Virus record (IMG/VR): IMGVR_UViG_3300036832_001426 | Reading direction: 5' to 3' (one strand) | Source of the DNA: an uncultured virus (IMG/VR IMGVR_UViG_3300036832_001426) | Lineage: Duplodnaviria; Heunggongvirae; Uroviricota; Caudoviricetes | Length of the DNA: 64,000 bases | Shown: positions 1-64,000 of the stretch, piece by piece | Numbering within the stretch: the stretch's first letter is position 1 | Layout of the letters: each line of letters begins with the position of its first letter | Notes under the pieces: generated by a model | What the model saw: only the letters and a program-made list of their open reading frames with translations | Database searches by the model: none | What the model was told of the DNA's origin: nothing | Program-made: the position numbers and the translations under genes

Positions 1-52
1 ACGAATCCCGGGGTGAGGGGATATAGTCCTCAGGCAACGGAGGGTATAGACC

Positions 53-2185
53 ATGACCATGCGAACGCTAGTTCTCGGAGTGTTTTTGCTGGGGATCACC
101 AGCGCACAGGCGCAGCAGCAGCGCGAAGAACCGCAGCCCCAAGATTGGGGTTCGCCCACGCTGGATGCGGTGCTCGCCCCGCCCGAAGTTTCAGTGAGCG
201 CTGCGCCCACCAGCGGAGCTGCGCCGCTCCTCGTTAACCTCGCAGTCCAGTGCGACACCTGCGCCAGCTATCGCTGGGACTGGGGCGATCCCGGCAACAA
301 GTATCAGGTCGCGGGGGCGAATCAGTGGCACACCTACAATTCACCGGGCAGCTTCACCGCCACCGTCACCGGAACCGACCAGCAGGGCCAGACCGCGACC
401 GCTTCCATCGTGGTGAATGTCATGTCGCTGGTCCCGCTGGGCGAGAACGATTACTGCGCCAAGGGCGATGTGTGGATTGGACCGAAGCTGGATCGCGCCG
501 CGCATCTGCCCGTGGCCTGCATCTACACCGGGCTCGACGGCTCACCCTCGACGGGAAATAAAATCATTGTCAGCGAGGCCACCATCACCGCGCTGAATCT
601 GGCTGCGTCGGCGGCGACCTGTGGCGACACAATTCTCATTCCGGCGAGCTTCGAGGCGCAGATCTCGACGTGGACCCTGCCTGCCCGCCCCTGCGATGCG
701 GACAGCTGGATCACCATTCGCACCGCCGCCGAGGACAGCGAATTGCCCCCGGAGCATACGCGCCTCACGCCGTGCTATGCGGGCCTCGCCTCATTGCCTG
801 AGCGTCCCGCGTATCCTTGCCCGAACGTCAAGCGCGTGATTCCCAAGCTCTATGCCAAAGGCTCCGCCGATGTGATCTCGTTCGCGGCAGGGGCGAATCA
901 CTACCGCTTCATCGGGCTTGAGATCGCCCGCACCCCGGGCACGGGCATCAACTACGGGCTGATCGAGACCACGGGCGCAGACCACATCATCTTCGACCGC
1001 ATGTGGATTCACGGCTCCGACTATCCCGAGGACTCGAAGAACGGCGTCTTTCTCGCGGACTCGACCAACATCGCGATTGTCAATTCCTACATGACCGAGT
1101 TCAAGTGTGGCCCCACAGCCTGCGTCGACGGCCATGCCGTGTCGGGTGCGGATGGCGTGCTGGAGATCGAGGGCGTGTGGAAGTTCTATAACAATTTCGT
1201 CGAAGCCTCGACCGAGAACATGCTGTTTGGGGGCTCGACCAAGGGCGTTGCCACGCCCACCGATTTGGAGGTGCGGCTGAATCACTTCTTCAAGCGCCCT
1301 TCGTGGAATCCCAAGCACCCCGACTTCGTGCCTCCCACGACGCGCTCGAAAGGCTACATCGTCAAAAATCTTTTCGAGCTGAAGAACGCCCAGCGCGTAC
1401 TGTTCGAGGGCAATTACGGCGAGTACAGCTGGGGTGGCTTCTCGCAGACGGGCTGGTCGATGGTGCTCACCTCTCGCGGATCATGGGCAGCGGTCGCGGA
1501 TGTGACCATCCGCTTCAACAAGTTCTCTCATGTGGGCTCGGGCTTCCAGCTGATCGCCGCGCTGACGCCGCAGCCCCGGGCTGATTCGAAAGAAGCGGCG
1601 CGCTGGAGCCTGCACGACAACGTGATCGACGACATGGATGCCGACTTCTATCTCGGCAGCGGGCAGGCCTTCTCGATGATCTCCGAGTACACTGCACGCC
1701 CGCCGCTCAACAACGTCACCATCAGCCACAACACGTTTTTCAATTACACGCCGCAGCCGGGGAACATGTTCAACCTCGGGGTCGAGGCCGCGAATCCGCA
1801 GAAGCCATTCCAGATTCAGGTGACCGACAACATCATGCGGGCCGCGAAGTATTCGGTGTGGTCGACAGGCAAGGGCACCTGCGTGGTCTCGGGCAAACCG
1901 TGGACAACCTTCACCCAGTGCTACGACACGTTCCACATCGCGAACAACGTGCTCGCCGGGTACGCGGATCCGAAGGGCCCAAGTCAGGGATTTTTCCCCG
2001 GCAACTATCAGACCACCGACCCCATGGGCTCGATGGACTCGATCCAGTTTGTAAACTGGAACAACGGCAAGGATGGCGACTACCATTTGCAGCCCACTTC
2101 GCCCTATCACAACATGGCCAGCGATGGCACCGACCTCGGGGCCAACATCGATGCCGTCAATCAGGCGGTGAAGCTGGCCTACTGA
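53..2185 (+). CDS. Secreted PKD-domain + right-handed parallel beta-helix protein (polysaccharide lyase/pectin-lyase-like)
   Basis: Signal peptide (MRTLVLGVFLLGITSAQA); PKD motif YRWDWGD..HTYNSPGSFTATVT; N/I-rich beta-helix repeats; C-terminal DYHLQPTSPY..DGTDLGANID. Confidence 0.75.
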   Translation: MTMRTLVLGVFLLGITSAQAQQQREEPQPQDWGSPTLDAVLAPPEVSVSAAPTSGAAPLLVNLAVQCDTCASYRWDWGDPGNKYQVAGANQWHTYNSPGSFTATVTGTDQQGQTATASIVVNVMSLVPLGENDYCAKGDVWIGPKLDRAAHLPVACIYTGLDGSPSTGNKIIVSEATITALNLAASAATCGDTILIPASFEAQISTWTLPARPCDADSWITIRTAAEDSELPPEHTRLTPCYAGLASLPERPAYPCPNVKRVIPKLYAKGSADVISFAAGANHYRFIGLEIARTPGTGINYGLIETTGADHIIFDRMWIHGSDYPEDSKNGVFLADSTNIAIVNSYMTEFKCGPTACVDGHAVSGADGVLEIEGVWKFYNNFVEASTENMLFGGSTKGVATPTDLEVRLNHFFKRPSWNPKHPDFVPPTTRSKGYIVKNLFELKNAQRVLFEGNYGEYSWGGFSQTGWSMVLTSRGSWAAVADVTIRFNKFSHVGSGFQLIAALTPQPRADSKEAARWSLHDNVIDDMDADFYLGSGQAFSMISEYTARPPLNNVTISHNTFFNYTPQPGNMFNLGVEAANPQKPFQIQVTDNIMRAAKYSVWSTGKGTCVVSGKPWTTFTQCYDTFHIANNVLAGYADPKGPSQGFFPGNYQTTDPMGSMDSIQFVNWNNGKDGDYHLQPTSPYHNMASDGTDLGANIDAVNQAVKLAY

Positions 2186-2193
2186 GGATTCGA

Positions 2194-2352
2194 ATGGAAC
2201 ACTCCGAACGCTCGCTGCTGCTCGATGCGATTGTGCTGTACGAAAAGCTCAAGAGCGAGGGCGGTCTGCTGGACGCTGAGGTCGACAACTGGGAGCGCTG
2301 GAAGCGCCTCGCCCTCGGCGTTCTGTATCCAGACGTGAAAAAGCCCCAGTGA
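2194..2352 (+). CDS. Hypothetical protein (52 aa)
   Basis: GAGG RBS, ATG at 2194, MEHSERSLLLDAIVLYEK... Confidence 0.5.
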   Translation: MEHSERSLLLDAIVLYEKLKSEGGLLDAEVDNWERWKRLALGVLYPDVKKPQ

Positions 2353-2379
2353 ATCACTTATAAGTGATTCGCCGGGGCT
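2342..2379. terminator. Hairpin between convergent genes (perfect 20-bp palindrome GAATCACTTATAAGTGATTC at 2351-2370)
   Basis: Palindrome extended by AGCCCC/GGGGCT, located at the convergence of + and - genes. Confidence 0.55.
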
Positions 2380-2398
2380 GGGAGTGGAGAAGCTTTAG

Positions 2399-2650
2399 CT
2401 ATTGGCGGTCGATGGCGTCGCGCAGCGCGTCGATCTCTTTCGCGACGTCATCCAGCTTGCGGAAGCGGGCCGAGTGCTCATCCTGCGCCTCGTAGATCAC
2501 GTTGAAGCCCTGCGGGTAGTAATCGCGGCCATTGGGGGCGCAGGCTGCGAGCTTTGCCTCCGCGTCGAGGATCGCGTGGTAGGCCTCGCTCAGGGCGTCC
2601 ATGAGATCCGACTTCGCAGTGCCGTTGAGGTGGACCGTGGGAATTTTCAT
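2399..2650 (-). CDS. Phage hypothetical protein (PTVHLNGT...PNGRDYY)
   Basis: ATG at 2650 overlapping the upstream stop; phage-like codon usage. Confidence 0.7.
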   Translation of the reverse strand: MKIPTVHLNGTAKSDLMDALSEAYHAILDAEAKLAACAPNGRDYYPQGFNVIYEAQDEHSARFRKLDDVAKEIDALRDAIDRQ

Positions 2651-2829
2651 CGGGTCGCCTCGTTTCCCAGCGCGGCGTATTCGCGGTCCACGATGACCCG
2701 GCGCTCGCGCAGGATCAGGAAGGTTTCGTTGTAGTCGCGGCGGCGTTCGTCGGTCCTCTGCCGATAGGCCATCGAATCGCAGTACAGCTGCGCCCGGTAC
2801 AGCAAGGAGCTGGCTTCGAGTCGGGTCAT
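2647..2829 (-). CDS. Hypothetical protein
   Basis: Tandem 4-nt overlaps with both neighbours. Confidence 0.55.
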   Translation of the reverse strand: MTRLEASSLLYRAQLYCDSMAYRQRTDERRRDYNETFLILRERRVIVDREYAALGNEATR

Positions 2830-3134
2830 CGCTGCGCCGCCTTCTGCTTGTCGGCGAGGATGCCCATGATGACGCGGATCGCGCCCATCGAGTCATGCAG
2901 CTCGCGGGCAGCGCTGCGGGTGGCCTTGGAGTCCGCGAGCGTGTTGTCCCGCAGCTGCACCTGCACGCGGTAGATCGCATCCCGCAGCTGCTCCAGTTTA
3001 GCGTTGGCGTAGTGCCGGGCGTCGGGCTCGCTCAGCTTCTCGACGAAAGCGTAGTCGCGCAAATCGTCCTCCGCCATCGCCATGTCGGAGAGGTGTTCTT
3101 TCTGGTTATCCAGTGCATCGAAGAAATCGTTCAT
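2826..3134 (-). CDS. Hypothetical helical protein
   Basis: AAGGAG RBS; operon context. Confidence 0.65.
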   Translation of the reverse strand: MNDFFDALDNQKEHLSDMAMAEDDLRDYAFVEKLSEPDARHYANAKLEQLRDAIYRVQVQLRDNTLADSKATRSAARELHDSMGAIRVIMGILADKQKAAQR

Positions 3135-3202
3135 TTGCTGTTGCTCCTTGCGGTGAGTGTCACCGTTACAGCCCCCTGTGCCGGAGGCTGTGGCTGTGGC
3201 GC

Positions 3203-3505
3203 TCAGGCGAGGTCTGCCAGCACCGTTGCCAACTCCCTGCGCCAGAATCCCAGCGTCGTGCCTTTACAGGAGTAGACGTAGATGCCCGCTGACGGCTGAT
3301 AGTGGGGGTGCACGAAGTAGTAGTACGATCCGCCCCGCACATTGCGCAACAGCTTCCAGCCCTGCGCCTCCGGGGTCAGCATCGCGTTCAGCTGGCCCAG
3401 CGTCTTGACCACGGTTTCATCGGCTGGCCGCTCCCGCTTCTCGCGCCGTCTCTGGGCCTTGGCCAGTGCCGAAGGGCCGATTTCTGTACCGCGTGCATTC
3501 TTCAT
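3203..3505 (-). CDS. Hypothetical protein (MKNARG...)
   Basis: AAGGAG RBS upstream of ATG 3505; first gene after a strong leftward promoter. Confidence 0.6.
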   Translation of the reverse strand: MKNARGTEIGPSALAKAQRRREKRERPADETVVKTLGQLNAMLTPEAQGWKLLRNVRGGSYYYFVHPHYQPSAGIYVYSCKGTTLGFWRRELATVLADLA

Positions 3506-3541
3506 TTGCTGTGCTCCTTGTGAGAAAGTCACCACCGACCC

Positions 3542-3626
3542 ATAATAGACGGAGCCCGGATTCATGTCAACAACATAATGGGGGCGCTTTCCTCTTATTG
3601 GACGAATCCGTCTATTGTCTCAAAAT
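3542..3626. promoter_or_regulatory. Divergent sigma70-type promoters sharing an inverted operator-like motif
   Basis: Leftward TTGACA(3570-3565)-N17-TATTAT(3547-3542); rightward TTGGAC(3598)-N17-CAAAAT(3621); inverted repeat AATAGACGGA (3544) / TCCGTCTATT (3607). Confidence 0.6.
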
Positions 3627-4011
3627 GCGAATCCCGCTACAGGCGCGGCAAGGCGCTCGACCATAGCTACCCAGCCTGAAAAGACGATTGCTCGCGTACG
3701 GGCTTCTAATGCGCCGCAAATGCTGTGTACTCCTGAGCAACCTTTAGGCGAGCAAAAGGCGAAGCGCGCCCATTATTCCCAATGTACGCATGCCATGGGC
3801 CAAAACGGCTGTGGGGATATTAACAGGCGAGTAAACTTGGGAAATATTTCTTGACCGGGGGCAGGCGAGAGGCGTAGGGTCTGAGGCCTACACTTTCTCT
3901 CCAGATCGTGTGGCGTTTGAGGTTTGGACTTCAGACGTCCCTGCCGTGGGAACCACAGCAGCTGGGCGCATGAGCAATCGTGCGCCCCGGCAGTTTCAGG
4001 GGTTCTCACGA

Positions 4012-5130
4012 ATGCCACGCATACGATCATACAAAGCCGAGTTCTTCGATGATTCCAAGGTGCTGGAGTGTTCTCTTCCGGCGCGCCTGCTGTTCCTCGG
4101 GTTGTTGCCTCACTGTGATGACCGGGGGCGGATGCAGTACTCGCTCGACAACCTGAAGGGCAGGTTCTTCTCTTCCCGGCTGGACTCTGAGATCGGTCGC
4201 GGTGAGATCGAAGCTTTCCTCGCCGAGCTTGAGGCCGTGGGCCTGATCGAGACTTACTCTGTCAAGCCACCCGGATCCCGGGAGAACATGCGAGCCCAGC
4301 GCTGGCTGCGCATCGTCCAATTCGCCCGCCACCAAGTGATCAACAAGCCCTCGCACTGCAATAGCCCGTATTCACCATTAGAGCTTGAATCCCGCGATTT
4401 GCTGCTTCATATCTGTGCTTGTGACCCAAAGCGCACACATCATCCAGAATGTGAGGAATTGCGCGAACAGGCTGCGGTTTCAATGCGTAACGGACGGCCA
4501 ACCCTCGCGATGTTCCTGCGGGAACTCACGGACGAGTCCGTGAATGGTACGGGACTAGTACGGGAGTACGGGACTAGTACGGGACAGGTCACGGACTTGT
4601 ACCGTGGGATAGGAGTGGAAAGGAGTAAATCTAAACCCTCTCGGGGCGAAAGTGAATTCGAACCGCAGGCTTTTGACTATTCCGAGTCCCGCCAGAGACC
4701 ACCTGACCCTCACCAGCAAGCAAGCGAAGAGCGTCGCACTCAACGTCGGGAGGCTGACGAAATCGCTATGCGAATGTTGGGCATTCTTCAGGTCGACGCC
4801 AACCCTAAGAATCTACACCTATTAGCCAAGGCCATCGAAATCAGGGCCAGATCGAGAGCGACCTCCATCGAGCTGGCAGGGCAGGGGATCCTCGCGAGCG
4901 CCGCCTTGATGGCCACTGAATCGCCGCCGGACAGCTGGGAACAGTGGCTCGAAGATGCGCGGTATCTCTATGTTCCACAGGGAGATCCGCGCCTGAAGGA
5001 TATCCACATCGAGGCCCGGCCAGTGTGCGGTGGAGGACGGTGTAGCGACGGCTGGGAGATGTTCAAACGGGGCGATCAGCTGGCTTCCCGGCGCTGCCCT
5101 GACTGCGTCAAGCTCTGGGGTGAGTCATGA
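4012..5130 (+). CDS. Phage replication initiator-like protein
   Basis: N-terminus MPRIRSYKAEFF..ARLLFLGL..DDRGR typical of phage initiator wHTH domains; internal iteron-like repeats; C-terminal Cys cluster. Confidence 0.7.
   Translation: MPRIRSYKAEFFDDSKVLECSLPARLLFLGLLPHCDDRGRMQYSLDNLKGRFFSSRLDSEIGRGEIEAFLAELEAVGLIETYSVKPPGSRENMRAQRWLRIVQFARHQVINKPSHCNSPYSPLELESRDLLLHICACDPKRTHHPECEELREQAAVSMRNGRPTLAMFLRELTDESVNGTGLVREYGTSTGQVTDLYRGIGVERSKSKPSRGESEFEPQAFDYSESRQRPPDPHQQASEERRTQRREADEIAMRMLGILQVDANPKNLHLLAKAIEIRARSRATSIELAGQGILASAALMATESPPDSWEQWLEDARYLYVPQGDPRLKDIHIEARPVCGGGRCSDGWEMFKRGDQLASRRCPDCVKLWGES
4526..4600. repeat. Iteron-like repeats, candidate replication origin
   Basis: GTACGGGA at 4547, 4558, 4566 and 4577; inverted repeat TCACGGAC/GTCCGTGA at about 4527-4543; all inside the initiator gene. 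Confidence 0.6.
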
Positions 5131-5425
5131 ATAACCCATGCATAAAGGGCAGAGATGCGATGCTAAACCCTTTAGATGCAGAGGTGTCGGTGGTTCAGCA
5201 CGAACCCTTCGAGCGAGGAGGGGTGGTGCCAGTGACTCCCCCTGTCCAGCTGACACCCACCCTCCCCTATAGGCTCGGGCCCCCGTCACCCCCGACCGGG
5301 GCCGGGTGGCTGTTTAAATCTACCCTCCTTCTCTCCGCCGTAATAGGAAAAAATTCACAGGCCAAGTTGTTGAGAAATGAGGGGGTAGGAGTCTCAGGAA
5401 TTTTAAAAAATTCTGAAAAATTTTC

Positions 5426-5944
5426 ATGAAGCGATGGCAGCTCAAAGTCGAGGACGGGATCGCAGCGCTGATTGACCGGGCGGCAGGAGAGCGGGGCATG
5501 AACCGGACGAGTTTCCTGCTGAGTGCAGCGCTGGGGGCAGTCAACGGTACACACAAAGTAGTACTTCGTACACACAAAGTGCTGCCTGTGGAAAATTCTG
5601 AAGCCAAGGAAAACGAGACGCAGAAAGAGATACAAGAACTCCCGGGGATGGTGCGGGAGGTCTGGGGGCACTACATGGGGGTTATTAAGAGGAACCCAAG
5701 GCTGTACACGTTGACCCAGAAGCGGCTGGGGATGGGGGTGAGGCGGCTGCGGGATCTGGAGCAGCGGAAGGTGCCGAGGGAGAACTGGGTAACGATCATG
5801 AAGCTGTGTGTGGACAGGTTGCACGGGTCGGCTTTTCACAACGGGGAGAACGAGTACCGGAAGAAGTACGTGGACTGGGAGATCCTGTTTCGCTCGACCG
5901 AGCAGTTTGAGAAGTGGCTGGACGATGAGAGGTGGCGGAAATGA
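5426..5944 (+). CDS. RHH-domain protein with replication-protein-like C-terminus
   Basis: WQLKVEDGIAALIDRAAGERGMNRTSFL (RHH pattern); C-terminal FHNGEN..YVDWEILFR; internal direct repeat GTACACACAAAGT x2 (5547, 5568). Confidence 0.6.
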   Translation: MKRWQLKVEDGIAALIDRAAGERGMNRTSFLLSAALGAVNGTHKVVLRTHKVLPVENSEAKENETQKEIQELPGMVREVWGHYMGVIKRNPRLYTLTQKRLGMGVRRLRDLEQRKVPRENWVTIMKLCVDRLHGSAFHNGENEYRKKYVDWEILFRSTEQFEKWLDDERWRK

Positions 5945-6189
5945 TCGAGCCCTGTATGCAGAGCGACCCGGACGACCGGAAGGTGACCTGCGGCTTGCCG
6001 CTGGGGCACAAGGGGTTGTGCGACTGGGCCCGGCGGCACGGCATACCGCTGGAATTTTATGCTCCGGCTATGACGCCCCTGCAGATCATCAAGCAGCAGG
6101 CGCTCATTCTGGCGGGCTCAGGCAGACGCGAGGATTTCAAATTGGTGGAGCGGCTCTTTGCCGCGCTGCCGGAACTGAGGGATGTATGA
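5941..6189 (+). CDS. Hypothetical protein with C/H cluster
   Basis: ATGA overlaps on both sides. Confidence 0.55.
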   Translation: MIEPCMQSDPDDRKVTCGLPLGHKGLCDWARRHGIPLEFYAPAMTPLQIIKQQALILAGSGRREDFKLVERLFAALPELRDV

Positions 6190-7829
6190 AGCCGACGCGG
6201 GACCAGATTTTGCGATATGTGGCGGATCGTTTTTCGGGGCAGCATGTCACGGCGCGGAAGCAGTTGATGTTGCGCTGCCCGTTTCACGCGGACTCCAGCG
6301 CGAGTTTGTCTTTCAATACCGAGGAAGGGGTGTGGAAGTGTTTCACGGGATGCGGGGAGGGTGGGCTCATCGACTTCGAGCACAAGCTCAATGGTGGATC
6401 GCGGGAGGAGGCGCGGGCCCGCATGGAGGAGGTAATGGGCGCAGAGCACCTATTTGTGGGCGGCCTGAAAAAGATTGTGGCGGTTTACAAGTACGTGGAC
6501 GTGCAGGGCAATCTGGTATTCGAAAAGGTGCGCTACGATCCCAAGGATTTCAAGTGTCGCATCCAGCTGCCCAATGGCGGGTATCAGATGCACCTAAACT
6601 CCACCACCGAGAAGCCGCTCTATCGGCTGCCCCAAGTGATGCGGGCGGGCGTCATCATCGTGGTCGAGGGCGAGAAGGATGCGGATCGCGTGATGACCCT
6701 CGGGTTGCAGGATGTGGCGGCGACCACGGCGGAAGCGGGAACCAGCGTCTGGCGCGATGAGGACTCGGCGTACTTCAAGGGCAAGAAGGTTGTGGTGTTG
6801 CCAGATAACGATGAGGGCGGCAAGCGGCACGCGGAGCGCATCGCGGAGTCGGCGATGAAGCACGGCGCTGCTGGCGTGAAGCTGATCGAGCTGCCCGGTC
6901 TGGGCCCGAAAGGCGACATCTCGGACTGGCTCGATGCCGGGCACACGGTCGAGGAATTCGTGCAGCTGGTGAAAACCACGCCCCACTGGCGGGCCAAAGA
7001 GGCGGAGTACGTGCTCACCGTCGACGGCGCGGAATTCGCGGCGCAGGCCCCGGAGCGCATCGACTGGCTGCTCGATCAGATCATCCAGAAAGGCGGCAAC
7101 GGCATCATCGCGGGCACGCAAAAGGCGGGCAAGTCGCTGGCGGCGATCTATCTCCTGCTCTCGCTCATGACCGGGACGCCATGGTTCGGATTCCGTGTGC
7201 CCCGGCGCATCAAGTGCGGTCTGGTCAGCCGCGAGGATCATCCCTCGCTCACCGCCCAACGCCTCGCCCAGCTCTGGCGCGGCGGCGACTGGCGCGATCA
7301 CTACCATGGCTGGCTGCGCCTCAACACCCGCAAGCAGACGCCGACTTTCCTGCTCAATGACGACGCGACCGTCAGTCAGCTGATCGCGGAATACCAGCGG
7401 GCGGAGGTCGAGTTCGCGGTCTTCGATGTCTTCCGCAAGCTGCATCATGCGGACGAGAACGATAATTCGGAGATGCAGAAAATTTTGGAGGTGCTCAACC
7501 GCTTTCAGGCGGAGGTGGGCTGCGCGGTCGCGCTGGTACATCACATTTCCAAACATTACGAGGGCTCGGTCTTCCGCAACATTCGCGGCGCGGGTGCAAT
7601 CGACGGCTGGACAGAATGGGCGATGGGTATCACCATCACCAACCCCGGGGAGAAGAGTTCGCGCAAGTTTATCCGCGAGTGCCAGTTCGAGACCAAGGCG
7701 GCGGAGTCGGCTGACCCCATCTGCTTCCGCGTCGAGTCGGGGCTCGATACCATGCGGCTGGTGCTCACCGACGGGCCCAAGGATGATTCGAATTTTTCCA
7801 TGGCGCAATTGCTCACGGAAAGAGGGTAG
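6186..7829 (+). CDS. DNA primase-helicase (CHC2 Zn finger, TOPRIM, RecA/AAA_25-type ATPase)
   Basis: CPFHAD..WKCFTGC; VVEGEKDA; LPDNDEGG; GTQKAGKS Walker A; VFD Walker B; LVHH. Confidence 0.9.
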   Translation: MKPTRDQILRYVADRFSGQHVTARKQLMLRCPFHADSSASLSFNTEEGVWKCFTGCGEGGLIDFEHKLNGGSREEARARMEEVMGAEHLFVGGLKKIVAVYKYVDVQGNLVFEKVRYDPKDFKCRIQLPNGGYQMHLNSTTEKPLYRLPQVMRAGVIIVVEGEKDADRVMTLGLQDVAATTAEAGTSVWRDEDSAYFKGKKVVVLPDNDEGGKRHAERIAESAMKHGAAGVKLIELPGLGPKGDISDWLDAGHTVEEFVQLVKTTPHWRAKEAEYVLTVDGAEFAAQAPERIDWLLDQIIQKGGNGIIAGTQKAGKSLAAIYLLLSLMTGTPWFGFRVPRRIKCGLVSREDHPSLTAQRLAQLWRGGDWRDHYHGWLRLNTRKQTPTFLLNDDATVSQLIAEYQRAEVEFAVFDVFRKLHHADENDNSEMQKILEVLNRFQAEVGCAVALVHHISKHYEGSVFRNIRGAGAIDGWTEWAMGITITNPGEKSSRKFIRECQFETKAAESADPICFRVESGLDTMRLVLTDGPKDDSNFSMAQLLTERG

Positions 7830-7860
7830 TCACACAGCTGGAGAGAAGGAGAAAAACACC

Positions 7861-8235
7861 ATGCAATATCGCGACATCGTGCGGCAGGCAGAAGAGAAAC
7901 TCAGGCAGGCAAACGGCAACCGACTCACCATCGACGCGGCGGAGCTGGTGAAGCTCTACCTCGCGATCCCGCGCCCCCAGCACGGCGATGAGTGGGGCAA
8001 CTGGAAGCTGAACTCCGACGAAGGCTACGACTGGCTCGACTTCGCAGACGGGGAGTGGTATTGGGCGAACTCGCCCTATTACATTCCGGTCGCCGAGCTG
8101 CTCGCTGACGACGGTCTCCTCCGCTGGCTGAAGCACCTGTCCGAAAAAGTGTGGTTCGGGTCGAACCCGGAAAACGCGGGCAACTTCCTCTGCGCGGTGT
8201 TCGATCTGCGCGGGTCACGGGACTCGCGACATTAG
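7861..8235 (+). CDS. Hypothetical protein
   Basis: AAGGAG RBS, ATG at 7861. Confidence 0.65.
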   Translation: MQYRDIVRQAEEKLRQANGNRLTIDAAELVKLYLAIPRPQHGDEWGNWKLNSDEGYDWLDFADGEWYWANSPYYIPVAELLADDGLLRWLKHLSEKVWFGSNPENAGNFLCAVFDLRGSRDSRH

Positions 8236-8251
8236 ACGAGGAGCGCCTATT

Positions 8252-8578
8252 ATGAATAATCGCATGGTCCGTGAAGTCGAATGCCCGCACTGCGCTGCCG
8301 TGCTCGATGTGAAGGTCAAGGTACAGCTGGTCACGCCCGGCGAAATCCTTGAGGAATCGGTGACCAAACTTAGCGTCAGCATGCGCCTCTACAACGTTCT
8401 GCTCCACGCCCATATTCTGACCGTGGGCGAGCTGGCCGAAAAGACCGAGAGCGAACTGGGCCGCATCAAGGGCTGCGGGAAAAAGACCGTGCCGGAAGTG
8501 CGCTCCGTGCTGGCCGCGAAAGGGCTGCAGTTGCGCCCCGAGGGAGATGAAGCGCAAAGCGCGGAGCTGAGACCATGA
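8252..8578 (+). CDS. Zn-ribbon + stand-alone RNA polymerase alpha C-terminal-domain homologue
   Basis: CPHC, then LSVSMRLYNVL..HILTVGEL...TESEL..IKGCGKKTV.EV..VL..KGL, matching the alpha-CTD HhH pattern. Confidence 0.8.
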   Translation: MNNRMVREVECPHCAAVLDVKVKVQLVTPGEILEESVTKLSVSMRLYNVLLHAHILTVGELAEKTESELGRIKGCGKKTVPEVRSVLAAKGLQLRPEGDEAQSAELRP

Positions 8579-9199
8579 CCCACACCTGCCCGGCTTGCGG
8601 CAGGGAGTGGGAGTGTGCCTGCACCGACAAGGTCAAGCGCGAACACGCTTTGCTGTTCGGCGAGCATGAGGAAGAGATTGCCTGCTCCGAGCAGTGCGCC
8701 CGGCATCTGCTGGCCCTGCGGAATTTTTTAAGGAGGCATCGCTGATGATGATGATGAGCCGGATTCCCTCGACCAAGTGCGAGAGCTGTCACTGGCGCTA
8801 TCCCCACTCCATGCTCAGCCCTTATCACTCCAGCGCCGGAAACCTCGGCCCGGTGTGCGGCATCTGCGCCCTGCTGCTGTCGAACCGCGATCTGGGCATG
8901 GAGCGCACCCACTTCACCGGGCAATTTGCCGAGCACATGCGGCAGATGGCGCTGACGTGGCGGGAGCGTCATCCTGACCTCGGGCCCAAGCCGGAGGTGA
9001 TTCCATGAAGCCCCCGCGAGAGGTCCACGGTCTCACCGACGACGAGCTCAGGGAAGCGCGGATCTGGTGGCAGGCGCTCGCCGACAGCACCAAGGCGCAC
9101 GCCTCGATCTGGACAATTCTGGCGCTCTACGCCCAGCACTGGGCAAAGGTACATACCGTCAGTTTTGCTAGTGACGACGAGGAGGCGCAAATGCGTTAA
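8575..9199 (+). other. Three short tandem hypothetical ORFs (8575-8745, 8745-9008, 9005-9199), two Cys-rich
   Basis: Overlapping start/stop codons and RBS motifs. Confidence 0.55.
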
Positions 9200-9316
9200 T
9201 GTTCTTGACATGGAACACTTGGGGGAGTAATACAGTCGTCAACGCAGTCCGGTTTGCGGTGACCCCTGATGTACCACTTCCCAAGCGAAAGGAAAACTTA
9301 ACCCGTGAGGAGAAAT

Positions 9317-10087
9317 GTGAATGGCAACCAGCCCGAAAGTAATCCCGATATTCAAGCGTGGCTCGCAACGGGCTACCTTTGTTCCCGCACCGAAGCGGGG
9401 CTTGAGTCCATCCGAGCAGCGGCAGGCGTTTCGCTCACTCAACAGCAACTGTGCCAGTGGGTGGGAGAATTTTTTCTTTCCAAGGCACGCGGGGCGCTAC
9501 TGGACGGTGCCCAACATCTGTCCCAAATGCGGGGAGATGCCGCCGAAGGATATGCATTCGGCGCTGGCCCGCAGGCGCTTCATGTTCACCCACGCAATAA
9601 GCGCGCACTGAGCGTGGAGGCTCGCGCCGCGATTTCGAAGGCGCAGCGCAAACGCTGGCGGCTGGCGAGGGTGGCGGCACGCGGCGGACGCAAGGAATCG
9701 CTGAAGAGCTTCAAGCCTGCCTCGCGCTCGCACTCCATCGCGAACGCTCGCGGACAGAAAACTTACTGGGCCGGGATGACCAAGGAGCAGCGTTCCAAAG
9801 AGATGCGGCGGCGCGTGCTGGTGCGGCAGGGCAAGGCCACGTCGGTGGACAAAAGGAAGCTGGGCCCGCGCACGTCCGCGAGGGCGCTGCCCAAAGGCTT
9901 CTGGCAGCAAGAGACCAAGCGCCTGCTGGCCAAAGGCCCCGTCACCCGCGCCGAGCTGCGGTCGGCGCTGCTGCGCGCCCAGCCCGGCAAGGAAAACGCG
10001 ATCACGGTGGCGCTGGCGGCCATGAAGCGCGAGCACTTTGTCAGCGAGGTCAATCAGGTATTCACCCTGCGCGAGGCGAGCGCATGA
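9317..10087 (+). CDS. Highly basic putative DNA-binding protein
   Basis: GAGGAG RBS + GTG; LSVEARAAISKAQRKRW and YWAGMTKEQRSKEMRRR basic helices; C-terminal wHTH-like segment; TTGACA at 9205 upstream. Confidence 0.6.
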   Translation: MNGNQPESNPDIQAWLATGYLCSRTEAGLESIRAAAGVSLTQQQLCQWVGEFFLSKARGALLDGAQHLSQMRGDAAEGYAFGAGPQALHVHPRNKRALSVEARAAISKAQRKRWRLARVAARGGRKESLKSFKPASRSHSIANARGQKTYWAGMTKEQRSKEMRRRVLVRQGKATSVDKRKLGPRTSARALPKGFWQQETKRLLAKGPVTRAELRSALLRAQPGKENAITVALAAMKREHFVSEVNQVFTLREASA

Positions 10088-10291
10088 CCCCGGCCCGCCT
10101 CTACCGCGAATTTCTGCAGCTGGAGGGTGGCAGTCAGTGGCAGTTCGTCGCCATGGTGGAATTGTGGCGGCAGCGGCGAAAAGAAGAACTGTACGGTGTA
10201 GCGCGGGCGGTCAGTCATGAATTCGGTTTCGACTGGACCGACCCGCGCACCGGGCGCACGTTCCCTGCGCCCCAGAAGTCGAGGTTGAAAC

Positions 10292-10639
10292 ATGCAAGTC
10301 GAAATGCTGCACATCCATCACGGCGACAAGAAAAAGAAAATCGACACTTCGGTCGCCGAAGGAAAAAATGAAGTTGAGCGCCTGCTGAAAAATCTCTGCG
10401 AGCAGAAGTGCGCGATCTTCCTCGAACGTGGCAAGGAAACCTACCGGGTCACGGGCTACGACAAGGCGACCGACCAGCTGATCGTCGAGCGCCCCCGCCG
10501 CGCCGGGCGCAAACCCAAAAACCTGCCTCCAGCGGTCGACCGCATGACGGTGAAAGAGGCGGAGCGCGCCTATTGCCGGGTCGATGCCGCCAGCGCGAAG
10601 GTGACCGCCGTGGCTCCGGTCGCGGGCGGATCGAGGTGA
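10292..10639 (+). CDS. Small protein with MoaD/ThiS/Ubl-like C-terminus (VTAVAPVAGG-SR)
   Basis: GAGG RBS; C-terminal beta-strand followed by PVAGG. Confidence 0.7.
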   Translation: MQVEMLHIHHGDKKKKIDTSVAEGKNEVERLLKNLCEQKCAIFLERGKETYRVTGYDKATDQLIVERPRRAGRKPKNLPPAVDRMTVKEAERAYCRVDAASAKVTAVAPVAGGSR

Positions 10640-10643
10640 CGTC

Positions 10644-11654
10644 ATGGCCTCGCTTCCGAACGACCTCTCCGCCGCCCAAGCCACCCGGCTGGGCTTCCGC
10701 AGCGCCCGCCAGATGCAGCGCCTCGGGGAGCGCGCTTTCCGCAGGCGCGCCCTGAAGCAGGCCGCCCTCGAAGCCGTCCTCGACGCCGAGGACGACATCG
10801 TCGCGGATCGCATGGCGCAGCTCAAGGTCATCTGCGGCGTCACTATCGCGGAGCAGGATCTCTCCGACGACATCCAGAATTACCTCACCCTGATGGCCTT
10901 CCGCACCGCGCAGGGCGTGGAGGTCAGCTATGAGGAGGCGCATGCCGCCATCAACCAGATCGCCGAGGAGCACGGCTTTCTCTCCGGCGTCCCTATCCCC
11001 ATCGTGCGCCGCGACGGGAATGAGGCTCCCGATCTGGTGATGGCGGCAGGGGTGCCGCTGGCCGAACTGTTTCACATGAATCAGGCCCAGCGCCGGGCGG
11101 AGCGCACTGAACTCGAAGGCAACCTGCTGCGCTCCCATCTCCGGGTGCGCAATTCGTGGCACATGCTGGGCGATCAGACTGTCGCCGTCATCGAGACCGA
11201 GAAGGGGCCGATGGCGCTGCCCCACTATGATGCGGGCATGCGCCTGCGCAAGCTGATCACCGGGCATCAGGTGCGCTTCCATGCTCACCAGCGTGCCGAG
11301 GCGGAGATGAAGGCCCTCGAATCGCTGCGCGCCCGCATCTCGGAATCGCAGTTTGACAGCTACGTACTCTCCGGCATTTTTCCTGAGCGCTCGCCGCGCT
11401 CCGATGTCTGGTATTTTTTCCGCAAAGGTTACCCCACGCTCGCGGTCTCGTTCCACGGTCAGCACGGGGAAGATGGCAAGGTGCTGTGTGCCCTCTGCCT
11501 GCATCCCATGGGCTACTATCAGGGCACCCACGTCGGGCTGATGATTCCCACCGACGAGGTCATCGCTCACCTGCTCCTGATGCGCGCCGACGAAAGAAAA
11601 TTCTGGGCGAAGTCGGGACAGTGGCGGGCGGAAGATACCCGGAGTGGAATATGA
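10644..11654 (+). CDS. Hypothetical protein with C-terminal LCALCLHP..PTDEVIAHLL..DE..FW domain
   Basis: GAGG RBS; starts 4 nt after the GG-protein gene. Confidence 0.8.
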   Translation: MASLPNDLSAAQATRLGFRSARQMQRLGERAFRRRALKQAALEAVLDAEDDIVADRMAQLKVICGVTIAEQDLSDDIQNYLTLMAFRTAQGVEVSYEEAHAAINQIAEEHGFLSGVPIPIVRRDGNEAPDLVMAAGVPLAELFHMNQAQRRAERTELEGNLLRSHLRVRNSWHMLGDQTVAVIETEKGPMALPHYDAGMRLRKLITGHQVRFHAHQRAEAEMKALESLRARISESQFDSYVLSGIFPERSPRSDVWYFFRKGYPTLAVSFHGQHGEDGKVLCALCLHPMGYYQGTHVGLMIPTDEVIAHLLLMRADERKFWAKSGQWRAEDTRSGI

Positions 11655-11869
11655 AGACTTACGGCCTGCTCATCGAGGTCACGATGGAAGAGCATGAGGA
11701 TGAGGGCTTGGTGCGTATCGCTGCCACCGACCCGGTTCCCGCACCTGCCATGATGATTGCAGTCGAGCACATGATGAACTGGTTCGCCGGAGAGTCGGAC
11801 ATGGGCTACGAACTCGCGCTGGCGCTGCTGTGTGAGGGCGCACGCAAGGCCAAGCGGAGGCTGACATGA
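11651..11869 (+). CDS. Hypothetical protein
   Basis: GGAG RBS; overlaps neighbours. Confidence 0.6.
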   Translation: MKTYGLLIEVTMEEHEDEGLVRIAATDPVPAPAMMIAVEHMMNWFAGESDMGYELALALLCEGARKAKRRLT

Positions 11870-12561
11870 ATGCCCTGCATCCCGCGCTGCCCGCGCTGCC
11901 CGACCGCATGAAGAAATTGCCCGTCGATGCTCGCGGGTACCCCGTGCCATGGTTTGTGCACTGGTTCCACGCCAACGGCAAAGCGCTGGAGAGTATCGAC
12001 ATTCGCCCCGGGCCCGGCGACTACCCGGATTTTCGCGTCGTCGATTCGCGCAAGATGCGCCGCGCCGTGCGCGAGGATCTGTGCTGGGTGTGCGGCGAGC
12101 CTCTGGGGAAATTCATGGCGTTCGTCATCGGCCCCATGTGCGCCGTGAACCGCACCTCGGGCGAGCCGCCTGCGCACCGCGACTGCGCGATCTTTTCCGC
12201 CATGGCGTGCCCCTTCCTCACGAAGCCCAAAGTCGAGCGCCGCGAAAATAATCTGCCGCTGCCGGACGAGATCCGCGTGCACCCCGGAATGCTGGTGCGA
12301 AATCCCGGCTGCACCATGGTCTGGATCACGTTCAGTTACACGATCCATGAGGACACAAACGGCGCGCTGTTCAGAATCGGCGATCCCGTCGACGTGTTGT
12401 TCTTCTGCCAAGGGCGCGTGGCGACCCGCGAGGAGATCATGCACTCGATTGACACTGGGCTGCCTTCCCTGCGCGAGGTGGCGGCGCTGCAGGGCGAGCC
12501 TGCGCTCAAGGCTCTCGATGCGATGTATGACGAAGCCCTCAAGCTGGTGCCTGCGCGGTGA
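11866..12561 (+). CDS. Phage Cys-rich hypothetical protein (RGYPVPWFV..CWVCG..GPMC..CPFL)
   Basis: GGAGG RBS; Zn-binding-like motifs. Confidence 0.75.
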   Translation: MNALHPALPALPDRMKKLPVDARGYPVPWFVHWFHANGKALESIDIRPGPGDYPDFRVVDSRKMRRAVREDLCWVCGEPLGKFMAFVIGPMCAVNRTSGEPPAHRDCAIFSAMACPFLTKPKVERRENNLPLPDEIRVHPGMLVRNPGCTMVWITFSYTIHEDTNGALFRIGDPVDVLFFCQGRVATREEIMHSIDTGLPSLREVAALQGEPALKALDAMYDEALKLVPAR

Positions 12562-12721
12562 AAACCATGGTGCGGGTGGCTCACATTGTCTGCATCGAGG
12601 CGATGTGCTGGGTGGCAGGCGTAATCGGAATCAAACTGCTTGCCGAGGAGTGGGTACGCATTGCCTTTGCGGTTTGTTGGCTCGGCTTGTTCGCCCGCAG
12701 ACTGAGGAGATACGGGCAGCT

Positions 12722-12937
12722 ATGGTGATGGGAAAGGAAATCGAAGCACGCGAGAATGCGAACTACATCACCTGCCCCAATGGGCACAAGGTCTTTGTAA
12801 TCTGGTCCTCGCAGTTTAAGAAATTTGCCTTCACCTGCGATGAGTGCGAGGAACATTCGGTGCGCGCCATTTCGCCCATGACCGGGCACGTGGTGGAGGT
12901 GCGAGTCGTGAGCAGGATGAGAAAGCGGGAGGTTTGA
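12722..12937 (+). CDS. Zn-ribbon protein
   Basis: CPNGH...CDEC. Confidence 0.5.
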   Translation: MVMGKEIEARENANYITCPNGHKVFVIWSSQFKKFAFTCDECEEHSVRAISPMTGHVVEVRVVSRMRKREV

Positions 12938-12940
12938 GCA

Positions 12941-13131
12941 GTGAGTAAGGACAATCCTGTCAATGCAAAATTGCCCGGCTACGAAGTACATCACGCCACC
13001 GCCGAGCGCTTGCTCAAAGAATTCGCGCAGATGGCCCGCAGGGCAACCTGTTCTACATTTCGAGCGCCCGGCGCGAGGACATGATCAAGACCATGAAGGA
13101 ATTCATCGCCAAGCAGGAGAAGGGAGCATGA
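12941..13131 (+). pseudogene. Probable internally deleted/frameshifted small gene
   Basis: The N-half (VSKDN..YEVHHATAERLLKEFAQM) and a protein-like C-half (GPQGNLFYISSARREDMIKTMKEFIAKQEKGA*) are in different frames, with the switch at about 13031. Confidence 0.45.
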
Positions 13132-15791
13132 TTGGTGGCCAGAGAACGAAGTGACCGATTCACCGGGCTGGAGGTCGAACCTCACAGTGTCCTACCCGGG
13201 CAGCAGGTCTGCGTGGCGTACCGCAATGGCAAGCGCGTGGGCGTGCTCTATTTCAACGAGGCCCGGTTGCGGCTGGTCTTTGAGTCCGACGAACAGCTCT
13301 GGGTGGAGAAGCGGCTGGGACTTTCCGACTTCGAGCGCGTGTACGAGAACGGAGGCGTATGAACAAACTGTACGGTGAAGACGAGCACAGCAAATTCCTG
13401 CTCTGCATTCTGGAGCCGGGCAACATCCACCGCCTGACCACGGAGCGCCAGCCCATCGAGATCAACCTCAACGACAAGGATGGGCCATGGGCCAAAGGCC
13501 TGCCCGCGAAGGTGACCATCCACATCGCCTATTCCGAAACTCCGGTCTCGGACGCGAGCGAGCTGCGCAAGCTGATGCCCGATCTCAAGGTCAAGGATCG
13601 CCGCACGGCGGTGGTGGCCGCGAAGCGCCCGCATTGCCCCGAATGCAAGTCGACCGTCGAGGAGCTGGGCGTATGGCGCAGCGAGGAGTCGCCGCTGTGG
13701 ATCGTCTTCTGCGCGGCGTGCGGCGCGGTCTTCGGAACGACGCCGCCCGTCGCCGGGCTGGAGAAGAAAAAACCATGAACTCATTCCACTGGACGCAACT
13801 TGCCTCCGCTCTCTGCCTGATCGCCGCCGTTGTCGTGAACCTCGTCCTTACCCTGCGAAGTGTTCGGGAGTTGCGCGAGAACCGCGCCATCCGTGAAATT
13901 CTCTGGGCCTATGAGCGCGAGATGAAGGAAAGAGGAGTGACCCTGCCACCGCGCTGCGCATGGTGCTGTGAAGTTCTGCCCGACCACGTAGGGAAATGCC
14001 CTTTGAGATGGGAGTACCCCGACGCACTGCTGACTTCGCGCTTCACCCGGCCCAAGATCAAATACTTTCCCAACGGCGAGCAGCCGCCCGACACGGGCGA
14101 CAAGAGGAAAATGAATTGAGCAAAACCGTAAAACGCGGAGACGTCATCGCGCAGGAGATGGAGCTGGGCGAGGTGATGGACGAAGATTCCATCACTATCG
14201 CCTTCATCAAGCTTTTCAAAGAGAAAGACGGGCGCGAAGGGCGCGTCGCCATACTCTGGTCGACTGACCTGTTCACCCGTCCCGAGCTGCCCTTCCCTGA
14301 TGAATTGCGCGAGGAGCTGGTGCTCGCCCTGCGCCTGCACGCCAACAAGCTGGAATCCCGCGAGACCGATGCGCGTGCGCAGGAGCACGTCCGTCGACCG
14401 GGTCAGGCATGAGCTACCGCGAAGAGAATGGCGAGGTGGTGCTCACCCTGAGCCGGGACGATTATGATCTGCTGCTGATACTGCTCGGCCTCGCGGTGGC
14501 GGCGCTGCTGCCCGACCCAACTCCGGTCGACCGTGCGATCCGAATGATCAATCGGTTGAATGAAGGCAACCCGCAATTCGCGCCGTATCAGGTGAAGCCA
14601 TCATGAGCGCGGACATCGAAGTTCGCGCCGGGGATAACATCTGCGATTTTTGTTCCGATGCGAAACCCGAGCGCGTTTACAAATCCCCGGACTTCACCAT
14701 GGATGAGTCGCATCCTGAAATCGGTGTGCCCGGGATGCGCTCGAAAGGTGCGTGGATTGCGTGCCTCGCCTGCGCGGCGCTGATCGACAAGGAAGATTGG
14801 GACGGGCTGGTGTTGCGGGCGGTGTCGCGCCTCGGGCCGAAGTATGACGGCATGATGCCCCGCCGCATTCTTGCCGACACAGTCAGGCGCTCTCACACTT
14901 TGTTCCGTGAGCACTGCTACAAGAGAAAAACATGAGCGCCTTCGACGATCTCTTCGACGACCCGGAGCTGGCGCGATATCTGAAGCACGCAGAGAAGGAC
15001 ATGCTGCCCAAAATGAAATCCTCGGCGCTCACCATCATCATCACCGCAGAGCCGGACATCAAGCTGTGCTGCGAAGTGGGCGCTGCCGTGATGTACGACA
15101 AACCCTTCGTCCTGCTGGTGCCTCCGGGCCGCCGCGTTTCCGCCAACCTGCGCAGGCTCGCGTCGGTCATCGTCGAGGGCGACGTCACCGATCCGGGGGT
15201 CATGAAGCGGCTGCAGCGCGCTCTGGAGAACGTAATGAAAAACGATGCACGCTGCAAGGAGCCGATCCAATGAGCGAAGCCGCCGCCGATCTGGAGCAAA
15301 AATATCCGTGGATTCCATGGCGCAGCCCCGTCCTCATGCTGACCCCGAAGCGCAATGGCTACGCCTGCCGCTTGTGTATTGGGCGGCTAGGCTTCCGTGC
15401 GTGCGATGCGGAAGCCTGCCCATTCCTGTTTGAGACCATGGCGGAGTGTGAACGTCACATTGCGGAGTGTCACCCATGAGCGAAGCCTGTCACCTCAAGC
15501 AGGGCATCTTTGCGCGCTGGTTCATCTTCCATCCCGAGAACCGTTTTCGCGGATGGAGTGGCAGCCAGTGGGTGGAGTGCAGTCCCGAAGGCCTGCCCAC
15601 TCACACCCAAGTCTGCAACTTCGAGAGCGAAGAAGAGGCCCGCGCCTATTGCCGCGAGCACGGGCTGGAGCCAGTCGATGGTGCATGAGTGTCCCAAGTG
15701 CAAAGATCTCTGGGAGTGCATCTACGAGCGCTGCAAGCTGCCCCGCATCGCGATTTGTTTTGTCTGCTTCTCGAAGGCGTGGCATACTTGA
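13132..15791 (+). other. Cluster of about 10 short tandem hypothetical ORFs (13132-13362, 13359-13778, 13775-14119, 14116-14412, 14409-14606, 14603-14935, 14932-15273, 15270-15479, 15476-15688, 15678-15791)
   Basis: Serial 4-nt overlaps; several have CxxC pairs; 13775 has an N-terminal TM helix. Confidence 0.65.
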
Positions 15792-15896
15792 GCCGACATA
15801 CACACTCCCTTTAGCCCTCGGGTGGCGAAGGTTGCGGTTACTTCGCCGAAAAAAGCACCGCAGCCGCTGATTCCCCCGGGGGCTTTTTAATTCCCC

Positions 15897-16058
15897 TTGC
15901 TTTTTGTGTTACCAAGGGTGCACACTCTCGTCCATCGAGAGCAACACCCTCTCGATGATTCCGCTAAGACTGTTCCTTCGCAGTCAGGCCTGCGCGAGCC
16001 TTCAGTTCCTACAATCGCGACCCGGTGACAATCACCGTAGGTGTCTCCGAAAGTTTTG
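15897..16058 (+). promoter_or_regulatory. Putative late promoter and structured 5' leader
   Basis: TTGCTT..CACACT, then hairpins CATCGAGAG/CTCTCGATG (15933-15957), GACTG/CAGTC, AGGC/GCCT and CGGTGA/TCACCG. Confidence 0.4.
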
Positions 16059-16358
16059 ATGCCCCACACGAACGGCGTCTGCGTTCTCACTCCTGCGCAA
16101 GCTGACGAGTTCGAGCGAAACGGGCTCATTCCCTCCTGCCTGCAGCATCGCCATCTCTCACGCGGCAGAGCCGAAGAACTGGTCGCCGAGCACATCGTGT
16201 TTCGCGATGATCGCGGCGACTTCGTGCGCTACCTCGAAGCCCGCTGGGTGGGCCGAGGCAAAAAGTATCTGGTCTTTGTGCGCGGCAGGGAGTGGAAGCG
16301 CATGGAGTCGTCGGGCACGACCGTCATGCAGTTGGTGCCCGCCGGGGGTGTATGGTGA
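16059..16358 (+). CDS. Hypothetical protein
   Basis: First ORF of the late region; overlaps the next gene. Confidence 0.55.
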   Translation: MPHTNGVCVLTPAQADEFERNGLIPSCLQHRHLSRGRAEELVAEHIVFRDDRGDFVRYLEARWVGRGKKYLVFVRGREWKRMESSGTTVMQLVPAGGVW

Positions 16359-17578
16359 ACGGGCCTGAGCCGCTGACGACTCCGCCCGCCAATATGGCGA
16401 ACGTCGCCGGGCAACTGAATCTTCCCGACGGCCAGCCTGCAGTAAATTCCAAAGTTCGATTCGACCTGATGTACTGCGGCTGCAACGTGGGCCGGGTGAC
16501 AGGGTCGAACACCATCGTCCCCGAGACCTTCATCCTCGATGTGCCCGCCAATGGCGCGTGGTCGACGACGGTGTACGGCAACGACAAGATCGTTTGTGGT
16601 GCCGACACGGGCGGCAATTCGCGCTGGCGAATCACCTACATCGTGAATGGCGCGGAGCTGCCAGCGACCGATTACCAGATCAATTCCGGCGCGAATCCCT
16701 TCAACCCTGACAGCGCCTCGCTCTGCTCGAACTCCAACCCCGGCGTCAGCGACATCAACTGCGCGGTCTCCTATCCGTACGTCGTCCCACCACCGCCGCC
16801 CGTGGCCGGGCCCCAAGGCCCTCCCGGGCCTACGGGGCCAGACGGGCCCACGGGCCCGGTAGGGCCACCGGGCCCCGGCTTCGCCGGAGGCGGCGTACTG
16901 TCGCTCTGGCCGGGCAACTGGCTGGGCATCAACATCGCAGGTTCGAGCAACGGAGGCGAGCTTGGCAAGGGTGCTTCGCTGGGCATGGCGGGCACCCAAA
17001 TCGGCGGCTCGTATCCCGTGGTACTGGTTGCTCCGACAGCCACCCAGCCTCGCGGCGCGAAAATCCAGTCAGCGACGCTCAACAACACCTCCGGCATCAT
17101 GGACAGTGCGCAGAACCTGACGCTGGGCATTCTGAAAGACTGGTTCATGAAGGGTGCCATCGACGGGCTGACGGTGTCCCGCTACTTCATCGGGATGACC
17201 GACATGAGTCCGAGTTCGGTGGGTGTGGGCTTCTTTACCGATACTCCCAACGCGAACTTCGTGGGGTTTCGCTGGTCGGAGACGCTCGACACCACACACT
17301 TCAAGGCGATCTGCCAGACCGATTCCACGCACCAGACTATCGTCGATACGGGCGTCACGGTCGTAAAGGACGCTTATCACCTATTCGAGATTGTGCCTAC
17401 CTCGGGCGGCGCGACCATCAAGTTCTACATCGATGGCGTTCTGGTCGCAACCATCTCCAGCAATGTCCCAGCGAGCACGGTGGCGATGGCGACGCTGTTC
17501 ACGGTCGACGCCAAGAACAGCGGCAGCAGCGATTTCAATTTTATTTTTAACTACGTCTATGCGTGCGTGAGTTCGTAG
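16352..17578 (+). CDS. Fibre/spike-like virion protein with collagen-like GPx repeats and a lectin-like C-terminal domain
   Basis: GPQGPPGPTGPDGPTGPVGPPGPG; C-terminal YHLFEI..IKFYIDGVLVAT (ConA/LamG-like). Confidence 0.7.
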   Translation: MVNGPEPLTTPPANMANVAGQLNLPDGQPAVNSKVRFDLMYCGCNVGRVTGSNTIVPETFILDVPANGAWSTTVYGNDKIVCGADTGGNSRWRITYIVNGAELPATDYQINSGANPFNPDSASLCSNSNPGVSDINCAVSYPYVVPPPPPVAGPQGPPGPTGPDGPTGPVGPPGPGFAGGGVLSLWPGNWLGINIAGSSNGGELGKGASLGMAGTQIGGSYPVVLVAPTATQPRGAKIQSATLNNTSGIMDSAQNLTLGILKDWFMKGAIDGLTVSRYFIGMTDMSPSSVGVGFFTDTPNANFVGFRWSETLDTTHFKAICQTDSTHQTIVDTGVTVVKDAYHLFEIVPTSGGATIKFYIDGVLVATISSNVPASTVAMATLFTVDAKNSGSSDFNFIFNYVYACVSS

Positions 17579-17588
17579 GAGGTTCGAG

Positions 17589-17906
17589 ATGGCTAATCAA
17601 CAAGTGAACGTCTTTCGGGCGACGGTGCATCTGAAATCCGGGCTTGCGAATGGGCATCGTCGCGGTGAAGAAGTGCTGGCAATCGCGCTCACCGCGCAGG
17701 GCGCGGTCGCCGTCATCCAAGCGGTCTACGGTTCGGATCTCCAGAGCATCAACGGGCCGACGCTGAGCTGCTCCGGCGTGTGGACGACTCTCACCGGGAC
17801 GCCAGCGGTGATGGGCCAAGGGCCCGCCGAGGAAACGCATCACAATGTGCGCAAGGAAGAGCCCGCCGAGGAAGAGCCTGCGCATCACAAGCGCAAGGCC
17901 GCTTGA
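17589..17906 (+). CDS. Small late protein, paralog 1 of 3
   Basis: GGAGG RBS; similar to 17932 and 19885. Confidence 0.7.
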   Translation: MANQQVNVFRATVHLKSGLANGHRRGEEVLAIALTAQGAVAVIQAVYGSDLQSINGPTLSCSGVWTTLTGTPAVMGQGPAEETHHNVRKEEPAEEEPAHHKRKAA

Positions 17907-17931
17907 CCATCAGAAACTAAAAGGGGGAGCC

Positions 17932-18246
17932 ATGGCAGTCCAAACTATGAACGTCTACCGCTCTACCGTCGTCCTCAACTCTTTGATCAATGGGGGATAC
18001 GGCATGGCCGGAGTCGAAGTGGCGGTGATCGCGGAAAGCGCGGACGCGGTGATGCCTGTTTTGCAGGCCCAGTACGGCAGTGACATCGCGACCGTCCGTG
18101 GTCCGGTGCTGGTCGTCGAGGGAGCTTTGACTACGATGACTGGGTCGCTGCGAAAGGCACCAGCTCCGCCGCCTGCCGAGGAAGAGGCGAGCGAGGAGAA
18201 GCCGACCACACATCACGAATCGAAACGCGCCGGGCATTTGCGATGA
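17932..18246 (+). CDS. Small late protein, paralog 2 of 3
   Basis: GGGAG RBS; MAVQTMNVY..LQAQYGSDI. Confidence 0.7.
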   Translation: MAVQTMNVYRSTVVLNSLINGGYGMAGVEVAVIAESADAVMPVLQAQYGSDIATVRGPVLVVEGALTTMTGSLRKAPAPPPAEEEASEEKPTTHHESKRAGHLR

Positions 18247-18647
18247 CGTTCAGGCCGGGGAAGTCGGGGAATCCAACGGGCCGTGCCTACAAATTGGGCA
18301 CGATGTTCACCAATGCGCTGCGGGAAAAGCTGGCCGCGCTCGACAGCGAGACCAAGCAGACCATGGCCGGGCGGCTCGCCGATCTTTTGATTCGGTGCGC
18401 CACCCACCCCGATCCCGAAATTGATAAGACGCGCATCATGGCCCTCTGCGAAATCGTCGACCGCTGCGACGGCAAGCCCAAGCAGCAGCTCGATGTCAAC
18501 GATCTGACTGCTGAACTCAGAGAGCGTCCCGATGCGGACCTCATGTATCACCTCGAACATGGCTACTGGCCGGAGGACGAGGACTTCGAAAGACGCAAGC
18601 GCATGATGCTCGAAGCGGCGAAGAAGCCCATCACAGTAACGCAATGA
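18243..18647 (+). CDS. terS: Terminase small subunit (DUF5681-type)
   Basis: FRPGKSGNPTGR N-terminal motif; DRCDGKPKQ; directly upstream of the terL ATPase. Confidence 0.75.
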   Translation: MTFRPGKSGNPTGRAYKLGTMFTNALREKLAALDSETKQTMAGRLADLLIRCATHPDPEIDKTRIMALCEIVDRCDGKPKQQLDVNDLTAELRERPDADLMYHLEHGYWPEDEDFERRKRMMLEAAKKPITVTQ

Positions 18648-19333
18648 GCGAAAGTTCCCTCTCTCTCGGCAGCCGCGAGGGGCTGATCGAGAACATCCTT
18701 ATCCGGCAGGAGATGGCGAAGCGCGAAATATGGGCGAAGTGCGCCCAAAAGGTCGCGAACTTCGAAGCCGGGCCGATGCTCTGGCTCACCCAGTACACCG
18801 CGACCGAGGACGAGCACTGGCTGCACAAAGGCACGCCGCCTGTCGCGCCCTTTCCGACCAAGCAGTACCTCGCCATCGCGATGCTCTACCTGCTCACCTC
18901 TGACACCGTCTTCATCCCGAAATCCCGCGAGATGATGACGTCGTGGCTGGTGTGCGGCTACATCTCATGGATGTGCCAGTGGCTGCCGCACATCTTCTGG
19001 ATCCTGCAGACCGAGAAGGAAGACAAGGCGTCGCAGCTGATCACTTACTGCCGCATCCTGTTCGACCGACAACCGGACTGGATGAAAGAGCGCAATCCGC
19101 TGGTGGTCTCAAACTCCGTCGAACTGAAGCGGGAGAACGGCTCGCACATTCTCGCGGTGCCGCAGGGCGAGAACCAAGTGCGCCTGTTTCACCCGTACGG
19201 CTACATGCAGGACGAGAGCGCGTTCCTGCCCGAGGCCGAGCAGTCGTTCAACGCGGTTCGCCCGGTGTGCAAGCAGATCATTGCAGTGTCGTCGGATGAA
19301 ATGGGCTGGTTTCACAACGAGTGCAAACGCTGA
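18644..19333 (+). CDS. terL: Terminase large subunit, ATPase half only
   Basis: IPKSREMMTSW (Walker A), YMQDESAF (Walker B), IAVSS (motif III), then a stop. Confidence 0.85.
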   Translation: MSESSLSLGSREGLIENILIRQEMAKREIWAKCAQKVANFEAGPMLWLTQYTATEDEHWLHKGTPPVAPFPTKQYLAIAMLYLLTSDTVFIPKSREMMTSWLVCGYISWMCQWLPHIFWILQTEKEDKASQLITYCRILFDRQPDWMKERNPLVVSNSVELKRENGSHILAVPQGENQVRLFHPYGYMQDESAFLPEAEQSFNAVRPVCKQIIAVSSDEMGWFHNECKR

Positions 19334-19695
19334 TGACACTCACATCGGGAGGCTACACCATCAGGCCGGATGGCTCGCTAATCATCTCGACCACGCTGCA
19401 AGCCGGAGCGAGCAAGACCACCAGAGGTTTAATTTTCAATCCAGATGGTTCGCTGTTCACGGCCACCACTACCACGCCGACCGGGAGCTATGTCAGTTCC
19501 GAGGGCTGGCGCTATGACCCGAACGGCGCACTGGTGACCAACATCCTCAAAAAGCCCGGAGCATTTCTAAATTCTGACGGCTTCACTCTGAACCCGAATG
19601 GCGCTGTCTTGATTTCGGGGACGAAGCAGCCGGGAGCGGTCGCGACCAGCCGCCAGCTCACCTTCAACCCGGATGGTTCTCTGTTCGCATACTAA
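19333..19695 (+). CDS. Repeat protein with five [FYLI]x-P-[DN]-G-[SA]-[LV] beta-hairpin motifs
   Basis: IRPDGSL, FNPDGSL, YDPNGAL, LNPNGAV, FNPDGSL; TGATG coupling to the terL-N stop. Confidence 0.7.
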   Translation: MTLTSGGYTIRPDGSLIISTTLQAGASKTTRGLIFNPDGSLFTATTTTPTGSYVSSEGWRYDPNGALVTNILKKPGAFLNSDGFTLNPNGAVLISGTKQPGAVATSRQLTFNPDGSLFAY

Positions 19696-19704
19696 GGAGC
19701 CCCC

Positions 19705-19860
19705 ATGACCAACCTAGTGCTGCTGGTGTTCGCGTTCGTGTTCTTCGTAATCGGCACCTTCTACTACCCGTATCCGCCCAACACTCCCTTGTGGGGCAGG
19801 TTCAACCCGGTCGCAGCAGGACTGGCGTTCTGGGTACTGACTTTAATTGTGCATCACTGA
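19705..19860 (+). CDS. 51-aa two-TM membrane protein (not in ORF track)
   Basis: AAGGAG RBS; MTNLVLLVFAFVFFVIGTF..FNPVAAGLAFWVLTLIVHH. Confidence 0.7.
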   Translation: MTNLVLLVFAFVFFVIGTFYYPYPPNTPLWGRFNPVAAGLAFWVLTLIVHH

Positions 19861-19884
19861 AAACTTCGATTCGAGGAGGTCGCT

Positions 19885-20109
19885 ATGGCAGTACAGGCAG
19901 TGAATACCTATGCGTTCTGTGTGAAGCGAATTTCGTACGCAGCGGCTGCAGGAGCGCAGAACGGACAGTACGAGGGCGAGCAAGTTTATGTCGTCGCCGT
20001 CGATCTTCCCAGCGCGAAGGCAACGCTCACCGCGCAGTACTCGACCGATCTCGGCATAGTCACGGGCGGAGCGGCGCTGGTGCCCGGCGCGATTACCCAA
20101 CTCGCCTGA
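19885..20109 (+). CDS. Small late protein, paralog 3 of 3
   Basis: GAGGAGG RBS; MAVQAVNTY..LTAQYSTDL. Confidence 0.7.
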   Translation: MAVQAVNTYAFCVKRISYAAAAGAQNGQYEGEQVYVVAVDLPSAKATLTAQYSTDLGIVTGGAALVPGAITQLA

Positions 20110-20120
20110 GGAGGTGCTCC

Positions 20121-20348
20121 ATGGCGATTCTCTCTGAGTCCGCCAAGAAAGCGGTGCCGAAGTCAGAACGCGGTGTGCCCGGCAAATCCGGCACGGGCAG
20201 TTATCCCATGCCGAATGCGCGTCACGCGGCGGCAGCTGTCGGCCTCGCCGCGATGCACCATGGGCCCGCGTTCGCCGCGAAGATCCGCGCCAAGGCCCAC
20301 AGGCTCGGCTACGGCGGCGGAAAGAAAAATCCGCTCTACGGAGGCTAG
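20121..20348 (+). CDS. Small basic protein ending KKNPLYGG
   Basis: GAGGAGG RBS; YPMPNARHAAAA motif. Confidence 0.75.
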   Translation: MAILSESAKKAVPKSERGVPGKSGTGSYPMPNARHAAAAVGLAAMHHGPAFAAKIRAKAHRLGYGGGKKNPLYGG

Positions 20349-20350
20349 CG

Positions 20351-20980
20351 ATGGCATGGAAGAACCGCGATCACATGATGGCTGGCGTACGCGCTGCACA
20401 CGCTTCGCCCTCGACTCCGGCACACCTTCGTCCGCATCTTGCTCGTCGGCTTCAAGGAGGCAACAACATGAATCAAATCCCACCTCGCAAAACCGTCGTC
20501 GGCACGCTCGGGCGTGCGCCGATCAAAACCATCGCACGGCGTCCCGGCACGACTCCCATGAAAACACTTGTGGGCCCGACTGCGCGGCCCCCAATCAAGA
20601 CGATGGTGGGTCGCACAGCTGCGCCTCCGCCGAAGGTGATCGCGCCGCCACTGGGAGCGCCGCCGCGTAAGACCACGCCGGGCAATCTGGGCGTCGGCGG
20701 GATCCAGCCGCTGGGCACGGGCTTTGATGTCGGGCCCAACGCCGCCATAAATCCGAACCGCTTCGCGGCGCGCATGGGAAACAGCGATGGCAACTTGGGC
20801 CGCAGTGCTGCACCGATGCCGCGCCCAGCCGGAGGGCCACCGAATCCCGTGCTTGAGAACACTGCCTCGTCTGGCGATGACCAGATCGTCGGTGGTGGCA
20901 TGGGGCCGACGGCGAAAACGATGGGACGCGCTCCGGGCCGTGGGCGCTCGCGTCGACCGAACATGTTTTACGGCGGTTGA
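20351..20980 (+). CDS. Basic Pro/Gly-rich disordered protein ending RPNMFYGG
   Basis: GGAGG RBS; repeated P[IM]KT[VILM] units. Confidence 0.7.
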   Translation: MAWKNRDHMMAGVRAAHASPSTPAHLRPHLARRLQGGNNMNQIPPRKTVVGTLGRAPIKTIARRPGTTPMKTLVGPTARPPIKTMVGRTAAPPPKVIAPPLGAPPRKTTPGNLGVGGIQPLGTGFDVGPNAAINPNRFAARMGNSDGNLGRSAAPMPRPAGGPPNPVLENTASSGDDQIVGGGMGPTAKTMGRAPGRGRSRRPNMFYGG

Positions 20981-20983
20981 GTC

Positions 20984-21184
20984 ATGCCTTCAACCAGCAC
21001 CGCTCAAAGACGTGCGATGGCGATTGCCGAGCACCATCCTGATCAGTTGTACGGACGCAATCAGGGGCTGCTTCAGATGTCGCAGTCGCAGCTGCATGAT
21101 TTTGCCTCGACCAAAGAAAAGGGGCTTCCGCACTACGTGAAGAAGCCGAAGGCGAAGCGCAACAAGCAGTTCTATGGCGGATGA
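20984..21184 (+). CDS. DUF3008-like small basic protein ending RNKQFYGG
   Basis: MPSTSTAQRRAM..MSQSQLHDFASTKEKGLP. Confidence 0.75.
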   Translation: MPSTSTAQRRAMAIAEHHPDQLYGRNQGLLQMSQSQLHDFASTKEKGLPHYVKKPKAKRNKQFYGG

Positions 21185-21395
21185 GCGCGTCACGGCAAAA
21201 TCGGTCGACTACATGGAATTGCAGGGGGCACGCAAGGATGCCGACTGCGATCACGTCGCGGTGAAGGGCGGAGTCAGTTCGCGGCTGGGTTGCTGCAATG
21301 ACTTCCGCCTCGATCCCGACGAGGCGCGGGAGTTTCGCTGCGGCACCTGTCAGCACCTCGTCGAGAGCAAGGGCAACAATTTTTATGGCGGATGA
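21174..21395 (+). CDS. Cys-rich small protein ending KGNNFYGG
   Basis: C..GCCN..CGTC; overlaps both neighbours. Confidence 0.7.
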   Translation: MADERVTAKSVDYMELQGARKDADCDHVAVKGGVSSRLGCCNDFRLDPDEAREFRCGTCQHLVESKGNNFYGG

Positions 21396-22434
21396 TCTGG
21401 TCGCACATCCTTACACCGGGATGACCTCATGGAAAAACCAGCACGGGATCACCATCCTCCGGCTGCACTACAGTGCTGACGAAGAGAAGGGCGGGGGCGC
21501 GACCACCTACGTGCCGGAGATCAACAAGCATCTCTCGCCGTGGGCGCTCAATGCTTACGGTCGGATGACCGATCCCACGCTCTACCTGAAAGAGTATGAG
21601 ATCGACGCCGAGGCCACGCTCGGTGCGCTGCTGTTCCAGTTCAATGAGGCGATCTCGGTCGAGAAGCTGCGCGAAATCCCGCCGGAGTGGACGCGGCGCA
21701 TGTCGGTCGATCCGCATCCCGGCATCCCGCACGCTTTTCTCTGGTCCGCGACCGATCCATGGGGAGATCGCTGGTACTACCGCGAGCTGTGGCCGTCGAA
21801 AGTTTGTTACGAGTGGAAGGGTGGGTTGCTGCATGGCAGGCCGGGCCCCTGTCCGCAGGACGAGCGCGGCCCCAACATCCGCGAGTACGTGCAGGCGATC
21901 AAGTATCTGGAATCGGGCGACAACCCGGAGAACCGATTGAACGGGCGCATCTTCGAAGAAGAAATCTTCGCTCGCGTAATCGACTACGCGGCCCGCGCTT
22001 TCGGCAAGGGGACCAACGACGATCAGGCGCAGGAAAATTATCAGCAGCGCTACGAGAAGCACCTGCTCGATCTCGGAGTGGGCCGCCCGTTCTTTGATGA
22101 CGCGAAAAAAGACCGACAGGTCGGCGTCGAGCTGGTGAACGAAGGCTTCAAGCTCATCGAGCGCATGGGCAACAACGGCGAGTATTACAAGACCAGCCGC
22201 ATCCACATCATCGGCGAGCGCTGCCCTGAATTGGTTCACGAACTGAAAACCAACCGCCGCCAGATGCTCTCGCCGCTGCAGGTCGAGCGGCAGGATCCCA
22301 CGGGAAAGCCCGTGAAGGTCCGCACCCACATGACCGACAACCTGCGCTACATCGAGATGTCGAACCCGATCTTCATCGAGCACCAATCAGAGGGCTACGG
22401 CTTCACACCAGTGGCTCGGGGATTTTCCTACTGA
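21385..22434 (+). CDS. terL: Terminase large subunit, RNase H-fold nuclease half
   Basis: LRLHYSAD, KEYEID, MSVDPHP (catalytic Asp), YYREL, CPELVHEL, HMTDNLRY; directly upstream of portal. Confidence 0.85.
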   Translation: MADDLVAHPYTGMTSWKNQHGITILRLHYSADEEKGGGATTYVPEINKHLSPWALNAYGRMTDPTLYLKEYEIDAEATLGALLFQFNEAISVEKLREIPPEWTRRMSVDPHPGIPHAFLWSATDPWGDRWYYRELWPSKVCYEWKGGLLHGRPGPCPQDERGPNIREYVQAIKYLESGDNPENRLNGRIFEEEIFARVIDYAARAFGKGTNDDQAQENYQQRYEKHLLDLGVGRPFFDDAKKDRQVGVELVNEGFKLIERMGNNGEYYKTSRIHIIGERCPELVHELKTNRRQMLSPLQVERQDPTGKPVKVRTHMTDNLRYIEMSNPIFIEHQSEGYGFTPVARGFSY

Positions 22435-25187
22435 TGCCCGCCAATATTCTTCCGAGACCTGAACTCGCGAACGAGCACAGCATCGTCACCCACATCATCG
22501 AGCGGCGCAACGAGAGCCGCAAGTGGATGCGGAAGAACATGCACGATGAGATGACGGAAGTGTGGCGCGCCATCAAGGTTCGCACCGCTCCCATCTTCAA
22601 GAAGGATCGCGCCGGAGTCGACACCCAGCATGAGGACAAATCGCGCACCAACGTCGCGATGCCCGACCTGAATATCATCTACCGCCGCAACGCGGCACGC
22701 ATGACGGCGAATCCCTATCGGCTGGAGTACACCGGAGGCGATCCGCAGGTCGCCGATATGCTCTCGGGGCTTTCCATGCAGCAGTTCGCCCGCTCCAATG
22801 AAGCTTTCCACGACGTGCGCTGCGTGCTGGCGTCAGAAGCCTTCGGCTGGGGCTATACCAAGCTGTTCTGGGATCGTCTGGTGCGGACGATGAAATTCCG
22901 CAAAGCGATCATGAAGGGCGAGAAGGTCGTGTTCCGCGACCGCGCCGCCATCATGCGCTATCAGGGCGCAGACGAGAACGAGATCGAGGGCGCAGTCAAG
23001 CAGCTCGGCAATGACGTAAACGACAACGAGATCATGGACTTCATGGCGAAGTCAGGCACCGAGATCTCCGTGCCGACCGAGCTGAAGCAGTACGAGGGCC
23101 CGATAGTGAAGTGGATCTTCAACGGCGATCTCTTCATCGAGCCCAACTGCGCGACGCTGGAAAGATCGAGCTTCGCCATCGAGCAGTTCACCGAGAACGA
23201 TCTCTGGATCGAGAAGATGTCGAAGCTCACCTACGAGGATCCCGACACCGGGCAGCTGCACTATGCCTTCGATCCCGATGCGCTGCAGGAACTGCTCGAC
23301 ACGGGCGGCGACGTCGACCAGCGCGAGAACGAGCCGGGTGATGATCTGCGCGACATGTTCAACGCGGCGATTGGCCGCGAGCGTGAGCAGGAATACTACC
23401 TGCCGAAGAACCTGCGCCCGCGCAAAAAGTTCAACCTGCTGGAGCAGCACTCGCAGGATGCCGAGGACGGAAAGTTCTACGTCTCATGGTGCTCGGAGCG
23501 CTATCGCGACAAGCTGCTCGGGCGCATGCCGTATCAGCACGATCTCTACGGCAAGTATTACTACACCGACATGACGCCGCTGCCCGATCTCATCGCCAGC
23601 TTCGGCGACTCGACGCCGCGCCTGCTGCGTCATCTCTACACCATGCACAACCTCACGGTCGCGCAAAACTTCGACTACATCACGAACCTGCTGAAGCCTT
23701 TCCTGCTGCGCCGCATGGGCGTCAACATCGAGCCCGAGGTGATCGTGCGGGGGCTCTTCCGCGAACTGCAGGTCGCGGATCTGAACGGCGTGAAGCCGCT
23801 GCAGGAGCCCCCACTGCCGAACGGAGCGTTCGAGCGCGAAGCGCAGATCATGCGAATGATGTCGATGGCCGAGCCTTCACTCACCTCGACCGAATCCGGC
23901 ACCTCAGCCAATCCGCAGGCAGGCAAGACCGCCACCACCGCACTGCTCGCTTCGAAGGCTGCCGACGCTCTCACGCAATTCAAGTTCGATGGGCGCAACC
24001 GCTACCTGCGCGAGCTGGGGATGAAGAAGCTCTGGATGAATCAGCAGGGGCGCGAGCAGAGCCAGCGCTGGGAGATCGAAGCCAGATATTGGAACACCAA
24101 CACGCGCAAGCGCGTCGAGTCCATCATCGAGGGACAGACTCCAGAGTGGGCGCTGCGCAGTGGTAGCGAAAAAGTTTATGCCGTGCAGCTCGACCCGATG
24201 GAGATCCAAGAAAACTTTGAAGTCGAGCCCGAAGCGGGATCGTACCTCGCGGTCGACGATGAGCTGCGTCAGCAGGCCGCAGAGAAGCTCACGCAGACTG
24301 CGATGGCGAATCCCGATATCGTCGACCGCCAGAAAGTAATTCGCTTCCAGATGTCAACGATCAAGGGCATCGGCGATCCTGATGCGTATCTCCTGCCGCC
24401 CAGCCCGCCGCAGCCACCGCCGCCGAAGGTCAACGTCAACATTCAGGTGCCCATCGACAAGGTGCCGGGCGATGTAGTGAACCAGCTGCTGCCGCTGATT
24501 GGCCTGCAGCCTTCGCCGACGCTCGAACACAAGGACATGGCCGACGCGATGCAGAGAACTGCTGACTCCGGGCAGGCGCTGGGCGAGGCCGCCGATTCGC
24601 TGACCAGCCCGGGTGAGAGCGACCAGCAAGAGCACGAAATGGGCGCGGATCACGCGATGCAGGTCACGCAGATGGCGCATGAGCGGCACATACAGGACCG
24701 AGAGCACGCCCACGCCGCCAACCTGCAAGACGATCAGCACCTCACCGACGCCGTGATGGCGGGCGCGGATCAGGCGCACTCCATGCGTTCCGAGGCGCAG
24801 AAGCATGAGCAGGCGCTCGCTGAAGCCGCGCAGACTCACGGCCACAATCTGCGCGAGGCCGAACAAACTCATGCCCACGCGATGCGGCAGGGCGCACAGG
24901 CGCAGGCTTCGCAGGCGCTGACCAAGAGTGCAGACATCGCCTCGCGAGAGCGCCAGCAGGGTGCCGGGCTGAAATCACAGGAGCGCATCGCCAGCCAGCG
25001 CAACAAGTCGAACGGAAAACCGAACGGCAAGCCGAATGGCGGAGCGAAGCCGGAGCCGAAGGAGCCCATGGTCGTCCATCTGAAGATCGATCACGGCACC
25101 GAGGGTGGCCCACGCAAAAAGAAAACCATCAAGCTGATCCGGGGCGAGGACGGCTCGACCACGGGCGCTGAGATCAACGAAGAATGA
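22434..25187 (+). CDS. Portal protein with long His/Gln/Ala-rich C-terminal extension
   Basis: Position after terL; size; P22-like features (FGWGYTKLFWD, KTATTA, FEVEPEAGS). Confidence 0.8.
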   Translation: MPANILPRPELANEHSIVTHIIERRNESRKWMRKNMHDEMTEVWRAIKVRTAPIFKKDRAGVDTQHEDKSRTNVAMPDLNIIYRRNAARMTANPYRLEYTGGDPQVADMLSGLSMQQFARSNEAFHDVRCVLASEAFGWGYTKLFWDRLVRTMKFRKAIMKGEKVVFRDRAAIMRYQGADENEIEGAVKQLGNDVNDNEIMDFMAKSGTEISVPTELKQYEGPIVKWIFNGDLFIEPNCATLERSSFAIEQFTENDLWIEKMSKLTYEDPDTGQLHYAFDPDALQELLDTGGDVDQRENEPGDDLRDMFNAAIGREREQEYYLPKNLRPRKKFNLLEQHSQDAEDGKFYVSWCSERYRDKLLGRMPYQHDLYGKYYYTDMTPLPDLIASFGDSTPRLLRHLYTMHNLTVAQNFDYITNLLKPFLLRRMGVNIEPEVIVRGLFRELQVADLNGVKPLQEPPLPNGAFEREAQIMRMMSMAEPSLTSTESGTSANPQAGKTATTALLASKAADALTQFKFDGRNRYLRELGMKKLWMNQQGREQSQRWEIEARYWNTNTRKRVESIIEGQTPEWALRSGSEKVYAVQLDPMEIQENFEVEPEAGSYLAVDDELRQQAAEKLTQTAMANPDIVDRQKVIRFQMSTIKGIGDPDAYLLPPSPPQPPPPKVNVNIQVPIDKVPGDVVNQLLPLIGLQPSPTLEHKDMADAMQRTADSGQALGEAADSLTSPGESDQQEHEMGADHAMQVTQMAHERHIQDREHAHAANLQDDQHLTDAVMAGADQAHSMRSEAQKHEQALAEAAQTHGHNLREAEQTHAHAMRQGAQAQASQALTKSADIASRERQQGAGLKSQERIASQRNKSNGKPNGKPNGGAKPEPKEPMVVHLKIDHGTEGGPRKKKTIKLIRGEDGSTTGAEINEE

Positions 25188-25597
25188 TCGCCTCAGGGAT
25201 TGCAACCAGCTACAAGCGGGAGATTCTCGACGGCATCCACGATGCTGGTGACGAATACATGATCGCTCTCTTCAGCCGCGATGCGGACATCGGGCCGGAC
25301 ACCAAGAGCTACGCCGGGCAGGACGGCGAAGTGCGCGGCGCTGGCTATGTGGAGGGCGGGCAGCTGCTTAAAGGGCGCTCCTCAGGGACAGCGGGCACGA
25401 CAGCCTACGTGACATTTTCAAACCCGCGCTGGTCTGGCGCATCGTTCAGTGCTCGCGGTGCGCTGATCTACAACGCGAGCAAGGCAGACCGCGCAGTCGC
25501 GGTGATCAACTTCGGGCAAGACTTCACCTGCACCAGCGGCGAGTTCGCCGTCAGCCTTCCGGCTGCAGGCAAGGACGCAATCGTGGTGGTGGCATAA
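25184..25597 (+). CDS. Virion structural protein
   Basis: SYKREILDGIH..IALF..EVRGAGY..ARGALIYN pattern seen in phage structural proteins. Confidence 0.65.
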   Translation: MIASGIATSYKREILDGIHDAGDEYMIALFSRDADIGPDTKSYAGQDGEVRGAGYVEGGQLLKGRSSGTAGTTAYVTFSNPRWSGASFSARGALIYNASKADRAVAVINFGQDFTCTSGEFAVSLPAAGKDAIVVVA

Positions 25598-26914
25598 ATG
25601 GGCGTCTATACCCCGGTTCGACATTTGTACAAGCCAGCGGACGGAGAGACAGGCTGGGGCGGTCTGGTCGATGCGAACTGGGATGACCTCGACACCGTCG
25701 CAGATAAAACCTACGTCGATACGCACGACACGGCCACGCTGGCGAGCGCCGAAGCTTACACCGACGCGCAGATCGCGGCTCTGCCGCCTGCAGGTGTCAC
25801 TTCCGTCTTCACGCGCTCGGGCGCTGTGGTGGCTGAGGCCATGGACTATGCGGCGGTCGACAACTTGGAGCTGGGCGACAACTCTAGCAGCTCCATCCTG
25901 TTCGACTCTGGCCTCAACACTATCGAAGTTCAGGCCGGAGGTGGCACCGGACCAGTCAATGTAGCTGCTTCGCTGGTGGACCTGTCGACCAGCGTGACCG
26001 AGGTCGATGTCCCGACGCCCATCACAGCTGACAACTCACACAAGGCTGCGTCTACCGCCTTCGTGAAAGCGCAGGGCTACCTGACGGCTGCGCCCGTGAC
26101 ATCTGTGGCGGGGAAAACGGGAGCAGTTGTTCTCGTCGAAGCTGACATCACGAATCTGACTACAGACCTTGCGGCGAAGGAAGCGACTGCGAACAAGGAC
26201 GCGGCGAACGGTTACGCAGGCCTCGATGCTGGTGGAAAGCTGAAGACCGCCGAAGCTCCGACGTGGAATCAGAGCACGACCGGGAGCGCAGCCAGCCTGA
26301 GCGCTGCCTCTGCGCTGCCGAATGGAACGACGGGGACCACGCAGGCAGCGGGCGACAACAGCACGAAGCTGGCTACGACCGCCTACGCAGATGCGGAAGT
26401 TGCCACGTTCACCGGAACAAGCAACGCGGTGTTTTACGGGTTTACGGTGTACCGCCCTGCTACCCCAGATACGATTGCAACAGGCCCAGAGTGCGCTCCC
26501 AACGTCGTCTACTGCTTCCCTTTCATTCTGCCATTCAAGTTCACCGTCAGGTCCATAGTCACGAAGATGGCCGCTGCGCTAGTAGGCACTTACGACGCAG
26601 GCCTATTTGACGCATCCGGTAACAACGTGGTGAGTCTTGGGGGGCTGAGCACCAACACGGTTGCGCCCACCACGACCCCGGTTTCCGCCGCCACTTTGCC
26701 CCCCGGCCTCTACTACCTGTGCTTGTGTGCTTCGGTGGCCAACGTCAATTTTTTCGGCATCTCCAACGGAATCAGCGGCACGTTGAATTTCTCGACGTAC
26801 TACACGGCTGCGAACCCGGCAATCAGCGGCGTTCTCCCCAGCACGCTAGGCGCGCTCACGGCGCAGAACAATACGAGCGTGTACCCACTTTTGGCGGTGT
26901 TCAGGAATAGCTGA
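25598..26914 (+). CDS. Tail fibre-like protein
   Basis: VTSVFTRSGAV / VTSVAGKTGAV repeats; DNSTKLATTAY; NGYAGLDAGGK. Confidence 0.75.
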   Translation: MGVYTPVRHLYKPADGETGWGGLVDANWDDLDTVADKTYVDTHDTATLASAEAYTDAQIAALPPAGVTSVFTRSGAVVAEAMDYAAVDNLELGDNSSSSILFDSGLNTIEVQAGGGTGPVNVAASLVDLSTSVTEVDVPTPITADNSHKAASTAFVKAQGYLTAAPVTSVAGKTGAVVLVEADITNLTTDLAAKEATANKDAANGYAGLDAGGKLKTAEAPTWNQSTTGSAASLSAASALPNGTTGTTQAAGDNSTKLATTAYADAEVATFTGTSNAVFYGFTVYRPATPDTIATGPECAPNVVYCFPFILPFKFTVRSIVTKMAAALVGTYDAGLFDASGNNVVSLGGLSTNTVAPTTTPVSAATLPPGLYYLCLCASVANVNFFGISNGISGTLNFSTYYTAANPAISGVLPSTLGALTAQNNTSVYPLLAVFRNS

Positions 26915-26923
26915 GGGAATTTT

Positions 26924-27214
26924 ATGGGACTAGCGACAGGTTCTCTAAAGCTCAGTTTCATCGACACCGGAACTTTTATTGTCATGCCCCCTACAGCGGA
27001 TGTGCTGGGAACCCTGACCGCGCCCAGCGCGATCTCCACTGCAGCGAGCAAGGTCTATGCGGTGCCTTACATCAACACGCCGACAGTGATTCTCATCCCC
27101 ACCACGAATTGCGGGGGCTTCTATCTGTCGGCATCGAGCAACACGGGTTTCACCGTCACCTTCACCACTGCGGGAACGCACAAGTTCTCTTATCTGGTGA
27201 TCAGTAACGACTGA
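26924..27214 (+). CDS. Small beta-rich virion protein
   Basis: SNTGFTVTF..FSYLVI fibre-tip-like C-terminus. Confidence 0.6.
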   Translation: MGLATGSLKLSFIDTGTFIVMPPTADVLGTLTAPSAISTAASKVYAVPYINTPTVILIPTTNCGGFYLSASSNTGFTVTFTTAGTHKFSYLVISND

Positions 27215-27222
27215 AGGGAAAT

Positions 27223-27753
27223 GTGGCATGCGGAAATGGCTGGGGTCAGAGTCCGTGGGGCCTTTCGCCGTGGGGCACGGGACAGGGCTGGGGTACGGGA
27301 CCGTGGGGCGGCTCGCCATGGGGCGGTTGCTACGTCACAGCGCAGCCGCAGCCACCGCAGCAGACAGCAGGCTGGGAGCGGGTCTCCCGCTATTGGGAAG
27401 AACCGCGCCGCGAGCGGATTATCCGCAATGTCCTGTTCGCGGTCGAGGGCCTGCGTGCGCGGGTGCGCTGCGGCAAGCTGCAGATTCTCGCAGGGCGAGG
27501 CGCATGGCTCAAGCTGCGAGCGCGCCGGGCGCATTGCGAACTGGGTCTCGTCGAGGTTCACGCCGACAGTGCGCTGATCGCGGATTCATTGCCCGCGATC
27601 CTGTGCGAATGCGGAGAGGTGAAAGTTAATGCGAACGCCGCCATCAATGTTTTCCCTGAGCGCTCAAGCATGGCGAGCGGCAGCGTGAGCGTGCGTGCGA
27701 TTCGCAACCCGACTGACGAGGAACTTCTGATGATGCTCGCGGAGATCGCATGA
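27223..27753 (+). CDS. Hypothetical protein with N-terminal WG repeats
   Basis: GWGQSPWGLSPWGTGQGWGTGPWGGSPWGG. Confidence 0.6.
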   Translation: MACGNGWGQSPWGLSPWGTGQGWGTGPWGGSPWGGCYVTAQPQPPQQTAGWERVSRYWEEPRRERIIRNVLFAVEGLRARVRCGKLQILAGRGAWLKLRARRAHCELGLVEVHADSALIADSLPAILCECGEVKVNANAAINVFPERSSMASGSVSVRAIRNPTDEELLMMLAEIA

Positions 27754-28025
27754 TCGACCTTACGCAGATGGAGCAGGGCGCTCTGGAAAATTTCCTTAGT
27801 GCACCGGGGCCGCTTAAAAGCGGCCTCGAAAAGTTTACGGCGCATCTCGCGCAGGAACACAACGCGATGTGCGCAGGAGCGATGGGGACGGTGCCACGCA
27901 ATCCCGAGCTGGCTGCCGATCATGCCGCCAAGGCGCAGCTGCTCACTGAATTCTGGGTGACGCTCGCGGACGTGCTCACGCAATCGCACGTCGCGGAGGC
28001 GACCGCGCCCGTTGAGAGTTTGTAG
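27750..28025 (+). CDS. Hypothetical protein
   Basis: GGAG RBS; ATGA overlap. Confidence 0.65.
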   Translation: MIDLTQMEQGALENFLSAPGPLKSGLEKFTAHLAQEHNAMCAGAMGTVPRNPELAADHAAKAQLLTEFWVTLADVLTQSHVAEATAPVESL

Positions 28026-28067
28026 TGCCCCCGTGGGAGCCAACCCCGCGAGGTTTGGAGGTAGCAA

Positions 28068-29411
28068 ATGGCTGACGAATCAACGGCAGCGGTGAGCCAA
28101 CCATCGACTGCTGGAGACGAACAAGCAGCAGGAACGGTGATGCAGGACTATTCATCGTTCCTCGGCCCGCCTTCTGCTGAGGCCGATCTCTCTGAGGAAG
28201 AACGTTCCGCACCCGATTCAGAGGAAGAAGCCGAAGGCGAACCGGAGCCGCAGCAGCAACCGCAGCGGCCCGGTGAAGGAGAGCCGGAAGAAGAAGAGGA
28301 AGCGCCCGCGCAACAGGCAACGCAAGAAGCTGAAGAAGAGGCTGAACAGCCACCCTCCGTGGAGGAACGCCTTAAAGACCTCACTCAGCGCGAAGCCGAT
28401 GACTATGCCCGACGCTATCCCAACGCGTGGAAGGCGTTGCTGAATCCTCAAACGCCTGAGGACATGAAGCACCTTCTACTCGACAAGATCGATGGCGATC
28501 ACGAAATTCAACGCCGGATCGCCCAAGAACAGCAGGCGCTCGAAGAGGAGCCAACCCTCGAATACGAACAGGAGCAGCCTGAGCAGCAAGTGCAACCACA
28601 GGACGCCGCCGAACAACGCACGGCGTACTACAGCCAGATCGACAACATGGTGCAAGCCAGTTTCGATCCGCAGTTCGTCAAGGAATTTGGAGACTCACTG
28701 CTGCGCGCTTTCAACGTGAACATGAAAGCGCTCGACGACCCGAATGTGACGCCGGAAGACAAGGCGATCCTGAAGGGGCTCGCTGACAGTGCGCAGAAGG
28801 AAGCTCCAGTGATTGCCCGGTTCATGGTGGATGCAGTGTCGACCACGGTGCCTCAAATTCTGCGCCCGGTGCTGGAAGCTCAGATGCCGGGATTCGTGGA
28901 CATGTATGAGCGCCACATGTACGGCACGGCATGGGAAGGCATTCGTTCGCAGACCGACGAGCGCGGCCACCCTCTGTATCCGGGTCTCACGGCATGGCCT
29001 GCAATCTCCGGCACCTCCGAGGCGAGAGCCTTCGAGCAAAAGATGATGGAGGCAGCAGACCAGATTCCGGGCTTTGACGACATGGTCTTCCGAGACCAGC
29101 ACGGCAGAATCCTGCCACAGGCGCAGCAGGCGCAGTTGAAGTACACCCTGCTGGCGCGGCAGCTCTCCGGGCAGCGGATCAATCCGGCGGTGGTGGCACA
29201 AGCCGTTGAGACGGGGCGCAGACTCGAAAGCCGGGCGGGCACACGCCGTCAGGCTGCGCGAGTAACGGGAGCGGGACAGAGGACAGCCGGGCCTGCAGGC
29301 GGAGCGCAGGGTGAGGAAGACGACCCGATGATGGCCGCACTGGATCATGAGATCGCGAGACAGGAAGGCAACTATCGGCAGGTCGTCCGAGGCCGCACCA
29401 GCAGCCGCTGA
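28068..29411 (+). CDS. Capsid scaffolding protein
   Basis: Acidic, E/Q-rich, helical; immediately upstream of the capsid gene. Confidence 0.7.
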   Translation: MADESTAAVSQPSTAGDEQAAGTVMQDYSSFLGPPSAEADLSEEERSAPDSEEEAEGEPEPQQQPQRPGEGEPEEEEEAPAQQATQEAEEEAEQPPSVEERLKDLTQREADDYARRYPNAWKALLNPQTPEDMKHLLLDKIDGDHEIQRRIAQEQQALEEEPTLEYEQEQPEQQVQPQDAAEQRTAYYSQIDNMVQASFDPQFVKEFGDSLLRAFNVNMKALDDPNVTPEDKAILKGLADSAQKEAPVIARFMVDAVSTTVPQILRPVLEAQMPGFVDMYERHMYGTAWEGIRSQTDERGHPLYPGLTAWPAISGTSEARAFEQKMMEAADQIPGFDDMVFRDQHGRILPQAQQAQLKYTLLARQLSGQRINPAVVAQAVETGRRLESRAGTRRQAARVTGAGQRTAGPAGGAQGEEDDPMMAALDHEIARQEGNYRQVVRGRTSSR

Positions 29412-29436
29412 CAGGGGACGGCGGGAGGGTTAACCC

Positions 29437-30627
29437 GTGGCCGTTCGCAGCATTTCTACCTTCAATTCGTTTGTGACCGAGACGTCGAACGTGCGCGACG
29501 TTTCGACTCGCTTGCTCAACCTTGAGCCGGATCGCACACCGCTCTATGTTCTGACCAATAACTCGAAGCGCAAAGTCAGCGTGTTCTCTCCGCGCATCGA
29601 GTTCTTCGAAGACGCCGATCTTGTCATGCTGGGTGCATCGACCGCCGCGCTGGTGGCCGGAGCAACCGCGACCACCCTCACCGTTGCCGACGCTACCATC
29701 TTCGGCGTTGGCGATGTGGTCGCTGTCCAGAAGCAGGCAGAAAGCACCTCGACCGTTGAGGAGCTGATCTATGTCACCAACGTTCCCAACAGCACCACCG
29801 TCGTCGCGACCCGGGCTTTTGCCGGGACACCGATTGACGTCATCAGCTCGACCGCCACGCTGAAAATTCTCGGCGTGTGTCAGTCGGAAGTTGGAACCAT
29901 TCAGGCTCCGCGTACACCCGTGAAGGCTCCCAAGACCAGCGGTGCGCAGATCTTTGAATGGCCGATGCAAATCTCGCGCACTGCGGCAGCCACCAAGATT
30001 TATGGTGACCGCCCAGAGCGTGCTCGCATTCAGTGGCTCGGAATGCGTCGTCAGAAACTGGAGATCGAGAACGCTGGCCTGTTCGGCAGCTACTCGGAGA
30101 CCTTGGCCGGGACCGCATCGATGTACACCTCGATGGGCGTGCGCTCGATCATCTCCAGCTTCATCACCGATGCAGGCGGCACCACCACGCCGACCACACT
30201 CAAGGTCTTCCTTGACTGGTCGCGCATGGCGTTCCGCTATGGCTCGCCGGAGAAGCTGCTCATGGCCGCGCCGCTTGTGAAAGAGGCGATGGATTACTGG
30301 GCCGCAGGCAAGCAGTTCGTGCGGGCGGAGGACAAAGTGTTCGGCGTCTCGCTGAAGCGCTTCGTCACTTCGAACGGCACATGGCTCATCGCCAACAACT
30401 ACAACATGGATGCGGGTGTCGCGGACGAGGCGCTGGGTATCGACCTGCCCTCGGTCGAGTACTGCCCGCTCGTCAACAACGGGCAGAACCTCGATACGCG
30501 TCTCTACCCTGATTACGATCCCACCAACCCGAAGCTGCTGAAGGATCTGATCCTCACGCAGGCGGGCTGGAGAATCTGGCATCAGGCGCGGCACGCGAGG
30601 ATCTACGACTTCACCGCATTCGCCTGA
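29437..30627 (+). CDS. Major capsid protein (DUF5309/SU10-like, with inserted beta domain)
   Basis: RDVS...EPDRTPL, EFFED, QIF..ISRT, KLEIENAGLFG, MGVRS; followed by a terminator. Confidence 0.85.
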   Translation: MAVRSISTFNSFVTETSNVRDVSTRLLNLEPDRTPLYVLTNNSKRKVSVFSPRIEFFEDADLVMLGASTAALVAGATATTLTVADATIFGVGDVVAVQKQAESTSTVEELIYVTNVPNSTTVVATRAFAGTPIDVISSTATLKILGVCQSEVGTIQAPRTPVKAPKTSGAQIFEWPMQISRTAAATKIYGDRPERARIQWLGMRRQKLEIENAGLFGSYSETLAGTASMYTSMGVRSIISSFITDAGGTTTPTTLKVFLDWSRMAFRYGSPEKLLMAAPLVKEAMDYWAAGKQFVRAEDKVFGVSLKRFVTSNGTWLIANNYNMDAGVADEALGIDLPSVEYCPLVNNGQNLDTRLYPDYDPTNPKLLKDLILTQAGWRIWHQARHARIYDFTAFA

Positions 30628-30647
30628 AGTCGGACTTTGCCAGAGCT

Positions 30648-30689
30648 GGGGCGCGATCTTACTGAACTAGGGTCGCGCCCCGATTTTTT
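30648..30689 (+). terminator. Rho-independent terminator after the capsid gene
   Basis: GGGGCGCGA..TCGCGCCCC stem followed by a T-run. Confidence 0.75.
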
Positions 30690-30703
30690 GGGAGACCAAA
30701 TTT

Positions 30704-31225
30704 GTGATCAACGAGAGAGCAATCAGAGCCAAAAACTGGAAAGCCACATGCCTTGTCTGCGGGAAGACTTTCTCCTACGCCGACGGCTTCGAGTGTGACG
30801 CGCAGCCGGGCAAACACGTGGTCGCGATCCGCGAGTACTACCACCTTGGGGCGGGACACATTCAATCGATCCGTGACCGCCGCATGTTCTCGCCTGCATT
30901 GAATCTGAAGTCGGACATCGAAGTGCGCGACAAAGTCACCGGGCAAATCACGCGCATCGAGGGCCTGATCGTCCACTTCCGCGAAAGCGGCAAGTTCGAG
31001 ACCAGCGATCCCGAGGAGCAGTACTTACTCGACATGCATCACGGCGTGACGAGCGGAGCCGAGGGCCTCGCTGCGTGGGAAAAGATGTACCTCACACAGG
31101 ACCAGCAGACCCGGAAAGCGCAGGAACATCTGGCCGATCTGCAGAAACAGATCCGCGAGAACAATGCCCTGCTCGAACGCGTGAAAACGCAGAAGGTCGA
31201 AAAAGATGTTGCGAGCGTGCGGTAA
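30704..31225 (+). CDS. Hypothetical protein (N-terminal C/H cluster, C-terminal coiled coil)
   Basis: GGAG RBS + GTG. Confidence 0.65.
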   Translation: MINERAIRAKNWKATCLVCGKTFSYADGFECDAQPGKHVVAIREYYHLGAGHIQSIRDRRMFSPALNLKSDIEVRDKVTGQITRIEGLIVHFRESGKFETSDPEEQYLLDMHHGVTSGAEGLAAWEKMYLTQDQQTRKAQEHLADLQKQIRENNALLERVKTQKVEKDVASVR

Positions 31226-31628
31226 CTGCGGGCAGTCGGCGACCCGACGAAGAGTCACATTCGACGACAAGGGGAGTGTGGTGCGAGAGCGGTGCTCGCA
31301 CTGCGCTCCCGAAGATTTTGCGGAGCCGTTCCGCGATCCATCCGACCAGAAAGTTTACTCCGGGCCCGAAGCGTTCCCCCATCTCTACAAGCGCGACCGC
31401 AATGGCGTTCTGCAGGCCAAGGATGAACTGCTCGCCGACACCGCCGAGCTGTGGGACGGCGGGCCGACTGAGCGTGCGCGCCGACTCAAGCAGCAGACGC
31501 GTCGCACCGAAGCGATGACGCCGGAAGAGATCGCGCAGGCACGCAAGTGGGGCGAGCAGGTGCTGGGCCCGGCGTGGCGCAAGGGAGGGACAGCTGGAGT
31601 CGTGGCTGCTCTGCATGACAGTGAATGA
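31206..31628 (+). CDS. Zn-ribbon hypothetical protein
   Basis: CGNC...CSHC. Confidence 0.6.
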   Translation: MLRACGNCGQSATRRRVTFDDKGSVVRERCSHCAPEDFAEPFRDPSDQKVYSGPEAFPHLYKRDRNGVLQAKDELLADTAELWDGGPTERARRLKQQTRRTEAMTPEEIAQARKWGEQVLGPAWRKGGTAGVVAALHDSE

Positions 31629-32613
31629 CGATCTGAGCCTTTTTAAACAGGAAGCGGAGCGCGTGGCGGCCCTGAATGCTCTCGACCTCGAAGAGGGCAA
31701 GCGCCGTGTGCGCTCGCTGGCGAAGACGCCGGAAGGCCGCGAGGCGCTGCGGCAGGAACTCGGCTACAACTTTTTGTTTGCGGATGAGGCGCTGAAGGAC
31801 GGCAGGCCGCTGGTGAGCTTGCTGGTTCCGACGCGCAACGCGCCTGCGCCGGAAACTACGAAGGCAGTCGACGCGATCATTCGCGATTCGCGGCCTTCGT
31901 GCATTCTCACTCCCCAGCCCGGCATCTCGATGAGTGTCGTGCACTGGTCGCGCAATGAACTGCTCGTCCGGCTGCGCAAGAGCGGACAGCCTGCCGACTT
32001 CGTCCTCTTCATGGACGACGACATGGATCCACCGAAAGACGCGTTGGTGAAATTACTCAAGCACGATGTCGACATCGTCGCCGGGGCATGCACCGTGCGC
32101 AAGGATCCCCCGCTGCCCAACTTCCGAACGTGGAACCCCGAGAACATGGAGTTTCGCACGGCATGGGACTGGACCACGGTCGACGGTACGTACATGGGCG
32201 ACGGCCTCGTCGAGGTCGGTGGCGTGGGCGCGGCCTTCATGCTGGTGAAGACCACGGTGCTCGACAAGCTTGCCGAGTATTACCTCTCTTGCCGCTTCGA
32301 GCGCGAGCACATGGGGATGGATGCTTTCGTCGCACGGCGCGTCGAAGCGGGCCGACGAAAACACGCGAAAGAGACAGGCAACGACTGGTGGTTTCAATTC
32401 CTGCCGCACCCGCATGGCGATGGCGAGTGGGGCGAGGATCTCTCGTTCTGCTTCAAGGCGCGGGAGTGTGGCTACAAAATTTTCATCGATAGCAGCGTGC
32501 TTCCCGGGCACATGGGCTCTTACTCCTACAAGATCACCGACTATCTCAGCTATCAGGCCGAGCAGATCGCGCTCGATCAGGCGCGGCGGCAGCGTGCGGA
32601 GGTGGCACAATGA
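31615..32613 (+). CDS. GT-A fold (GT2-like) glycosyltransferase
   Basis: VSLLVPT, SRNEL, VLFMDDDM (DxD), GAAFMLV, GEDLSFC, GH. Confidence 0.8.
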   Translation: MTVNDDLSLFKQEAERVAALNALDLEEGKRRVRSLAKTPEGREALRQELGYNFLFADEALKDGRPLVSLLVPTRNAPAPETTKAVDAIIRDSRPSCILTPQPGISMSVVHWSRNELLVRLRKSGQPADFVLFMDDDMDPPKDALVKLLKHDVDIVAGACTVRKDPPLPNFRTWNPENMEFRTAWDWTTVDGTYMGDGLVEVGGVGAAFMLVKTTVLDKLAEYYLSCRFEREHMGMDAFVARRVEAGRRKHAKETGNDWWFQFLPHPHGDGEWGEDLSFCFKARECGYKIFIDSSVLPGHMGSYSYKITDYLSYQAEQIALDQARRQRAEVAQ

Positions 32614-33380
32614 GCACTCCATTCATCACTCCGCCCCAGCTGGGCGGCTGGACGACCAGCGCGTTGATTGAACTCGCTGACCGCCGCACCGAGCGGCGCG
32701 GCTCAAAGACGCTCGACCTCGACGCCGAGTTCGCCATGGCGCTGCAGCATCTCTGCATGGAGAAGCGCTGGTTCTGGCGGCGCAAGCTGGTGGTCTTCCC
32801 GCTGGTGATAGGAACGTGGCAGTACGACCTCTCCGCCGTGGGAACCCTGCTGCTGCCGGGGCCGAATGCGAAAGACATTCACCAGTTCGTCAAGCACGGC
32901 GTGCGCTACTACCCGAGCAGCAGTACCGATGCCTCGTCGGAAATCACGCCTTTATTCGAGCGCGAGCAGCAGGCGCTCGCGATGTATCAGAACGCCTACA
33001 ACCCTCAGCAAAAACCACCGCGCCAATACTTCATGAATCCCTTCATGGTGCTCAACCTTACGCCCGTGCCCGATCAGGCGTACCCGGTGAGCCTCGACTA
33101 CTGGGCTTATCCGACAAGAGAAGTGGGCGAGCAGATCCCGCTGGTGCCCGGCTACATGCATCACGTCCTGCTGAAAAAACTGGAAGCACAAATTTTCCGC
33201 TACACCCTCGGTGAAGGCGCGGCGAAATATCAGGCAGCGATGGGCGAGTACGCGGCGCTGGTTGCGCAGTACTCCGGCACCGATGGCATGGTGCCGGGCG
33301 AGCACAACGACTGGTCGGCGGATGACGATTACGAGTCCACCTACGGGAACGCTTCGAACGCCGTGCAAAGCACAAGCTGA
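32610..33380 (+). CDS. Head-tail adaptor / tail tubular protein A-like
   Basis: W.W motif, YDL, L.PVPDQAY; precedes the nozzle-like gene. Confidence 0.65.
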   Translation: MSTPFITPPQLGGWTTSALIELADRRTERRGSKTLDLDAEFAMALQHLCMEKRWFWRRKLVVFPLVIGTWQYDLSAVGTLLLPGPNAKDIHQFVKHGVRYYPSSSTDASSEITPLFEREQQALAMYQNAYNPQQKPPRQYFMNPFMVLNLTPVPDQAYPVSLDYWAYPTREVGEQIPLVPGYMHHVLLKKLEAQIFRYTLGEGAAKYQAAMGEYAALVAQYSGTDGMVPGEHNDWSADDDYESTYGNASNAVQSTS

Positions 33381-36300
33381 TGCCCCCTCTCAAGGCACTC
33401 GAACAATCCACCTTCGGCGGAGTGGATTCACGCTCCAACCCGGTCGTGATGCCGCAGAATCGTTTTCTGCTGTCCACGAACTTTGTGCCGCGACCGGACG
33501 GGCATATCGAGCTGCGCCCGGGATACGTGCAGCAGGTGATTGGCGCGGGCATGACCCCGGGCCCCGGCGCTGGGGCGATCCACTCGATGTGTCCGTACAC
33601 GGTCGCCTATCACGGGCCGCTGACGGCGGGAACTGTGGGCAATCCGAACAACCTGCCTTTTGTGAATGGCGGCGAGTGCATTTTCTTCTGGGTCGGAACC
33701 ACTCCCTACCTCCGCCTGCTCGACGGCAGCACCTGCCCCACACACAACCCTGTGGTGCGCGGCAGGGCGATTGCGTCGAGCGAGCACTGGCAATACGCGC
33801 TCGGCAAAGACGGCTATCTGTACATGCACAACGGTACAGATAAGAAGTTCTTCGATGGCGTGTACCTGCGCGACATCGGGCTGCCGATTCTTTCGCAGAC
33901 GCAGCTCTCTGGGATCTCGGTCGCCGAAGGCACGGCTGCACCGTTGACCTCAGATGTCGATAACGTGACGTTCAGTCTGGTGGCTGCGAATCCTCCCTAC
34001 GCCCCGCCCACCAAGGGCAACGTCATCTCCGGCTACATGTACATGGCGTACTTCAACAAGAGCAACGACGTGCTGGCCGCATCGCCCGAGCCGCTGGGCA
34101 ATACGACGTTCCCGAACAGCAGTGGATCGACCACAAATTTCCTGCAGGTCAACAACCTGACACTGCCGACGGATCCGAACACTGTGGTCCTGCTCTATTA
34201 CCCATCAGGGCAGGCGCTCGCGACTTTGGAGTCGGGCACGGTCTGCAATTTTTATCCGCACGATCACTCTTACAACTCCGCTTTCGAGTACCAGAACGTC
34301 GCCGACGTTGTGAGCGTTGGTCCCACGCTGCCGGGCTCGCCATCGGCGAGCTTCACGCTCTCTGACAATCAGGGCCTGCTCTTCAATCCCGGCGACGGGC
34401 AGGCGTTCCCCGGCTGGACGGGCGACACCAACGGCCACATTTATCCCATGGAAGTCGCGGGCGTGAACTCCGCAGGCGGATGGGATCACACCACGCAGGT
34501 GATCTGGAGCGGAGCGGGCCCGGGTGGAACTGGCGAGTGGACGATGACCGTGGCAGGCAGCATCTCGATCCCCGCGCCGGGTGACTACACTTTTATTTTC
34601 GTTCACGATGATGGCGCATTCATCGGCATCGGCGGCGGAGCGAGCTACGTCTCCGGCTTCCTCGATCCCGGCTACCAGACCCTCAGCGCGGATCACGCCT
34701 ACCCGGTGATGTGCAACCGTCAGACCGCCGGGCGAAACATCGACAGCTTCACCGTGCACTTCTCGGCGGCTGGCACTTTCCCCTTCGAGATCGACTATTG
34801 CAACTGGCAAACCGCGCAGACCTGCTGCCTGTACAACGGCGACGGCTCGGTAATCATGCCGCCTCTGGTGAGCGTCGACGCGCCGACCGTGACCGCTCCG
34901 TCTTTTCTTACGACCGAAGCCACCGTGGGCAATGCTTCGCTGGCCAAGAGCAGCTCGACGAAAGTGGAAGCCACTACATCCAGCGCCCATGGACTCTCGA
35001 CTGGCGACGTGATCGTGCTTTCGCTGGGCACTCCGCCGACCTACAGTCCGGTGACGTGGACGAGCAATGGGCCCTTCACGGTGAGCGTGATCGATGCGAC
35101 TCACTTCACGTTCAACGTGGATGACGCGACACCCTACGACGCCGCGACTCCCATCGCGATCCAGCGGCTGGTGCAGGTGACGACGACCAGCTACAAGGTG
35201 AACACCGACAACACGGGATGGCCGACCACTACTCGCAACGATGTCGACACGAATCAGAGCGGACAAATTCTGCTGCCCTCGCCGCTCGATGCGGACACTT
35301 TGCTTCCAGCCTCATCCATCGGCGGTGCTCAACCCGGCTACCAGTTCTACGCTGCGGTCTACGATCCGCTGACCGGGCATGTGGGCAATCGCGTTCCTAT
35401 CGGGCGACGCCTCGCCCCCACGACCGATTGCACGGTCAACATCTCCGGGCTGCCTGATCTCAGCGTGGCCTTTGCCGGAGAGCCGATCATCGAGTGGGGC
35501 AACGGCAGCGAGCTGCAAGGCGTCGTTCCCTTCGTCAACAAAAATAAACAGGGAACGGTGAAGGGCTACGCGGCATCGCCGGGTGACTCGGAGTGGTGCC
35601 TGCTGATTGGCAGAACAGGCGATGGCGGCGAAGTCCCCTACGCCTGCGTCGACAGGCTTGCGAACTGGATCTACACCAACCCGGGAGACTCGACGGTCAC
35701 CGTCAGCAACGGCAAGGTCGATGAGAATTCTGAGCTGCCCGTCGACAACTACATTCCTCCCGCCTTCGCGTGTTTCTGGCGTGAAGGAGATCGCATGTGC
35801 GGATCGCTGCGGAATCAGCCCTTCGTCTACCGCTGCGGCTCAGAGATCGATTCCACGACTGGCATCTTCGTCGGTCTGCCTGCGCAGTCGTGGAGCCCGG
35901 CACGCCTTGAAACTTTCCCGACAGCTGCGGGGATTTTCGGAGGCTACGGGTACATGCAGGAAAGCTGGGTCTTCACCATGAGCGATCTCGCTCAACTGTC
36001 GGAGCTGACGGGCGAAGCGGTCTGGAACGGGCCCTACAATCCTTTCGGCATCATCGGCCCGAAAGCTTTCGACAAGGGCTGGAACTCGCTGCCCTTCTGG
36101 GTCTCGAAGGACAAGGAACTGTGCACGATGATCCCGGGGTCGAACGGGCCCATGGTCATCTCCGGCGAGTACGAGGCTTCGCTGCTCGCCCAAATCGGCG
36201 ACGACATCTACAACCCGAGCACGCACCTGATCACGACTCCTCGCGCTTCCCGCACCGAGCTGATTTATTTTTACGATCCACTGAACAAGGTGGAAGTGTT

Positions 36301-36931
36301 GCGCATCAAGTGCATCGACGCGAACGGCGTTCCGTTCACTGTCATCCACGACTTCAACCTGCGCGACGACCAGAGTCCCTACGGGCAAGCCTACGTGCAT
36401 GCCTATGTCGACGCGCTGGCCAATGACTTCACCACTTGCCGCATCCTCGATGTGAATCGTCACGCCCGCATCTGGGCTGGGGGCAGCGACGGGCGCTTCT
36501 ACGCCTTCTATCTGGGCGGGCAGGACAATGGCGTCGACTTCCCGGCGAGCGCCATCGCGCTGCGCTATCTCGGAGGCGAGCGCACCGGGCTGCGCACCAT
36601 CGAATGGTACGGCGATGAAAAGCTCAAGTGGTATCTGCTCGATCACATGGTGGGTGATGACATTTTGCCTGACCAGACGCAGTGGGTCGATGTAACAGAC
36701 GAGTTCCGTCCATTTCCCGGCGATGAGCACAGCGGTCACTACATCGCCGACCTGCAGCGACCGGAGATGATCCATTGCTATCTGTGGATCTACCTGATGG
36801 GGCACGCCGCCGATGCGCCGATTCCGGCGGATCCGATGGCCTTGAGTAGTCCCATTCCGCACACGCCGCTGGAAACCTACGGCAGGCTGTACATGGCCGC
36901 GCCGATCATCGCGGGATCGAGGGGACGATGA
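33380..36931 (+). CDS. Tail nozzle / tubular protein B-like, with inserted PA14-like and other beta domains
   Basis: N-terminal FGGVD..N..G.IELRPG; PA14-like YTFIFVHDDGAFIGI..FPFEIDY at about 34540-34850; AHGLSTGD..FTVSVIDATHFTF. Confidence 0.7.
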   Translation: MPPLKALEQSTFGGVDSRSNPVVMPQNRFLLSTNFVPRPDGHIELRPGYVQQVIGAGMTPGPGAGAIHSMCPYTVAYHGPLTAGTVGNPNNLPFVNGGECIFFWVGTTPYLRLLDGSTCPTHNPVVRGRAIASSEHWQYALGKDGYLYMHNGTDKKFFDGVYLRDIGLPILSQTQLSGISVAEGTAAPLTSDVDNVTFSLVAANPPYAPPTKGNVISGYMYMAYFNKSNDVLAASPEPLGNTTFPNSSGSTTNFLQVNNLTLPTDPNTVVLLYYPSGQALATLESGTVCNFYPHDHSYNSAFEYQNVADVVSVGPTLPGSPSASFTLSDNQGLLFNPGDGQAFPGWTGDTNGHIYPMEVAGVNSAGGWDHTTQVIWSGAGPGGTGEWTMTVAGSISIPAPGDYTFIFVHDDGAFIGIGGGASYVSGFLDPGYQTLSADHAYPVMCNRQTAGRNIDSFTVHFSAAGTFPFEIDYCNWQTAQTCCLYNGDGSVIMPPLVSVDAPTVTAPSFLTTEATVGNASLAKSSSTKVEATTSSAHGLSTGDVIVLSLGTPPTYSPVTWTSNGPFTVSVIDATHFTFNVDDATPYDAATPIAIQRLVQVTTTSYKVNTDNTGWPTTTRNDVDTNQSGQILLPSPLDADTLLPASSIGGAQPGYQFYAAVYDPLTGHVGNRVPIGRRLAPTTDCTVNISGLPDLSVAFAGEPIIEWGNGSELQGVVPFVNKNKQGTVKGYAASPGDSEWCLLIGRTGDGGEVPYACVDRLANWIYTNPGDSTVTVSNGKVDENSELPVDNYIPPAFACFWREGDRMCGSLRNQPFVYRCGSEIDSTTGIFVGLPAQSWSPARLETFPTAAGIFGGYGYMQESWVFTMSDLAQLSELTGEAVWNGPYNPFGIIGPKAFDKGWNSLPFWVSKDKELCTMIPGSNGPMVISGEYEASLLAQIGDDIYNPSTHLITTPRASRTELIYFYDPLNKVEVLRIKCIDANGVPFTVIHDFNLRDDQSPYGQAYVHAYVDALANDFTTCRILDVNRHARIWAGGSDGRFYAFYLGGQDNGVDFPASAIALRYLGGERTGLRTIEWYGDEKLKWYLLDHMVGDDILPDQTQWVDVTDEFRPFPGDEHSGHYIADLQRPEMIHCYLWIYLMGHAADAPIPADPMALSSPIPHTPLETYGRLYMAAPIIAGSRGR

Positions 36932-37416
36932 AGAGCATCCTGTCGCCGCAAATCGGGCCCAACCGCGAGCAACACCTGCAGGCCCGGGTGCATGCCATCA
37001 CCGGAAATCGAACTCACGGCACGCAGCGCCTTCCGGCTGCGCCCCGTGGACTGGTGGCACAGCGAGCGCAAAACGGGGCGCTGCTCACATGGCATCTGCC
37101 TACGCGCTACGGCGACGTGACGGGCTACCGCATTTACGTGGGCACCGAAAAAAATCTCGCCATTGAAGTTCGGGATCGCGGCACGCGCCAGATGCTGGTG
37201 CCGCTCGCGGCGGGAGACACGCCAGCGCAACAAAATATTTTCGTCAGCGTGGTGAACGGATTCCGCGAGGGGCCGCGTCGGCAGATCCAGATCAAAGCGC
37301 TCGCGAGCACAGATCCGCCAGCGATTCCTCCGCCCCCGACCACTTACCTTGACGTGTTCTCGGGCGGTCTCGACAAAACCCAGAGCGGACGTCCCACTGG
37401 AAGAAAAGTTCCATGA
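36928..37416 (+). CDS. FN3-like virion protein
   Basis: PAAPRGL..LTW..VTGYRIY..VSVVNG.REG. Confidence 0.65.
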   Translation: MKSILSPQIGPNREQHLQARVHAITGNRTHGTQRLPAAPRGLVAQRAQNGALLTWHLPTRYGDVTGYRIYVGTEKNLAIEVRDRGTRQMLVPLAAGDTPAQQNIFVSVVNGFREGPRRQIQIKALASTDPPAIPPPPTTYLDVFSGGLDKTQSGRPTGRKVP

Positions 37417-37844
37417 AGGTTCAGGTGTTCCATTTGTTTTTTAAGCAGGGTCTGGAAGGAATGGTGCCGTCCGATCCGCAGCTCTACACGCTGGCCGACG
37501 ACTACGTGCAGGAAACCATGGCGCAGCCTCCCGACTTCAAGGCTTACAAAAATACTTGGGTGGCCTGCGAGGTCGATGCTTCCGGCACGCCTGTGCGCTG
37601 TGTCGGTGTGCTGTCGATGATGTTCCGGCCCGACTTCCCCATCTGCCGCTTCACCGACAACGCGGCGGTGGTGAAGCTGGTGCAGCGTGCGAACGATCAC
37701 CTGCACGACGTCTATGGATGGCGCGGTGGTTACGCGCTGGTGCACATCGCGAAAGAAGACGACCGACGGTGCACCGATTACGAGGAGTGGATGAAGGTCT
37801 TCGAGGTCGAGGACGCAGAGCGCTGGGCAATCAAGGTGCGGTGA
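37413..37844 (+). CDS. Hypothetical protein (position typical of podovirus GNAT-like assembly proteins)
   Basis: ORF between tail and ejection genes; fold assignment weak. Confidence 0.55.
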   Translation: MKVQVFHLFFKQGLEGMVPSDPQLYTLADDYVQETMAQPPDFKAYKNTWVACEVDASGTPVRCVGVLSMMFRPDFPICRFTDNAAVVKLVQRANDHLHDVYGWRGGYALVHIAKEDDRRCTDYEEWMKVFEVEDAERWAIKVR

Positions 37845-37854
37845 GGAGGTAGCT

Positions 37855-38418
37855 ATGGGCGGTCAGGGCGGAGTTACTGGCAGTCAAAAGAATCTGGCAG
37901 CCGGGCAAATGTCGGAAGCAGGGACAAGCTCGGCGGCGGATGCTGCATTTCAGAGTGCCATGGCGAACCGGATGGGCACCGGGCTCCAAAGTTTCTACGG
38001 CAATCGCATGAACAACGGCCTGCCCTTCTATCGCAATCTCACCGACTACGGTGGCGGCGCGGTGGCGCAGGCTTTCGCTCCGGCGCGGGCTGACATTTAT
38101 CGCCGTGCGAGTCAGTCGGCCTTTCTTCCCTCGGGCGCTCGCGATGCGCAACTGAACGATCTCGGAGCTGCGCAGGGGCGGGCCTTCGATTCGACGCTCA
38201 CGCAGGCCATGATGGCGAATGAAGCGGCGAAGCAGTACGGCGCTGGCGGGCAATCGCAGCAGGAGCAGCTCGCGGCGAATCGCGCCCTCGCCTACAAGGG
38301 CCTCGGCATGAACGCGGATCAATCAATTCTCAATGCGCAACAGAAGCCGAGCACGTGGGGCACGGTGGCTGGCGGAGTTCAGCAAGGTTTGAAGACGGCA
38401 GCACTGATGGCCGGATAA
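37855..38418 (+). CDS. Internal virion / ejection protein
   Basis: MGGQGG start; A/G/Q-rich; amphipathic C-terminus. Confidence 0.7.
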   Translation: MGGQGGVTGSQKNLAAGQMSEAGTSSAADAAFQSAMANRMGTGLQSFYGNRMNNGLPFYRNLTDYGGGAVAQAFAPARADIYRRASQSAFLPSGARDAQLNDLGAAQGRAFDSTLTQAMMANEAAKQYGAGGQSQQEQLAANRALAYKGLGMNADQSILNAQQKPSTWGTVAGGVQQGLKTAALMAG

Positions 38419-38431
38419 CTGGAGGTGTGTG

Positions 38432-38713
38432 ATGGGTGGAGCGATGAGCAAGTTCGGCAGTCAGCTCGCGAGCAATTTTCAGACGCCGCAAGGGACCACG
38501 CCCGGGTCAGTGTTGAAGGGCATCGGCGACACGATGGACATTTATCAGGCGCAGGGCAGAGGACAACCGGGACAGCAACAACCGGGACAGCAACAGGCCG
38601 CACCTCCCGCGCAGGCCGCGCCTGTCGCATTCAACACGCCCAATTTGCCTTACATGCCGCCGCCTGAGATGGAGAACCCTTACCTGCGGCGCAACGCAAT
38701 GTACGGAGGATGA
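38432..38713 (+). CDS. Small Q/P-rich internal virion protein ending RRNAMYGG
   Basis: GGAGG RBS; within the ejection-protein cluster. Confidence 0.7.
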   Translation: MGGAMSKFGSQLASNFQTPQGTTPGSVLKGIGDTMDIYQAQGRGQPGQQQPGQQQAAPPAQAAPVAFNTPNLPYMPPPEMENPYLRRNAMYGG

Positions 38714-40395
38714 TCATGCCTCTGACTCTCGATGAAAACGGCCAGCCAGTTGATGGCGGCGCACCGACTCCACCGCCAGCTCCGCCTCCCGATCCCAACG
38801 CACCCGCGCCGAGCCCTCTGGCATTCGTGCCGCCCGCATTGCAGGCCGCGCTGCAGAAACAGGCCGACACCGGAGCTGCAAGCGATGCAGGCGCGAGGAC
38901 GCTGCCGCTGGCTGGCAGAGAACCTGCTGCTCCTTTCCGCGTTTTCCCGCACCACTGGTACTCACTGACGCAGTCTCCCACTCCCGGCGAAGCTCCTCCG
39001 GCTTACTCGCAGGCCGCGCAAGGCGTCGAGTCTGGAACGCCCGGCGCAACCAAGGGAATGACGAAGCTCGGGAAAATTTTCTTTCTCGCGAATGCTGTCA
39101 TGCAGGGCGCAACTGCAGGCTCGACGCAGCCCACATTCGGCACTGGCTGGCAGGCGGCACGGGCGGCAGACCAGCAGCAGCAGCAATTCGAAACGGAGCA
39201 ACAGGGACGCCGATTGCAAAACCAAATGAGCCAGCAAGCCCTGAAGTATTTGCCCCTTGAGCAGGCATGGAAGATGCGGCAGATGCAGGATCAGGAAAAT
39301 CTACGCAGAGCACAGACCAAATACTTCGGTGCTGGCGTTGATTTGAGGGATGCGCAAGCAGACGCGCTGACAGGGTACAAGAAAAATCTTTCCGACGCGC
39401 AGGAGGAGGCCGCTCACTACAAAGTCGATCCCAATGTGGGACTCGTCGATCTCCGAACTCAAAAGCCAGTCGATGCAGCGGGGCAGGCAACACTGAGTGC
39501 TGCAGAAGCGGATGCACTGGGCGGTGCGGGTGCTGGCCACCAAGAGGGCGAGCGCGTCTCGCTGAAAATAAAAAACACGGCGAACGAATTGGCGAACCGT
39601 GGCATTCACACCGTCACCGCCAACGGCCACGTCTATAGCGTGAACAACCAGATGGAAAAGCTTCACGACTGGGGCACGGCGACTCCAGTGGTGACGATGG
39701 GCATGCAGCTCGGGCCCGCAGCGAACCCCAACAGCCAAGAGTTTCAGGATGCTGTGGATTTCGTCGGTTCCACTAATGGCGATTTGCAAAGTATACTGTC
39801 GCGCTTCGGTCGCAACTCCGGTGCCGCGATCTCGTTCGTATCTCAACTCAGGCGAAAGTACCCCAACTATTTCCAAGGCAACTACAAAGCCGAAGCCGCA
39901 GCGCAGCAAGCCTTCACCAGCGGCACCTACTCTCAAAAGCTCACCGCGATCAGCACTGCACGCGAGCACTCGACTGTTCTCACTCAGCTGGCGAAAGAAC
40001 TGGACAACGGAAATGTGCGGGCATTCAACGCGCTGGGCAATGCTATCGATGTCGAGTTCGGCTCCGACAAGGTGACGAATTTCAACCTTGCGAAGCAGCT
40101 GTACTCCGGTGAGATAGGGCAAGCGATATCGGCAGGCGGCGGCAGCATGGGCGAACGACAGGAAGCAGCTGACAACATCAACGCCGCAAATTCTTGGACC
40201 GCGCTCAGTGGAGCGCTCCGCACTGCAGATGCCTTGCTGGCTGGCAAACAAAAGGCACTGCGAAACACTTACGATTTAGGTCGGCAGGGACAGCCGAACT
40301 TCGGCCAAGGGAGCCCGACGCCAGCGAAGGGCGGCGCAGCCGGGGGAGAAACGAACACACCGAAGAAGAAAACCTTCGGAGTGCCCATTAGCTGA
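38710..40395 (+). CDS. Internal virion / ejection protein
   Basis: Pro-rich N-terminus; Q/A-rich helical body; position. Confidence 0.7.
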   Translation: MIMPLTLDENGQPVDGGAPTPPPAPPPDPNAPAPSPLAFVPPALQAALQKQADTGAASDAGARTLPLAGREPAAPFRVFPHHWYSLTQSPTPGEAPPAYSQAAQGVESGTPGATKGMTKLGKIFFLANAVMQGATAGSTQPTFGTGWQAARAADQQQQQFETEQQGRRLQNQMSQQALKYLPLEQAWKMRQMQDQENLRRAQTKYFGAGVDLRDAQADALTGYKKNLSDAQEEAAHYKVDPNVGLVDLRTQKPVDAAGQATLSAAEADALGGAGAGHQEGERVSLKIKNTANELANRGIHTVTANGHVYSVNNQMEKLHDWGTATPVVTMGMQLGPAANPNSQEFQDAVDFVGSTNGDLQSILSRFGRNSGAAISFVSQLRRKYPNYFQGNYKAEAAAQQAFTSGTYSQKLTAISTAREHSTVLTQLAKELDNGNVRAFNALGNAIDVEFGSDKVTNFNLAKQLYSGEIGQAISAGGGSMGERQEAADNINAANSWTALSGALRTADALLAGKQKALRNTYDLGRQGQPNFGQGSPTPAKGGAAGGETNTPKKKTFGVPIS

Positions 40396-40537
40396 GTCGT
40401 CGCACTACGCCGCAGAAATCCGAAAGCACTGAAACGATGACACAGGTAACGAACCATGCCAAGCAGCCGCCTCCGGCAACCAGCACCAGCGCGAGGATGA
40501 ACTTTACTATCAAAATCATCAGACCGAAGATGCTCAT
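40388..40537 (-). CDS. 49-aa hydrophobic membrane peptide, antisense (not in ORF track)
   Basis: GGGAGG RBS + ATG 40537; MSIFGLMILIVKFILALVLVAGGGCLAWFVTCVIVSVLSDF.. Confidence 0.6.
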   Translation of the reverse strand: MSIFGLMILIVKFILALVLVAGGGCLAWFVTCVIVSVLSDFCGVVRRLS

Positions 40538-40590
40538 GTTCCTCCCTGAGAACAACGTCCCGATTCTCTCATAAATAGCAGCTCACTTCC

Positions 40591-43500
40591 ATGGCAGATG
40601 TTTTGAGCGATCCCACGCAACAACAGCCCGTACAGCCGCCGCCAGCGGACCCAGCAGGCGGAGCAACGACTTCGTGGACACCCGCGCCTCCGCTGGACGA
40701 GAACGGCGTGATGCAGCAGATAGCTGCCATTCCAGACAAGAAACAGCGGATCGTGCAGGGAATCGCCCGTGGCTTGGTGCCGATGGTGTCAGCCGGAAAC
40801 GACGACGCGCAGCTGGTGCCTCCATCGCGTGTGCAAGAAGCGGGGCGCAGTGGCTATCGTCGCGCCACGATGATGTCCAGCCCAGAGGAGCAACTGCATC
40901 TGGTAGGGAACGATGAAGTGCAGCAGGCGATCAATAACCATTGGAACGTCGGCCAGCCTATCAAACCACCTGCGGCTGGAATTACAGATCCGTCTGATCC
41001 GGGCTACGGAACAGATGAGTGGTACATGGCGCACGCGCCACAGTCCCTCGTTAAAGGGATGCAGTGGTTCAAAAAAGGTCTCATCGATCCCTTCGACGCG
41101 ATGGCGGCAGCGGGCAGTAGCGCACTGGGCGAGCAATTTGAAAAGGGCGCAGCCACTACCGTAACTCCGGCTCATCGCGGTGGGATCATGCCGCTGCCTC
41201 ATCCCAGATATCCAGCTCCAGAGATGACGAACGAAGAGCTACAGGCCGCCCGCGAAAATTATCCGGCGTACACGGGGATCGCACGCGGTGTTGGCGAGAC
41301 AGCTGGCGGGATGGCTGCCGACCCGCGCATGTGGCCACTCCTATTTGGCGGCGAGGCGCTCCCCGTCGTGCAAAAGTTGGCGAGCGCAGGATTCAGCGGG
41401 CAAATGCTCTATGGCGCTTACCGGACCTACCCAGAAATCAAACAGCTTGCCGACAGTGGCGACGTGGAGGGCGTCTATCGATTGCTCACTCACCTCGGCC
41501 TCTCCGCATACATGGGCGCTCAAGGCGGCCTGCACACGGTCGGGGAACTTCCCCAGCTGGTCGGCCCGGAAGCAGTAGCGGGAGCCTTGCGCGAAAGTGG
41601 TGCCAAGGACATCAGTCAGGTACTCGGGCCAACAACAAAAGAGAACAAGGCCATCACACAAAAAATCGCGCCGGAGATCGCAGGGCGGAGCATCTTCGCA
41701 TGGACTCGGAAGGGGTTGTCCGAGAGAGCAGAGAGAGAGGCGGAACAGGCGGGCCAGAAAGTCGACCAAGCTTACATGGCGCTCGGGCCTGATGAGCGCG
41801 TACCCACGCAGCCGATCCTCGATCACTTCGAACAAAGCAAGCAAGCATTTATGAGTGCCGAGGGCAAGGTGCTCGATCAAGCCGCAATAGATCGTGTCGA
41901 TGCGCTCAAACAAGTAGTCGCGCAATTCGGGCCAGACGTCAGTCCCGGCGACATCGTTAAGCTGCGACGCTTGTGGGACAAGCAGATCGCTGCGGCGCAT
42001 GGATTCTATGGGAAGACTGTTGCAGAGGGGTCCGCGCTTGATGCGAAGCGCGAAGCCGCAGATGCGATCCGCAGTGAATTGGCGCAGCAGTATCCCGATC
42101 TTGACAAGATCAACAAAGAGTTCTCTTTCTGGGCGAACGTGCGCAAGGTCATCGGCGAGACGGTGACCCGCAAGGAATCACAGGCCCCGCCTTTGGGTGA
42201 GACCGTGCTTGCTGCTGGCGGACTTGCTCATGCAGGAGCGCCGGGAGCGGCAGCGTGGTGGGGACTGCGTAAAGTCCTGACGTCGACCGCGTGGAACACG
42301 GCCTCAGCGTCTTTAAAGTTCAAGATCGCTGATTTGCTTGCCGATGGTAAAACCGAGCAGGCCGCTACACTGGCTGGCCAGCAACTGAAGATCCCGTTCC
42401 CAGAGGGGCCACTCTGGGATATCAACCAGACGCCAGCGCCGCCAGAACCGACGCCGCAGAGAGCACTGCCACCGGGCCCGCCAGCACAAGGAAGACGCTT
42501 GGCGGAGGCGCAGCCGATTCACCCCATGCCGCCCAGCCCCCTCGGCGCTGCCATGCAGCCCATTGCTGGCCAGCTTGGCCCGGGAGCCGAGCCTCCGGCG
42601 ATCACCAGCCCTTCGCGCATGCTCGGCCCGGCGCGCCTGCCGCAATCGATTGTGCGTCCCACGCCGGGTCTCGAAGCACCCACGGCCCCCTCATCCAGCG
42701 CCGAAGCCGCTGCCGTTCAGAGGGCCGCAGAGCAGGGTCGTGGGCCGGGCGCGCAAACCCCCACCCCCTCAGAAAATGTCGCTCCAGCGGCTCCAGAATC
42801 GCCGCAGGGGCCAATTCCTCGCCCGCTGAGGTCGGCGCTCCGTGCCGGGCAAACTGTGGGCTCGGCAGAGTCTACCCGGCTCGACAACGAGTTCCTGCAG
42901 CAGGCCAAGCGCGAGAGGCCTGATGGCTCAGTCAGCCAGTGGCTGCAGCGTGCGCAGGAGCTGAAGCAGCAGGCGCAGCAGGCGCAGCCCTCGCCGCTCG
43001 GAGGGGTTCCGCTCTTCTCCCGGCCACTGGTCGCACCGCCGGAAGGGACCAGCCAGCTCGACCTCGGCCTGAACCTGCCGCGCCGGGGCGAGCCCTTCTT
43101 CTCGAAGGCCGAGCAGATTGCAGATCAGAAACTGCCAAAGTCGGGCAACGGTGATTCCTTCCTCGCCACCCTGCGCAACAACGGAGTGAAAGCGGAAGAG
43201 ATGGCGGATCTTCATCTCGATGATTTCGCAGGCAAGGCAAAAGTCACGAAGCAGGAATTCCTCGACGCGATCCGCAGCCGTCGCCCGCAGCTGGAGCAGA
43301 CGACGCTGGAGGACGAAAGGGGCGAGACGAGCTACGAAGGTTACAGGACGCCCGGCGGCAAGAATTATCGCGAGACGCTCACTCAGTATCCCCGGAGTGA
43401 GGCGGGGCAGCGTGCGGAAGCGCTGAAGGCGGAGATCTCGCAGCGCAAGCAGGAACTCGACGACGAGATTGACCGCCACAATGCCGCCAGCGCGGAGCGG

Positions 43501-46500
43501 CAAGCGCAGTGGCCGGATGACTACTTCGACAAAGAGCGGGCCGCGATCAGCCACCTGCAAGTGCAGCTCCGCGACGCTGAGACTGAAGCTCGTAGAACGG
43601 ACTACCAGAGCGGTCACTGGGTCGAGCATCCCAACGTGATGGCGCACAGCCGCGAGTCAGATTTCACCACGACCGACGGCATGCCCGTGCGCCACGTTCA
43701 CGAAATCCAGAGCGACCTCCACCAACTCGGGCGCGAGGGTGGCTATCGAAGCCCGGCACTGCGCCAGTTGCCCGAGGGATACAAGACAGAGCGGATGAGC
43801 GGCGGCGGATTCCGAGTTGTCGATCCGCGTGGCCGCGTCGCTACGATGCCCGGCGATGCAACCGATATTGCGAGCTTCCCCGGCGCTGGGAGTCCAGAGG
43901 ATGCGATAGATGCATACATCGGCAGAGCGAACGCCGCCCAGCGCGGGTCCGCTCCCGATGTGCCCTTCAAGAAGAGCTGGCACGAACTCGCGGTGAAGGA
44001 CTCCATTCGCCGCGCCATCGACGACGGCCAGCAGGGCATGACGTGGGACACGGGCGCGACGCAGGCGGATCGCTACGACCTCTCGAAGCACGTGAGCCGC
44101 GTCGAGTATGACCCGGATACCCAGACCCTCATGGCACGCGATCCTTCAGGCAAGAAGGTCATCGATGAGAACGTGAAGCCTGAAGACATTCACAAATACA
44201 TCGGCAAGGAGGCTGCGGAGAAGCTGCATCACCAGATCGAAAATTACTATCCGCCTTCAAGCGAGGAGGACTATTCGATTACGTACGACCCCGAGGGCGA
44301 GACCTACCACGTCTTCGATCAGAATGGCGAGCGCATTGGAGAGGAAGAAACACATCGCGACGCGCAGCGGATGGTTCGGGATTATGTCGATAACGACTAC
44401 AACAATCGGGATCTGCCCACGCTGCGCGGCCTCGATCTGAAAGTCGGCGGCGAGGGCATGCAGGGCTTCTACGACAAGATGATTCCCGACTTCGTCCGCA
44501 AGTACACGAAGAAGTGGGGCGCGAAAGTCGACACCGCAGAGATCCCCACGGGTGACACGCAAAAAGAACATGAGTACGTCGGGCCAGAGCTGACCAAAGA
44601 TCAAGTCGAGCAGAGGTGGAAGGCTTCAGCCCGCAAGGGGCCGATGGAATGGAAGAAGAACGACTACGCCGGGGGCGCGTGGGCGTGGTATCAGGACGGT
44701 AAGCAGATCAGCGGTGCGTTCCACGACGCGAGCGATTCCAAGGTGGCTGCGCAGACGATCTCCAATGATCCAGTCGAGCGCCAGTGGAAGAGCGTGCTCG
44801 ATGACATGAATCGCGGCGTGCCCTTCAAGGACACGATGGCGAACAACTGGAATTTGGCCGAAGAGGTCGGTGGCAAAATCCAGACGAACGAGAATCCAGT
44901 CACCACCAAGGTCCACCGCCTCACCTTCACGCCGGAGATGGTCGACGCGGTCAAGTCGGAAGGCCAGCCGCTTTATCAGAGATCGCTCGAAGCCGCGACT
45001 CAGCAACCGCTGTTCGCGAAGGGCTCAGGCGTCAGCGGTGCGAAGGCTCTCGAAACTCTTCGCGCTGCGAACGAGATGAAGCCGAGTATCGATGAAGGCG
45101 GGCCGGATCGCGCTGCTCGACTACACATCGACGACGCCACCTACAAGCTGCTCCAGAACCTTGTGCCCGGCGGCGGCGACTGGCTGGGCGTGAACTTCCA
45201 TGAAAGCGATGCGCGGAATATCGCGAGAATGCTGCGCGGGAATGCGGATGCCTTAGAGCCGACAGGCCAGACGACCGCCGTGGCCAACATGCGGCGGCTG
45301 GCGGATCTGATCGACCGGGCGCATGGTCTCAACTTCGATCCCAACGCTCCGGGCCATGGTGGCGTGCCAATCGTAAAAGACCTCAGCTCCGAGGCACACG
45401 AAGCTCAAACGCACGTTGGCCAGCGTGCGCTTTCGCCAACGAGCGACGTCATCGACTACACCAACGTCGACAAGACTGTAGACCATCCTGTCGTCCGCAA
45501 GGCATGGCCAGCGCTGGAGAGAATTGGGGCAACCTCGCATCCCGGGCTCGCGGTCGCGGAACTGGAAGCGCATCTGCTCGATGGCAGCCACGAATTCTTT
45601 GGTCTCTCGAAGGACGAGGCGGTACAATTCTTAGAGCACGCCCGCACCGTGATGCGAGAACATCACAGCGGGCTGATTCAGGATCCTCCGCGACTCGCGA
45701 AGGGTTATCTGGATTCAATAGATCGCTTCATCGAGGAGCACCGTGCCCAACCAACAGAAGCCGCAGCTGAAACTGCACAGCCGGGAAGAACTCCAGAAGT
45801 CGCTGGAGAAAATGGCGGAGCTGGCGAACCTACCGGACGAGCAGGCCCACAAGGAAATCGAGCGGCTGGTGACTCAGAAGAAGTAACTCCGCCCCGCCCG
45901 CTGTTTTCCAAAGCGGACGCCAAGCGCGTCAGCACGCGCAACCCCACGGCGAAGGGCGCGACCGAAGATCCCCTCAAGAGCGATCTGCAAATCAACACGC
46001 AAGCGATCCGCGATTCTGGGAGAGCCGACGCCATTGCGACTCTGCTCAGCCAGTATCCCGGCAATGCGAACCTGTCACCGCTTGACACCGAAGGCAAGCT
46101 CGCGGGCTTCCAACGCAATGGCGTCCGCAATCTGCTCTTCATGCATGATCAGTATCCCGAGGAATTCCGTAACGTCTCGAAGAACTGGTACGACGGCGCG
46201 AACAAGCTGGCGACCCGTGTGTGGCCCCGGGAATATGGCATCACCGACGCGCAAGGTGCAGGCGGGCTGGCGGCGATTTCTCCCAAGCTCGAATGGAACA
46301 AAAACATTGGCATCGAGCAGCGCATGATCGAGGCGATGCAGCAGCAGAATGATTTGAAGTACACCCCGAAGATGGCGGCCACGGCGAAGGAATGGATTGC
46401 CGCGACCAAGCCCGAGAAAAGAGCTGCGACCCAAGCCATGCTGCGCCAGCTCGCTGGCAAAAGACTGGGCGAGCTAGAGACACCGCTCCAGAAAGCGACG

Positions 46501-47370
46501 TGGATTCATCTCTATCAGGAAGCCGAGGGCGATCCGCACTACAACATGTATGCGCCTGACGGCTCCGTCGTCGGTCCTGCGCGAACACAAAAAGGGCAAG
46601 GGCCGCTCGCGAGCCTCGGCTGGGCTATGGACGGGAATGTTGCGAAAGCGGTCTCCATTCTCGAAGACGGATCGCGGGCGAACATTAGCAAGCAGCTCGG
46701 CATCGCCCACAAGATTCGCAGCTTCTACAACAACCTGATCGCGCCGAACTCTCGCGCTGGCGATGTCACGGTCGACACTCACGCGGTGGCCGCAGACCAG
46801 ATCCGCCCGCTCGGCATGAACAGCCCGGAGGTGGGGCACAACTTCGATGGCCCGGGATCGGACGTGACCGGAGTACACGGTACCTACGGTGTACACGCCG
46901 ATGCTTATCGTGATGCCGCCGCCCAGCGCGATCTTCTCCCTCGACAGATGCAATCGATCACTTGGGACAATGCTCGCTCGGTGTTTCCAAGAGAGTTTAA
47001 AACTCCCGCGAATAACGCTATAATCGATGCGATCTGGAGGGAATATGACCGTGGCATCAGAACCATTGGGCAGACGCGCAGGGCCATCATCGACGCCGCA
47101 GGCGGTTGGAAACCTCCCGACTGGGCAGGCTACCAACCCAGCTCTCGGTCACGATCATATTCTGGACGAACTCAAGAGGCTCGGCCTGCCAGTCAACCGG
47201 GAAAATTACCTAGCGCTGGCATTTCCAGACCAGAGCGATCCCCAGCTGTCACCGGAGGAGGAAGCTCAGCTCCCGCCGGGACTCCGGCTGCCGCGAAACC
47301 AGCGGTCACGGTTCGTGGAACCGGAGCAGTAGGAATTCCCGCACAACTGAAACGTGTCATGAAGAGGTGA
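40591..47370 (+). CDS. 2259-aa polyvalent (multi-domain, probably injected) protein
   Basis: Ejection-type N-terminus; domain with SGHW..NVMAH.R..HEIQSD..GGEGMQGFYD; HEAQTH..E metallopeptidase-like motif; C-terminal HhH-GPD-like HKIRSFYNN..VTVDTH. Confidence 0.8.
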   Translation: MADVLSDPTQQQPVQPPPADPAGGATTSWTPAPPLDENGVMQQIAAIPDKKQRIVQGIARGLVPMVSAGNDDAQLVPPSRVQEAGRSGYRRATMMSSPEEQLHLVGNDEVQQAINNHWNVGQPIKPPAAGITDPSDPGYGTDEWYMAHAPQSLVKGMQWFKKGLIDPFDAMAAAGSSALGEQFEKGAATTVTPAHRGGIMPLPHPRYPAPEMTNEELQAARENYPAYTGIARGVGETAGGMAADPRMWPLLFGGEALPVVQKLASAGFSGQMLYGAYRTYPEIKQLADSGDVEGVYRLLTHLGLSAYMGAQGGLHTVGELPQLVGPEAVAGALRESGAKDISQVLGPTTKENKAITQKIAPEIAGRSIFAWTRKGLSERAEREAEQAGQKVDQAYMALGPDERVPTQPILDHFEQSKQAFMSAEGKVLDQAAIDRVDALKQVVAQFGPDVSPGDIVKLRRLWDKQIAAAHGFYGKTVAEGSALDAKREAADAIRSELAQQYPDLDKINKEFSFWANVRKVIGETVTRKESQAPPLGETVLAAGGLAHAGAPGAAAWWGLRKVLTSTAWNTASASLKFKIADLLADGKTEQAATLAGQQLKIPFPEGPLWDINQTPAPPEPTPQRALPPGPPAQGRRLAEAQPIHPMPPSPLGAAMQPIAGQLGPGAEPPAITSPSRMLGPARLPQSIVRPTPGLEAPTAPSSSAEAAAVQRAAEQGRGPGAQTPTPSENVAPAAPESPQGPIPRPLRSALRAGQTVGSAESTRLDNEFLQQAKRERPDGSVSQWLQRAQELKQQAQQAQPSPLGGVPLFSRPLVAPPEGTSQLDLGLNLPRRGEPFFSKAEQIADQKLPKSGNGDSFLATLRNNGVKAEEMADLHLDDFAGKAKVTKQEFLDAIRSRRPQLEQTTLEDERGETSYEGYRTPGGKNYRETLTQYPRSEAGQRAEALKAEISQRKQELDDEIDRHNAASAERQAQWPDDYFDKERAAISHLQVQLRDAETEARRTDYQSGHWVEHPNVMAHSRESDFTTTDGMPVRHVHEIQSDLHQLGREGGYRSPALRQLPEGYKTERMSGGGFRVVDPRGRVATMPGDATDIASFPGAGSPEDAIDAYIGRANAAQRGSAPDVPFKKSWHELAVKDSIRRAIDDGQQGMTWDTGATQADRYDLSKHVSRVEYDPDTQTLMARDPSGKKVIDENVKPEDIHKYIGKEAAEKLHHQIENYYPPSSEEDYSITYDPEGETYHVFDQNGERIGEEETHRDAQRMVRDYVDNDYNNRDLPTLRGLDLKVGGEGMQGFYDKMIPDFVRKYTKKWGAKVDTAEIPTGDTQKEHEYVGPELTKDQVEQRWKASARKGPMEWKKNDYAGGAWAWYQDGKQISGAFHDASDSKVAAQTISNDPVERQWKSVLDDMNRGVPFKDTMANNWNLAEEVGGKIQTNENPVTTKVHRLTFTPEMVDAVKSEGQPLYQRSLEAATQQPLFAKGSGVSGAKALETLRAANEMKPSIDEGGPDRAARLHIDDATYKLLQNLVPGGGDWLGVNFHESDARNIARMLRGNADALEPTGQTTAVANMRRLADLIDRAHGLNFDPNAPGHGGVPIVKDLSSEAHEAQTHVGQRALSPTSDVIDYTNVDKTVDHPVVRKAWPALERIGATSHPGLAVAELEAHLLDGSHEFFGLSKDEAVQFLEHARTVMREHHSGLIQDPPRLAKGYLDSIDRFIEEHRAQPTEAAAETAQPGRTPEVAGENGGAGEPTGRAGPQGNRAAGDSEEVTPPRPLFSKADAKRVSTRNPTAKGATEDPLKSDLQINTQAIRDSGRADAIATLLSQYPGNANLSPLDTEGKLAGFQRNGVRNLLFMHDQYPEEFRNVSKNWYDGANKLATRVWPREYGITDAQGAGGLAAISPKLEWNKNIGIEQRMIEAMQQQNDLKYTPKMAATAKEWIAATKPEKRAATQAMLRQLAGKRLGELETPLQKATWIHLYQEAEGDPHYNMYAPDGSVVGPARTQKGQGPLASLGWAMDGNVAKAVSILEDGSRANISKQLGIAHKIRSFYNNLIAPNSRAGDVTVDTHAVAADQIRPLGMNSPEVGHNFDGPGSDVTGVHGTYGVHADAYRDAAAQRDLLPRQMQSITWDNARSVFPREFKTPANNAIIDAIWREYDRGIRTIGQTRRAIIDAAGGWKPPDWAGYQPSSRSRSYSGRTQEARPASQPGKLPSAGISRPERSPAVTGGGSSAPAGTPAAAKPAVTVRGTGAVGIPAQLKRVMKR
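45743..45886 (+). CDS. Nested 47-aa helical ORF in the +1 frame of the polyvalent gene
   Basis: GAGGAG-N4-GTG; MPNQQKPQLKLHSREELQKSLEKMAELANLPDEQAHKEIERLVTQKK*. Confidence 0.55.
   Translation: MPNQQKPQLKLHSREELQKSLEKMAELANLPDEQAHKEIERLVTQKK
47045..47332 (+). CDS. Nested 95-aa ORF in the +1 frame of the polyvalent gene's 3' end
   Basis: GGAGG-N4-ATG; DHILDELKRLGLPVNRENYLALAF..LSPEEEAQLP looks folded while the host frame is low-complexity. Confidence 0.6.
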   Translation: MTVASEPLGRRAGPSSTPQAVGNLPTGQATNPALGHDHILDELKRLGLPVNRENYLALAFPDQSDPQLSPEEEAQLPPGLRLPRNQRSRFVEPEQ

Positions 47371-47374
47371 TCGC

Positions 47375-47680
47375 ATGGGCGCGAACGCACTCAAGGCATT
47401 TCCCTCGCCCGGCATGGCAGGCAATGGGCTCGGCCCCCGCGCACTCGATCCACTGCAGGCTCCGGCGCAGCAACCGAACATGCAGCCCATGCCGCCGATG
47501 AGCGCAGCGCAGCCTCTCAAGCCCGCGACGCCGTCAGCAGGCAGAGCACTGCGCCCGGGGCAGGCTGCTTTTCCAACCGGACAAACTGCACGCAATCCTT
47601 GGGGATCAAACAGAGGGGGCAGCGGAATGCTGCCCCTGTATCGCAGGCCGGGCACCATGCCCAGCATGACGGAGGACTAG
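47375..47680 (+). CDS. Pro-rich small late protein
   Basis: GAGG RBS; last + strand ORF of the late operon. Confidence 0.55.
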   Translation: MGANALKAFPSPGMAGNGLGPRALDPLQAPAQQPNMQPMPPMSAAQPLKPATPSAGRALRPGQAAFPTGQTARNPWGSNRGGSGMLPLYRRPGTMPSMTED

Positions 47681-48069
47681 AGGCTCGCTTGCTCCTCGCG
47701 CACCAGTATCACGGTGTCTTTCGTCTTGTCATACCTGAAACGCTTGCGATTGTTCATGACCGTGGTCTTCACGTTGGCGTGATAGCGCTGCGGTTTCTGC
47801 GGATCCCCCAACTCGACGCCGCCCCGTTCGAGCGCTCTCATCAAGTCAGTGAATGGTACGGGCTCACTGAAGTTCGACAAATACGCGTGCACCGCTTCCG
47901 GCATCCGCATCCCCTTCCAGCCGCCCGGCAGTGACTTCAGACCAGCGATTGCAAAATCAATTTCAGCCAGATCCTGCTTGCATCGCTCGATGATCTTCTC
48001 TCTTGCTTCCTCCAATACCTGCATTGCCATGGACACAGGTTTCTTCTCCGCACTTCGTTTTTCGCTCAT
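47677..48069 (-). CDS. Coiled-coil + winged-helix-like protein, paralog A
   Basis: GAGGAG RBS; similar to 49105-49527. Confidence 0.7.
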   Translation of the reverse strand: MSEKRSAEKKPVSMAMQVLEEAREKIIERCKQDLAEIDFAIAGLKSLPGGWKGMRMPEAVHAYLSNFSEPVPFTDLMRALERGGVELGDPQKPQRYHANVKTTVMNNRKRFRYDKTKDTVILVREEQASL

Positions 48070-48197
48070 GTGGCGCTCCTCTCGGTCCACATGACCCGTC
48101 CAACTTGGGCCCTGTAGTGTTCCAAGGATGAAACAGTAGTGTTTGAAAGTCAATACAGTTGTGCGTGAGGGTGGTAGGGAGTAAAGTGTATCGGCCT

Positions 48198-48425
48198 ATG
48201 GCCCGCGTCACTTTTGAGATCGCCCTGCCCGATGAATTGCTGCAGGCGTGGCTACAGCATGTCCGCAACTTCGACTTGACCTACGACCCTGAGCGCGTAG
48301 GCAAGGTGCACCTCAACATCGGGATCCAGAGTGACCTCGACGCCGCAACGGTGCAGCAGATCTTCGCCAGTATTAAGCCGCCCTTCGAGGAAATGTTTGC
48401 TTACATCAGCCCGGGCAAGGCGTAG
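48198..48425 (+). CDS. Hypothetical protein
   Basis: MARVTFEIALPD..; phage-like codon usage. Confidence 0.5.
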   Translation: MARVTFEIALPDELLQAWLQHVRNFDLTYDPERVGKVHLNIGIQSDLDAATVQQIFASIKPPFEEMFAYISPGKA

Positions 48426-48679
48426 TTGTTCCCCAGAATTATGAGCGCGGCTGTGATCAGGGCTTTGCCCAGCACGGTCGTGTGAAAATGATTCCCGGTT
48501 TGCTCGATGATGAACCGCCGGGTAAGATCACCGATCTCATCACCTGTGATTTTATGGTTCGCGTGCACGTCGTTGAGACTTAGACCCTCTGCGGAGTTTT
48601 GAAGTAGTGTGGCTCCTAAGACGAACTGTTCGTGAGACAGGTGGAACGCAGCCAAGACTTGCTCAATTGCGTAGGGCAA
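48401..48679 (-). CDS. Low-GC hypothetical protein
   Basis: GAGGAG + TTG start; AT-richer patch at about 48420-48800. Confidence 0.4.
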   Translation of the reverse strand: MPYAIEQVLAAFHLSHEQFVLGATLLQNSAEGLSLNDVHANHKITGDEIGDLTRRFIIEQTGNHFHTTVLGKALITAALIILGNNYALPGLM

Positions 48680-48821
48680 AGCATTAGGCTCCTCATTGAT
48701 CTCTTGCTCTTTGTTTCAAGGGCGGAACAGTGGCGACGCGTATCGTACTGCTGTGTTTATGAGGGTAACACTAGCAACACTACTAGTGCTCAGTGAATAA
48801 ACTCCAGCTCTCCGGTCCTTC

Positions 48822-49109
48822 TCACTCAACGCCCTTGCCCGCGACGTAGCTGCTAAAGCTGCGCAGGAAGTCAGGCGTGTACTCGACTTCGAGAGGCTTT
48901 CCCGCTTCATTGAGGCGCTCAACCATCTCGAAGCCGCAGGGGTTGCACAGCATGAGAAGCTTGATGTCGGTCTCTTTGAGCCGGGCTATCGCGGTGGGTG
49001 ACACCTGTAGTTCCTTCTTGCAGATCGCGCACTGGTAGCCGCGCACGTAGCCGGACTTCAGCGGATCGCTGCCACGGCGGCAGACGATGAATCCGGTCGG
49101 CTTGTCACT
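48822..49109 (-). CDS. Zn-finger hypothetical protein
   Basis: CAIC...CNPC. Confidence 0.6.
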   Translation of the reverse strand, partial: SDKPTGFIVCRRGSDPLKSGYVRGYQCAICKKELQVSPTAIARLKETDIKLLMLCNPCGFEMVERLNEAGKPLEVEYTPDFLRSFSSYVAGKGVE

Positions 49110-49527
49110 CATTGGCTGCACTCGGTCCCTTCGCTACCACCAGTTCGCTGATCAGCATGACAGTGTCCTTCCGCTTGTCATAGCGAAAGAGCGTGGGGTT
49201 GTTGACCACCATCGTCTTGAGATTCGCCTGAAAGCGCTGCGGCTTCGCGGGATCTCCCAGCCGCACCCCTCTCGCCTGCAGCCCGCAGAGCAACTCCTCA
49301 AACGGCACCGGGCCATCATAGTCCGACAGATAGGCATGCGCTGCGCCTCGCATGCTCATGCCCTGCCAGCGGGGGAATCCATTCGCAGAGTTTTTGCATT
49401 GCTCGATGGCGCGCTCAACCTCGGCGATCTCGCGCTCGAACTTCGCCGTCAATTCCGCTTTGGCGTTTTCCAATGCTTGAATCGCGATAGACATGGGACC
49501 ACTCTGTGCTTGCGTTTTCTTTTTCAA
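49105..49527 (-). CDS. Coiled-coil + winged-helix-like protein, paralog B
   Basis: GAGGAG + TTG start; W.GM....A.HAYLS....PVPF..L...L...GV.LGDP.KPQR..AN.KT.V.NN...FRYDK.KDTV shared with paralog A. Confidence 0.7.
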   Translation of the reverse strand: MKKKTQAQSGPMSIAIQALENAKAELTAKFEREIAEVERAIEQCKNSANGFPRWQGMSMRGAAHAYLSDYDGPVPFEELLCGLQARGVRLGDPAKPQRFQANLKTMVVNNPTLFRYDKRKDTVMLISELVVAKGPSAANE

Positions 49528-52056
49528 TATTCTCCTCTGAGATGGTGCCTCGCAAATTCGTTGAGGTTGCGGAACACCGCAGGCCGCCGCTCCTCCAGCT
49601 GCGCAATCGTGATCATCTTGAAGGTGAGCGCGAGGCGCATCGCAATGTTCGGTCGGCGCATCCGCCACAGCACTTTCATCAGGCCCGCGCAGTGCGACTG
49701 GTTCGCGGGCTTCACCCGCCTGCCGCCCTTCGCTCCCGTGGTCTCATGGCAGGCGAACCAGAAGTGATCGTCGCTCATCTGGTCGCGGATCTCTCCGGCT
49801 CGGCGCAGGAACGGAGAGCAGTCGCGGCGGAAGGGACAGGCGTGGCACGGGCGCTTGATCTCGAATTTCAATGTTTGATGTACTCCTTGCTCACGTCACC
49901 ACCCGGCCTGTAGCGTCCTGAGTCCGGGTGTCGCATCCAGCGGTCCGGCTCCGGCGTCTCTGTCGGCTCCCATTTGAGGAAAGCTGCGACCGCAGCTTCA
50001 GGGGTGTCATATCACCAGCCATCGTCGACCACCTCGTACATCCATGGACTCTTCAACGACAGCGTAATCCGGGCGCGCCCGAAGGTCAGCGGCACCACCA
50101 TCACCAGACTGCCATCCTTTGCGAACTTGTGCGGGAAGTCCTTCAGCCAATCGGGTTCGTTCAATTTCGTTCCGCCTTCAGTTGATCGACGATGCGACGA
50201 GAGGCGCGGTTCGCGGTCTCGATCTTGCTCAGCTCGACTGCCGCTTCCTCCATCGTCTTGTATTTCGTTTTCGCTGGCTCGTAGTGCCACTCCCGGCTGT
50301 GGCAGATGCCGCACCACGGGTCGATTACTTCCTTGCGGACCCACTCTTCGATGCTGCTCTGAAAGGTCGCCATGGCGACGTCGTGCGGCAACTCTTCCGG
50401 GTCGTAGCTGACGGCCATGATGGCGTGACGCTGGGGGCACAGGCACTGGATGATGTAGATCATGGCTTCGTCCTCTCGAAGGCCGCGACCGCAGCATCCG
50501 CAGCTTGTCGCGCCGTCAGCCCTTCAGGATCGCCACAGGTCGCGCCCGGCACGTAGCAGCTGCAGCGCTTCTCGATGTGCGCGACCGAGCCGAAGATGCC
50601 GCGCAGGAAACAGGCGCGGTGTTCATAGACGCGGGTGGCGCTGAGGTTCCCGATATGAAACATGCTGAAGCCAGCCTCATTCTTCGCGATTGGCTCCTCG
50701 CAATGAAAACAGATTACATCCGCAGGTAAGTCGATCCGCCCTAGGTCGGGATGCGTAAACCCGAAGACTTTCACTAAACCGTCGTCGATCACAGCGGCTT
50801 CACCTCCACGGGTTCGTTCTCGATCAGGTCGCGGTAGCCGTCGCCATTGTCGAGCACGGGCATCATGCCCACGAAGCCGCCCAGCATGGCATCGAAGCCC
50901 AGCATGAGACTCTTCAGATTGTCCGAGGCCATAATCACCCGGCCTTCGACCTCGCGGCCCTTGTAGATGATCAGAACGTGCGATCCTTTATGAAGCTTCG
51001 CTGTCATGCATCCCCCTGACAAAGCGGTCAGTCATTGCCACCACCTCGGAATCATTTCCATCTTCATCTGCTGCTGCTCCTCTTCGCCGAAGATCAGCTT
51101 TCCGTTCTCCCAGCGATACATGCAGACAATGCCCGCATCCTTCAGCTTCGGCCCCATGCCGCAGACCATGATAATGTCGCGGCGCAATTCAGCCGGAAGA
51201 TCGGCGTAGCGCCGGGAGCCGAGATTCTTTTCCATCCACTTCATACACCGTTCGTGGAAGTAGTCGAACTGCTGCAGGGTCTCAGGCGGATTGAGGTGCA
51301 TCGCCTTTGCCAGCTGATCGGAGTTTGCCCCTGTGCCCACCATCCGCAGGATCACTGCCTGCGCGAGCATCGTCTTGCAGGTTTCGCTCAGGGCATGCAC
51401 CACGTGATACTTTCCCATGCTGCCCTTGAATGGGATGCGCACGTTCGGAGCTTCTTCTCCGCGTGAGCCGAACACCGTGGCCGTCGTCATAAACTTGCTG
51501 CTGTCGGTCGACTCCTCCGGGCCACAGGCTTCCAGCTCCTGCTTTGCCACCTGCAGGTAGTGGCGGCAGCGCTCCTCCAGAACTTCCTGCGTGATCACCC
51601 GCTGGACGCCGTGCTTGACGGTCATCTCGGCGATGAGGTCGCTGAGCTGATCGATTTCTTTCACTGCTTTTTCTCCCAGCCGCTGAGCGCGAACATGCGT
51701 TCCAGTTCCTGCAGGTCTTTGTCGGATTGCTTCACCAGCTCCACCGCTTTCATGTGCCCGATGATGGCCTCGTCGCGTGTGCAGTAACGCTGGATGTACT
51801 GATCGACGGCGGAGTCCGGCATATCGTGGAAGATCATCGTTTCCCAGAGCACTGGAGGACCGTCGTCATAGTAGTTGTGATCGAGGGCGAGGAAGACGGT
51901 CGAGATGAAGACGCTGCCGACGAGATCCTGCTGCAGGATGCGATTGTCTTTGCCTTTGGATTTGTGGGAGCGCTCGAACCATTCCGCCCACTCACGCCCA
52001 CTATGTGCGAGCCGGGGGTTGCCGTCGTCGTCAAGAATGTACTGTCCAAAAGCCAC
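49524..52056 (-). other. Cluster of leftward hypothetical ORFs (49524-49871 Cys-rich, 50161-50463, 50460-50792, 50789-51007, 51032-51664, 51661-52056)
   Basis: Tandem overlaps; PC..CPFR..FACH..CAG and ISTVFLALDH..PVLWETMIF motifs typical of phage accessory genes. Confidence 0.65.
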
Positions 52057-52105
52057 TGTGCTGCCTGAGGAACGAATTCCGGGGAGTTTACCACAAAGAT
52101 GGGTA

Positions 52106-52229
52106 TCGACAGACTCGCCCCGGCGCGGGATAATAGTTTCGCACAACACTGGGAAGCAGGATTCACCGTTCTCTTCTCAATGCTGGTGCTCCTTGGGGCC
52201 GCGCTTGCTACGCGGCCCTCTTAATTTTT
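52106..52229 (+). ncRNA. Candidate sRNA of about 90 nt (promoter + terminator, no convincing ORF)
   Basis: TCGACA-N17-GATAAT (52106-52134); hairpin GGGCCGCG/CGCGGCCC + T-rich tail (52195-52229). Confidence 0.5.
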
Positions 52230-52270
52230 CTGCTACACTCTTCCTGTGTTTCACCCGAAGAACACATCAT

Positions 52271-52345
52271 GGCTCGGTAGCTCATCGGTAGAGCGCTGCC
52301 CTGAAAAGGCAGGCGTAGGTGGTTCAATTCCGCCCCGAGCCACCA
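52271..52345 (+). tRNA. tRNA-Phe (GAA) with encoded CCA
   Basis: Full cloverleaf: GGCTCGG/CCGAGCC acceptor, GCTC/GAGC D stem, CTGCC-CTGAAAA-GGCAG anticodon arm, GGTGG-TTCAATT-CCGCC T arm, ACCA end. Confidence 0.92.
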
Positions 52346-52354
52346 CCAATTTAT

Positions 52355-52557
52355 TATTCATGGGATATTCATGGGATACGACATTCATGTCCTCCGTGTC
52401 CCCCATGTCCCTGCTGGTTTCCCGCCAAAAACGCAGTTTTCTTGAAAACGCTGGACTTATCTAGGCTTCCAATTAGACGGAGTTGGTACGTGGTGCCCTC
52501 ACTTTTTCGCGGCTTTTGTCGGTAATTTCTTGCATTATTCATGGGATATGCATAGGA
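52355..52557. repeat. attP-like region: two tandem pairs of 11-bp arm-type repeats
   Basis: TATTCATGGGA at 52355, 52366 and 52536; TATGCATAGGA at 52547; directly upstream of the integrase. Confidence 0.65.
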
Positions 52558-52596
52558 TGGTCTGGCAGGCCCGGCCTGCAAAGGAGCCCAGCAGCC

Positions 52597-54120
52597 ATGC
52601 CCAAGAAAGTCGTCATCGAAGATCTCAAGCTTTCGGTTGACCGTCCCTCGGTCGACGCCATCCGCTACAACTGCAAATGCAACGCGAAGTCCATCGAGAA
52701 ATGCACCTGCAACAAATACTTTTACATCACAGGCGATCTGCTGAAGGGCGAACAGTACCGCGTCTCCAGCGGTCTGGTCGACATCAAGCTCGCCCGCGAA
52801 GCGGCCACCGAGTGGCAGCGCAAACTGAAACGCGAAGAGCGCGAACTCGCGAAGCGCCACGCCAAGACCATCACCGGGGCCATCACCATCGAACAGCTGT
52901 TCCTGCTCTACGAGACGGCGCAGGAAAGCGGGCAGGATCAGGACGAGATCGCGCTCAAGGGCGCGGCTCCTTCGGTCGGCAAAATCAAAACTCTGCGCCG
53001 CCTGCTGTGTGGCCACGAAGATCCCAAGCAGCGCGAGCTGCACGAAAAAAAATACGGCAAGCCGTTTCTTGAAGTGTTCAACGCGTTGCCCCGCGAGCAG
53101 CGTCTCATCGGAGCCAACCAGACCATCGCCAAGATCGCGCTCGCCGACGACATCACCAGCTACTGGATGGCGCACATCTTCAAGCCAACATGGTTCGCCC
53201 GTGAGAACGGAGGCTCGCTGCACTCCATCCGCAAACGCAAGGAGCAGCTGCAGGCGGTCTGGCACCACGCGCACAAGCTGGGAGAACTCGACGGCATGGG
53301 CGGCGGCAAGATGTGCAACTGCCCACCCTGCTCCATCGTGATTCCGAAAAAAATGACGAAGACCATGAAGCCCACTCCGCCCGTGGACATTTGGCGATAC
53401 CAAACCGCACTGGAGACCTGCGGTCGCTATCAGCAATCGCTCCGCGATCTCAATGCCGAACAACTGCGCTGTGATAACCTCCGCATGTTTTGCTTCTTGG
53501 CGATCATGATGAACTGCGGCTCGCGCCGCTCCGATACTTCGCTGATGCGGCGCAGTGCTCTCAAGGTCAACCGCGCCGGAGAAGTGACATGGGTATATGT
53601 GCCGCTCAAGAACGGCGACGAGAACAACCCGCTCAAGGTGCCCTTCCCGCGCTGGCTCTACGACGTGCTGATGTCGCTTCCGGCGCAGCCCCAGTTTTTT
53701 CACCCGAATTACTTTTTCTGTTCCGGGCCGAAAGACGATCCGCGCTCGGTCGATGGCGGAGTGCTGCTGCGCAACGCCGCTGACCCATGGTCGCGGGCCA
53801 TCAAGCGCCTCGTCCAGCTGATGCCCGAAGAAGCCCGCACGGTCGACGATGGCCGCAACAAAACCAAGACCATCACGCCCCACATGTTTCGCGACGGCTT
53901 CTGCGTCGAGTGCTACGTGCAGGGCATGACGGATCGCCAGATCGCCGATGCAGTCGACGACGACGAAGACACCATTCGCCGCTCCTATTCGCCCTATCAT
54001 GATCGTCAACGCGTGCGCGACAGCGTGGCTTCGATGGAAGAAGGCGTGCGCTACGTGCAGGCGGCGCTGGCCGGGCTGAACGCCGACCGCATGATGCGCG
54101 AGGCCGGGATCGTCTGGTAG
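52597..54120 (+). CDS. int: Tyrosine integrase
   Basis: NCGSRRSD (R), VPLKN (K), PHMFRDGF (HxxR), TIRRSY (Y); AAGGAG RBS. Confidence 0.88.
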   Translation: MPKKVVIEDLKLSVDRPSVDAIRYNCKCNAKSIEKCTCNKYFYITGDLLKGEQYRVSSGLVDIKLAREAATEWQRKLKREERELAKRHAKTITGAITIEQLFLLYETAQESGQDQDEIALKGAAPSVGKIKTLRRLLCGHEDPKQRELHEKKYGKPFLEVFNALPREQRLIGANQTIAKIALADDITSYWMAHIFKPTWFARENGGSLHSIRKRKEQLQAVWHHAHKLGELDGMGGGKMCNCPPCSIVIPKKMTKTMKPTPPVDIWRYQTALETCGRYQQSLRDLNAEQLRCDNLRMFCFLAIMMNCGSRRSDTSLMRRSALKVNRAGEVTWVYVPLKNGDENNPLKVPFPRWLYDVLMSLPAQPQFFHPNYFFCSGPKDDPRSVDGGVLLRNAADPWSRAIKRLVQLMPEEARTVDDGRNKTKTITPHMFRDGFCVECYVQGMTDRQIADAVDDDEDTIRRSYSPYHDRQRVRDSVASMEEGVRYVQAALAGLNADRMMREAGIVW

Positions 54121-54321
54121 TTATCGGTTGTAGAGTTCGTCGAGATGTTCTTCGAGAAGGGACATGGGGATGCGCAACACGCGCCTCCCCTTTTTCTTGA
54201 AGCGCCCGTCCTTGAAGGTGATGTAGCGCTCGGTCAGTCGGACAATCCAGCGCCGTGCGGTTCGGGTGCTCACACTGCACCTCGCCGCGATCCATTGGGC
54301 ATCGACGTCGATGTCCGTCAT
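54121..54321 (-). CDS. xis: Excisionase-like HTH protein
   Basis: AQWIAARCSVSTRTARRWI..VLRIP; convergent with int. Confidence 0.65.
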   Translation of the reverse strand: MTDIDVDAQWIAARCSVSTRTARRWIVRLTERYITFKDGRFKKKGRRVLRIPMSLLEEHLDELYNR

Positions 54322-54356
54322 CGGCGGCCTCTCCGGTTTCTGTGCGCGAACGCCCA

Positions 54357-54707
54357 TCAGGCCGCCTTCCTAATCCGCGAGCGCCAGCGTGGTGAGGGGC
54401 AGCCGTGCGCAAGCGGGTTATGCGCGTGATCGGAACTTTTCTCGATCAGTCCACGCTTCGCTGCTGCAACCAGCAATGGGCCCAATGCCCGGTCGGTCGG
54501 GGTTTCTGTTCCGAGACGGCGCAGCTCCACTGTGATCTCCCAGCCAAAGAATGAATCCCGTTCGCGTGCGAAGGTCTCGATCATGTGGGTGGCTTCGCTC
54601 TTCCAGTCAAGAGCGGCATGCGCGTCGGCCCTTTCCATGCCGTCTGCGCGTTCCGCCCGCCAGTCAGGAAGATCATCCTCCCCGAATAATTTGCGCTGCT
54701 GCGTCAT
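54357..54707 (-). CDS. Hypothetical wHTH-like protein
   Basis: RALGPL..AAKRGLI..H..P.PRWRS. Confidence 0.65.
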   Translation of the reverse strand: MTQQRKLFGEDDLPDWRAERADGMERADAHAALDWKSEATHMIETFARERDSFFGWEITVELRRLGTETPTDRALGPLLVAAAKRGLIEKSSDHAHNPLAHGCPSPRWRSRIRKAA

Positions 54708-54888
54708 TTCTCAGAGCACCACTCCTCTCATGTGCGGCGGGTAGCGGCCTTCGGCGGTCTCATGCTGCGTGACCCCACTGCTTCGCGGTTCCGTGCCGGA
54801 AGCGGTAGCAGCCGCGCCGGGGACGGATGTAAAAGCGATGGGGTCACGCAGAGCGAGAAACCACGCCTCGATAGCTTCAATCGTTCTT

Positions 54889-55467
54889 TCAGCCGGATGG
54901 TTCATTGCTTCCTCCATCGAATAGTGGCATTTCGAGTTCGTCTGCTGGAGCGGGGACTGTTTCCGCGAGGGGTTTGGGTTCGCCCCATTTTTGCCGCGTG
55001 CCCCGGTTCGCGCATTTTTTTAGCTCGGGATGCGCTTCCAGATGTTGTCGAAAAGGGCCGTCATCGATTTCACCTTTCAGGGAATTGTGAAAAGCACAGC
55101 ATGGCTGAATGTTCTCCAGTGTGTAGCCCTGATGAGAATTCTTGCGATCTATCCCGACGCGGATGCCTTCTTTGCGCGTGCCCCCGCCATAGACGCAGGG
55201 GCTGTTGATGACCTCCTCGTAGCGCCCACGCGCAAGCGGCGGCGAGCTGATGCGTGCTGCGGCATTGCGGTGAACCGCGTAATTTCCATTGACCCCGAGA
55301 TACTCCCGCGTTCTGTTGGCCTCGCACTCCTTGCAGCTCGTCTGGAGCTTATCCGCCGTGCCCTTTTTGCTGGCGAAGTTCGCAACCGGGAGATAGCGCC
55401 TGCAGTGGAAGCACCTCTTCTCGCCCTTGTCGTTGTAACGCAGCCACGCGGTTGCTCTCCTGTTCAT
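54889..55467 (-). CDS. HNH endonuclease with N-terminal Zn finger
   Basis: KRCFHC..CKEC; GIDRKNSHQGYTLENIQPCCAFHNSLKG. Confidence 0.8.
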   Translation of the reverse strand: MNRRATAWLRYNDKGEKRCFHCRRYLPVANFASKKGTADKLQTSCKECEANRTREYLGVNGNYAVHRNAAARISSPPLARGRYEEVINSPCVYGGGTRKEGIRVGIDRKNSHQGYTLENIQPCCAFHNSLKGEIDDGPFRQHLEAHPELKKCANRGTRQKWGEPKPLAETVPAPADELEMPLFDGGSNEPSG

Positions 55468-56189
55468 GCCACGATGTCCGCCGTACCTTCCAGTTCCTTC
55501 TCGAAGTACTCTTTGATGTTCTTGATGGCTTCCATCTTCCACGCTCCGCCATCCGCTTCGAACAGCGCGCAGCTGGGCATCTGGCCGGAGCGCGAGCGCA
55601 GCCGCAGGATGAAATCGCTTGAGGGCTGCGCGACCTCATGGAACGTGCGGAAGGGCGCGAGGCTCACACGCGGCGAGACTTTTTCTTCGGTTTTTGAAAC
55701 CATTCCTTGCTTTGTGACAACCTGCTGCGAATAGCCGTCGTCGTTCGAGATGGTGACCGCTTCGGCGGCAAGCCCGCTCACCAGCTTCACCACGCGCCCG
55801 TGGTTCACGCCGTAGGCCGCATCGTCGAACAGCGTCATGAGACCTATGACAAATTCGTCGGGGTCCATCCAAGTGCCAAAGCGGAAGCGCGGCGCATCGT
55901 TGGGAATCTGCGCGTGCACCAGCGCCGGGCGGCGGTTCCACTCGTCCGGCTCGCGAGCCGTCAGCCAGACCGAGGAGTAATCCTGAATATGAATGAAGGC
56001 TGGTTCGGTTTCCTTGTTGTGCAGCTTGTACAGATCGCGGAACCCGGCGAGTGTCTGCACCGTGATGGGTGTGATCAGCGGAGTCTTGATCTCGACCAGC
56101 TGCTTATCGGAATAGACGCGGCCATCTTCCTCGACTCGCACCGATGGTTCAGCGAGCGAAACGATTTTTTCAACGAATTCTTTCAACAT
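55464..56189 (-). CDS. Conserved phage protein (LAPFRTF.EV.QP.S.F..LFEADGGAW)
   Basis: GGAGG RBS; recognisable motif set. Confidence 0.8.
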   Translation of the reverse strand: MLKEFVEKIVSLAEPSVRVEEDGRVYSDKQLVEIKTPLITPITVQTLAGFRDLYKLHNKETEPAFIHIQDYSSVWLTAREPDEWNRRPALVHAQIPNDAPRFRFGTWMDPDEFVIGLMTLFDDAAYGVNHGRVVKLVSGLAAEAVTISNDDGYSQQVVTKQGMVSKTEEKVSPRVSLAPFRTFHEVAQPSSDFILRLRSRSGQMPSCALFEADGGAWKMEAIKNIKEYFEKELEGTADIVA

Positions 56190-56290
56190 GCCATCCTCCT
56201 GTGCTGCGGCTGCCCCCAGACTGCGGGGCATCAGTCCGACGCTCTGGTTGAGCTGCTCGAATACTTGTCGTGGCGGTCCCATGGCTTCAC

Positions 56291-57481
56291 CTACTGCACG
56301 TAAATTGGTTTCAGGCCGAGGTGTACCTTCTGGTCTGCAATCGGCGTTGTGGTCCCGGTGATGTCGGTCTGCTTGGTGAATTTGGTTTGCCCCAGCGCGT
56401 ACTCTTTGGTCGAGCAGCAACTGGAAGTGCATGACTGCGAGCTGTCCCAGAGCACCATGCCATTGCCCACCAGCATGCGGTAGACGGTGCCCTCGACGCG
56501 CACCTTCGAGGTCGACTTTTCCTGCAGCCAGCCCGTGATGGTGTTCCACGCTGTGCCCGCAAGATTGGCCTGCAGGCCGAGGTTGTCGTTCGCGTCCCAA
56601 AAATAAATGTACTGTCGCTCCAGTGGAACGCTTGCCCGCAGCATCAGTTCACGCGCAGCGAAAGAGGCGAGCGTGTCCGGGTCGGTGATAGCGTCGCCCG
56701 TGGTGATGCCGTGCTCGTCATCCCAGATCGCCGCGTCGATCTTGTCCCGCGCCAGCTCGTCGACCACCATCTGCCACACCGCGAGGAAATTTTCCGGCGG
56801 GTAGTTGGGCTTGGAGCGCATGTGGACGTTGACGATGTCGAACATCTGGTGCCACGGGTGCGCCTCCACCAAAGGCCGGAAGTGAGAACTCATGGAGACG
56901 CCATGGAACGACGGCGAGAGAATCACGGCGGCGGGGTCAATCGAGCGAATGATGGTCGCCGCTTCCTTCGCGTAGTCCGCCATCTGCTGGATGGTCCCCG
57001 TCCAGAAACATTTGCAGTCGGGTTCGTTCCACGTCTCATAGAAGGCGACGCGGCCCTTGTAGCGCGTCACCAACGCCGTCACGAATGCTTTGTAGTCTTC
57101 GAGCTTCGGGATGGAGCAGGCGTTGGGAAACGTGCTATTCAGGCACTGTGGCGGCGGAGCCGGATCAATCGCCGCCCATGTTGGAGTGCCGCCGAAGGTG
57201 TAGAGCACATCCTGCTGTTGCGCTTCCGCCTTCGAGATCCAGTCGTCCATCTTCGACCAGTCGTAAACGTCGCGTGAGGCCTGAATGTGCATCCACTTCA
57301 CGCCGTCATCCCACAGCCGGATCCCTCTGCCGACCGCGAGCTTGCTGTTGCCGTCGATGCCGGGGATGGTCGAGAGCTTGTTATAGGTGAGGCTGAAGAA
57401 CTTCAGGTTGACAGAAGTTTGCTGCGCGGAACAGAGCGTGCAGCACAGGGTGAGTAGCAGGGTGGCCCCAAGTCTTTTCAT
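56291..57481 (-). CDS. Secreted clan GH-A glycoside hydrolase (GH39/GH5-like)
   Basis: Signal peptide; IRLWD..W..I; YETWNEPD (acid/base); NVH; IWDDEHG (nucleophile). Confidence 0.82.
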   Translation of the reverse strand: MKRLGATLLLTLCCTLCSAQQTSVNLKFFSLTYNKLSTIPGIDGNSKLAVGRGIRLWDDGVKWMHIQASRDVYDWSKMDDWISKAEAQQQDVLYTFGGTPTWAAIDPAPPPQCLNSTFPNACSIPKLEDYKAFVTALVTRYKGRVAFYETWNEPDCKCFWTGTIQQMADYAKEAATIIRSIDPAAVILSPSFHGVSMSSHFRPLVEAHPWHQMFDIVNVHMRSKPNYPPENFLAVWQMVVDELARDKIDAAIWDDEHGITTGDAITDPDTLASFAARELMLRASVPLERQYIYFWDANDNLGLQANLAGTAWNTITGWLQEKSTSKVRVEGTVYRMLVGNGMVLWDSSQSCTSSCCSTKEYALGQTKFTKQTDITGTTTPIADQKVHLGLKPIYVQ

Positions 57482-57804
57482 TTACGCTTCCTCCTCATCG
57501 AAAGTTTGCTTCTCAGTCGCTTCTTGCCCAGAAAATCTCTGATCACCTGCGCCGCCGCCGTGCGCGAGGTTTGATCGCACGGCATCTTCGGATAGCGCAG
57601 CACGTCGACCGCGAGCAACAGCGCGGCGTGCAGCCCGGAACGTTTTACTGCGCCTTTAGGCCGCATCGCTCGCATACTCCATTCACGAAGAGATGATTCC
57701 TCCACGCGTGCAAGCCGACCGAACATGTGTTGTCGGCCCAAAGCACTTCATCTGACTCCAGCACCTCGTCGTACCCTGCGAATTCTGCATCGAGCGATTC
57801 GTCG

Positions 57805-58173
57805 CTACGATCCTGCCGCCTCGGTTTTGCCATCGGGGACTGACTCCTCTTCGCCCGTGAACAGCAGCTCCTGCCGCAGATCGCGTGAGAAGGCGAGGTA
57901 CTTGCCGTCCTTCTTCGCGATATGAATCGTGCAGGTCAGGGCAGAAGTGTCGAGATCACCCAACGAGGTGTTGCAGCGACTGACTTCAGCCGTTGCCCCG
58001 GAGCGATCTGGGTAGGGTGTGAAGGTAAATTCCATCGTGATCTTCCGCACCTTCTTCACTGATGTCGTTGGATCCTGAATATTGGCAAGGATCTTTTCGA
58101 AGGCGAGAGCGAAAGCTTCCACCGCCCCGCCTTTGCAGATTGTGAGCAAGCCCTGTTCCTGTGCTTCCATCAT
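57805..58173 (-). CDS. Conserved phage protein (often labelled 'replication terminator protein'; function unproven)
   Basis: GGAVE.F....EKILANIQDP.T..KKVRKIT. Confidence 0.7.
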   Translation of the reverse strand: MMEAQEQGLLTICKGGAVEAFALAFEKILANIQDPTTSVKKVRKITMEFTFTPYPDRSGATAEVSRCNTSLGDLDTSALTCTIHIAKKDGKYLAFSRDLRQELLFTGEEESVPDGKTEAAGS

Positions 58174-58412
58174 TGATTCCTGCATCTCCTGTGCTGGTGC
58201 TGCTGCATGGCATAGACGCCATTCGCCAGCGCACCCAGCACGGCCATGAATTTGATCCCGTTGCCCTTTTCGCTCTGATTGAGCATGTTGACTACGTTCT
58301 TCATCAGCTCGGTGCTCTCTTCCATCTCCTGCTCGGTCATGGTCTCTTTGCAGCCATGCGCGATCTCATGCGCCTGCTGGAGCATTTTGATAACTTCACA
58401 GTGTGCCGTCAC
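58170..58412 (-). CDS. Hypothetical protein
   Basis: Operon context. Confidence 0.5.
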   Translation of the reverse strand: MTAHCEVIKMLQQAHEIAHGCKETMTEQEMEESTELMKNVVNMLNQSEKGNGIKFMAVLGALANGVYAMQQHQHRRCRNQ

Positions 58413-58766
58413 CTAAAACTCCTCGAATTCCCAGTGACCATCTTTCATCCACGTTGCCGCGATGAACTTGATCGGGAAAATTTCCGCGCAGGTCTTCACC
58501 TTCACCCGTGCGTCCTCTTCCCAGCCCGGCTTGCCTGTCGACCATTCCGACTTCACTTCGTGCGCCTCGATGTGCAGATCGTTCAAGACCACGATGAAGT
58601 CGGGCGTGTACCAAGTCCGGTCAGCGAGCCGGAACTTCCAGCACTCGAACGCCCACCAGAGGATCTCGCCGACCAGCATGCGATCCCGCAGCAGGCGCGA
58701 GTACCTCTCCTCGGTGTGGTTCATTCCGCCGCGCTCCCGCGTGGTTGCCAGTCCGCGAACCACCAT
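58413..58766 (-). CDS. PD-(D/E)xK nuclease (DUF1064-like)
   Basis: YTPDF...HEVK..DARVKVK. Confidence 0.78.
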   Translation of the reverse strand: MVVRGLATTRERGGMNHTEERYSRLLRDRMLVGEILWWAFECWKFRLADRTWYTPDFIVVLNDLHIEAHEVKSEWSTGKPGWEEDARVKVKTCAEIFPIKFIAATWMKDGHWEFEEF

Positions 58767-58949
58767 CGCAAATCTCCTTCCGCCGCTTGTGATCCGACCG
58801 CAGATCGCTCTGCTGAATCGAGCCGCCGCGAATCCAGACAGCCAGTCGATGATCGATGTTCAGGTGATCCACCAACGCCATCCAGCTATCGAACTCCTCG
58901 CCGCAGGGCTTGCCTCCGGCGCGTTGATTGACGATGCCGCAGAAAAATT

Positions 58950-59336
58950 TCATACGACGGTCACCGATGCCGATTCGCTCGCGTCACTGGCCTCGATTCT
59001 CGGCGCGATCACTCGCTTTTCTGCCAGTGCGGGGAATTCCCTCCGGCTGAACAGCGGAGACAAGAACTCGACCAGCGGTTCGTTGAAAGCCTGCGCTATC
59101 CGGTTCAGCTCGGTGAGCCGGGGATTCTTGCCGTTGCGTTCATACTGAAAAACGTTGGTGAAAGGCATCTCGCACGCCACCGCAAGCTGGCGCAGCGACA
59201 TGCCGCTCCTGCGACGCCTCAACGACAGATAGCGACTGAAGCGCTCCAGCAAAATCTCCGGCGTCATCGGGGAATTGCGCTTTCGCGCAACCCGCTCGCG
59301 GCGCTTTATTTCTTTCTGAGATATCTTTCGCTTCAT
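58950..59336 (-). CDS. XRE-family HTH regulator
   Basis: LRRRRSGMSLRQLA..VFQYERNGKNP.L..L.RIAQAF. Confidence 0.8.
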   Translation of the reverse strand: MKRKISQKEIKRRERVARKRNSPMTPEILLERFSRYLSLRRRRSGMSLRQLAVACEMPFTNVFQYERNGKNPRLTELNRIAQAFNEPLVEFLSPLFSRREFPALAEKRVIAPRIEASDASESASVTVV

Positions 59337-59593
59337 CTCGAAAGCTCCTGCTCCGGTCTTACATCGACCTCTCCAGATCTTGCCGTCGGGAACCAAGCTC
59401 CTGTCATTCCTCGGCGATGTGGTAGCTCACCCCCTTGAAGATGTGGTTCTTTCCGTTTTTGTCGTTGAACTGCAGGCGGTCGCCGTCTTCGTCTGGCTCG
59501 GTTGCATTGTTGAAGACTTCAACCTCTGTGCCATTGCGCACGTTGATGGTGTATTTGTTGTCGCCGTCCATGTGTCCCACGTTTGGGCTCCTT

Positions 59594-60721
59594 TCACTTT
59601 TCATCAAAATTTAGCGGGATGCCGTTCTGTACGGGCTCAGATGCCGGGCCGGATGTCGCGTCAGCGGGTGTGGACGTCCCAGAGTCCCCCTCTACCGAGG
59701 CGATCTTCTCCGGCCCAGCAGCCTGCGCAGAGTCGGTTTTCCCTTTGTCATCGCTCTGCTTGTCGGTCGGGGCAGCAGCGGGTGCTGATGCCGCAGCACC
59801 CGTTGCTTCAGGAGCCGCTTCCTTCGTAGCGACTTCAGCTGCCCCGGACTTTTCCGTGGGTGCTTCCACGGGTTTCTCGTATTTCTTTTTGATCTGGTCG
59901 AGATTCGATTTCGACTTCTCCGCCAGCTTCGTGTCGGGATGGGCCTCGGGCGTGAAAGCGCGATCCGGCGAGATCTCGTTTTCCCTGATCGCGTTCAGCA
60001 GGCCACGCAGCGCGGTCAGATGTTCGAGCGTGATCTCTTCGAGTCCCTTGACTTCGAGCTTGGCGTAGATCTGCTCCGGCTTCACGCCCACCAGCTGAAA
60101 AGTTTTCAGCATCGCGGTGCGGCGCACGTCGAGAGTCTTGAGATCGCCAGCCACTACGGAACGTGCTGCCGCGTAGAGCTTCTTCCATAGCGGCTTCGGG
60201 ATCCCGCGCAGCACCGCATTGCGCAGCGCAATCGAGCACGCAGCATTCGCGGTGACGGTGATCATGTCGGAGTTGAAGCGGTTGCCGCTGCGATCCGTGA
60301 TGCGCCGCTTCACTTCGTAGGCGACGGCCACGTTGTTCTCCAGATCGAAGAACGTTCCCATGGCGGTGACGAATTCCTGATCCTCGCCGATGGGACGCGC
60401 ACCGCAGCGATTGTTGCCATACGCATGCGCCAGCACTTCGGCGAAGCGCACGCTCGGGCCCTCGATAATTTTCCCGGCGCGAGGCAGCGCGTAGATGCAC
60501 TCTTCCGCCGTCTCCGCGTCCTGCGTGACCAGCTGCATCGCAGTCTGCATGACCTTGGTCATCGGACGCGGGTACTGCTTCGCGGTCGCGATCTGCATGT
60601 CGATCTCGCCCTTCTGCAGCAGCGCCAGCGTTTTCGAATCGAAGACCTGCGCCGGGGCGAGTACTTCGGTTTCTTGCTGCTCATCCGGCTCGGTCGAAGG
60701 GTGCTCAATTGTCACTGCCAT
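59594..60721 (-). CDS. Putative ssDNA-annealing recombinase (RecT-like role)
   Basis: EIDMQIATAKQYPR..YALPR.GK.IEGPSVRFAE; near the YqaJ exonuclease; acidic disordered tail. Confidence 0.65.
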   Translation of the reverse strand: MAVTIEHPSTEPDEQQETEVLAPAQVFDSKTLALLQKGEIDMQIATAKQYPRPMTKVMQTAMQLVTQDAETAEECIYALPRAGKIIEGPSVRFAEVLAHAYGNNRCGARPIGEDQEFVTAMGTFFDLENNVAVAYEVKRRITDRSGNRFNSDMITVTANAACSIALRNAVLRGIPKPLWKKLYAAARSVVAGDLKTLDVRRTAMLKTFQLVGVKPEQIYAKLEVKGLEEITLEHLTALRGLLNAIRENEISPDRAFTPEAHPDTKLAEKSKSNLDQIKKKYEKPVEAPTEKSGAAEVATKEAAPEATGAAASAPAAAPTDKQSDDKGKTDSAQAAGPEKIASVEGDSGTSTPADATSGPASEPVQNGIPLNFDEK

Positions 60722-60736
60722 TTTGTTCTCCTCGTC

Positions 60737-61042
60737 TCATGCGCTCTGCTTCATCACATCTTCGCGGTGCAGCTGACGCAGCGCCTTGTGGGTCACACTC
60801 ACATCACCGACCCGGCCCTTCGGTTCGGTACAGCCCTGATCGCAGGTGCCGAGAATCTTGTCGTGGATGCAGAACACTACGGGCGCAAACATCGTCCGCA
60901 CGTTGTTGAGCGCTTTCGTGATTCCAGCGCCGTGATTGCGTCCATCGCAAATGCACTGGCAGAGGCCGGATTTCGCGTTGTAACAGCGAGCATCGCAACG
61001 CTGCGTCGGGCCCTGTCCGATTTTTTGTGTCATCAAAACCAT
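60737..61042 (-). CDS. Cys-rich small protein
   Basis: CDARCYNA...CQCICDGRNHG. Confidence 0.65.
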   Translation of the reverse strand: MVLMTQKIGQGPTQRCDARCYNAKSGLCQCICDGRNHGAGITKALNNVRTMFAPVVFCIHDKILGTCDQGCTEPKGRVGDVSVTHKALRQLHREDVMKQSA

Positions 61043-61046
61043 GGCG

Positions 61047-61802
61047 TCACCCCTGAATGCGGATTCCGGTCGCGAGCGAGGCCCACGGCTCGACCGCTGT
61101 CTGTTCGTGATAGTCGTTCCACGTCACGATCTGGATGTAGTCGCCTGCGCTCATGTCGCGAGACCAGAACATCTGTCCGGCCTTCGATGGGACCAGACGC
61201 ACGGGCTGCGACTGGTTCCAGCAACTCTTGTTGCGATCCGCTCCGGTGCCGTCGTCGAACATGATGTAGCCGGAGGGCAGCTTCGTCTTGTTCGGCTTCG
61301 GCGGAATCAGGTTCCAGTCGTAGTCAACGTCCTTGAGCCAGTACTGGATCCCGGGCACAGCAGCGAGCACCTTGTCCTTGTTCGCGCCTGTGTTGAAGTC
61401 GAGCACAGGCTTGCCCGGCAGGTAGCACTGCATGTTGAGCAGCTCCTGCGTCTCGGGGTTCTTGAGCGCGTCGATCATCGCCTGCGATTTGTCGGCGGCG
61501 TTCTTCGTCGTCCACGGGTCGTAGCAAAGCGCGAAGGGCATGCCGACTGCGTTGCACGCGATGCCCATTCTCCAAGAGGCTTCGTGCATGAACGGCGACG
61601 CTTTATACCCGTAGGTGAGCGCGATCACGCCTGCGCCGTCGCCGCCGAATGCACGCATGCAGTCAAGCTGTGCTGCGATTACGTTCGGGTCAGTCGAGAT
61701 GTAGCCCTCGGTAGTCTGATCTGCGGGCTCGCCGTTCTTGCCTGCCCAGCCGACCCAGTGAAACAACACAGGCTTGCCCAGACTTTCGCGTAGAGTTTTC
61801 AT
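61047..61802 (-). CDS. GH99/GH71-like glycoside hydrolase domain protein
   Basis: GYISTDPNVIAAQL; IQIVTWNDYHEQTAVEP. Confidence 0.65.
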   Translation of the reverse strand: MKTLRESLGKPVLFHWVGWAGKNGEPADQTTEGYISTDPNVIAAQLDCMRAFGGDGAGVIALTYGYKASPFMHEASWRMGIACNAVGMPFALCYDPWTTKNAADKSQAMIDALKNPETQELLNMQCYLPGKPVLDFNTGANKDKVLAAVPGIQYWLKDVDYDWNLIPPKPNKTKLPSGYIMFDDGTGADRNKSCWNQSQPVRLVPSKAGQMFWSRDMSAGDYIQIVTWNDYHEQTAVEPWASLATGIRIQG

Positions 61803-61813
61803 TGCGCTGCTCC

Positions 61814-62332
61814 TCAGGGAACCAGAATTCCCAATCCGAAACTTCCCGTGTGATAACTGGGCTGCTTGCCGATGCTCGCGGCGTACTCTTCGAGCGCCTG
61901 CCGCACTCCCGCGCCTGCCAGATCAACATCGTGGCAAAGGATCTTGCCGCCCTCGCGCACCAGTGGCGCGTAGATCTTCAATTCGCTGCGCGTCTCTTCG
62001 AGATCGTGGCTGGAGTCGAGGAAGAACACGTCCAGCTCCGACGGGATCGATGCGAGAATTCGCTTGGCATCGACTACCGAGTGCGCGTGCAGGAATGTCC
62101 AGTCGGGGTCGTCGTAGAGGTGCCCGCAGCTCGCGATATCAACCGACCACAGATGCCCGCTGTGGGTTCCCTCATGCTCATGCTCCTTGAGGCCGAGCAG
62201 CAGCGCCGAGGTGGAGATGCCGCCGCGTACTCCAATTTCGAGCACGTAGCCATGGGCTTCGCTGCGCAGGAAGGGCAAGTGTTCGGAGATGTCTGACCAC
62301 TTGCACCCTTCCGCGTAATTGTGTTCGAGCAT
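61814..62332 (-). CDS. Class I SAM methyltransferase (Methyltransf_24-like)
   Basis: VLEIGVRGGIST; SVD; FLDSSH; GG.ILCHD. Confidence 0.82.
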   Translation of the reverse strand: MLEHNYAEGCKWSDISEHLPFLRSEAHGYVLEIGVRGGISTSALLLGLKEHEHEGTHSGHLWSVDIASCGHLYDDPDWTFLHAHSVVDAKRILASIPSELDVFFLDSSHDLEETRSELKIYAPLVREGGKILCHDVDLAGAGVRQALEEYAASIGKQPSYHTGSFGLGILVP

Positions 62333-63444
62333 CACGCGCTTCTCCCGCTGCCCACCGCGTAGATGCGCAGCTGCTTCTCGGTCAGCTTGGTGACGGTGTA
62401 CTTCTTGGCGATCTCGGGCTGCTCTTCGCGCAGCAGCTTCTGATTGAGGCCCGTCCACTTCCCGGCGGCGTGGTAGACGTGCCAACGGCCCTCGACGTCG
62501 GCAGCTTCGACTTCGCCCATTAGCTCGCGGATGCGATCATTCACCAGCTCCAGCGCTTCTTCCGCTGCCTGCTGCTCGGCCAGAACTTTTTCGCGGTCGC
62601 CGAGCGCTTCATCAAGATCCGCGTTGCGAATCTCGACTAGAGGCTTCACGCGATCCCGCTCGCGCAGCATGTACGCCACCTCTGCCGGGTCGAGCATTTC
62701 GCCGCGACACTTCAGCCTGTAGGGACAAACTTTGCATCGCCTGTCGCCGGGATCCTCAAGCTGCGGCATCATGTCGCCGTTCTTCATGCGCCGCCAAAAA
62801 TCTTCGGTGGCCCCGGCGAAGATCTGCATCAGTACCTCGTCGCGCTCGACGTCGAAATACTTCAAGGGCAATCCACCGAAGACGCCGAGGATGATGAACG
62901 CTCCCCATTTATGCCCAGTGCAGAAGAAGCTCCACTGCAGCTGCAGGTTGTGCGAAGCAGGCAGCCCAGCGCGCAGGATGTGGAGGAACATGCCCTCGCC
63001 GTGCGATTTGAGTTCGGCGTCGCCAGTCGGTCGGCTCTGATCGGTGGCGTGCCCGTTCTCGACGATGCGATGCGCAAGGATGATGCGGTCGGTGTGCACG
63101 CCTGCGCCCGGGTGCTCGGGATTGCGCACCAGCCGCGCCCGTTTGATCAGGGCTCGCCCGGTCTGATCCATGTAGTCGCGGGCGGCAATCTCTTCCAGCT
63201 TGTGGCCCCGGTCGTAAAGCGCTTGCAGTTCTTTGCTGATAGTTCGCGAGGGCACGTCGGGCGGCGTCTGCAGCTTGCGATATTGCAGTGCGCGAGCGCA
63301 GCCGCGACCGCTGTATCCCGGTTCGTTCAGCAGTTCGTGAGCCTCGGAGCCGCCAATGAACGTGTGGCGAGTCGCCTCATCCGGGGCTTGCTTGCCCGCG
63401 ACGAGGGACAACATCTCTGAGGCACCAAGCGTTACGTCAGCCAT
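62332..63444 (-). CDS. YqaJ/lambda-exonuclease-family recombination nuclease
   Basis: IGGSE, GH.LE, HTDR, ELKS, QLQW. Confidence 0.82.
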   Translation of the reverse strand: MADVTLGASEMLSLVAGKQAPDEATRHTFIGGSEAHELLNEPGYSGRGCARALQYRKLQTPPDVPSRTISKELQALYDRGHKLEEIAARDYMDQTGRALIKRARLVRNPEHPGAGVHTDRIILAHRIVENGHATDQSRPTGDAELKSHGEGMFLHILRAGLPASHNLQLQWSFFCTGHKWGAFIILGVFGGLPLKYFDVERDEVLMQIFAGATEDFWRRMKNGDMMPQLEDPGDRRCKVCPYRLKCRGEMLDPAEVAYMLRERDRVKPLVEIRNADLDEALGDREKVLAEQQAAEEALELVNDRIRELMGEVEAADVEGRWHVYHAAGKWTGLNQKLLREEQPEIAKKYTVTKLTEKQLRIYAVGSGRSA

Positions 63445-63634
63445 GGCGGGCCTCGCAAGTTTTCAGTTATGTGGGTTTGGAAGTATCGGTGTGAAGGGCA
63501 CCGTCTTTTGCGCTTCCAATCGTCTGCGCGGTCACAAAACGATTTTGAGAAACTACGCTCGCGGAACCATTTCTGTCAATAGGGAAAGTTCGCAGGGTGG
63601 TACACTCTCGCCCAAACCCGCGCCGTTATTGCTC

Positions 63635-64000
63635 TCAGGCCGACACGCGTGATTCATGGGCGGAGTGCTGCGAATCAGTTTTGCACAGGGCCGCTTTCAG
63701 AATGTCGATCTCTCGAATCTTCGAGAACAGGTGAAAGCCCCGCTCCTGATAGCAGAGCCGCTCTTCGGTGGCATCGAGCAGGCGCAGGCACTCCTCGACC
63801 AGCTTGTCGTAGGGAACATCCGCCACTGCTCCGACCAGCGCCAGCGGGAAATCGTCAGAGGTCTCCGAGACCACGCACTTCATGTTGGCCAGCAGGTAAG
63901 AAGTACGAACCCATTCGAAGATGCGCGGGGAATCGTAGTAGTGCAGGTTCAGCACAATGCGGCTGCGGGAGATGGCATCATCGCGCATCCTGCCGAAGCG
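63635..64000 (-). CDS. Glycosyltransferase-like protein, C-terminal part (runs off the window)
   Basis: RD..I.RSRIVLNLHYY..IFEWVR..YLLAN..CVVSE (GT-B C-terminal-like). Confidence 0.65.
   Translation of the reverse strand, partial: RFGRMRDDAISRSRIVLNLHYYDSPRIFEWVRTSYLLANMKCVVSETSDDFPLALVGAVADVPYDKLVEECLRLLDATEERLCYQERGFHLFSKIREIDILKAALCKTDSQHSAHESRVSA

What the first reader, a model, noticed from the sequence alone, without database searches (positions are those of the whole stretch)
20121..38713. Five unrelated late proteins share a C-terminal [KR]-x-N-x-[LFM]-Y-G-G tag
Seen: four consecutive ORFs end KKNPLYGG* (20348), RPNMFYGG* (20980), RNKQFYGG* (21184) and KGNNFYGG* (21395), and a fifth, 17 kb away among the ejection genes, ends RRNAMYGG* (38713). 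The Asn is shifted by one position in the third. The protein bodies are unrelated (basic, Pro-rich, DUF3008-like, Cys-rich, Q-rich). The codons differ (TAC GGA GGC, TAC GGC GGT, TAT GGC GGA, TAC GGA GGA), which points to selection on the peptide. Known: free C-terminal Gly-Gly is the hallmark of ubiquitin/ThiS/MoaD activation, and T4 internal proteins use a short shared capsid-targeting sequence. Inference: an undescribed sorting tag that loads cargo into the prohead or ejectosome, or a handle for covalent conjugation. Caveat: in four of five cases the tag overlaps the next gene's GGAGG or ATG; the copy ending at 20980 overlaps neither.
Basis: partly seen in the sequence, partly recalled or inferred. 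Interest (0 to 1): 0.9.

Follow-up and report, generated by a model that had tools for sequence, protein, structure and literature searches.

The report
Shared tail tag on phage cargo
A group of uncultured soil phages ends many unrelated small proteins, and one likely injected protein, with the same short peptide, which probably acts as a 'load me into the virus head' label read by the head-building scaffold protein; no experiment has shown this yet.

Summary
The five YGG ends are real and far beyond chance. Gly-Gly is a local variant: across 85 merged phage units (window plus relatives; two bacterial assemblies carrying relatives are Acidobacteriota) the tag is basic-x(2-3)-[FL]-[YF]-G-[E>G>D] near the stop. 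Only 23 of 148 tags end in GG, so ubiquitin-like conjugation fails. Selection is on the peptide: the DNA motif is in frame in 129 of 131 gene ends and uses all four Gly codons. Tags sit on 46 clusters of mostly small, basic, Pro/Gly/Ala-rich proteins between the halves of a split terminase, and on the second presumed ejection gene (15 of 15). The residue after Gly changes genome by genome and tracks one position of the presumed scaffold: Arg327 goes with acidic tags (20 of 20), other residues mostly do not (4 of 12); best of 2,475 columns, family-wise p 0.028, about 6 of 7 independent pairs. The window has Met327 and Gly tags. Best reading: a C-terminal procapsid-loading signal read by the scaffold, working like T4's capsid-targeting sequence. 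Binding and packaging are not shown; one subclade breaks the rule. The scan held no note of this tag, only other tags in other phages.

The parts
20121..20348 (+). Tagged gene A, 75 aa, basic (net +10), DUF6582-like family; tag at 20322-20348
   Evidence: phrog_16160 E 4e-5; a relative hits DUF6582 below cut-off; 18 of 19 family members tagged
20351..20980 (+). Tagged gene B, 209 aa, Pro/Gly/Ala-rich and basic (net +23); tag at 20954-20980
   Evidence: start at 20351 supported by relatives that begin alike; 23 of 27 family members tagged
20984..21184 (+). Tagged gene C, 66 aa, basic, DUF3008-like; tag at 21158-21184
   Evidence: PF11450 E 3e-4, below cut-off; 17 of the 19 best-scoring homologues tagged (2 are the window's own sequence), 1 of the next 101
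21174..21395 (+). Tagged gene D, 73 aa, five Cys, not basic; tag at 21369-21395, overlapping the start of the terminase C half
   Evidence: 9 of 13 family members tagged
38432..38713 (+). Tagged gene E, 93 aa, Gln/Pro-rich, second gene of the presumed ejection cluster; tag at 38687-38713
   Evidence: the gene in this slot is tagged in 15 of 15 units that show one; ejection role inferred from position only
28068..29411 (+). Presumed scaffolding protein, 447 aa; candidate reader of the tag. Compact domain at residues 274-369 (28887-29174); covarying residue Met327 (29046-29048)
   Evidence: position before the capsid gene, acidic N-terminus, all-helical model with pLDDT about 95 over most of the domain; no family name; covariation
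18644..19333 (+). Large terminase, N-terminal half, a separate gene
   Evidence: phrog_5989 E 4e-5; a relative E 5e-8
21385..22434 (+). Large terminase, C-terminal half, a separate gene; the tagged cassette lies between the halves
   Evidence: relatives hit phrog_2 positions 423-595 of 807, E 4e-5 to 1e-4; no fused form among 45 units showing both halves
29437..30627 (+). Major capsid protein (rival reader)
   Evidence: PF17236 SU10_MCP E 1e-22; profile hit to PDB 9in6, major capsid of VP1, E 1e-21
22434..25187 (+). Presumed portal (rival reader)
   Evidence: position and size only; no family or PDB hit

Best explanation
The tag is a short C-terminal linear motif, basic-x(2-3)-[FL]-[YF]-G-X, that loads proteins into the procapsid. 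Shown: it is selected as peptide, is an add-on to unrelated and partly widespread small proteins, is almost confined to the cassette in and beside the split terminase and to one ejection-cluster gene, and its last variable residue changes in concert across the genes of a genome. Inferred: one phage-encoded reader binds all copies; the two aromatic residues and Gly dock on the compact domain (residues 274-369) of the scaffolding protein, the residue after Gly faces scaffold position 327 (Arg-Glu pair in most phages; Met with Gly in the window's lineage), and the basic run helps bind the acidic scaffold. Cargo co-assembles with the scaffold core and stays when the scaffold leaves at DNA packaging: the basic proteins as DNA-binding internal proteins, possibly ejected, and protein E as part of the ejection apparatus.
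For: 149 motifs in the last 5 residues against 3-11 per 5-residue bin further in, 1,333 genes; frame 129:1:1; Gly codons 54/48/28/23. 99 of 256 genes between the terminase halves tagged, 9 of 803 elsewhere, 7 of these 9 being tag families next to the terminase. Ejection-slot gene tagged in 4 of 4 regions fetched afterwards. Tagged bodies: median net charge +0.11 per residue against 0.00, 1 of 148 with a membrane-like stretch against 101 of 871. The residue after Gly is shared within genomes across families (75 of 119 pairs, 43 expected, p 2e-4) while synonymous sites are not (p 0.12, 0.73, 0.053). Scaffold 327: first of 2,475 columns, family-wise p 0.028, 6.2 of 7 independent pairs the same way and none opposite, best of the 150 top features on the tree; tag level 47 of 54 acidic with Arg, 7 of 26 without. 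Precedent: T4 internal proteins are small, basic, carry a shared 10-residue signal and co-purify with scaffold gp22 (PMC9026906, passages); P22 scaffold is proposed to dock the ejection proteins (PMC12005531, passages).
Against: No virion, binding or expression data. Scaffold, portal and ejection identities rest on position and composition, not homology. Position 327 was first noticed on partly the same data; two traits were scanned, and the second (Phe or Tyr before Gly) gave a capsid column at family-wise p 0.062, 4 of 6 pairs, so such scans can ring. One subclade (L057, L060, L061, L063, also G002) has no Arg327 yet mostly acidic tags. Arg is at 327 in only 20 of 126 wider scaffold-family representatives, whose tags are unknown. 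The ejection-slot tag never has an acidic residue after Gly (0 of 15), even in Arg327 phages.
Confidence: 0.55

Rival explanations
1. Still a head-loading tag, but read by the capsid protein or portal, possibly as a mimic of the scaffold's own tail.
For: 18 of 126 wider scaffold representatives have [FLMI][FY]G in their last 25 residues, about 1.3 expected, mostly one subfamily with acidic context; capsid column 394 tracks the Phe/Tyr choice weakly (family-wise p 0.062); portal columns are runners-up for the acidic trait, 4-5 of 7 pairs; encapsulin cargo uses short C-terminal peptides with an HK97-fold shell (PMC11664910, passages).
Against: The scaffold tails of the window and its close relatives have no such motif although their tags are the most uniform; the scaffold-tail motif is preceded by acidic, the tag by basic residues, and none ends within 4 residues of the stop; no capsid column exceeds 3 of 6 pairs for the acidic trait among those printed.
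Confidence: 0.2
2. The tag is a C-terminal degradation or processing handle that removes these proteins, for example after ejection, or a docking site for another phage protein outside head assembly.
For: Strictly near-terminal position; T7 gp6.7 and gp7.3 are said to be degraded by cellular proteases after ejection (PMC11784390, passage); C-terminal degrons are common in bacteria (recalled).
Against: Genome-specific variants that track a phage protein fit a phage reader better than a host protease; 0 to 8 residues follow the Gly; no Peptidase_S78 gene in 5 related records.
Confidence: 0.13
3. The motif is kept at the nucleotide level as a ribosome-binding or coupling signal for the next gene, or spread by recombination among cassette genes.
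For: 58 of 148 tags lie over a GGAG/GAGG/AGGA core and 46 overlap an ATG; gene order in the cassette varies.
Against: 129 in frame against 1 and 1; third codon positions free; 23 of 148 have no such core, no ATG overlap and no nearby start; within-genome likeness is at amino-acid, not synonymous, sites.
Confidence: 0.03
4. The tag is a ubiquitin/ThiS- or Pup-like conjugation handle.
For: All five window copies end in Gly-Gly; 51 of 148 tags end in Gly-Glu, which recalls Pup's terminal Glu (Pup motif recalled).
Against: Only 23 of 148 end in GG; last residue and tail length vary; no ThiF, JAB or Pup ligase found (the two bacterial assemblies are incomplete).
Confidence: 0.03

Closest known systems
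Phage T4 capsid targeting sequence (CTS) of internal proteins IPI-IPIII (PMC9026906, passages read)
   Same: Short shared terminal peptide on unrelated, small, basic, poorly conserved late proteins; proposed partner is the scaffold core
   Different: C-terminal, not N-terminal; other sequence; no prohead protease found and no sign of removal; short-tailed-type phage; also on an ejection-cluster gene; here the partner residue is suggested by covariation
P22 scaffolding protein gp8 recruiting ejection proteins gp7/gp16/gp20 (PMC12005531, passages read)
   Same: Scaffold as docking site for internal proteins during procapsid assembly; acidic N-terminal region; similar gene order
   Different: No shared peptide among P22 ejection proteins appears in the passages read; no homology between the scaffolds detected
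Family 1 encapsulin targeting peptides (PMC11664910, passages read)
   Same: About 10-residue C-terminal peptide that loads different cargo into an HK97-fold shell during assembly
   Different: A phage head, not an encapsulin; cargo are mostly basic low-complexity proteins, not enzymes; evidence points to the scaffold rather than the shell
T7 core protein gp6.7 (PMC11784390, abstract and passages read)
   Same: Small internal, ejected protein encoded before the portal; its tail is basic-S-A-F-G-G-like, loosely kept in 4 of 7 homologues read; that part is unresolved in the cited structures
   Different: One protein, not a shared tag (gp7.3 lacks it); no second aromatic residue; no alignment with protein E. 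A resemblance only

Membership tests
Ubiquitin/ThiS/MoaD-type modifiers | Invariant free C-terminal Gly-Gly | tested here: not met
   23 of 148 tags end in GG; Glu follows the first Gly in 69 of 153
Ubiquitin/ThiS/MoaD-type modifiers | Beta-grasp body | tested here: inconclusive
   No such Pfam family on the five proteins; bodies unrelated and low in complexity; not folded here
Ubiquitin/ThiS/MoaD-type modifiers | E1/ThiF activating enzyme or JAB peptidase in the locus | tested here: not met
   0 of 5 related phage records, 3 complete; none among 92 window ORFs; about 8 kb of the window's 71,866-base contig is unseen; a host enzyme is not excluded
Pup/UBact | Terminal Gly-Gly-Glu/Gln and a Pup ligase | tested here: not met
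   Tag is aromatic-aromatic-Gly-X with X and tail length variable; PF03136 in 0 of 5 genomes or records, two being incomplete bacterial assemblies
T4 capsid targeting sequence | Short shared terminal peptide on unrelated small basic late proteins | tested here: met
T4 capsid targeting sequence | N-terminal position | tested here: not met
   Motif in the first 14 residues of 15 genes, near chance, against 149 in the last 5
T4 capsid targeting sequence | Removed by a prohead protease | tested here: inconclusive
   No Peptidase_S78 in 0 of 5 records; other protease families not searched one by one
T4 capsid targeting sequence | Affinity for the scaffold core | tested here: inconclusive
   Covariation with scaffold residue 327; no direct binding data
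T4 capsid targeting sequence | Sufficient to package a foreign protein | not testable with these tools
   needs a fusion experiment
Encapsulin targeting peptide (Family 1) | Short C-terminal peptide on diverse cargo | tested here: met
Encapsulin targeting peptide (Family 1) | Shell is an encapsulin, without a phage head module | tested here: not met
   SU10-type phage capsid protein with terminase genes
Encapsulin targeting peptide (Family 1) | Peptide binds the shell protein directly | not tested
   capsid model too poor (pLDDT 48); only weak covariation

The most novel reading that the evidence does not exclude
These phages have a two-part protein-import code: a small scaffold domain that is a dedicated peptide reader and a 6-8 residue C-terminal tag that can be added to any gene, with a single reader residue and a single tag residue switching together several times (7 changes of tag type on the tree). 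One uncut tag would load both a changing set of basic internal proteins and a core ejection protein, giving natural orthogonal tag-reader pairs and assigning DUF3008-, DUF6582- and DUF6496-like proteins to the inside of the virion.
Probability: 0.4. Interest if true: 0.82.

Novelty: new variant of a known kind. Interest (0 to 1): 0.7.

Why it matters
How short-tailed phages choose the proteins that go inside the head is open: for P22 the scaffold is implicated, but the passages read name no shared signal, and the one defined phage signal found in the searches, T4's, is N-terminal and cut off. Here both the signal and a candidate contact residue on its reader fall out of natural variation, so the question becomes testable with two or three recombinant proteins and a synthetic peptide, without culturing the phage. 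It would also give a role to several unnamed families of small basic phage proteins and a compact C-terminal tag for loading capsids.

Tried and rejected
Complex prediction of scaffold residues 254-384 with the last 32 residues of protein B: no verdict (scores 0.28, 0.33, 0.27; mark 0.32); it is neither for nor against. Sequencing runs: one DNA holder that may be the source, no RNA holder listed, so splicing across the terminase split and expression were not tested. No whole genome is held for the window. Capsid model unusable (pLDDT 48). Scaffold fold searches gave nothing clear; the 274-369 domain was barely tested and was not folded alone. No cultured phage matched the terminase C half or protein A; protein C matched only 201phi2-1 weakly. 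An independent set for the Arg327 rule was sought and not found: the scaffold scan returned contigs already in hand, 400 further genomes of the phylum had no match, and G002 belongs to the exception subclade. Rfam found only a tRNA, no intron. A 666-aa terminase C half is an intein-like insertion, not a fused terminase. The PCMT-like methyltransferase common in the cassette of distant relatives was rejected as reader because the window's subclade lacks it. Atlas search of B's N-terminus gave only scores under 0.8. Literature: nine full-text searches listed no paper on this tag, this clade or the three DUFs; I saw only listings for all but four papers, no supplements, and the library lacks most subscription journals. 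Rows dropped before counts: duplicates by last 30 residues (1,409 to 1,333); six near-duplicate units, six likely chance families and the ejection-slot families; L119 (scaffold misaligned).
Full report
Observation. The five C-termini are at the stated coordinates with the stated codons. The bodies do not align with each other once the tail is removed.

Setting. The window is a phage with an SU10-family capsid gene at 29437-30627. The large terminase is in two genes, 18644-19333 and 21385-22434, and four of the tagged genes fill the end of the 2-kb gap. Portal (22434-25187), scaffold (28068-29411) and the ejection cluster (37855-47370) are assigned by position, size and composition; none gave a naming family hit. 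No cultured phage matched the terminase C half. Two bacterial assemblies with relatives are Acidobacteriota (L056, L057); the window's own host is inferred from that.

Relatives. Scans with capsid and terminase queries gave 139 loci, merged with the window into 85 units and gene-called with a simple script checked on the window. Among 1,333 de-duplicated complete genes, 157 have [FLMI][FY]G within 10 residues of the stop (17 expected): 149 motifs in the last five residues, 3-11 in each further five-residue bin. After the Gly come Glu 69, Gly 28, Asp 20, stop 9 of 153. The three core positions are fixed by my definition; their enrichment and codon spread are not. 43 of 45 units showing both terminase halves carry a tag. 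A strict DNA pattern for one tag form hit 7 of the IMG/VR contigs, all already retrieved; in five whole records a looser pattern gave 12 hits in 3 records and none for the reversed control.

Peptide, not DNA. The DNA motif TTYTWYGG in the last 36 bases of genes is in frame 129 times and out of frame once in each other frame. Gly uses all four codons (54, 48, 28, 23). RBS overlap is common (58 of 148) but 23 tags have no RBS core, ATG overlap or nearby start.

What carries it. 46 clusters, 14 with three or more members; median 75 aa, rich in Lys, Arg, Pro, Gly and Ala, net charge +0.11 per residue, 1 of 148 membrane-like. 99 of 256 genes between the terminase halves are tagged, 9 of 803 elsewhere, 7 of them tag families just beside the terminase. 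The gene after the first presumed ejection gene is tagged in 10 units, one more found in another frame, and 4 of 4 regions fetched afterwards, although its body barely aligns between phages; L069 lacks that gene and any tag in 20.9 kb. The tag is an add-on: of 120 listed homologues of protein C (213 found), 18 carry it, 17 of them among the 19 best. Tagged bodies include DUF3008-, DUF6582- and DUF6496-like proteins.

A phage-encoded reader. Different families in one genome share the residue after Gly in 75 of 119 pairs (43 expected by within-family shuffling, p 2e-4, tree ignored), while synonymous sites do not. The window and L013 have Gly in every copy inside a clade that otherwise has mostly Glu. 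Comparing these groups showed scaffold residue 327. In a scan of 2,475 columns of 10 core proteins in 32 units, Arg at 327 ranked first: 20 of 20 Arg phages have mostly acidic tags, 4 of 12 others (Fisher 4.7e-5); family-wise permutation p 0.028; on a tree built without the scaffold, 7 independent pairs differing in tag type go the same way in 6.2 and never the other way (sign test p 0.03; the reverse comparison 5.3 of 7, p 0.06). It also leads the 150 best features on the tree, the next being a portal column at 5.0. Residue 327 lies on a helix of a compact, confidently modelled domain, residues 274-369. Against: the site was found post hoc; a second trait gave a capsid column at p 0.062; one subclade has acidic tags without Arg; the position is variable in the wider family (Arg 20 of 126); the ejection-slot tag is never acidic (0 of 15); no independent replication set could be found.

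Mechanism. Shown: peptide-level selection, carriers, genome-specific variants, covariation. Inferred: binding to the scaffold domain, co-assembly into the procapsid, retention after scaffold exit, and DNA-binding or ejection roles. I put head loading by any reader at about 0.75 and the scaffold as reader at 0.55. The main rival is a capsid or portal reader with the tag mimicking a scaffold tail: 18 of 126 wider scaffold representatives have the core motif in their last 25 residues, but the window's subclade does not. Conjugation fails on the variable end and on missing ThiF, JAB and Pup-ligase genes.

Known systems. It works like the T4 capsid targeting sequence: small basic internal proteins, a shared 10-residue signal, co-purification with scaffold gp22 (PMC9026906, passages), but is not a member: it is C-terminal and no prohead protease of family S78 was found. 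P22's scaffold is proposed to dock ejection proteins (PMC12005531, passages). Encapsulin cargo peptides share the C-terminal layout (PMC11664910, passages). T7 gp6.7, a core and ejected protein (PMC11784390, abstract and passages), has a loosely similar tail, a lead only. Nine literature searches listed no description of this tag; supplements were not read. The scan's notes hold other shared tags in other phage groups but none for this tag or scaffold.

Verdict. A real, clade-wide, apparently undescribed C-terminal tag with a specific and testable candidate reader; a new variant of capsid-targeting signals; interest 0.7.

Noticed in passing
window 18644-22434: Large terminase encoded as two genes with a variable cassette between them; in relatives the gap is 0.7-5.6 kb, adjacent in L109 and in reversed order in L132; no fused form among 45 units, no intron found by Rfam.
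   Followed up: partly
L069:3940-4518 and family F8: A protein-L-isoaspartate O-methyltransferase-like gene (PF01135), 31 genes, usually first after the terminase N half in distant relatives; absent from the window's subclade.
   Followed up: no
window 31615-32613: A glycosyltransferase-like gene between capsid and tail genes is in nearly every unit that reaches this region (36 genes); relatives add epimerase, UDP-sugar dehydrogenase and methyltransferase genes. Suggests virion glycosylation.
   Followed up: no
window 38432-38713 and the same slot in relatives: The ejection-slot tag never has an acidic residue after Gly (0 of 15), even in Arg327 phages: weaker binding or another site. Unexplained.
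   Followed up: partly
window 37855-38418 and relatives: The first presumed ejection protein ends in Phe in 7 distant units, but not in the window's subclade.
   Followed up: no
L098:1317-3317: Terminase C half with an intein-like insertion of about 300 residues near its end.
   Followed up: no
window 52271-54120: A tRNA gene next to an ORF with a weak integrase hit (E 1e-3, below cut-off).
   Followed up: no
window 17589-18246 and 19885-20109: Three small paralogous genes (one family, F14) on both sides of the terminase N half, untagged.
   Followed up: no
L058:565-831 (T7 gene 6.7): T7 gp6.7 and 3 of 6 homologues read end in a basic-A-[FL]-G motif that may be a loading signal of its own.
   Followed up: partly

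Follow-up and report, generated by a model that had tools for sequence, protein, structure and literature searches.

A probable small +1-frame gene nested within the coding sequence of a giant multi-domain phage protein

Introduction

Overprinted genes occur in small viruses and phages, for example the lysis genes of phiX174 and MS2. To our knowledge, genes embedded in this way, which are invisible to gene callers, are few in double-stranded DNA phages. The subject has been treated in general reviews (PMC8227390, PMC6188560). Here we ask whether a 47-codon open reading frame (ORF) lying in the +1 frame of a giant phage gene is a gene in its own right, or whether it is a by-product of the protein that it lies in.

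Results

A 47-codon reading frame overlies a linker of the giant protein

The window, by which we mean the whole stretch of 64,000 nucleotides (64 kb) analysed here and called W in the comparisons, carries phage-type replication and tail genes. It also carries a gene for a giant multi-domain phage protein, recognised from the ORF list and its translation. The one continuous frame of this host gene is kept by the protein homologues P0003-P0008 and by the gene at 8195..15154 of L031, an IMG/VR contig locus that is the sole homologue for which DNA was found. The phage itself is known solely from a soil metagenome. The features on which the analysis turns are these:

40591..47370, + strand: host gene, giant multi-domain phage protein of 2259 aa
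45010..45741, + strand: folded domain in the host frame, residues 1474-1717, ending where the embedded ORF begins
45719..45721, + strand: TAG closing the +1 frame upstream of the embedded ORF; the L031 equivalent is a TAG at 13391-13393
45733..45738, + strand: Shine-Dalgarno-like GAGGAG (Glu-Glu in the host frame), followed by the 4-nt spacer CACC and GTG 45743-45745
45743..45886, + strand: embedded +1-frame ORF of 47 codons with a GTG start and TAA at 45884-45886; ortholog at L031:13407..13577
45757..45885, + strand: conserved, putatively dual-coding block (host residues 1723-1765), with wobble constraint and conservation of the +1 protein
Residues 2013-2125 of the host protein: DUF7178, from the Pfam search

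The embedded ORF lies wholly inside the host gene, on the same strand and, because (45743-40591) mod 3 = 1, in the +1 frame, which is open from 45722 onward, after the TAG. A first-pass annotation of this DNA had described a GAGGAG 4 nt before GTG 45743 that opens a 47-aa +1-frame ORF. All of these coordinates proved correct, and the translation of 45743..45886 includes the peptide string that it had given. GAGGAG or GGAGG motifs also stand upstream of several ATG-started long ORFs in the window. The spacer before the GTG is short at 4 nt, and chance alone might well place a start codon in so short an interval downstream of the stop.

The ORF had further been said to span the A/G/E/P linker of the host frame up to a PLFS motif, and it does so: it overlies residues 1718-1765 (RAQPTE...DSEEV), between the folded domain, whose last helix runs to residue 1716, and TPPRPLFSK. 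The description of that domain as metallopeptidase-like, in contrast, was not supported. Its motif HEAQTH, in which H1603, E1604 and H1608 are invariant in the homologue alignment, reads HExxxH and not HEXXH. Pfam and PDB sequence searches gave no match covering 45010-45741. The AF2 model of the domain is confident (pLDDT 92.1, pTM 0.87), and no solved fold was found for it (Foldseek best E 0.39, VIA-align best Z 4.9). A zincin-like metallopeptidase reading of 45010-45741 gained no support from the motif or from these searches. DUF7178 is the only domain recognised in the host protein. Distant relatives that share it carry PF18823, PF18760, PF18857 and PF18834, cited here by accession.

An open +1 frame alone is expected from the linker

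That the +1 frame is open is, taken alone, a matter of chance, expected from the composition of the linker. We kept the frame-0 protein fixed and redrew the codons from the gene's own usage in 20,000 draws. The +1 frame remained stop-free across the block in 87% of these synonymous recodings (87-88% over both phages). Moreover, the host gene contains 17 same-strand alternative-frame ORFs of at least 47 aa, and the L031 gene 16 comparable ones.

These counts are consistent with the whole ORF being a chance by-product, in which the +1 similarity between phages would be inherited nucleotide identity only. The linker is poor in Leu/Ile/Val/Met/Phe codons; it would therefore produce no +1 stops, and the frame would be open in every homologue. 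A peptide that has neither relatives nor a family also fits. We nevertheless consider this explanation unlikely in view of the codon-level and comparative results below, which it does not account for.

The hidden frame is retained in a distant homologue

The host proteins of W and L031 are identical at 821 of 2123 aligned residues (39%). At the aligned place, L031 carries a +1 ORF of 56 aa (13407..13577) that starts with ATG, 9 nt downstream of an AGGAG at 13393-13397. Its TAA is in register with the stop in W, and the upstream +1 TAG is present too. At the sequence level, both ORFs thus have a start of their own, GAGGAG-4 nt-GTG in W and AGGAG-9 nt-ATG in L031. The first-pass annotation had wanted homologues examined for +1 stops or loss of the ribosome-binding site; in the one DNA homologue (1/1) the frame is open and the Shine-Dalgarno-like motif is kept.

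Scans of metagenome, viral and genome contigs with one alignment (A1) returned no DNA homologue, and a single-protein scan of viral contigs returned none either. A second alignment (A2) yielded 28 metagenome, 2 genome and 4 viral loci, and tblastn with residues 1450-1800 against all 34 of them matched L031 only. The peptide alignment A3, alignment A4 and a DNA pattern derived from the peptide led back to the L031 contig and to nothing else. Among named phage records, three showed 28-32% identity, restricted to query residues 375-600, with no DNA match. A listing of sequencing runs gave one soil-metagenome run, probably the source, and no RNA run; the contigs of the former showed no variant inside 45700-45900 and were uninformative.

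The six homologues P0003-P0008 are available as proteins only. Their frame-0 residues allow 103 of 118 invariant +1 residues, compared with 27% in shuffled or shifted registers, a test that is confounded by frame-0 homology: where frame 0 differs from both W and L031, only 17 of 32 are encodable. With two DNA sequences, W and L031, each of the evolutionary tests that follow is one pairwise comparison.

Conservation favours the +1 protein over frame 0

Between the two phages, the +1 peptides are identical at 20 of 43 positions, the stop included (BLOSUM 93), versus 13 of 43-44 for frame 0 over the block (BLOSUM 51). The proposed test of whether the +1 frame is more conserved than frame 0 thus came out in its favour in this one homologue. 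The remaining four frames score between 30 and 51 by BLOSUM, and a stop interrupts each of them in W, in L031 or in both. BLASTP of one peptide against the other gave E=4e-8, with 15/36 residues identical and 25/36 positive. When 477 ungapped 42-codon windows were compared, the nine largest excesses of +1 over frame-0 identity all started at residues 1718-1726.

As a neutral null, the 48 observed differences were placed at random in 20,000 runs. A +1 identity at least as high as that observed arose with P=0.026, a +1 BLOSUM at least as high with P=0.005, and the joint outcome of identity, open frame and kept stop with P=0.005. Frame 0, in contrast, sits at the neutral expectation (BLOSUM 52, P=0.82), as one would expect if the linker is a by-product. 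By the Nei-Gojobori method, the +1 frame of the block has pN 0.32 and pS 0.54 (dN/dS ratio 0.44), while the ratio for frame 0 is 1.57 in the block and 0.39 in the rest of the gene. These ratios, with the neutral frame-0 similarity and the frame retained in L031, make the hidden +1 gene with a by-product linker, as the first-pass annotation had pictured it, very probable.

Nine of the 19 identical +1 residues are coded by different codons in W and L031, and the conservation would therefore lie at the protein level. Within the block, the first codon position of the +1 frame diverges as much as the third (17/43 each); thus, any constraint on it is shared with frame 0. This comparison of the two phages shows selection acting on the +1 protein, with purifying selection indicated in 1/1 DNA homologue.

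Frame-0 wobble positions and codon usage carry the same signal

Third-position divergence in frame 0 is 13/43 (30%) in the block versus 1258/2080 (60%) outside it (Fisher p=1e-4), and the four 43-codon windows directly upstream of the block show 55-60%. Where the frame-0 amino acids are identical, the same codon is used in 11 of 13 cases in the block versus 377 of 783 outside (p=0.01). Wobble bases are identical at 30/43 positions versus the 34.5% expected from composition (p=3e-6), and at 19/30 of the columns in which the frame-0 residue differs (p=0.001). The frame-0 GC3 of the block is 0.23 in W and 0.27 in L031, versus 0.69 and 0.70 for the respective genes. These values are the minimum of 2217 windows in W and of 2277 in L031, and they lie under all 20,000 synonymous recodings. 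Codon-usage log-odds for the two phages are +13.5 and +14.9 bits in the +1 frame, and -3.3 and -3.6 bits in frame 0.

A chance by-product leaves unexplained this low GC3 in both phages, the halved wobble divergence, the ratio of 0.44 in the +1 frame beside 1.57 in frame 0, and a +1 similarity above the random-substitution null. As judged from the sequence comparison, the codon-level pattern and the conservation in a second phage exceed chance.

Wobble positions that are both A/T-rich and conserved would also be produced by a constraint on the nucleic acid itself. Candidates are an RNA structure, an internal site of regulation, or a slowing of translation between domains by clustered rare codons ending in A or T; the idea that translation pauses at domain boundaries is not new. 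Folding energies, however, are ordinary (z -0.13 and +0.35), and an Rfam search gave no match. The wobble identity is far above what A/T-richness predicts, the differing codons at conserved +1 residues point to selection on a protein, and start, stop and frame are all retained. We regard such a constraint as a very improbable cause of the pattern.

Codon usage and GC3 that suit the +1 frame better could, alternatively, be a lingering signature of a segment that was once in frame in the giant protein and was shifted by two compensating indels; a second such segment lies near the 3' end of the gene. Synonymous sites elsewhere, however, are saturated (pS 0.67), and the signature of an unselected relic would therefore have decayed. 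In addition, stops flank the +1 frame at either end in both phages and it possesses a start codon, whereas an internal protein segment would have neither. Of all the explanations weighed here, a relic seems to us the most improbable.

The signs of selection on the +1 protein would fit equally well if ribosomes translating the giant gene slipped to +1 near 45722-45760, giving a shortened giant protein whose C-terminus is the helical peptide. A GTG with a 4-nt spacer is, moreover, a weak-looking start. Nevertheless, in both phages a start codon and a Shine-Dalgarno-like motif come directly after the upstream +1 stop. The stretch in which such a slip would have to happen lacks conservation, with a 10-codon insertion in L031, no slippery run common to W and L031 was seen by eye, and the RNA structure is ordinary, as given above. 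Slippage is, in our view, quite unlikely, and an embedded gene with its own start is the reading that we carry forward.

The peptide is predicted to form two helices

AF2, run on the two-sequence alignment, gave a monomer model with pLDDT 84, in which residues 14-28 and 32-45 form helices and the N-terminus is unstructured. Prediction of a homodimer (score 0.02, mark 0.42) gave no support for a dimer and is no evidence either way. Neither peptide contains a cysteine.

A search of 1.84 billion representative proteins returned no relatives of the peptide. Its sole match, P0018, is the translation of a tandem repeat, aligned in 9 stretches, and was discarded as a repeat artefact. Pfam, PHROGs and PADLOC gave sub-threshold matches only (Tox-SHH 0.026, PCI 0.069, PDC-M05A 0.029, phrog_19463 0.023). 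Neither the comparison with PDB sequences (best E 0.3) nor Foldseek of the peptide model (best E 5) gave a significant match. In the Atlas, the W peptide fell among unnamed clusters and weak antitoxin-like leads (0.76-0.79), and the L031 peptide returned nothing usable.

The predicted peptide resembles RHH_1 (PF01402) in its length of ~45 aa, its basic N-terminal tail, an alternating L-K-L-H at the place expected for the strand, two helices ~15 and 14 residues long, and a profile alignment in the expected register. Unlike a member of that family, it does not match the profile, and the likeness is a resemblance only: no Pfam ribbon-helix-helix family was found at E<=10 for either peptide, and hhalign to RHH_1 with 11 sequences gave P=0.09 (probability 0.6%) versus 0.19 for the reversed control.

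Discussion

Our analysis suggests that 45743-45886 is probably a genuine gene, coding for protein in the +1 frame within 40591-47370, because a distant phage keeps the hidden frame and conserves the +1 protein, not the linker. The ORF had been picked from raw sequence, and it survived an independent comparative test. As the host frame over the block needs only to stay open, the A/G/E/P linker would be largely a shadow of the embedded gene.

In our model, the internal GAGGAG would direct ribosomes to an independent start at GTG 45743, and the embedded product would be made from the same mRNA as the giant protein. This product would be a soluble protein of 47 aa. A short basic, proline-containing N-terminal tail would be followed by the conserved L-K-L-H-S/T stretch and then by a pair of amphipathic helices with L-P at their junction.

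A gene of this sort would be a further case of the nested phage overlapping gene, a known class. In phage lambda, Rz encloses the whole of Rz1, which is read in the +1 frame, and the two products work together (PMC6139136). Like Rz1, the ORF described here is small, is fully enclosed by a larger phage gene and read in its +1 frame, has its own start and was missed by gene callers. Unlike Rz1, an outer-membrane lipoprotein that is rich in proline and has a lipobox cysteine, the peptide has no Cys and no signal sequence and is predicted to be helical; an o-spanin (Rz1-like) identity was rejected for want of that cysteine in both peptides. Whereas Rz is a lysis gene, the host gene here is of another kind and encodes a multi-domain protein of 2259 aa.

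As in other overprinted genes, two proteins would be read from one DNA stretch, with synonymous variation suppressed in the older frame. In contrast to overprinting in small viruses, the element is dsDNA, phage-like and at least 64 kb long, without obvious size pressure, and the embedded frame would encode the structured product while the host frame is disordered. The ORF-length test, as outlined in PMC6188560, would miss the embedded ORF because 87% of recodings leave the frame open. The host resembles the polyvalent proteins of phages and conjugative elements (Iyer et al. 2017, PMC5512222), which combine several effector-type domains in one polypeptide, in being a giant multi-domain phage protein, and differs from them in that DUF7178 is the only domain recognised. 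The terms 'overlapping', 'frameshift' and 'linker' are all absent from the main text of PMC5512222 (0 occurrences of each), and an embedded gene in a polyvalent protein is not described there.

What the peptide does can be approached by analogy. It may work with its giant host protein as a partner, chaperone or inhibitor, much as Rz1 does with Rz, a tentative reading that we would put somewhat below even chances. The cognate inhibitor or immunity role toward the 45010-45741 domain that the first-pass annotation had suggested is a conjecture. A small DNA-binding regulator of the ribbon-helix-helix type is our second guess, and a doubtful one. More speculatively, the low-complexity linkers of the giant protein might be out-of-frame shadows of embedded genes for dedicated partners (a chaperone, packaging helper or inhibitor) made from the same mRNA, with 45743-45886 as one conserved case at the least and 47045-47332 as a possible second. 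If this were true, a partner nested in a linker would stay genetically tied to its domain during module shuffling between phages.

If the gene is real, a disordered linker in a giant multi-domain phage protein can carry a second coding frame, and the composition of a linker should no longer be attributed to selection in the host frame. Giant proteins of this type would then merit routine inspection for GC3 in each frame and for conserved wobble positions, and the phage repertoire would gain a small-protein family without relatives. A single substitution that leaves the host protein unchanged would suffice to abolish the embedded start.

A +1-frame ORF overlies the linker of a giant phage protein

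The host gene and the signals around its linker are arranged as follows.

40591-47370 (+), host gene, 2259 codons
45010-45741 (+), domain ahead of the linker, host residues 1474-1717 (AF2 pLDDT 92.1, pTM 0.87)
45719-45721 (+), TAG that shuts the +1 frame just upstream of the embedded ORF
45733-45738 (+), Shine-Dalgarno-like GAGGAG, 4-nt spacer to GTG 45743
45743-45886 (+), embedded ORF in the +1 frame, GTG 45743 to TAA 45884-45886, 47 codons

The first-pass annotation had described GAGGAG, a 4-nt gap, GTG 45743 and a 47-aa +1 ORF over the linker. The sequence, the ORF list and the translation confirmed the coordinates, the ribosome-binding motif and the linker overlap; thus, the observation itself is real and correct in every detail. 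The host residues beneath the ORF, 1718-1765, are rich in A/G/E/P; they start directly after the confidently modelled domain, the last helix of which runs to residue 1716, and stop just ahead of TPPRPLFSK.

Taken alone, the open +1 ORF means nothing. A +1 stop can arise only where a host codon has T in its middle position, as those for Phe, Leu, Ile, Met and Val do, and these residues are almost absent from the linker. We analyzed the block, the ungapped 43-codon dual-coding stretch at 45757-45885 (host residues 1723-1765), by holding the host protein constant and resampling codons from the gene's own usage. Its +1 frame was free of stops in 87% of 20000 recodings for the window and 88% for the homologous locus L031. 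The host gene carries 17 same-strand alternative-frame ORFs of at least 47 aa.

A distant homologue keeps the +1 ORF

A comparable linker is present in all six close protein homologues (P0003-P0008), which show 39-69% identity over residues 1450-1950. Scans of metagenome, genome and viral collections returned 34 loci, and only L031, on an IMG/VR contig of 65.9 kb, contained both domain and linker.

L031 8195-15154, host gene, 2319 aa
L031 13407-13577, +1 ORF over the linker, 56 codons, ATG start with AGGAG 9 nt upstream

The two host proteins are identical at 821 of 2123 aligned residues and the synonymous sites of their genes are saturated (pS 0.67), which makes L031 a distant, independent witness; all comparative evidence for the embedded gene comes from this one sequence pair. 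In L031, a +1 TAG lies just before AGGAG and the TAA of the +1 ORF falls exactly at the aligned position. Both peptides begin with Met-Pro, and they match each other by BLASTP (E=4e-8). The expectation that the +1 frame would be open and better conserved than frame 0 in a homologue holds in L031: across the block, the +1 translations have 20/43 positions in common (BLOSUM 93) versus 13/44 (BLOSUM 51) for frame 0. The remaining four frames reach 30-51, and every one of them is interrupted by a stop in the window, in L031 or in both. The gene alignment has 477 ungapped 42-codon windows, and the nine in which +1 identity most exceeds frame-0 identity all begin at residues 1718-1726.

The host residues of P0003-P0008 permit 103 of the 118 +1 residues invariant between the window and L031, versus about 27% in shuffled or shifted registers. 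Encodability in these protein-only homologues is weaker support, confounded by ordinary host-frame homology: at positions whose host residue matches neither the window nor L031, just 17/32 are still encodable.

Right behind the stop of the embedded ORF, the L031 host protein carries an insertion of about 57 residues (13578-13750; RFLRQRGNQIAFQDL...) that is missing in the window and in P0003-P0008; the linker boundary is thus an insertion hot spot.

Codon-level signals point to selection on the +1 protein

Third positions of the host frame differ in 13/43 codons of the block versus 1258/2080 elsewhere (Fisher p=1e-4); at first and second positions, divergence is like that of the remaining gene. 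Wobble divergence is still 55-60% in the four windows directly upstream, which makes the drop at the block sharp. Wobble bases are identical at 30/43 codons (composition-based expectation 34.5%, p=3e-6); among codons whose host residue is not the same in both phages, the count is 19/30 (p=0.001). Host-frame GC3 is 0.23 in the window's block and 0.27 in that of L031, versus 0.69 and 0.70 for the whole genes; these are the lowest of 2217 and 2277 windows, respectively, and lie below 20000/20000 synonymous recodings. In the +1 reading, GC2 of the block is low and its GC3 high, as is normal, and the window's codon usage gives +13.5 and +14.9 bits (window, L031) in +1, versus -3.3 and -3.6 in frame 0.

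Nei-Gojobori dN/dS in the block is 0.44 in +1 and 1.57 in frame 0; outside the block, the frame-0 value of the gene is 0.39. Different codons encode 9/19 of the identical +1 residues, which indicates that the protein is conserved and not the bases. When the 48 observed differences were repositioned at random (20000 runs), P was 0.026 for +1 identity, 0.005 for +1 BLOSUM, and 0.005 for identity, open frame and kept stop jointly; the frame-0 score sat at the neutral expectation (P=0.82).

Constraint on RNA structure would be another source of conservation, but the folding energies are unremarkable (z -0.13 and +0.35), and an Rfam search gave no match. A rare-codon cluster would give A/T-rich wobble positions, yet would not preserve a particular base or +1 amino acid. 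The relic of an old reading frame should be gone at the window-L031 divergence, and would have neither its own start nor flanking stops. A frameshift from the host frame would account equally well for selection on the +1 protein; however, a start with a Shine-Dalgarno-like motif is kept in both phages, and the required slip stretch is not conserved, with a 10-codon insertion there in L031. The host frame clearly has to stay open. Each of the eight homologues is one long protein, and the +1 stop is not followed by a start codon. On these sequence comparisons, hidden +1 coding at 45743-45886, frameshift translation included, is quite likely, and an independently started hidden gene is reasonably probable.

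The nearest precedent is the embedded architecture of lambda, with Rz1 nested within Rz in the +1 frame and the products of both genes joined in one complex (PMC6139136). The main text of the paper defining polyvalent proteins lacks the words overlapping, frameshift and linker (PMC5512222). Because of this precedent and this wording, we file the ORF as an embedded phage gene of an already known kind, its product without a recognised family.

A second +1 ORF (P0019) lies in the 3' part of the host gene.

47027-47332 (+), P0019, 101 aa
47045 (+), ATG as possible start, GGAGG ahead at 47036-47040

Host-frame GC3 at residues 2185-2227 is 0.30, the gene's second-lowest value, and all 20000 recodings lie above it; in codon-usage log-odds, the +1 frame leads frame 0 by about 33 bits. 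The translation resembles an ordinary protein, and searches turned up neither a family nor a homologue for it. A +1 ORF of L031 (14835-15056) matches it by BLASTP at E=0.005 in a different register, so homology is not clear.

The peptide, the upstream domain and the phage

The peptides of 47 aa (window) and 56 aa (L031) contain no Cys, which rules out an Rz1-type lipoprotein, and have 9 basic versus 8 acidic and 13 versus 5 residues, respectively. An AF2 model from the two sequences (pLDDT 84) leaves the N-terminus unstructured and places helices at 14-28 and 32-45. Among 1.84 billion representatives, the single match was a repeat artefact; Pfam, PHROGs and PADLOC gave sub-threshold noise only, and PDB sequences and folds no match. 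The layout of basic tail, alternating L-K-L-H and two helices is like that of ribbon-helix-helix proteins, but a profile comparison with 11 RHH_1 sequences gave only P=0.09 (reversed control, 0.19), which leaves the resemblance as a lead.

DUF7178 is the sole recognised domain in the host protein. The domain before the linker had been called metallopeptidase-like, a label that is not backed by its invariant motif, HExxxH rather than HEXXH; the domain has no Pfam family or PDB sequence match, and its confident model no solved-fold match. On the first-pass annotation's speculative reading, the domain would be an effector and the peptide its cognate inhibitor. Possibly the domain is a metal-binding one of a kind not yet described. 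Its invariant His residues are H1589, H1603, H1608, H1632, H1661, H1683 and H1692.

The window carries phage-like replication and tail genes, with replication initiation protein and primase/helicase matches at 3910-5130 and 5808-7829. Most other large ORFs have no PHROG match, so the lineage of this phage is poorly charted. The soil-metagenome run that is probably the window's source contains another contig, of 21998 bases, which matches the host gene at 44018-44972 only in patches of about 80-85% identity with diverged stretches in between; a related phage thus coexists in the sample.
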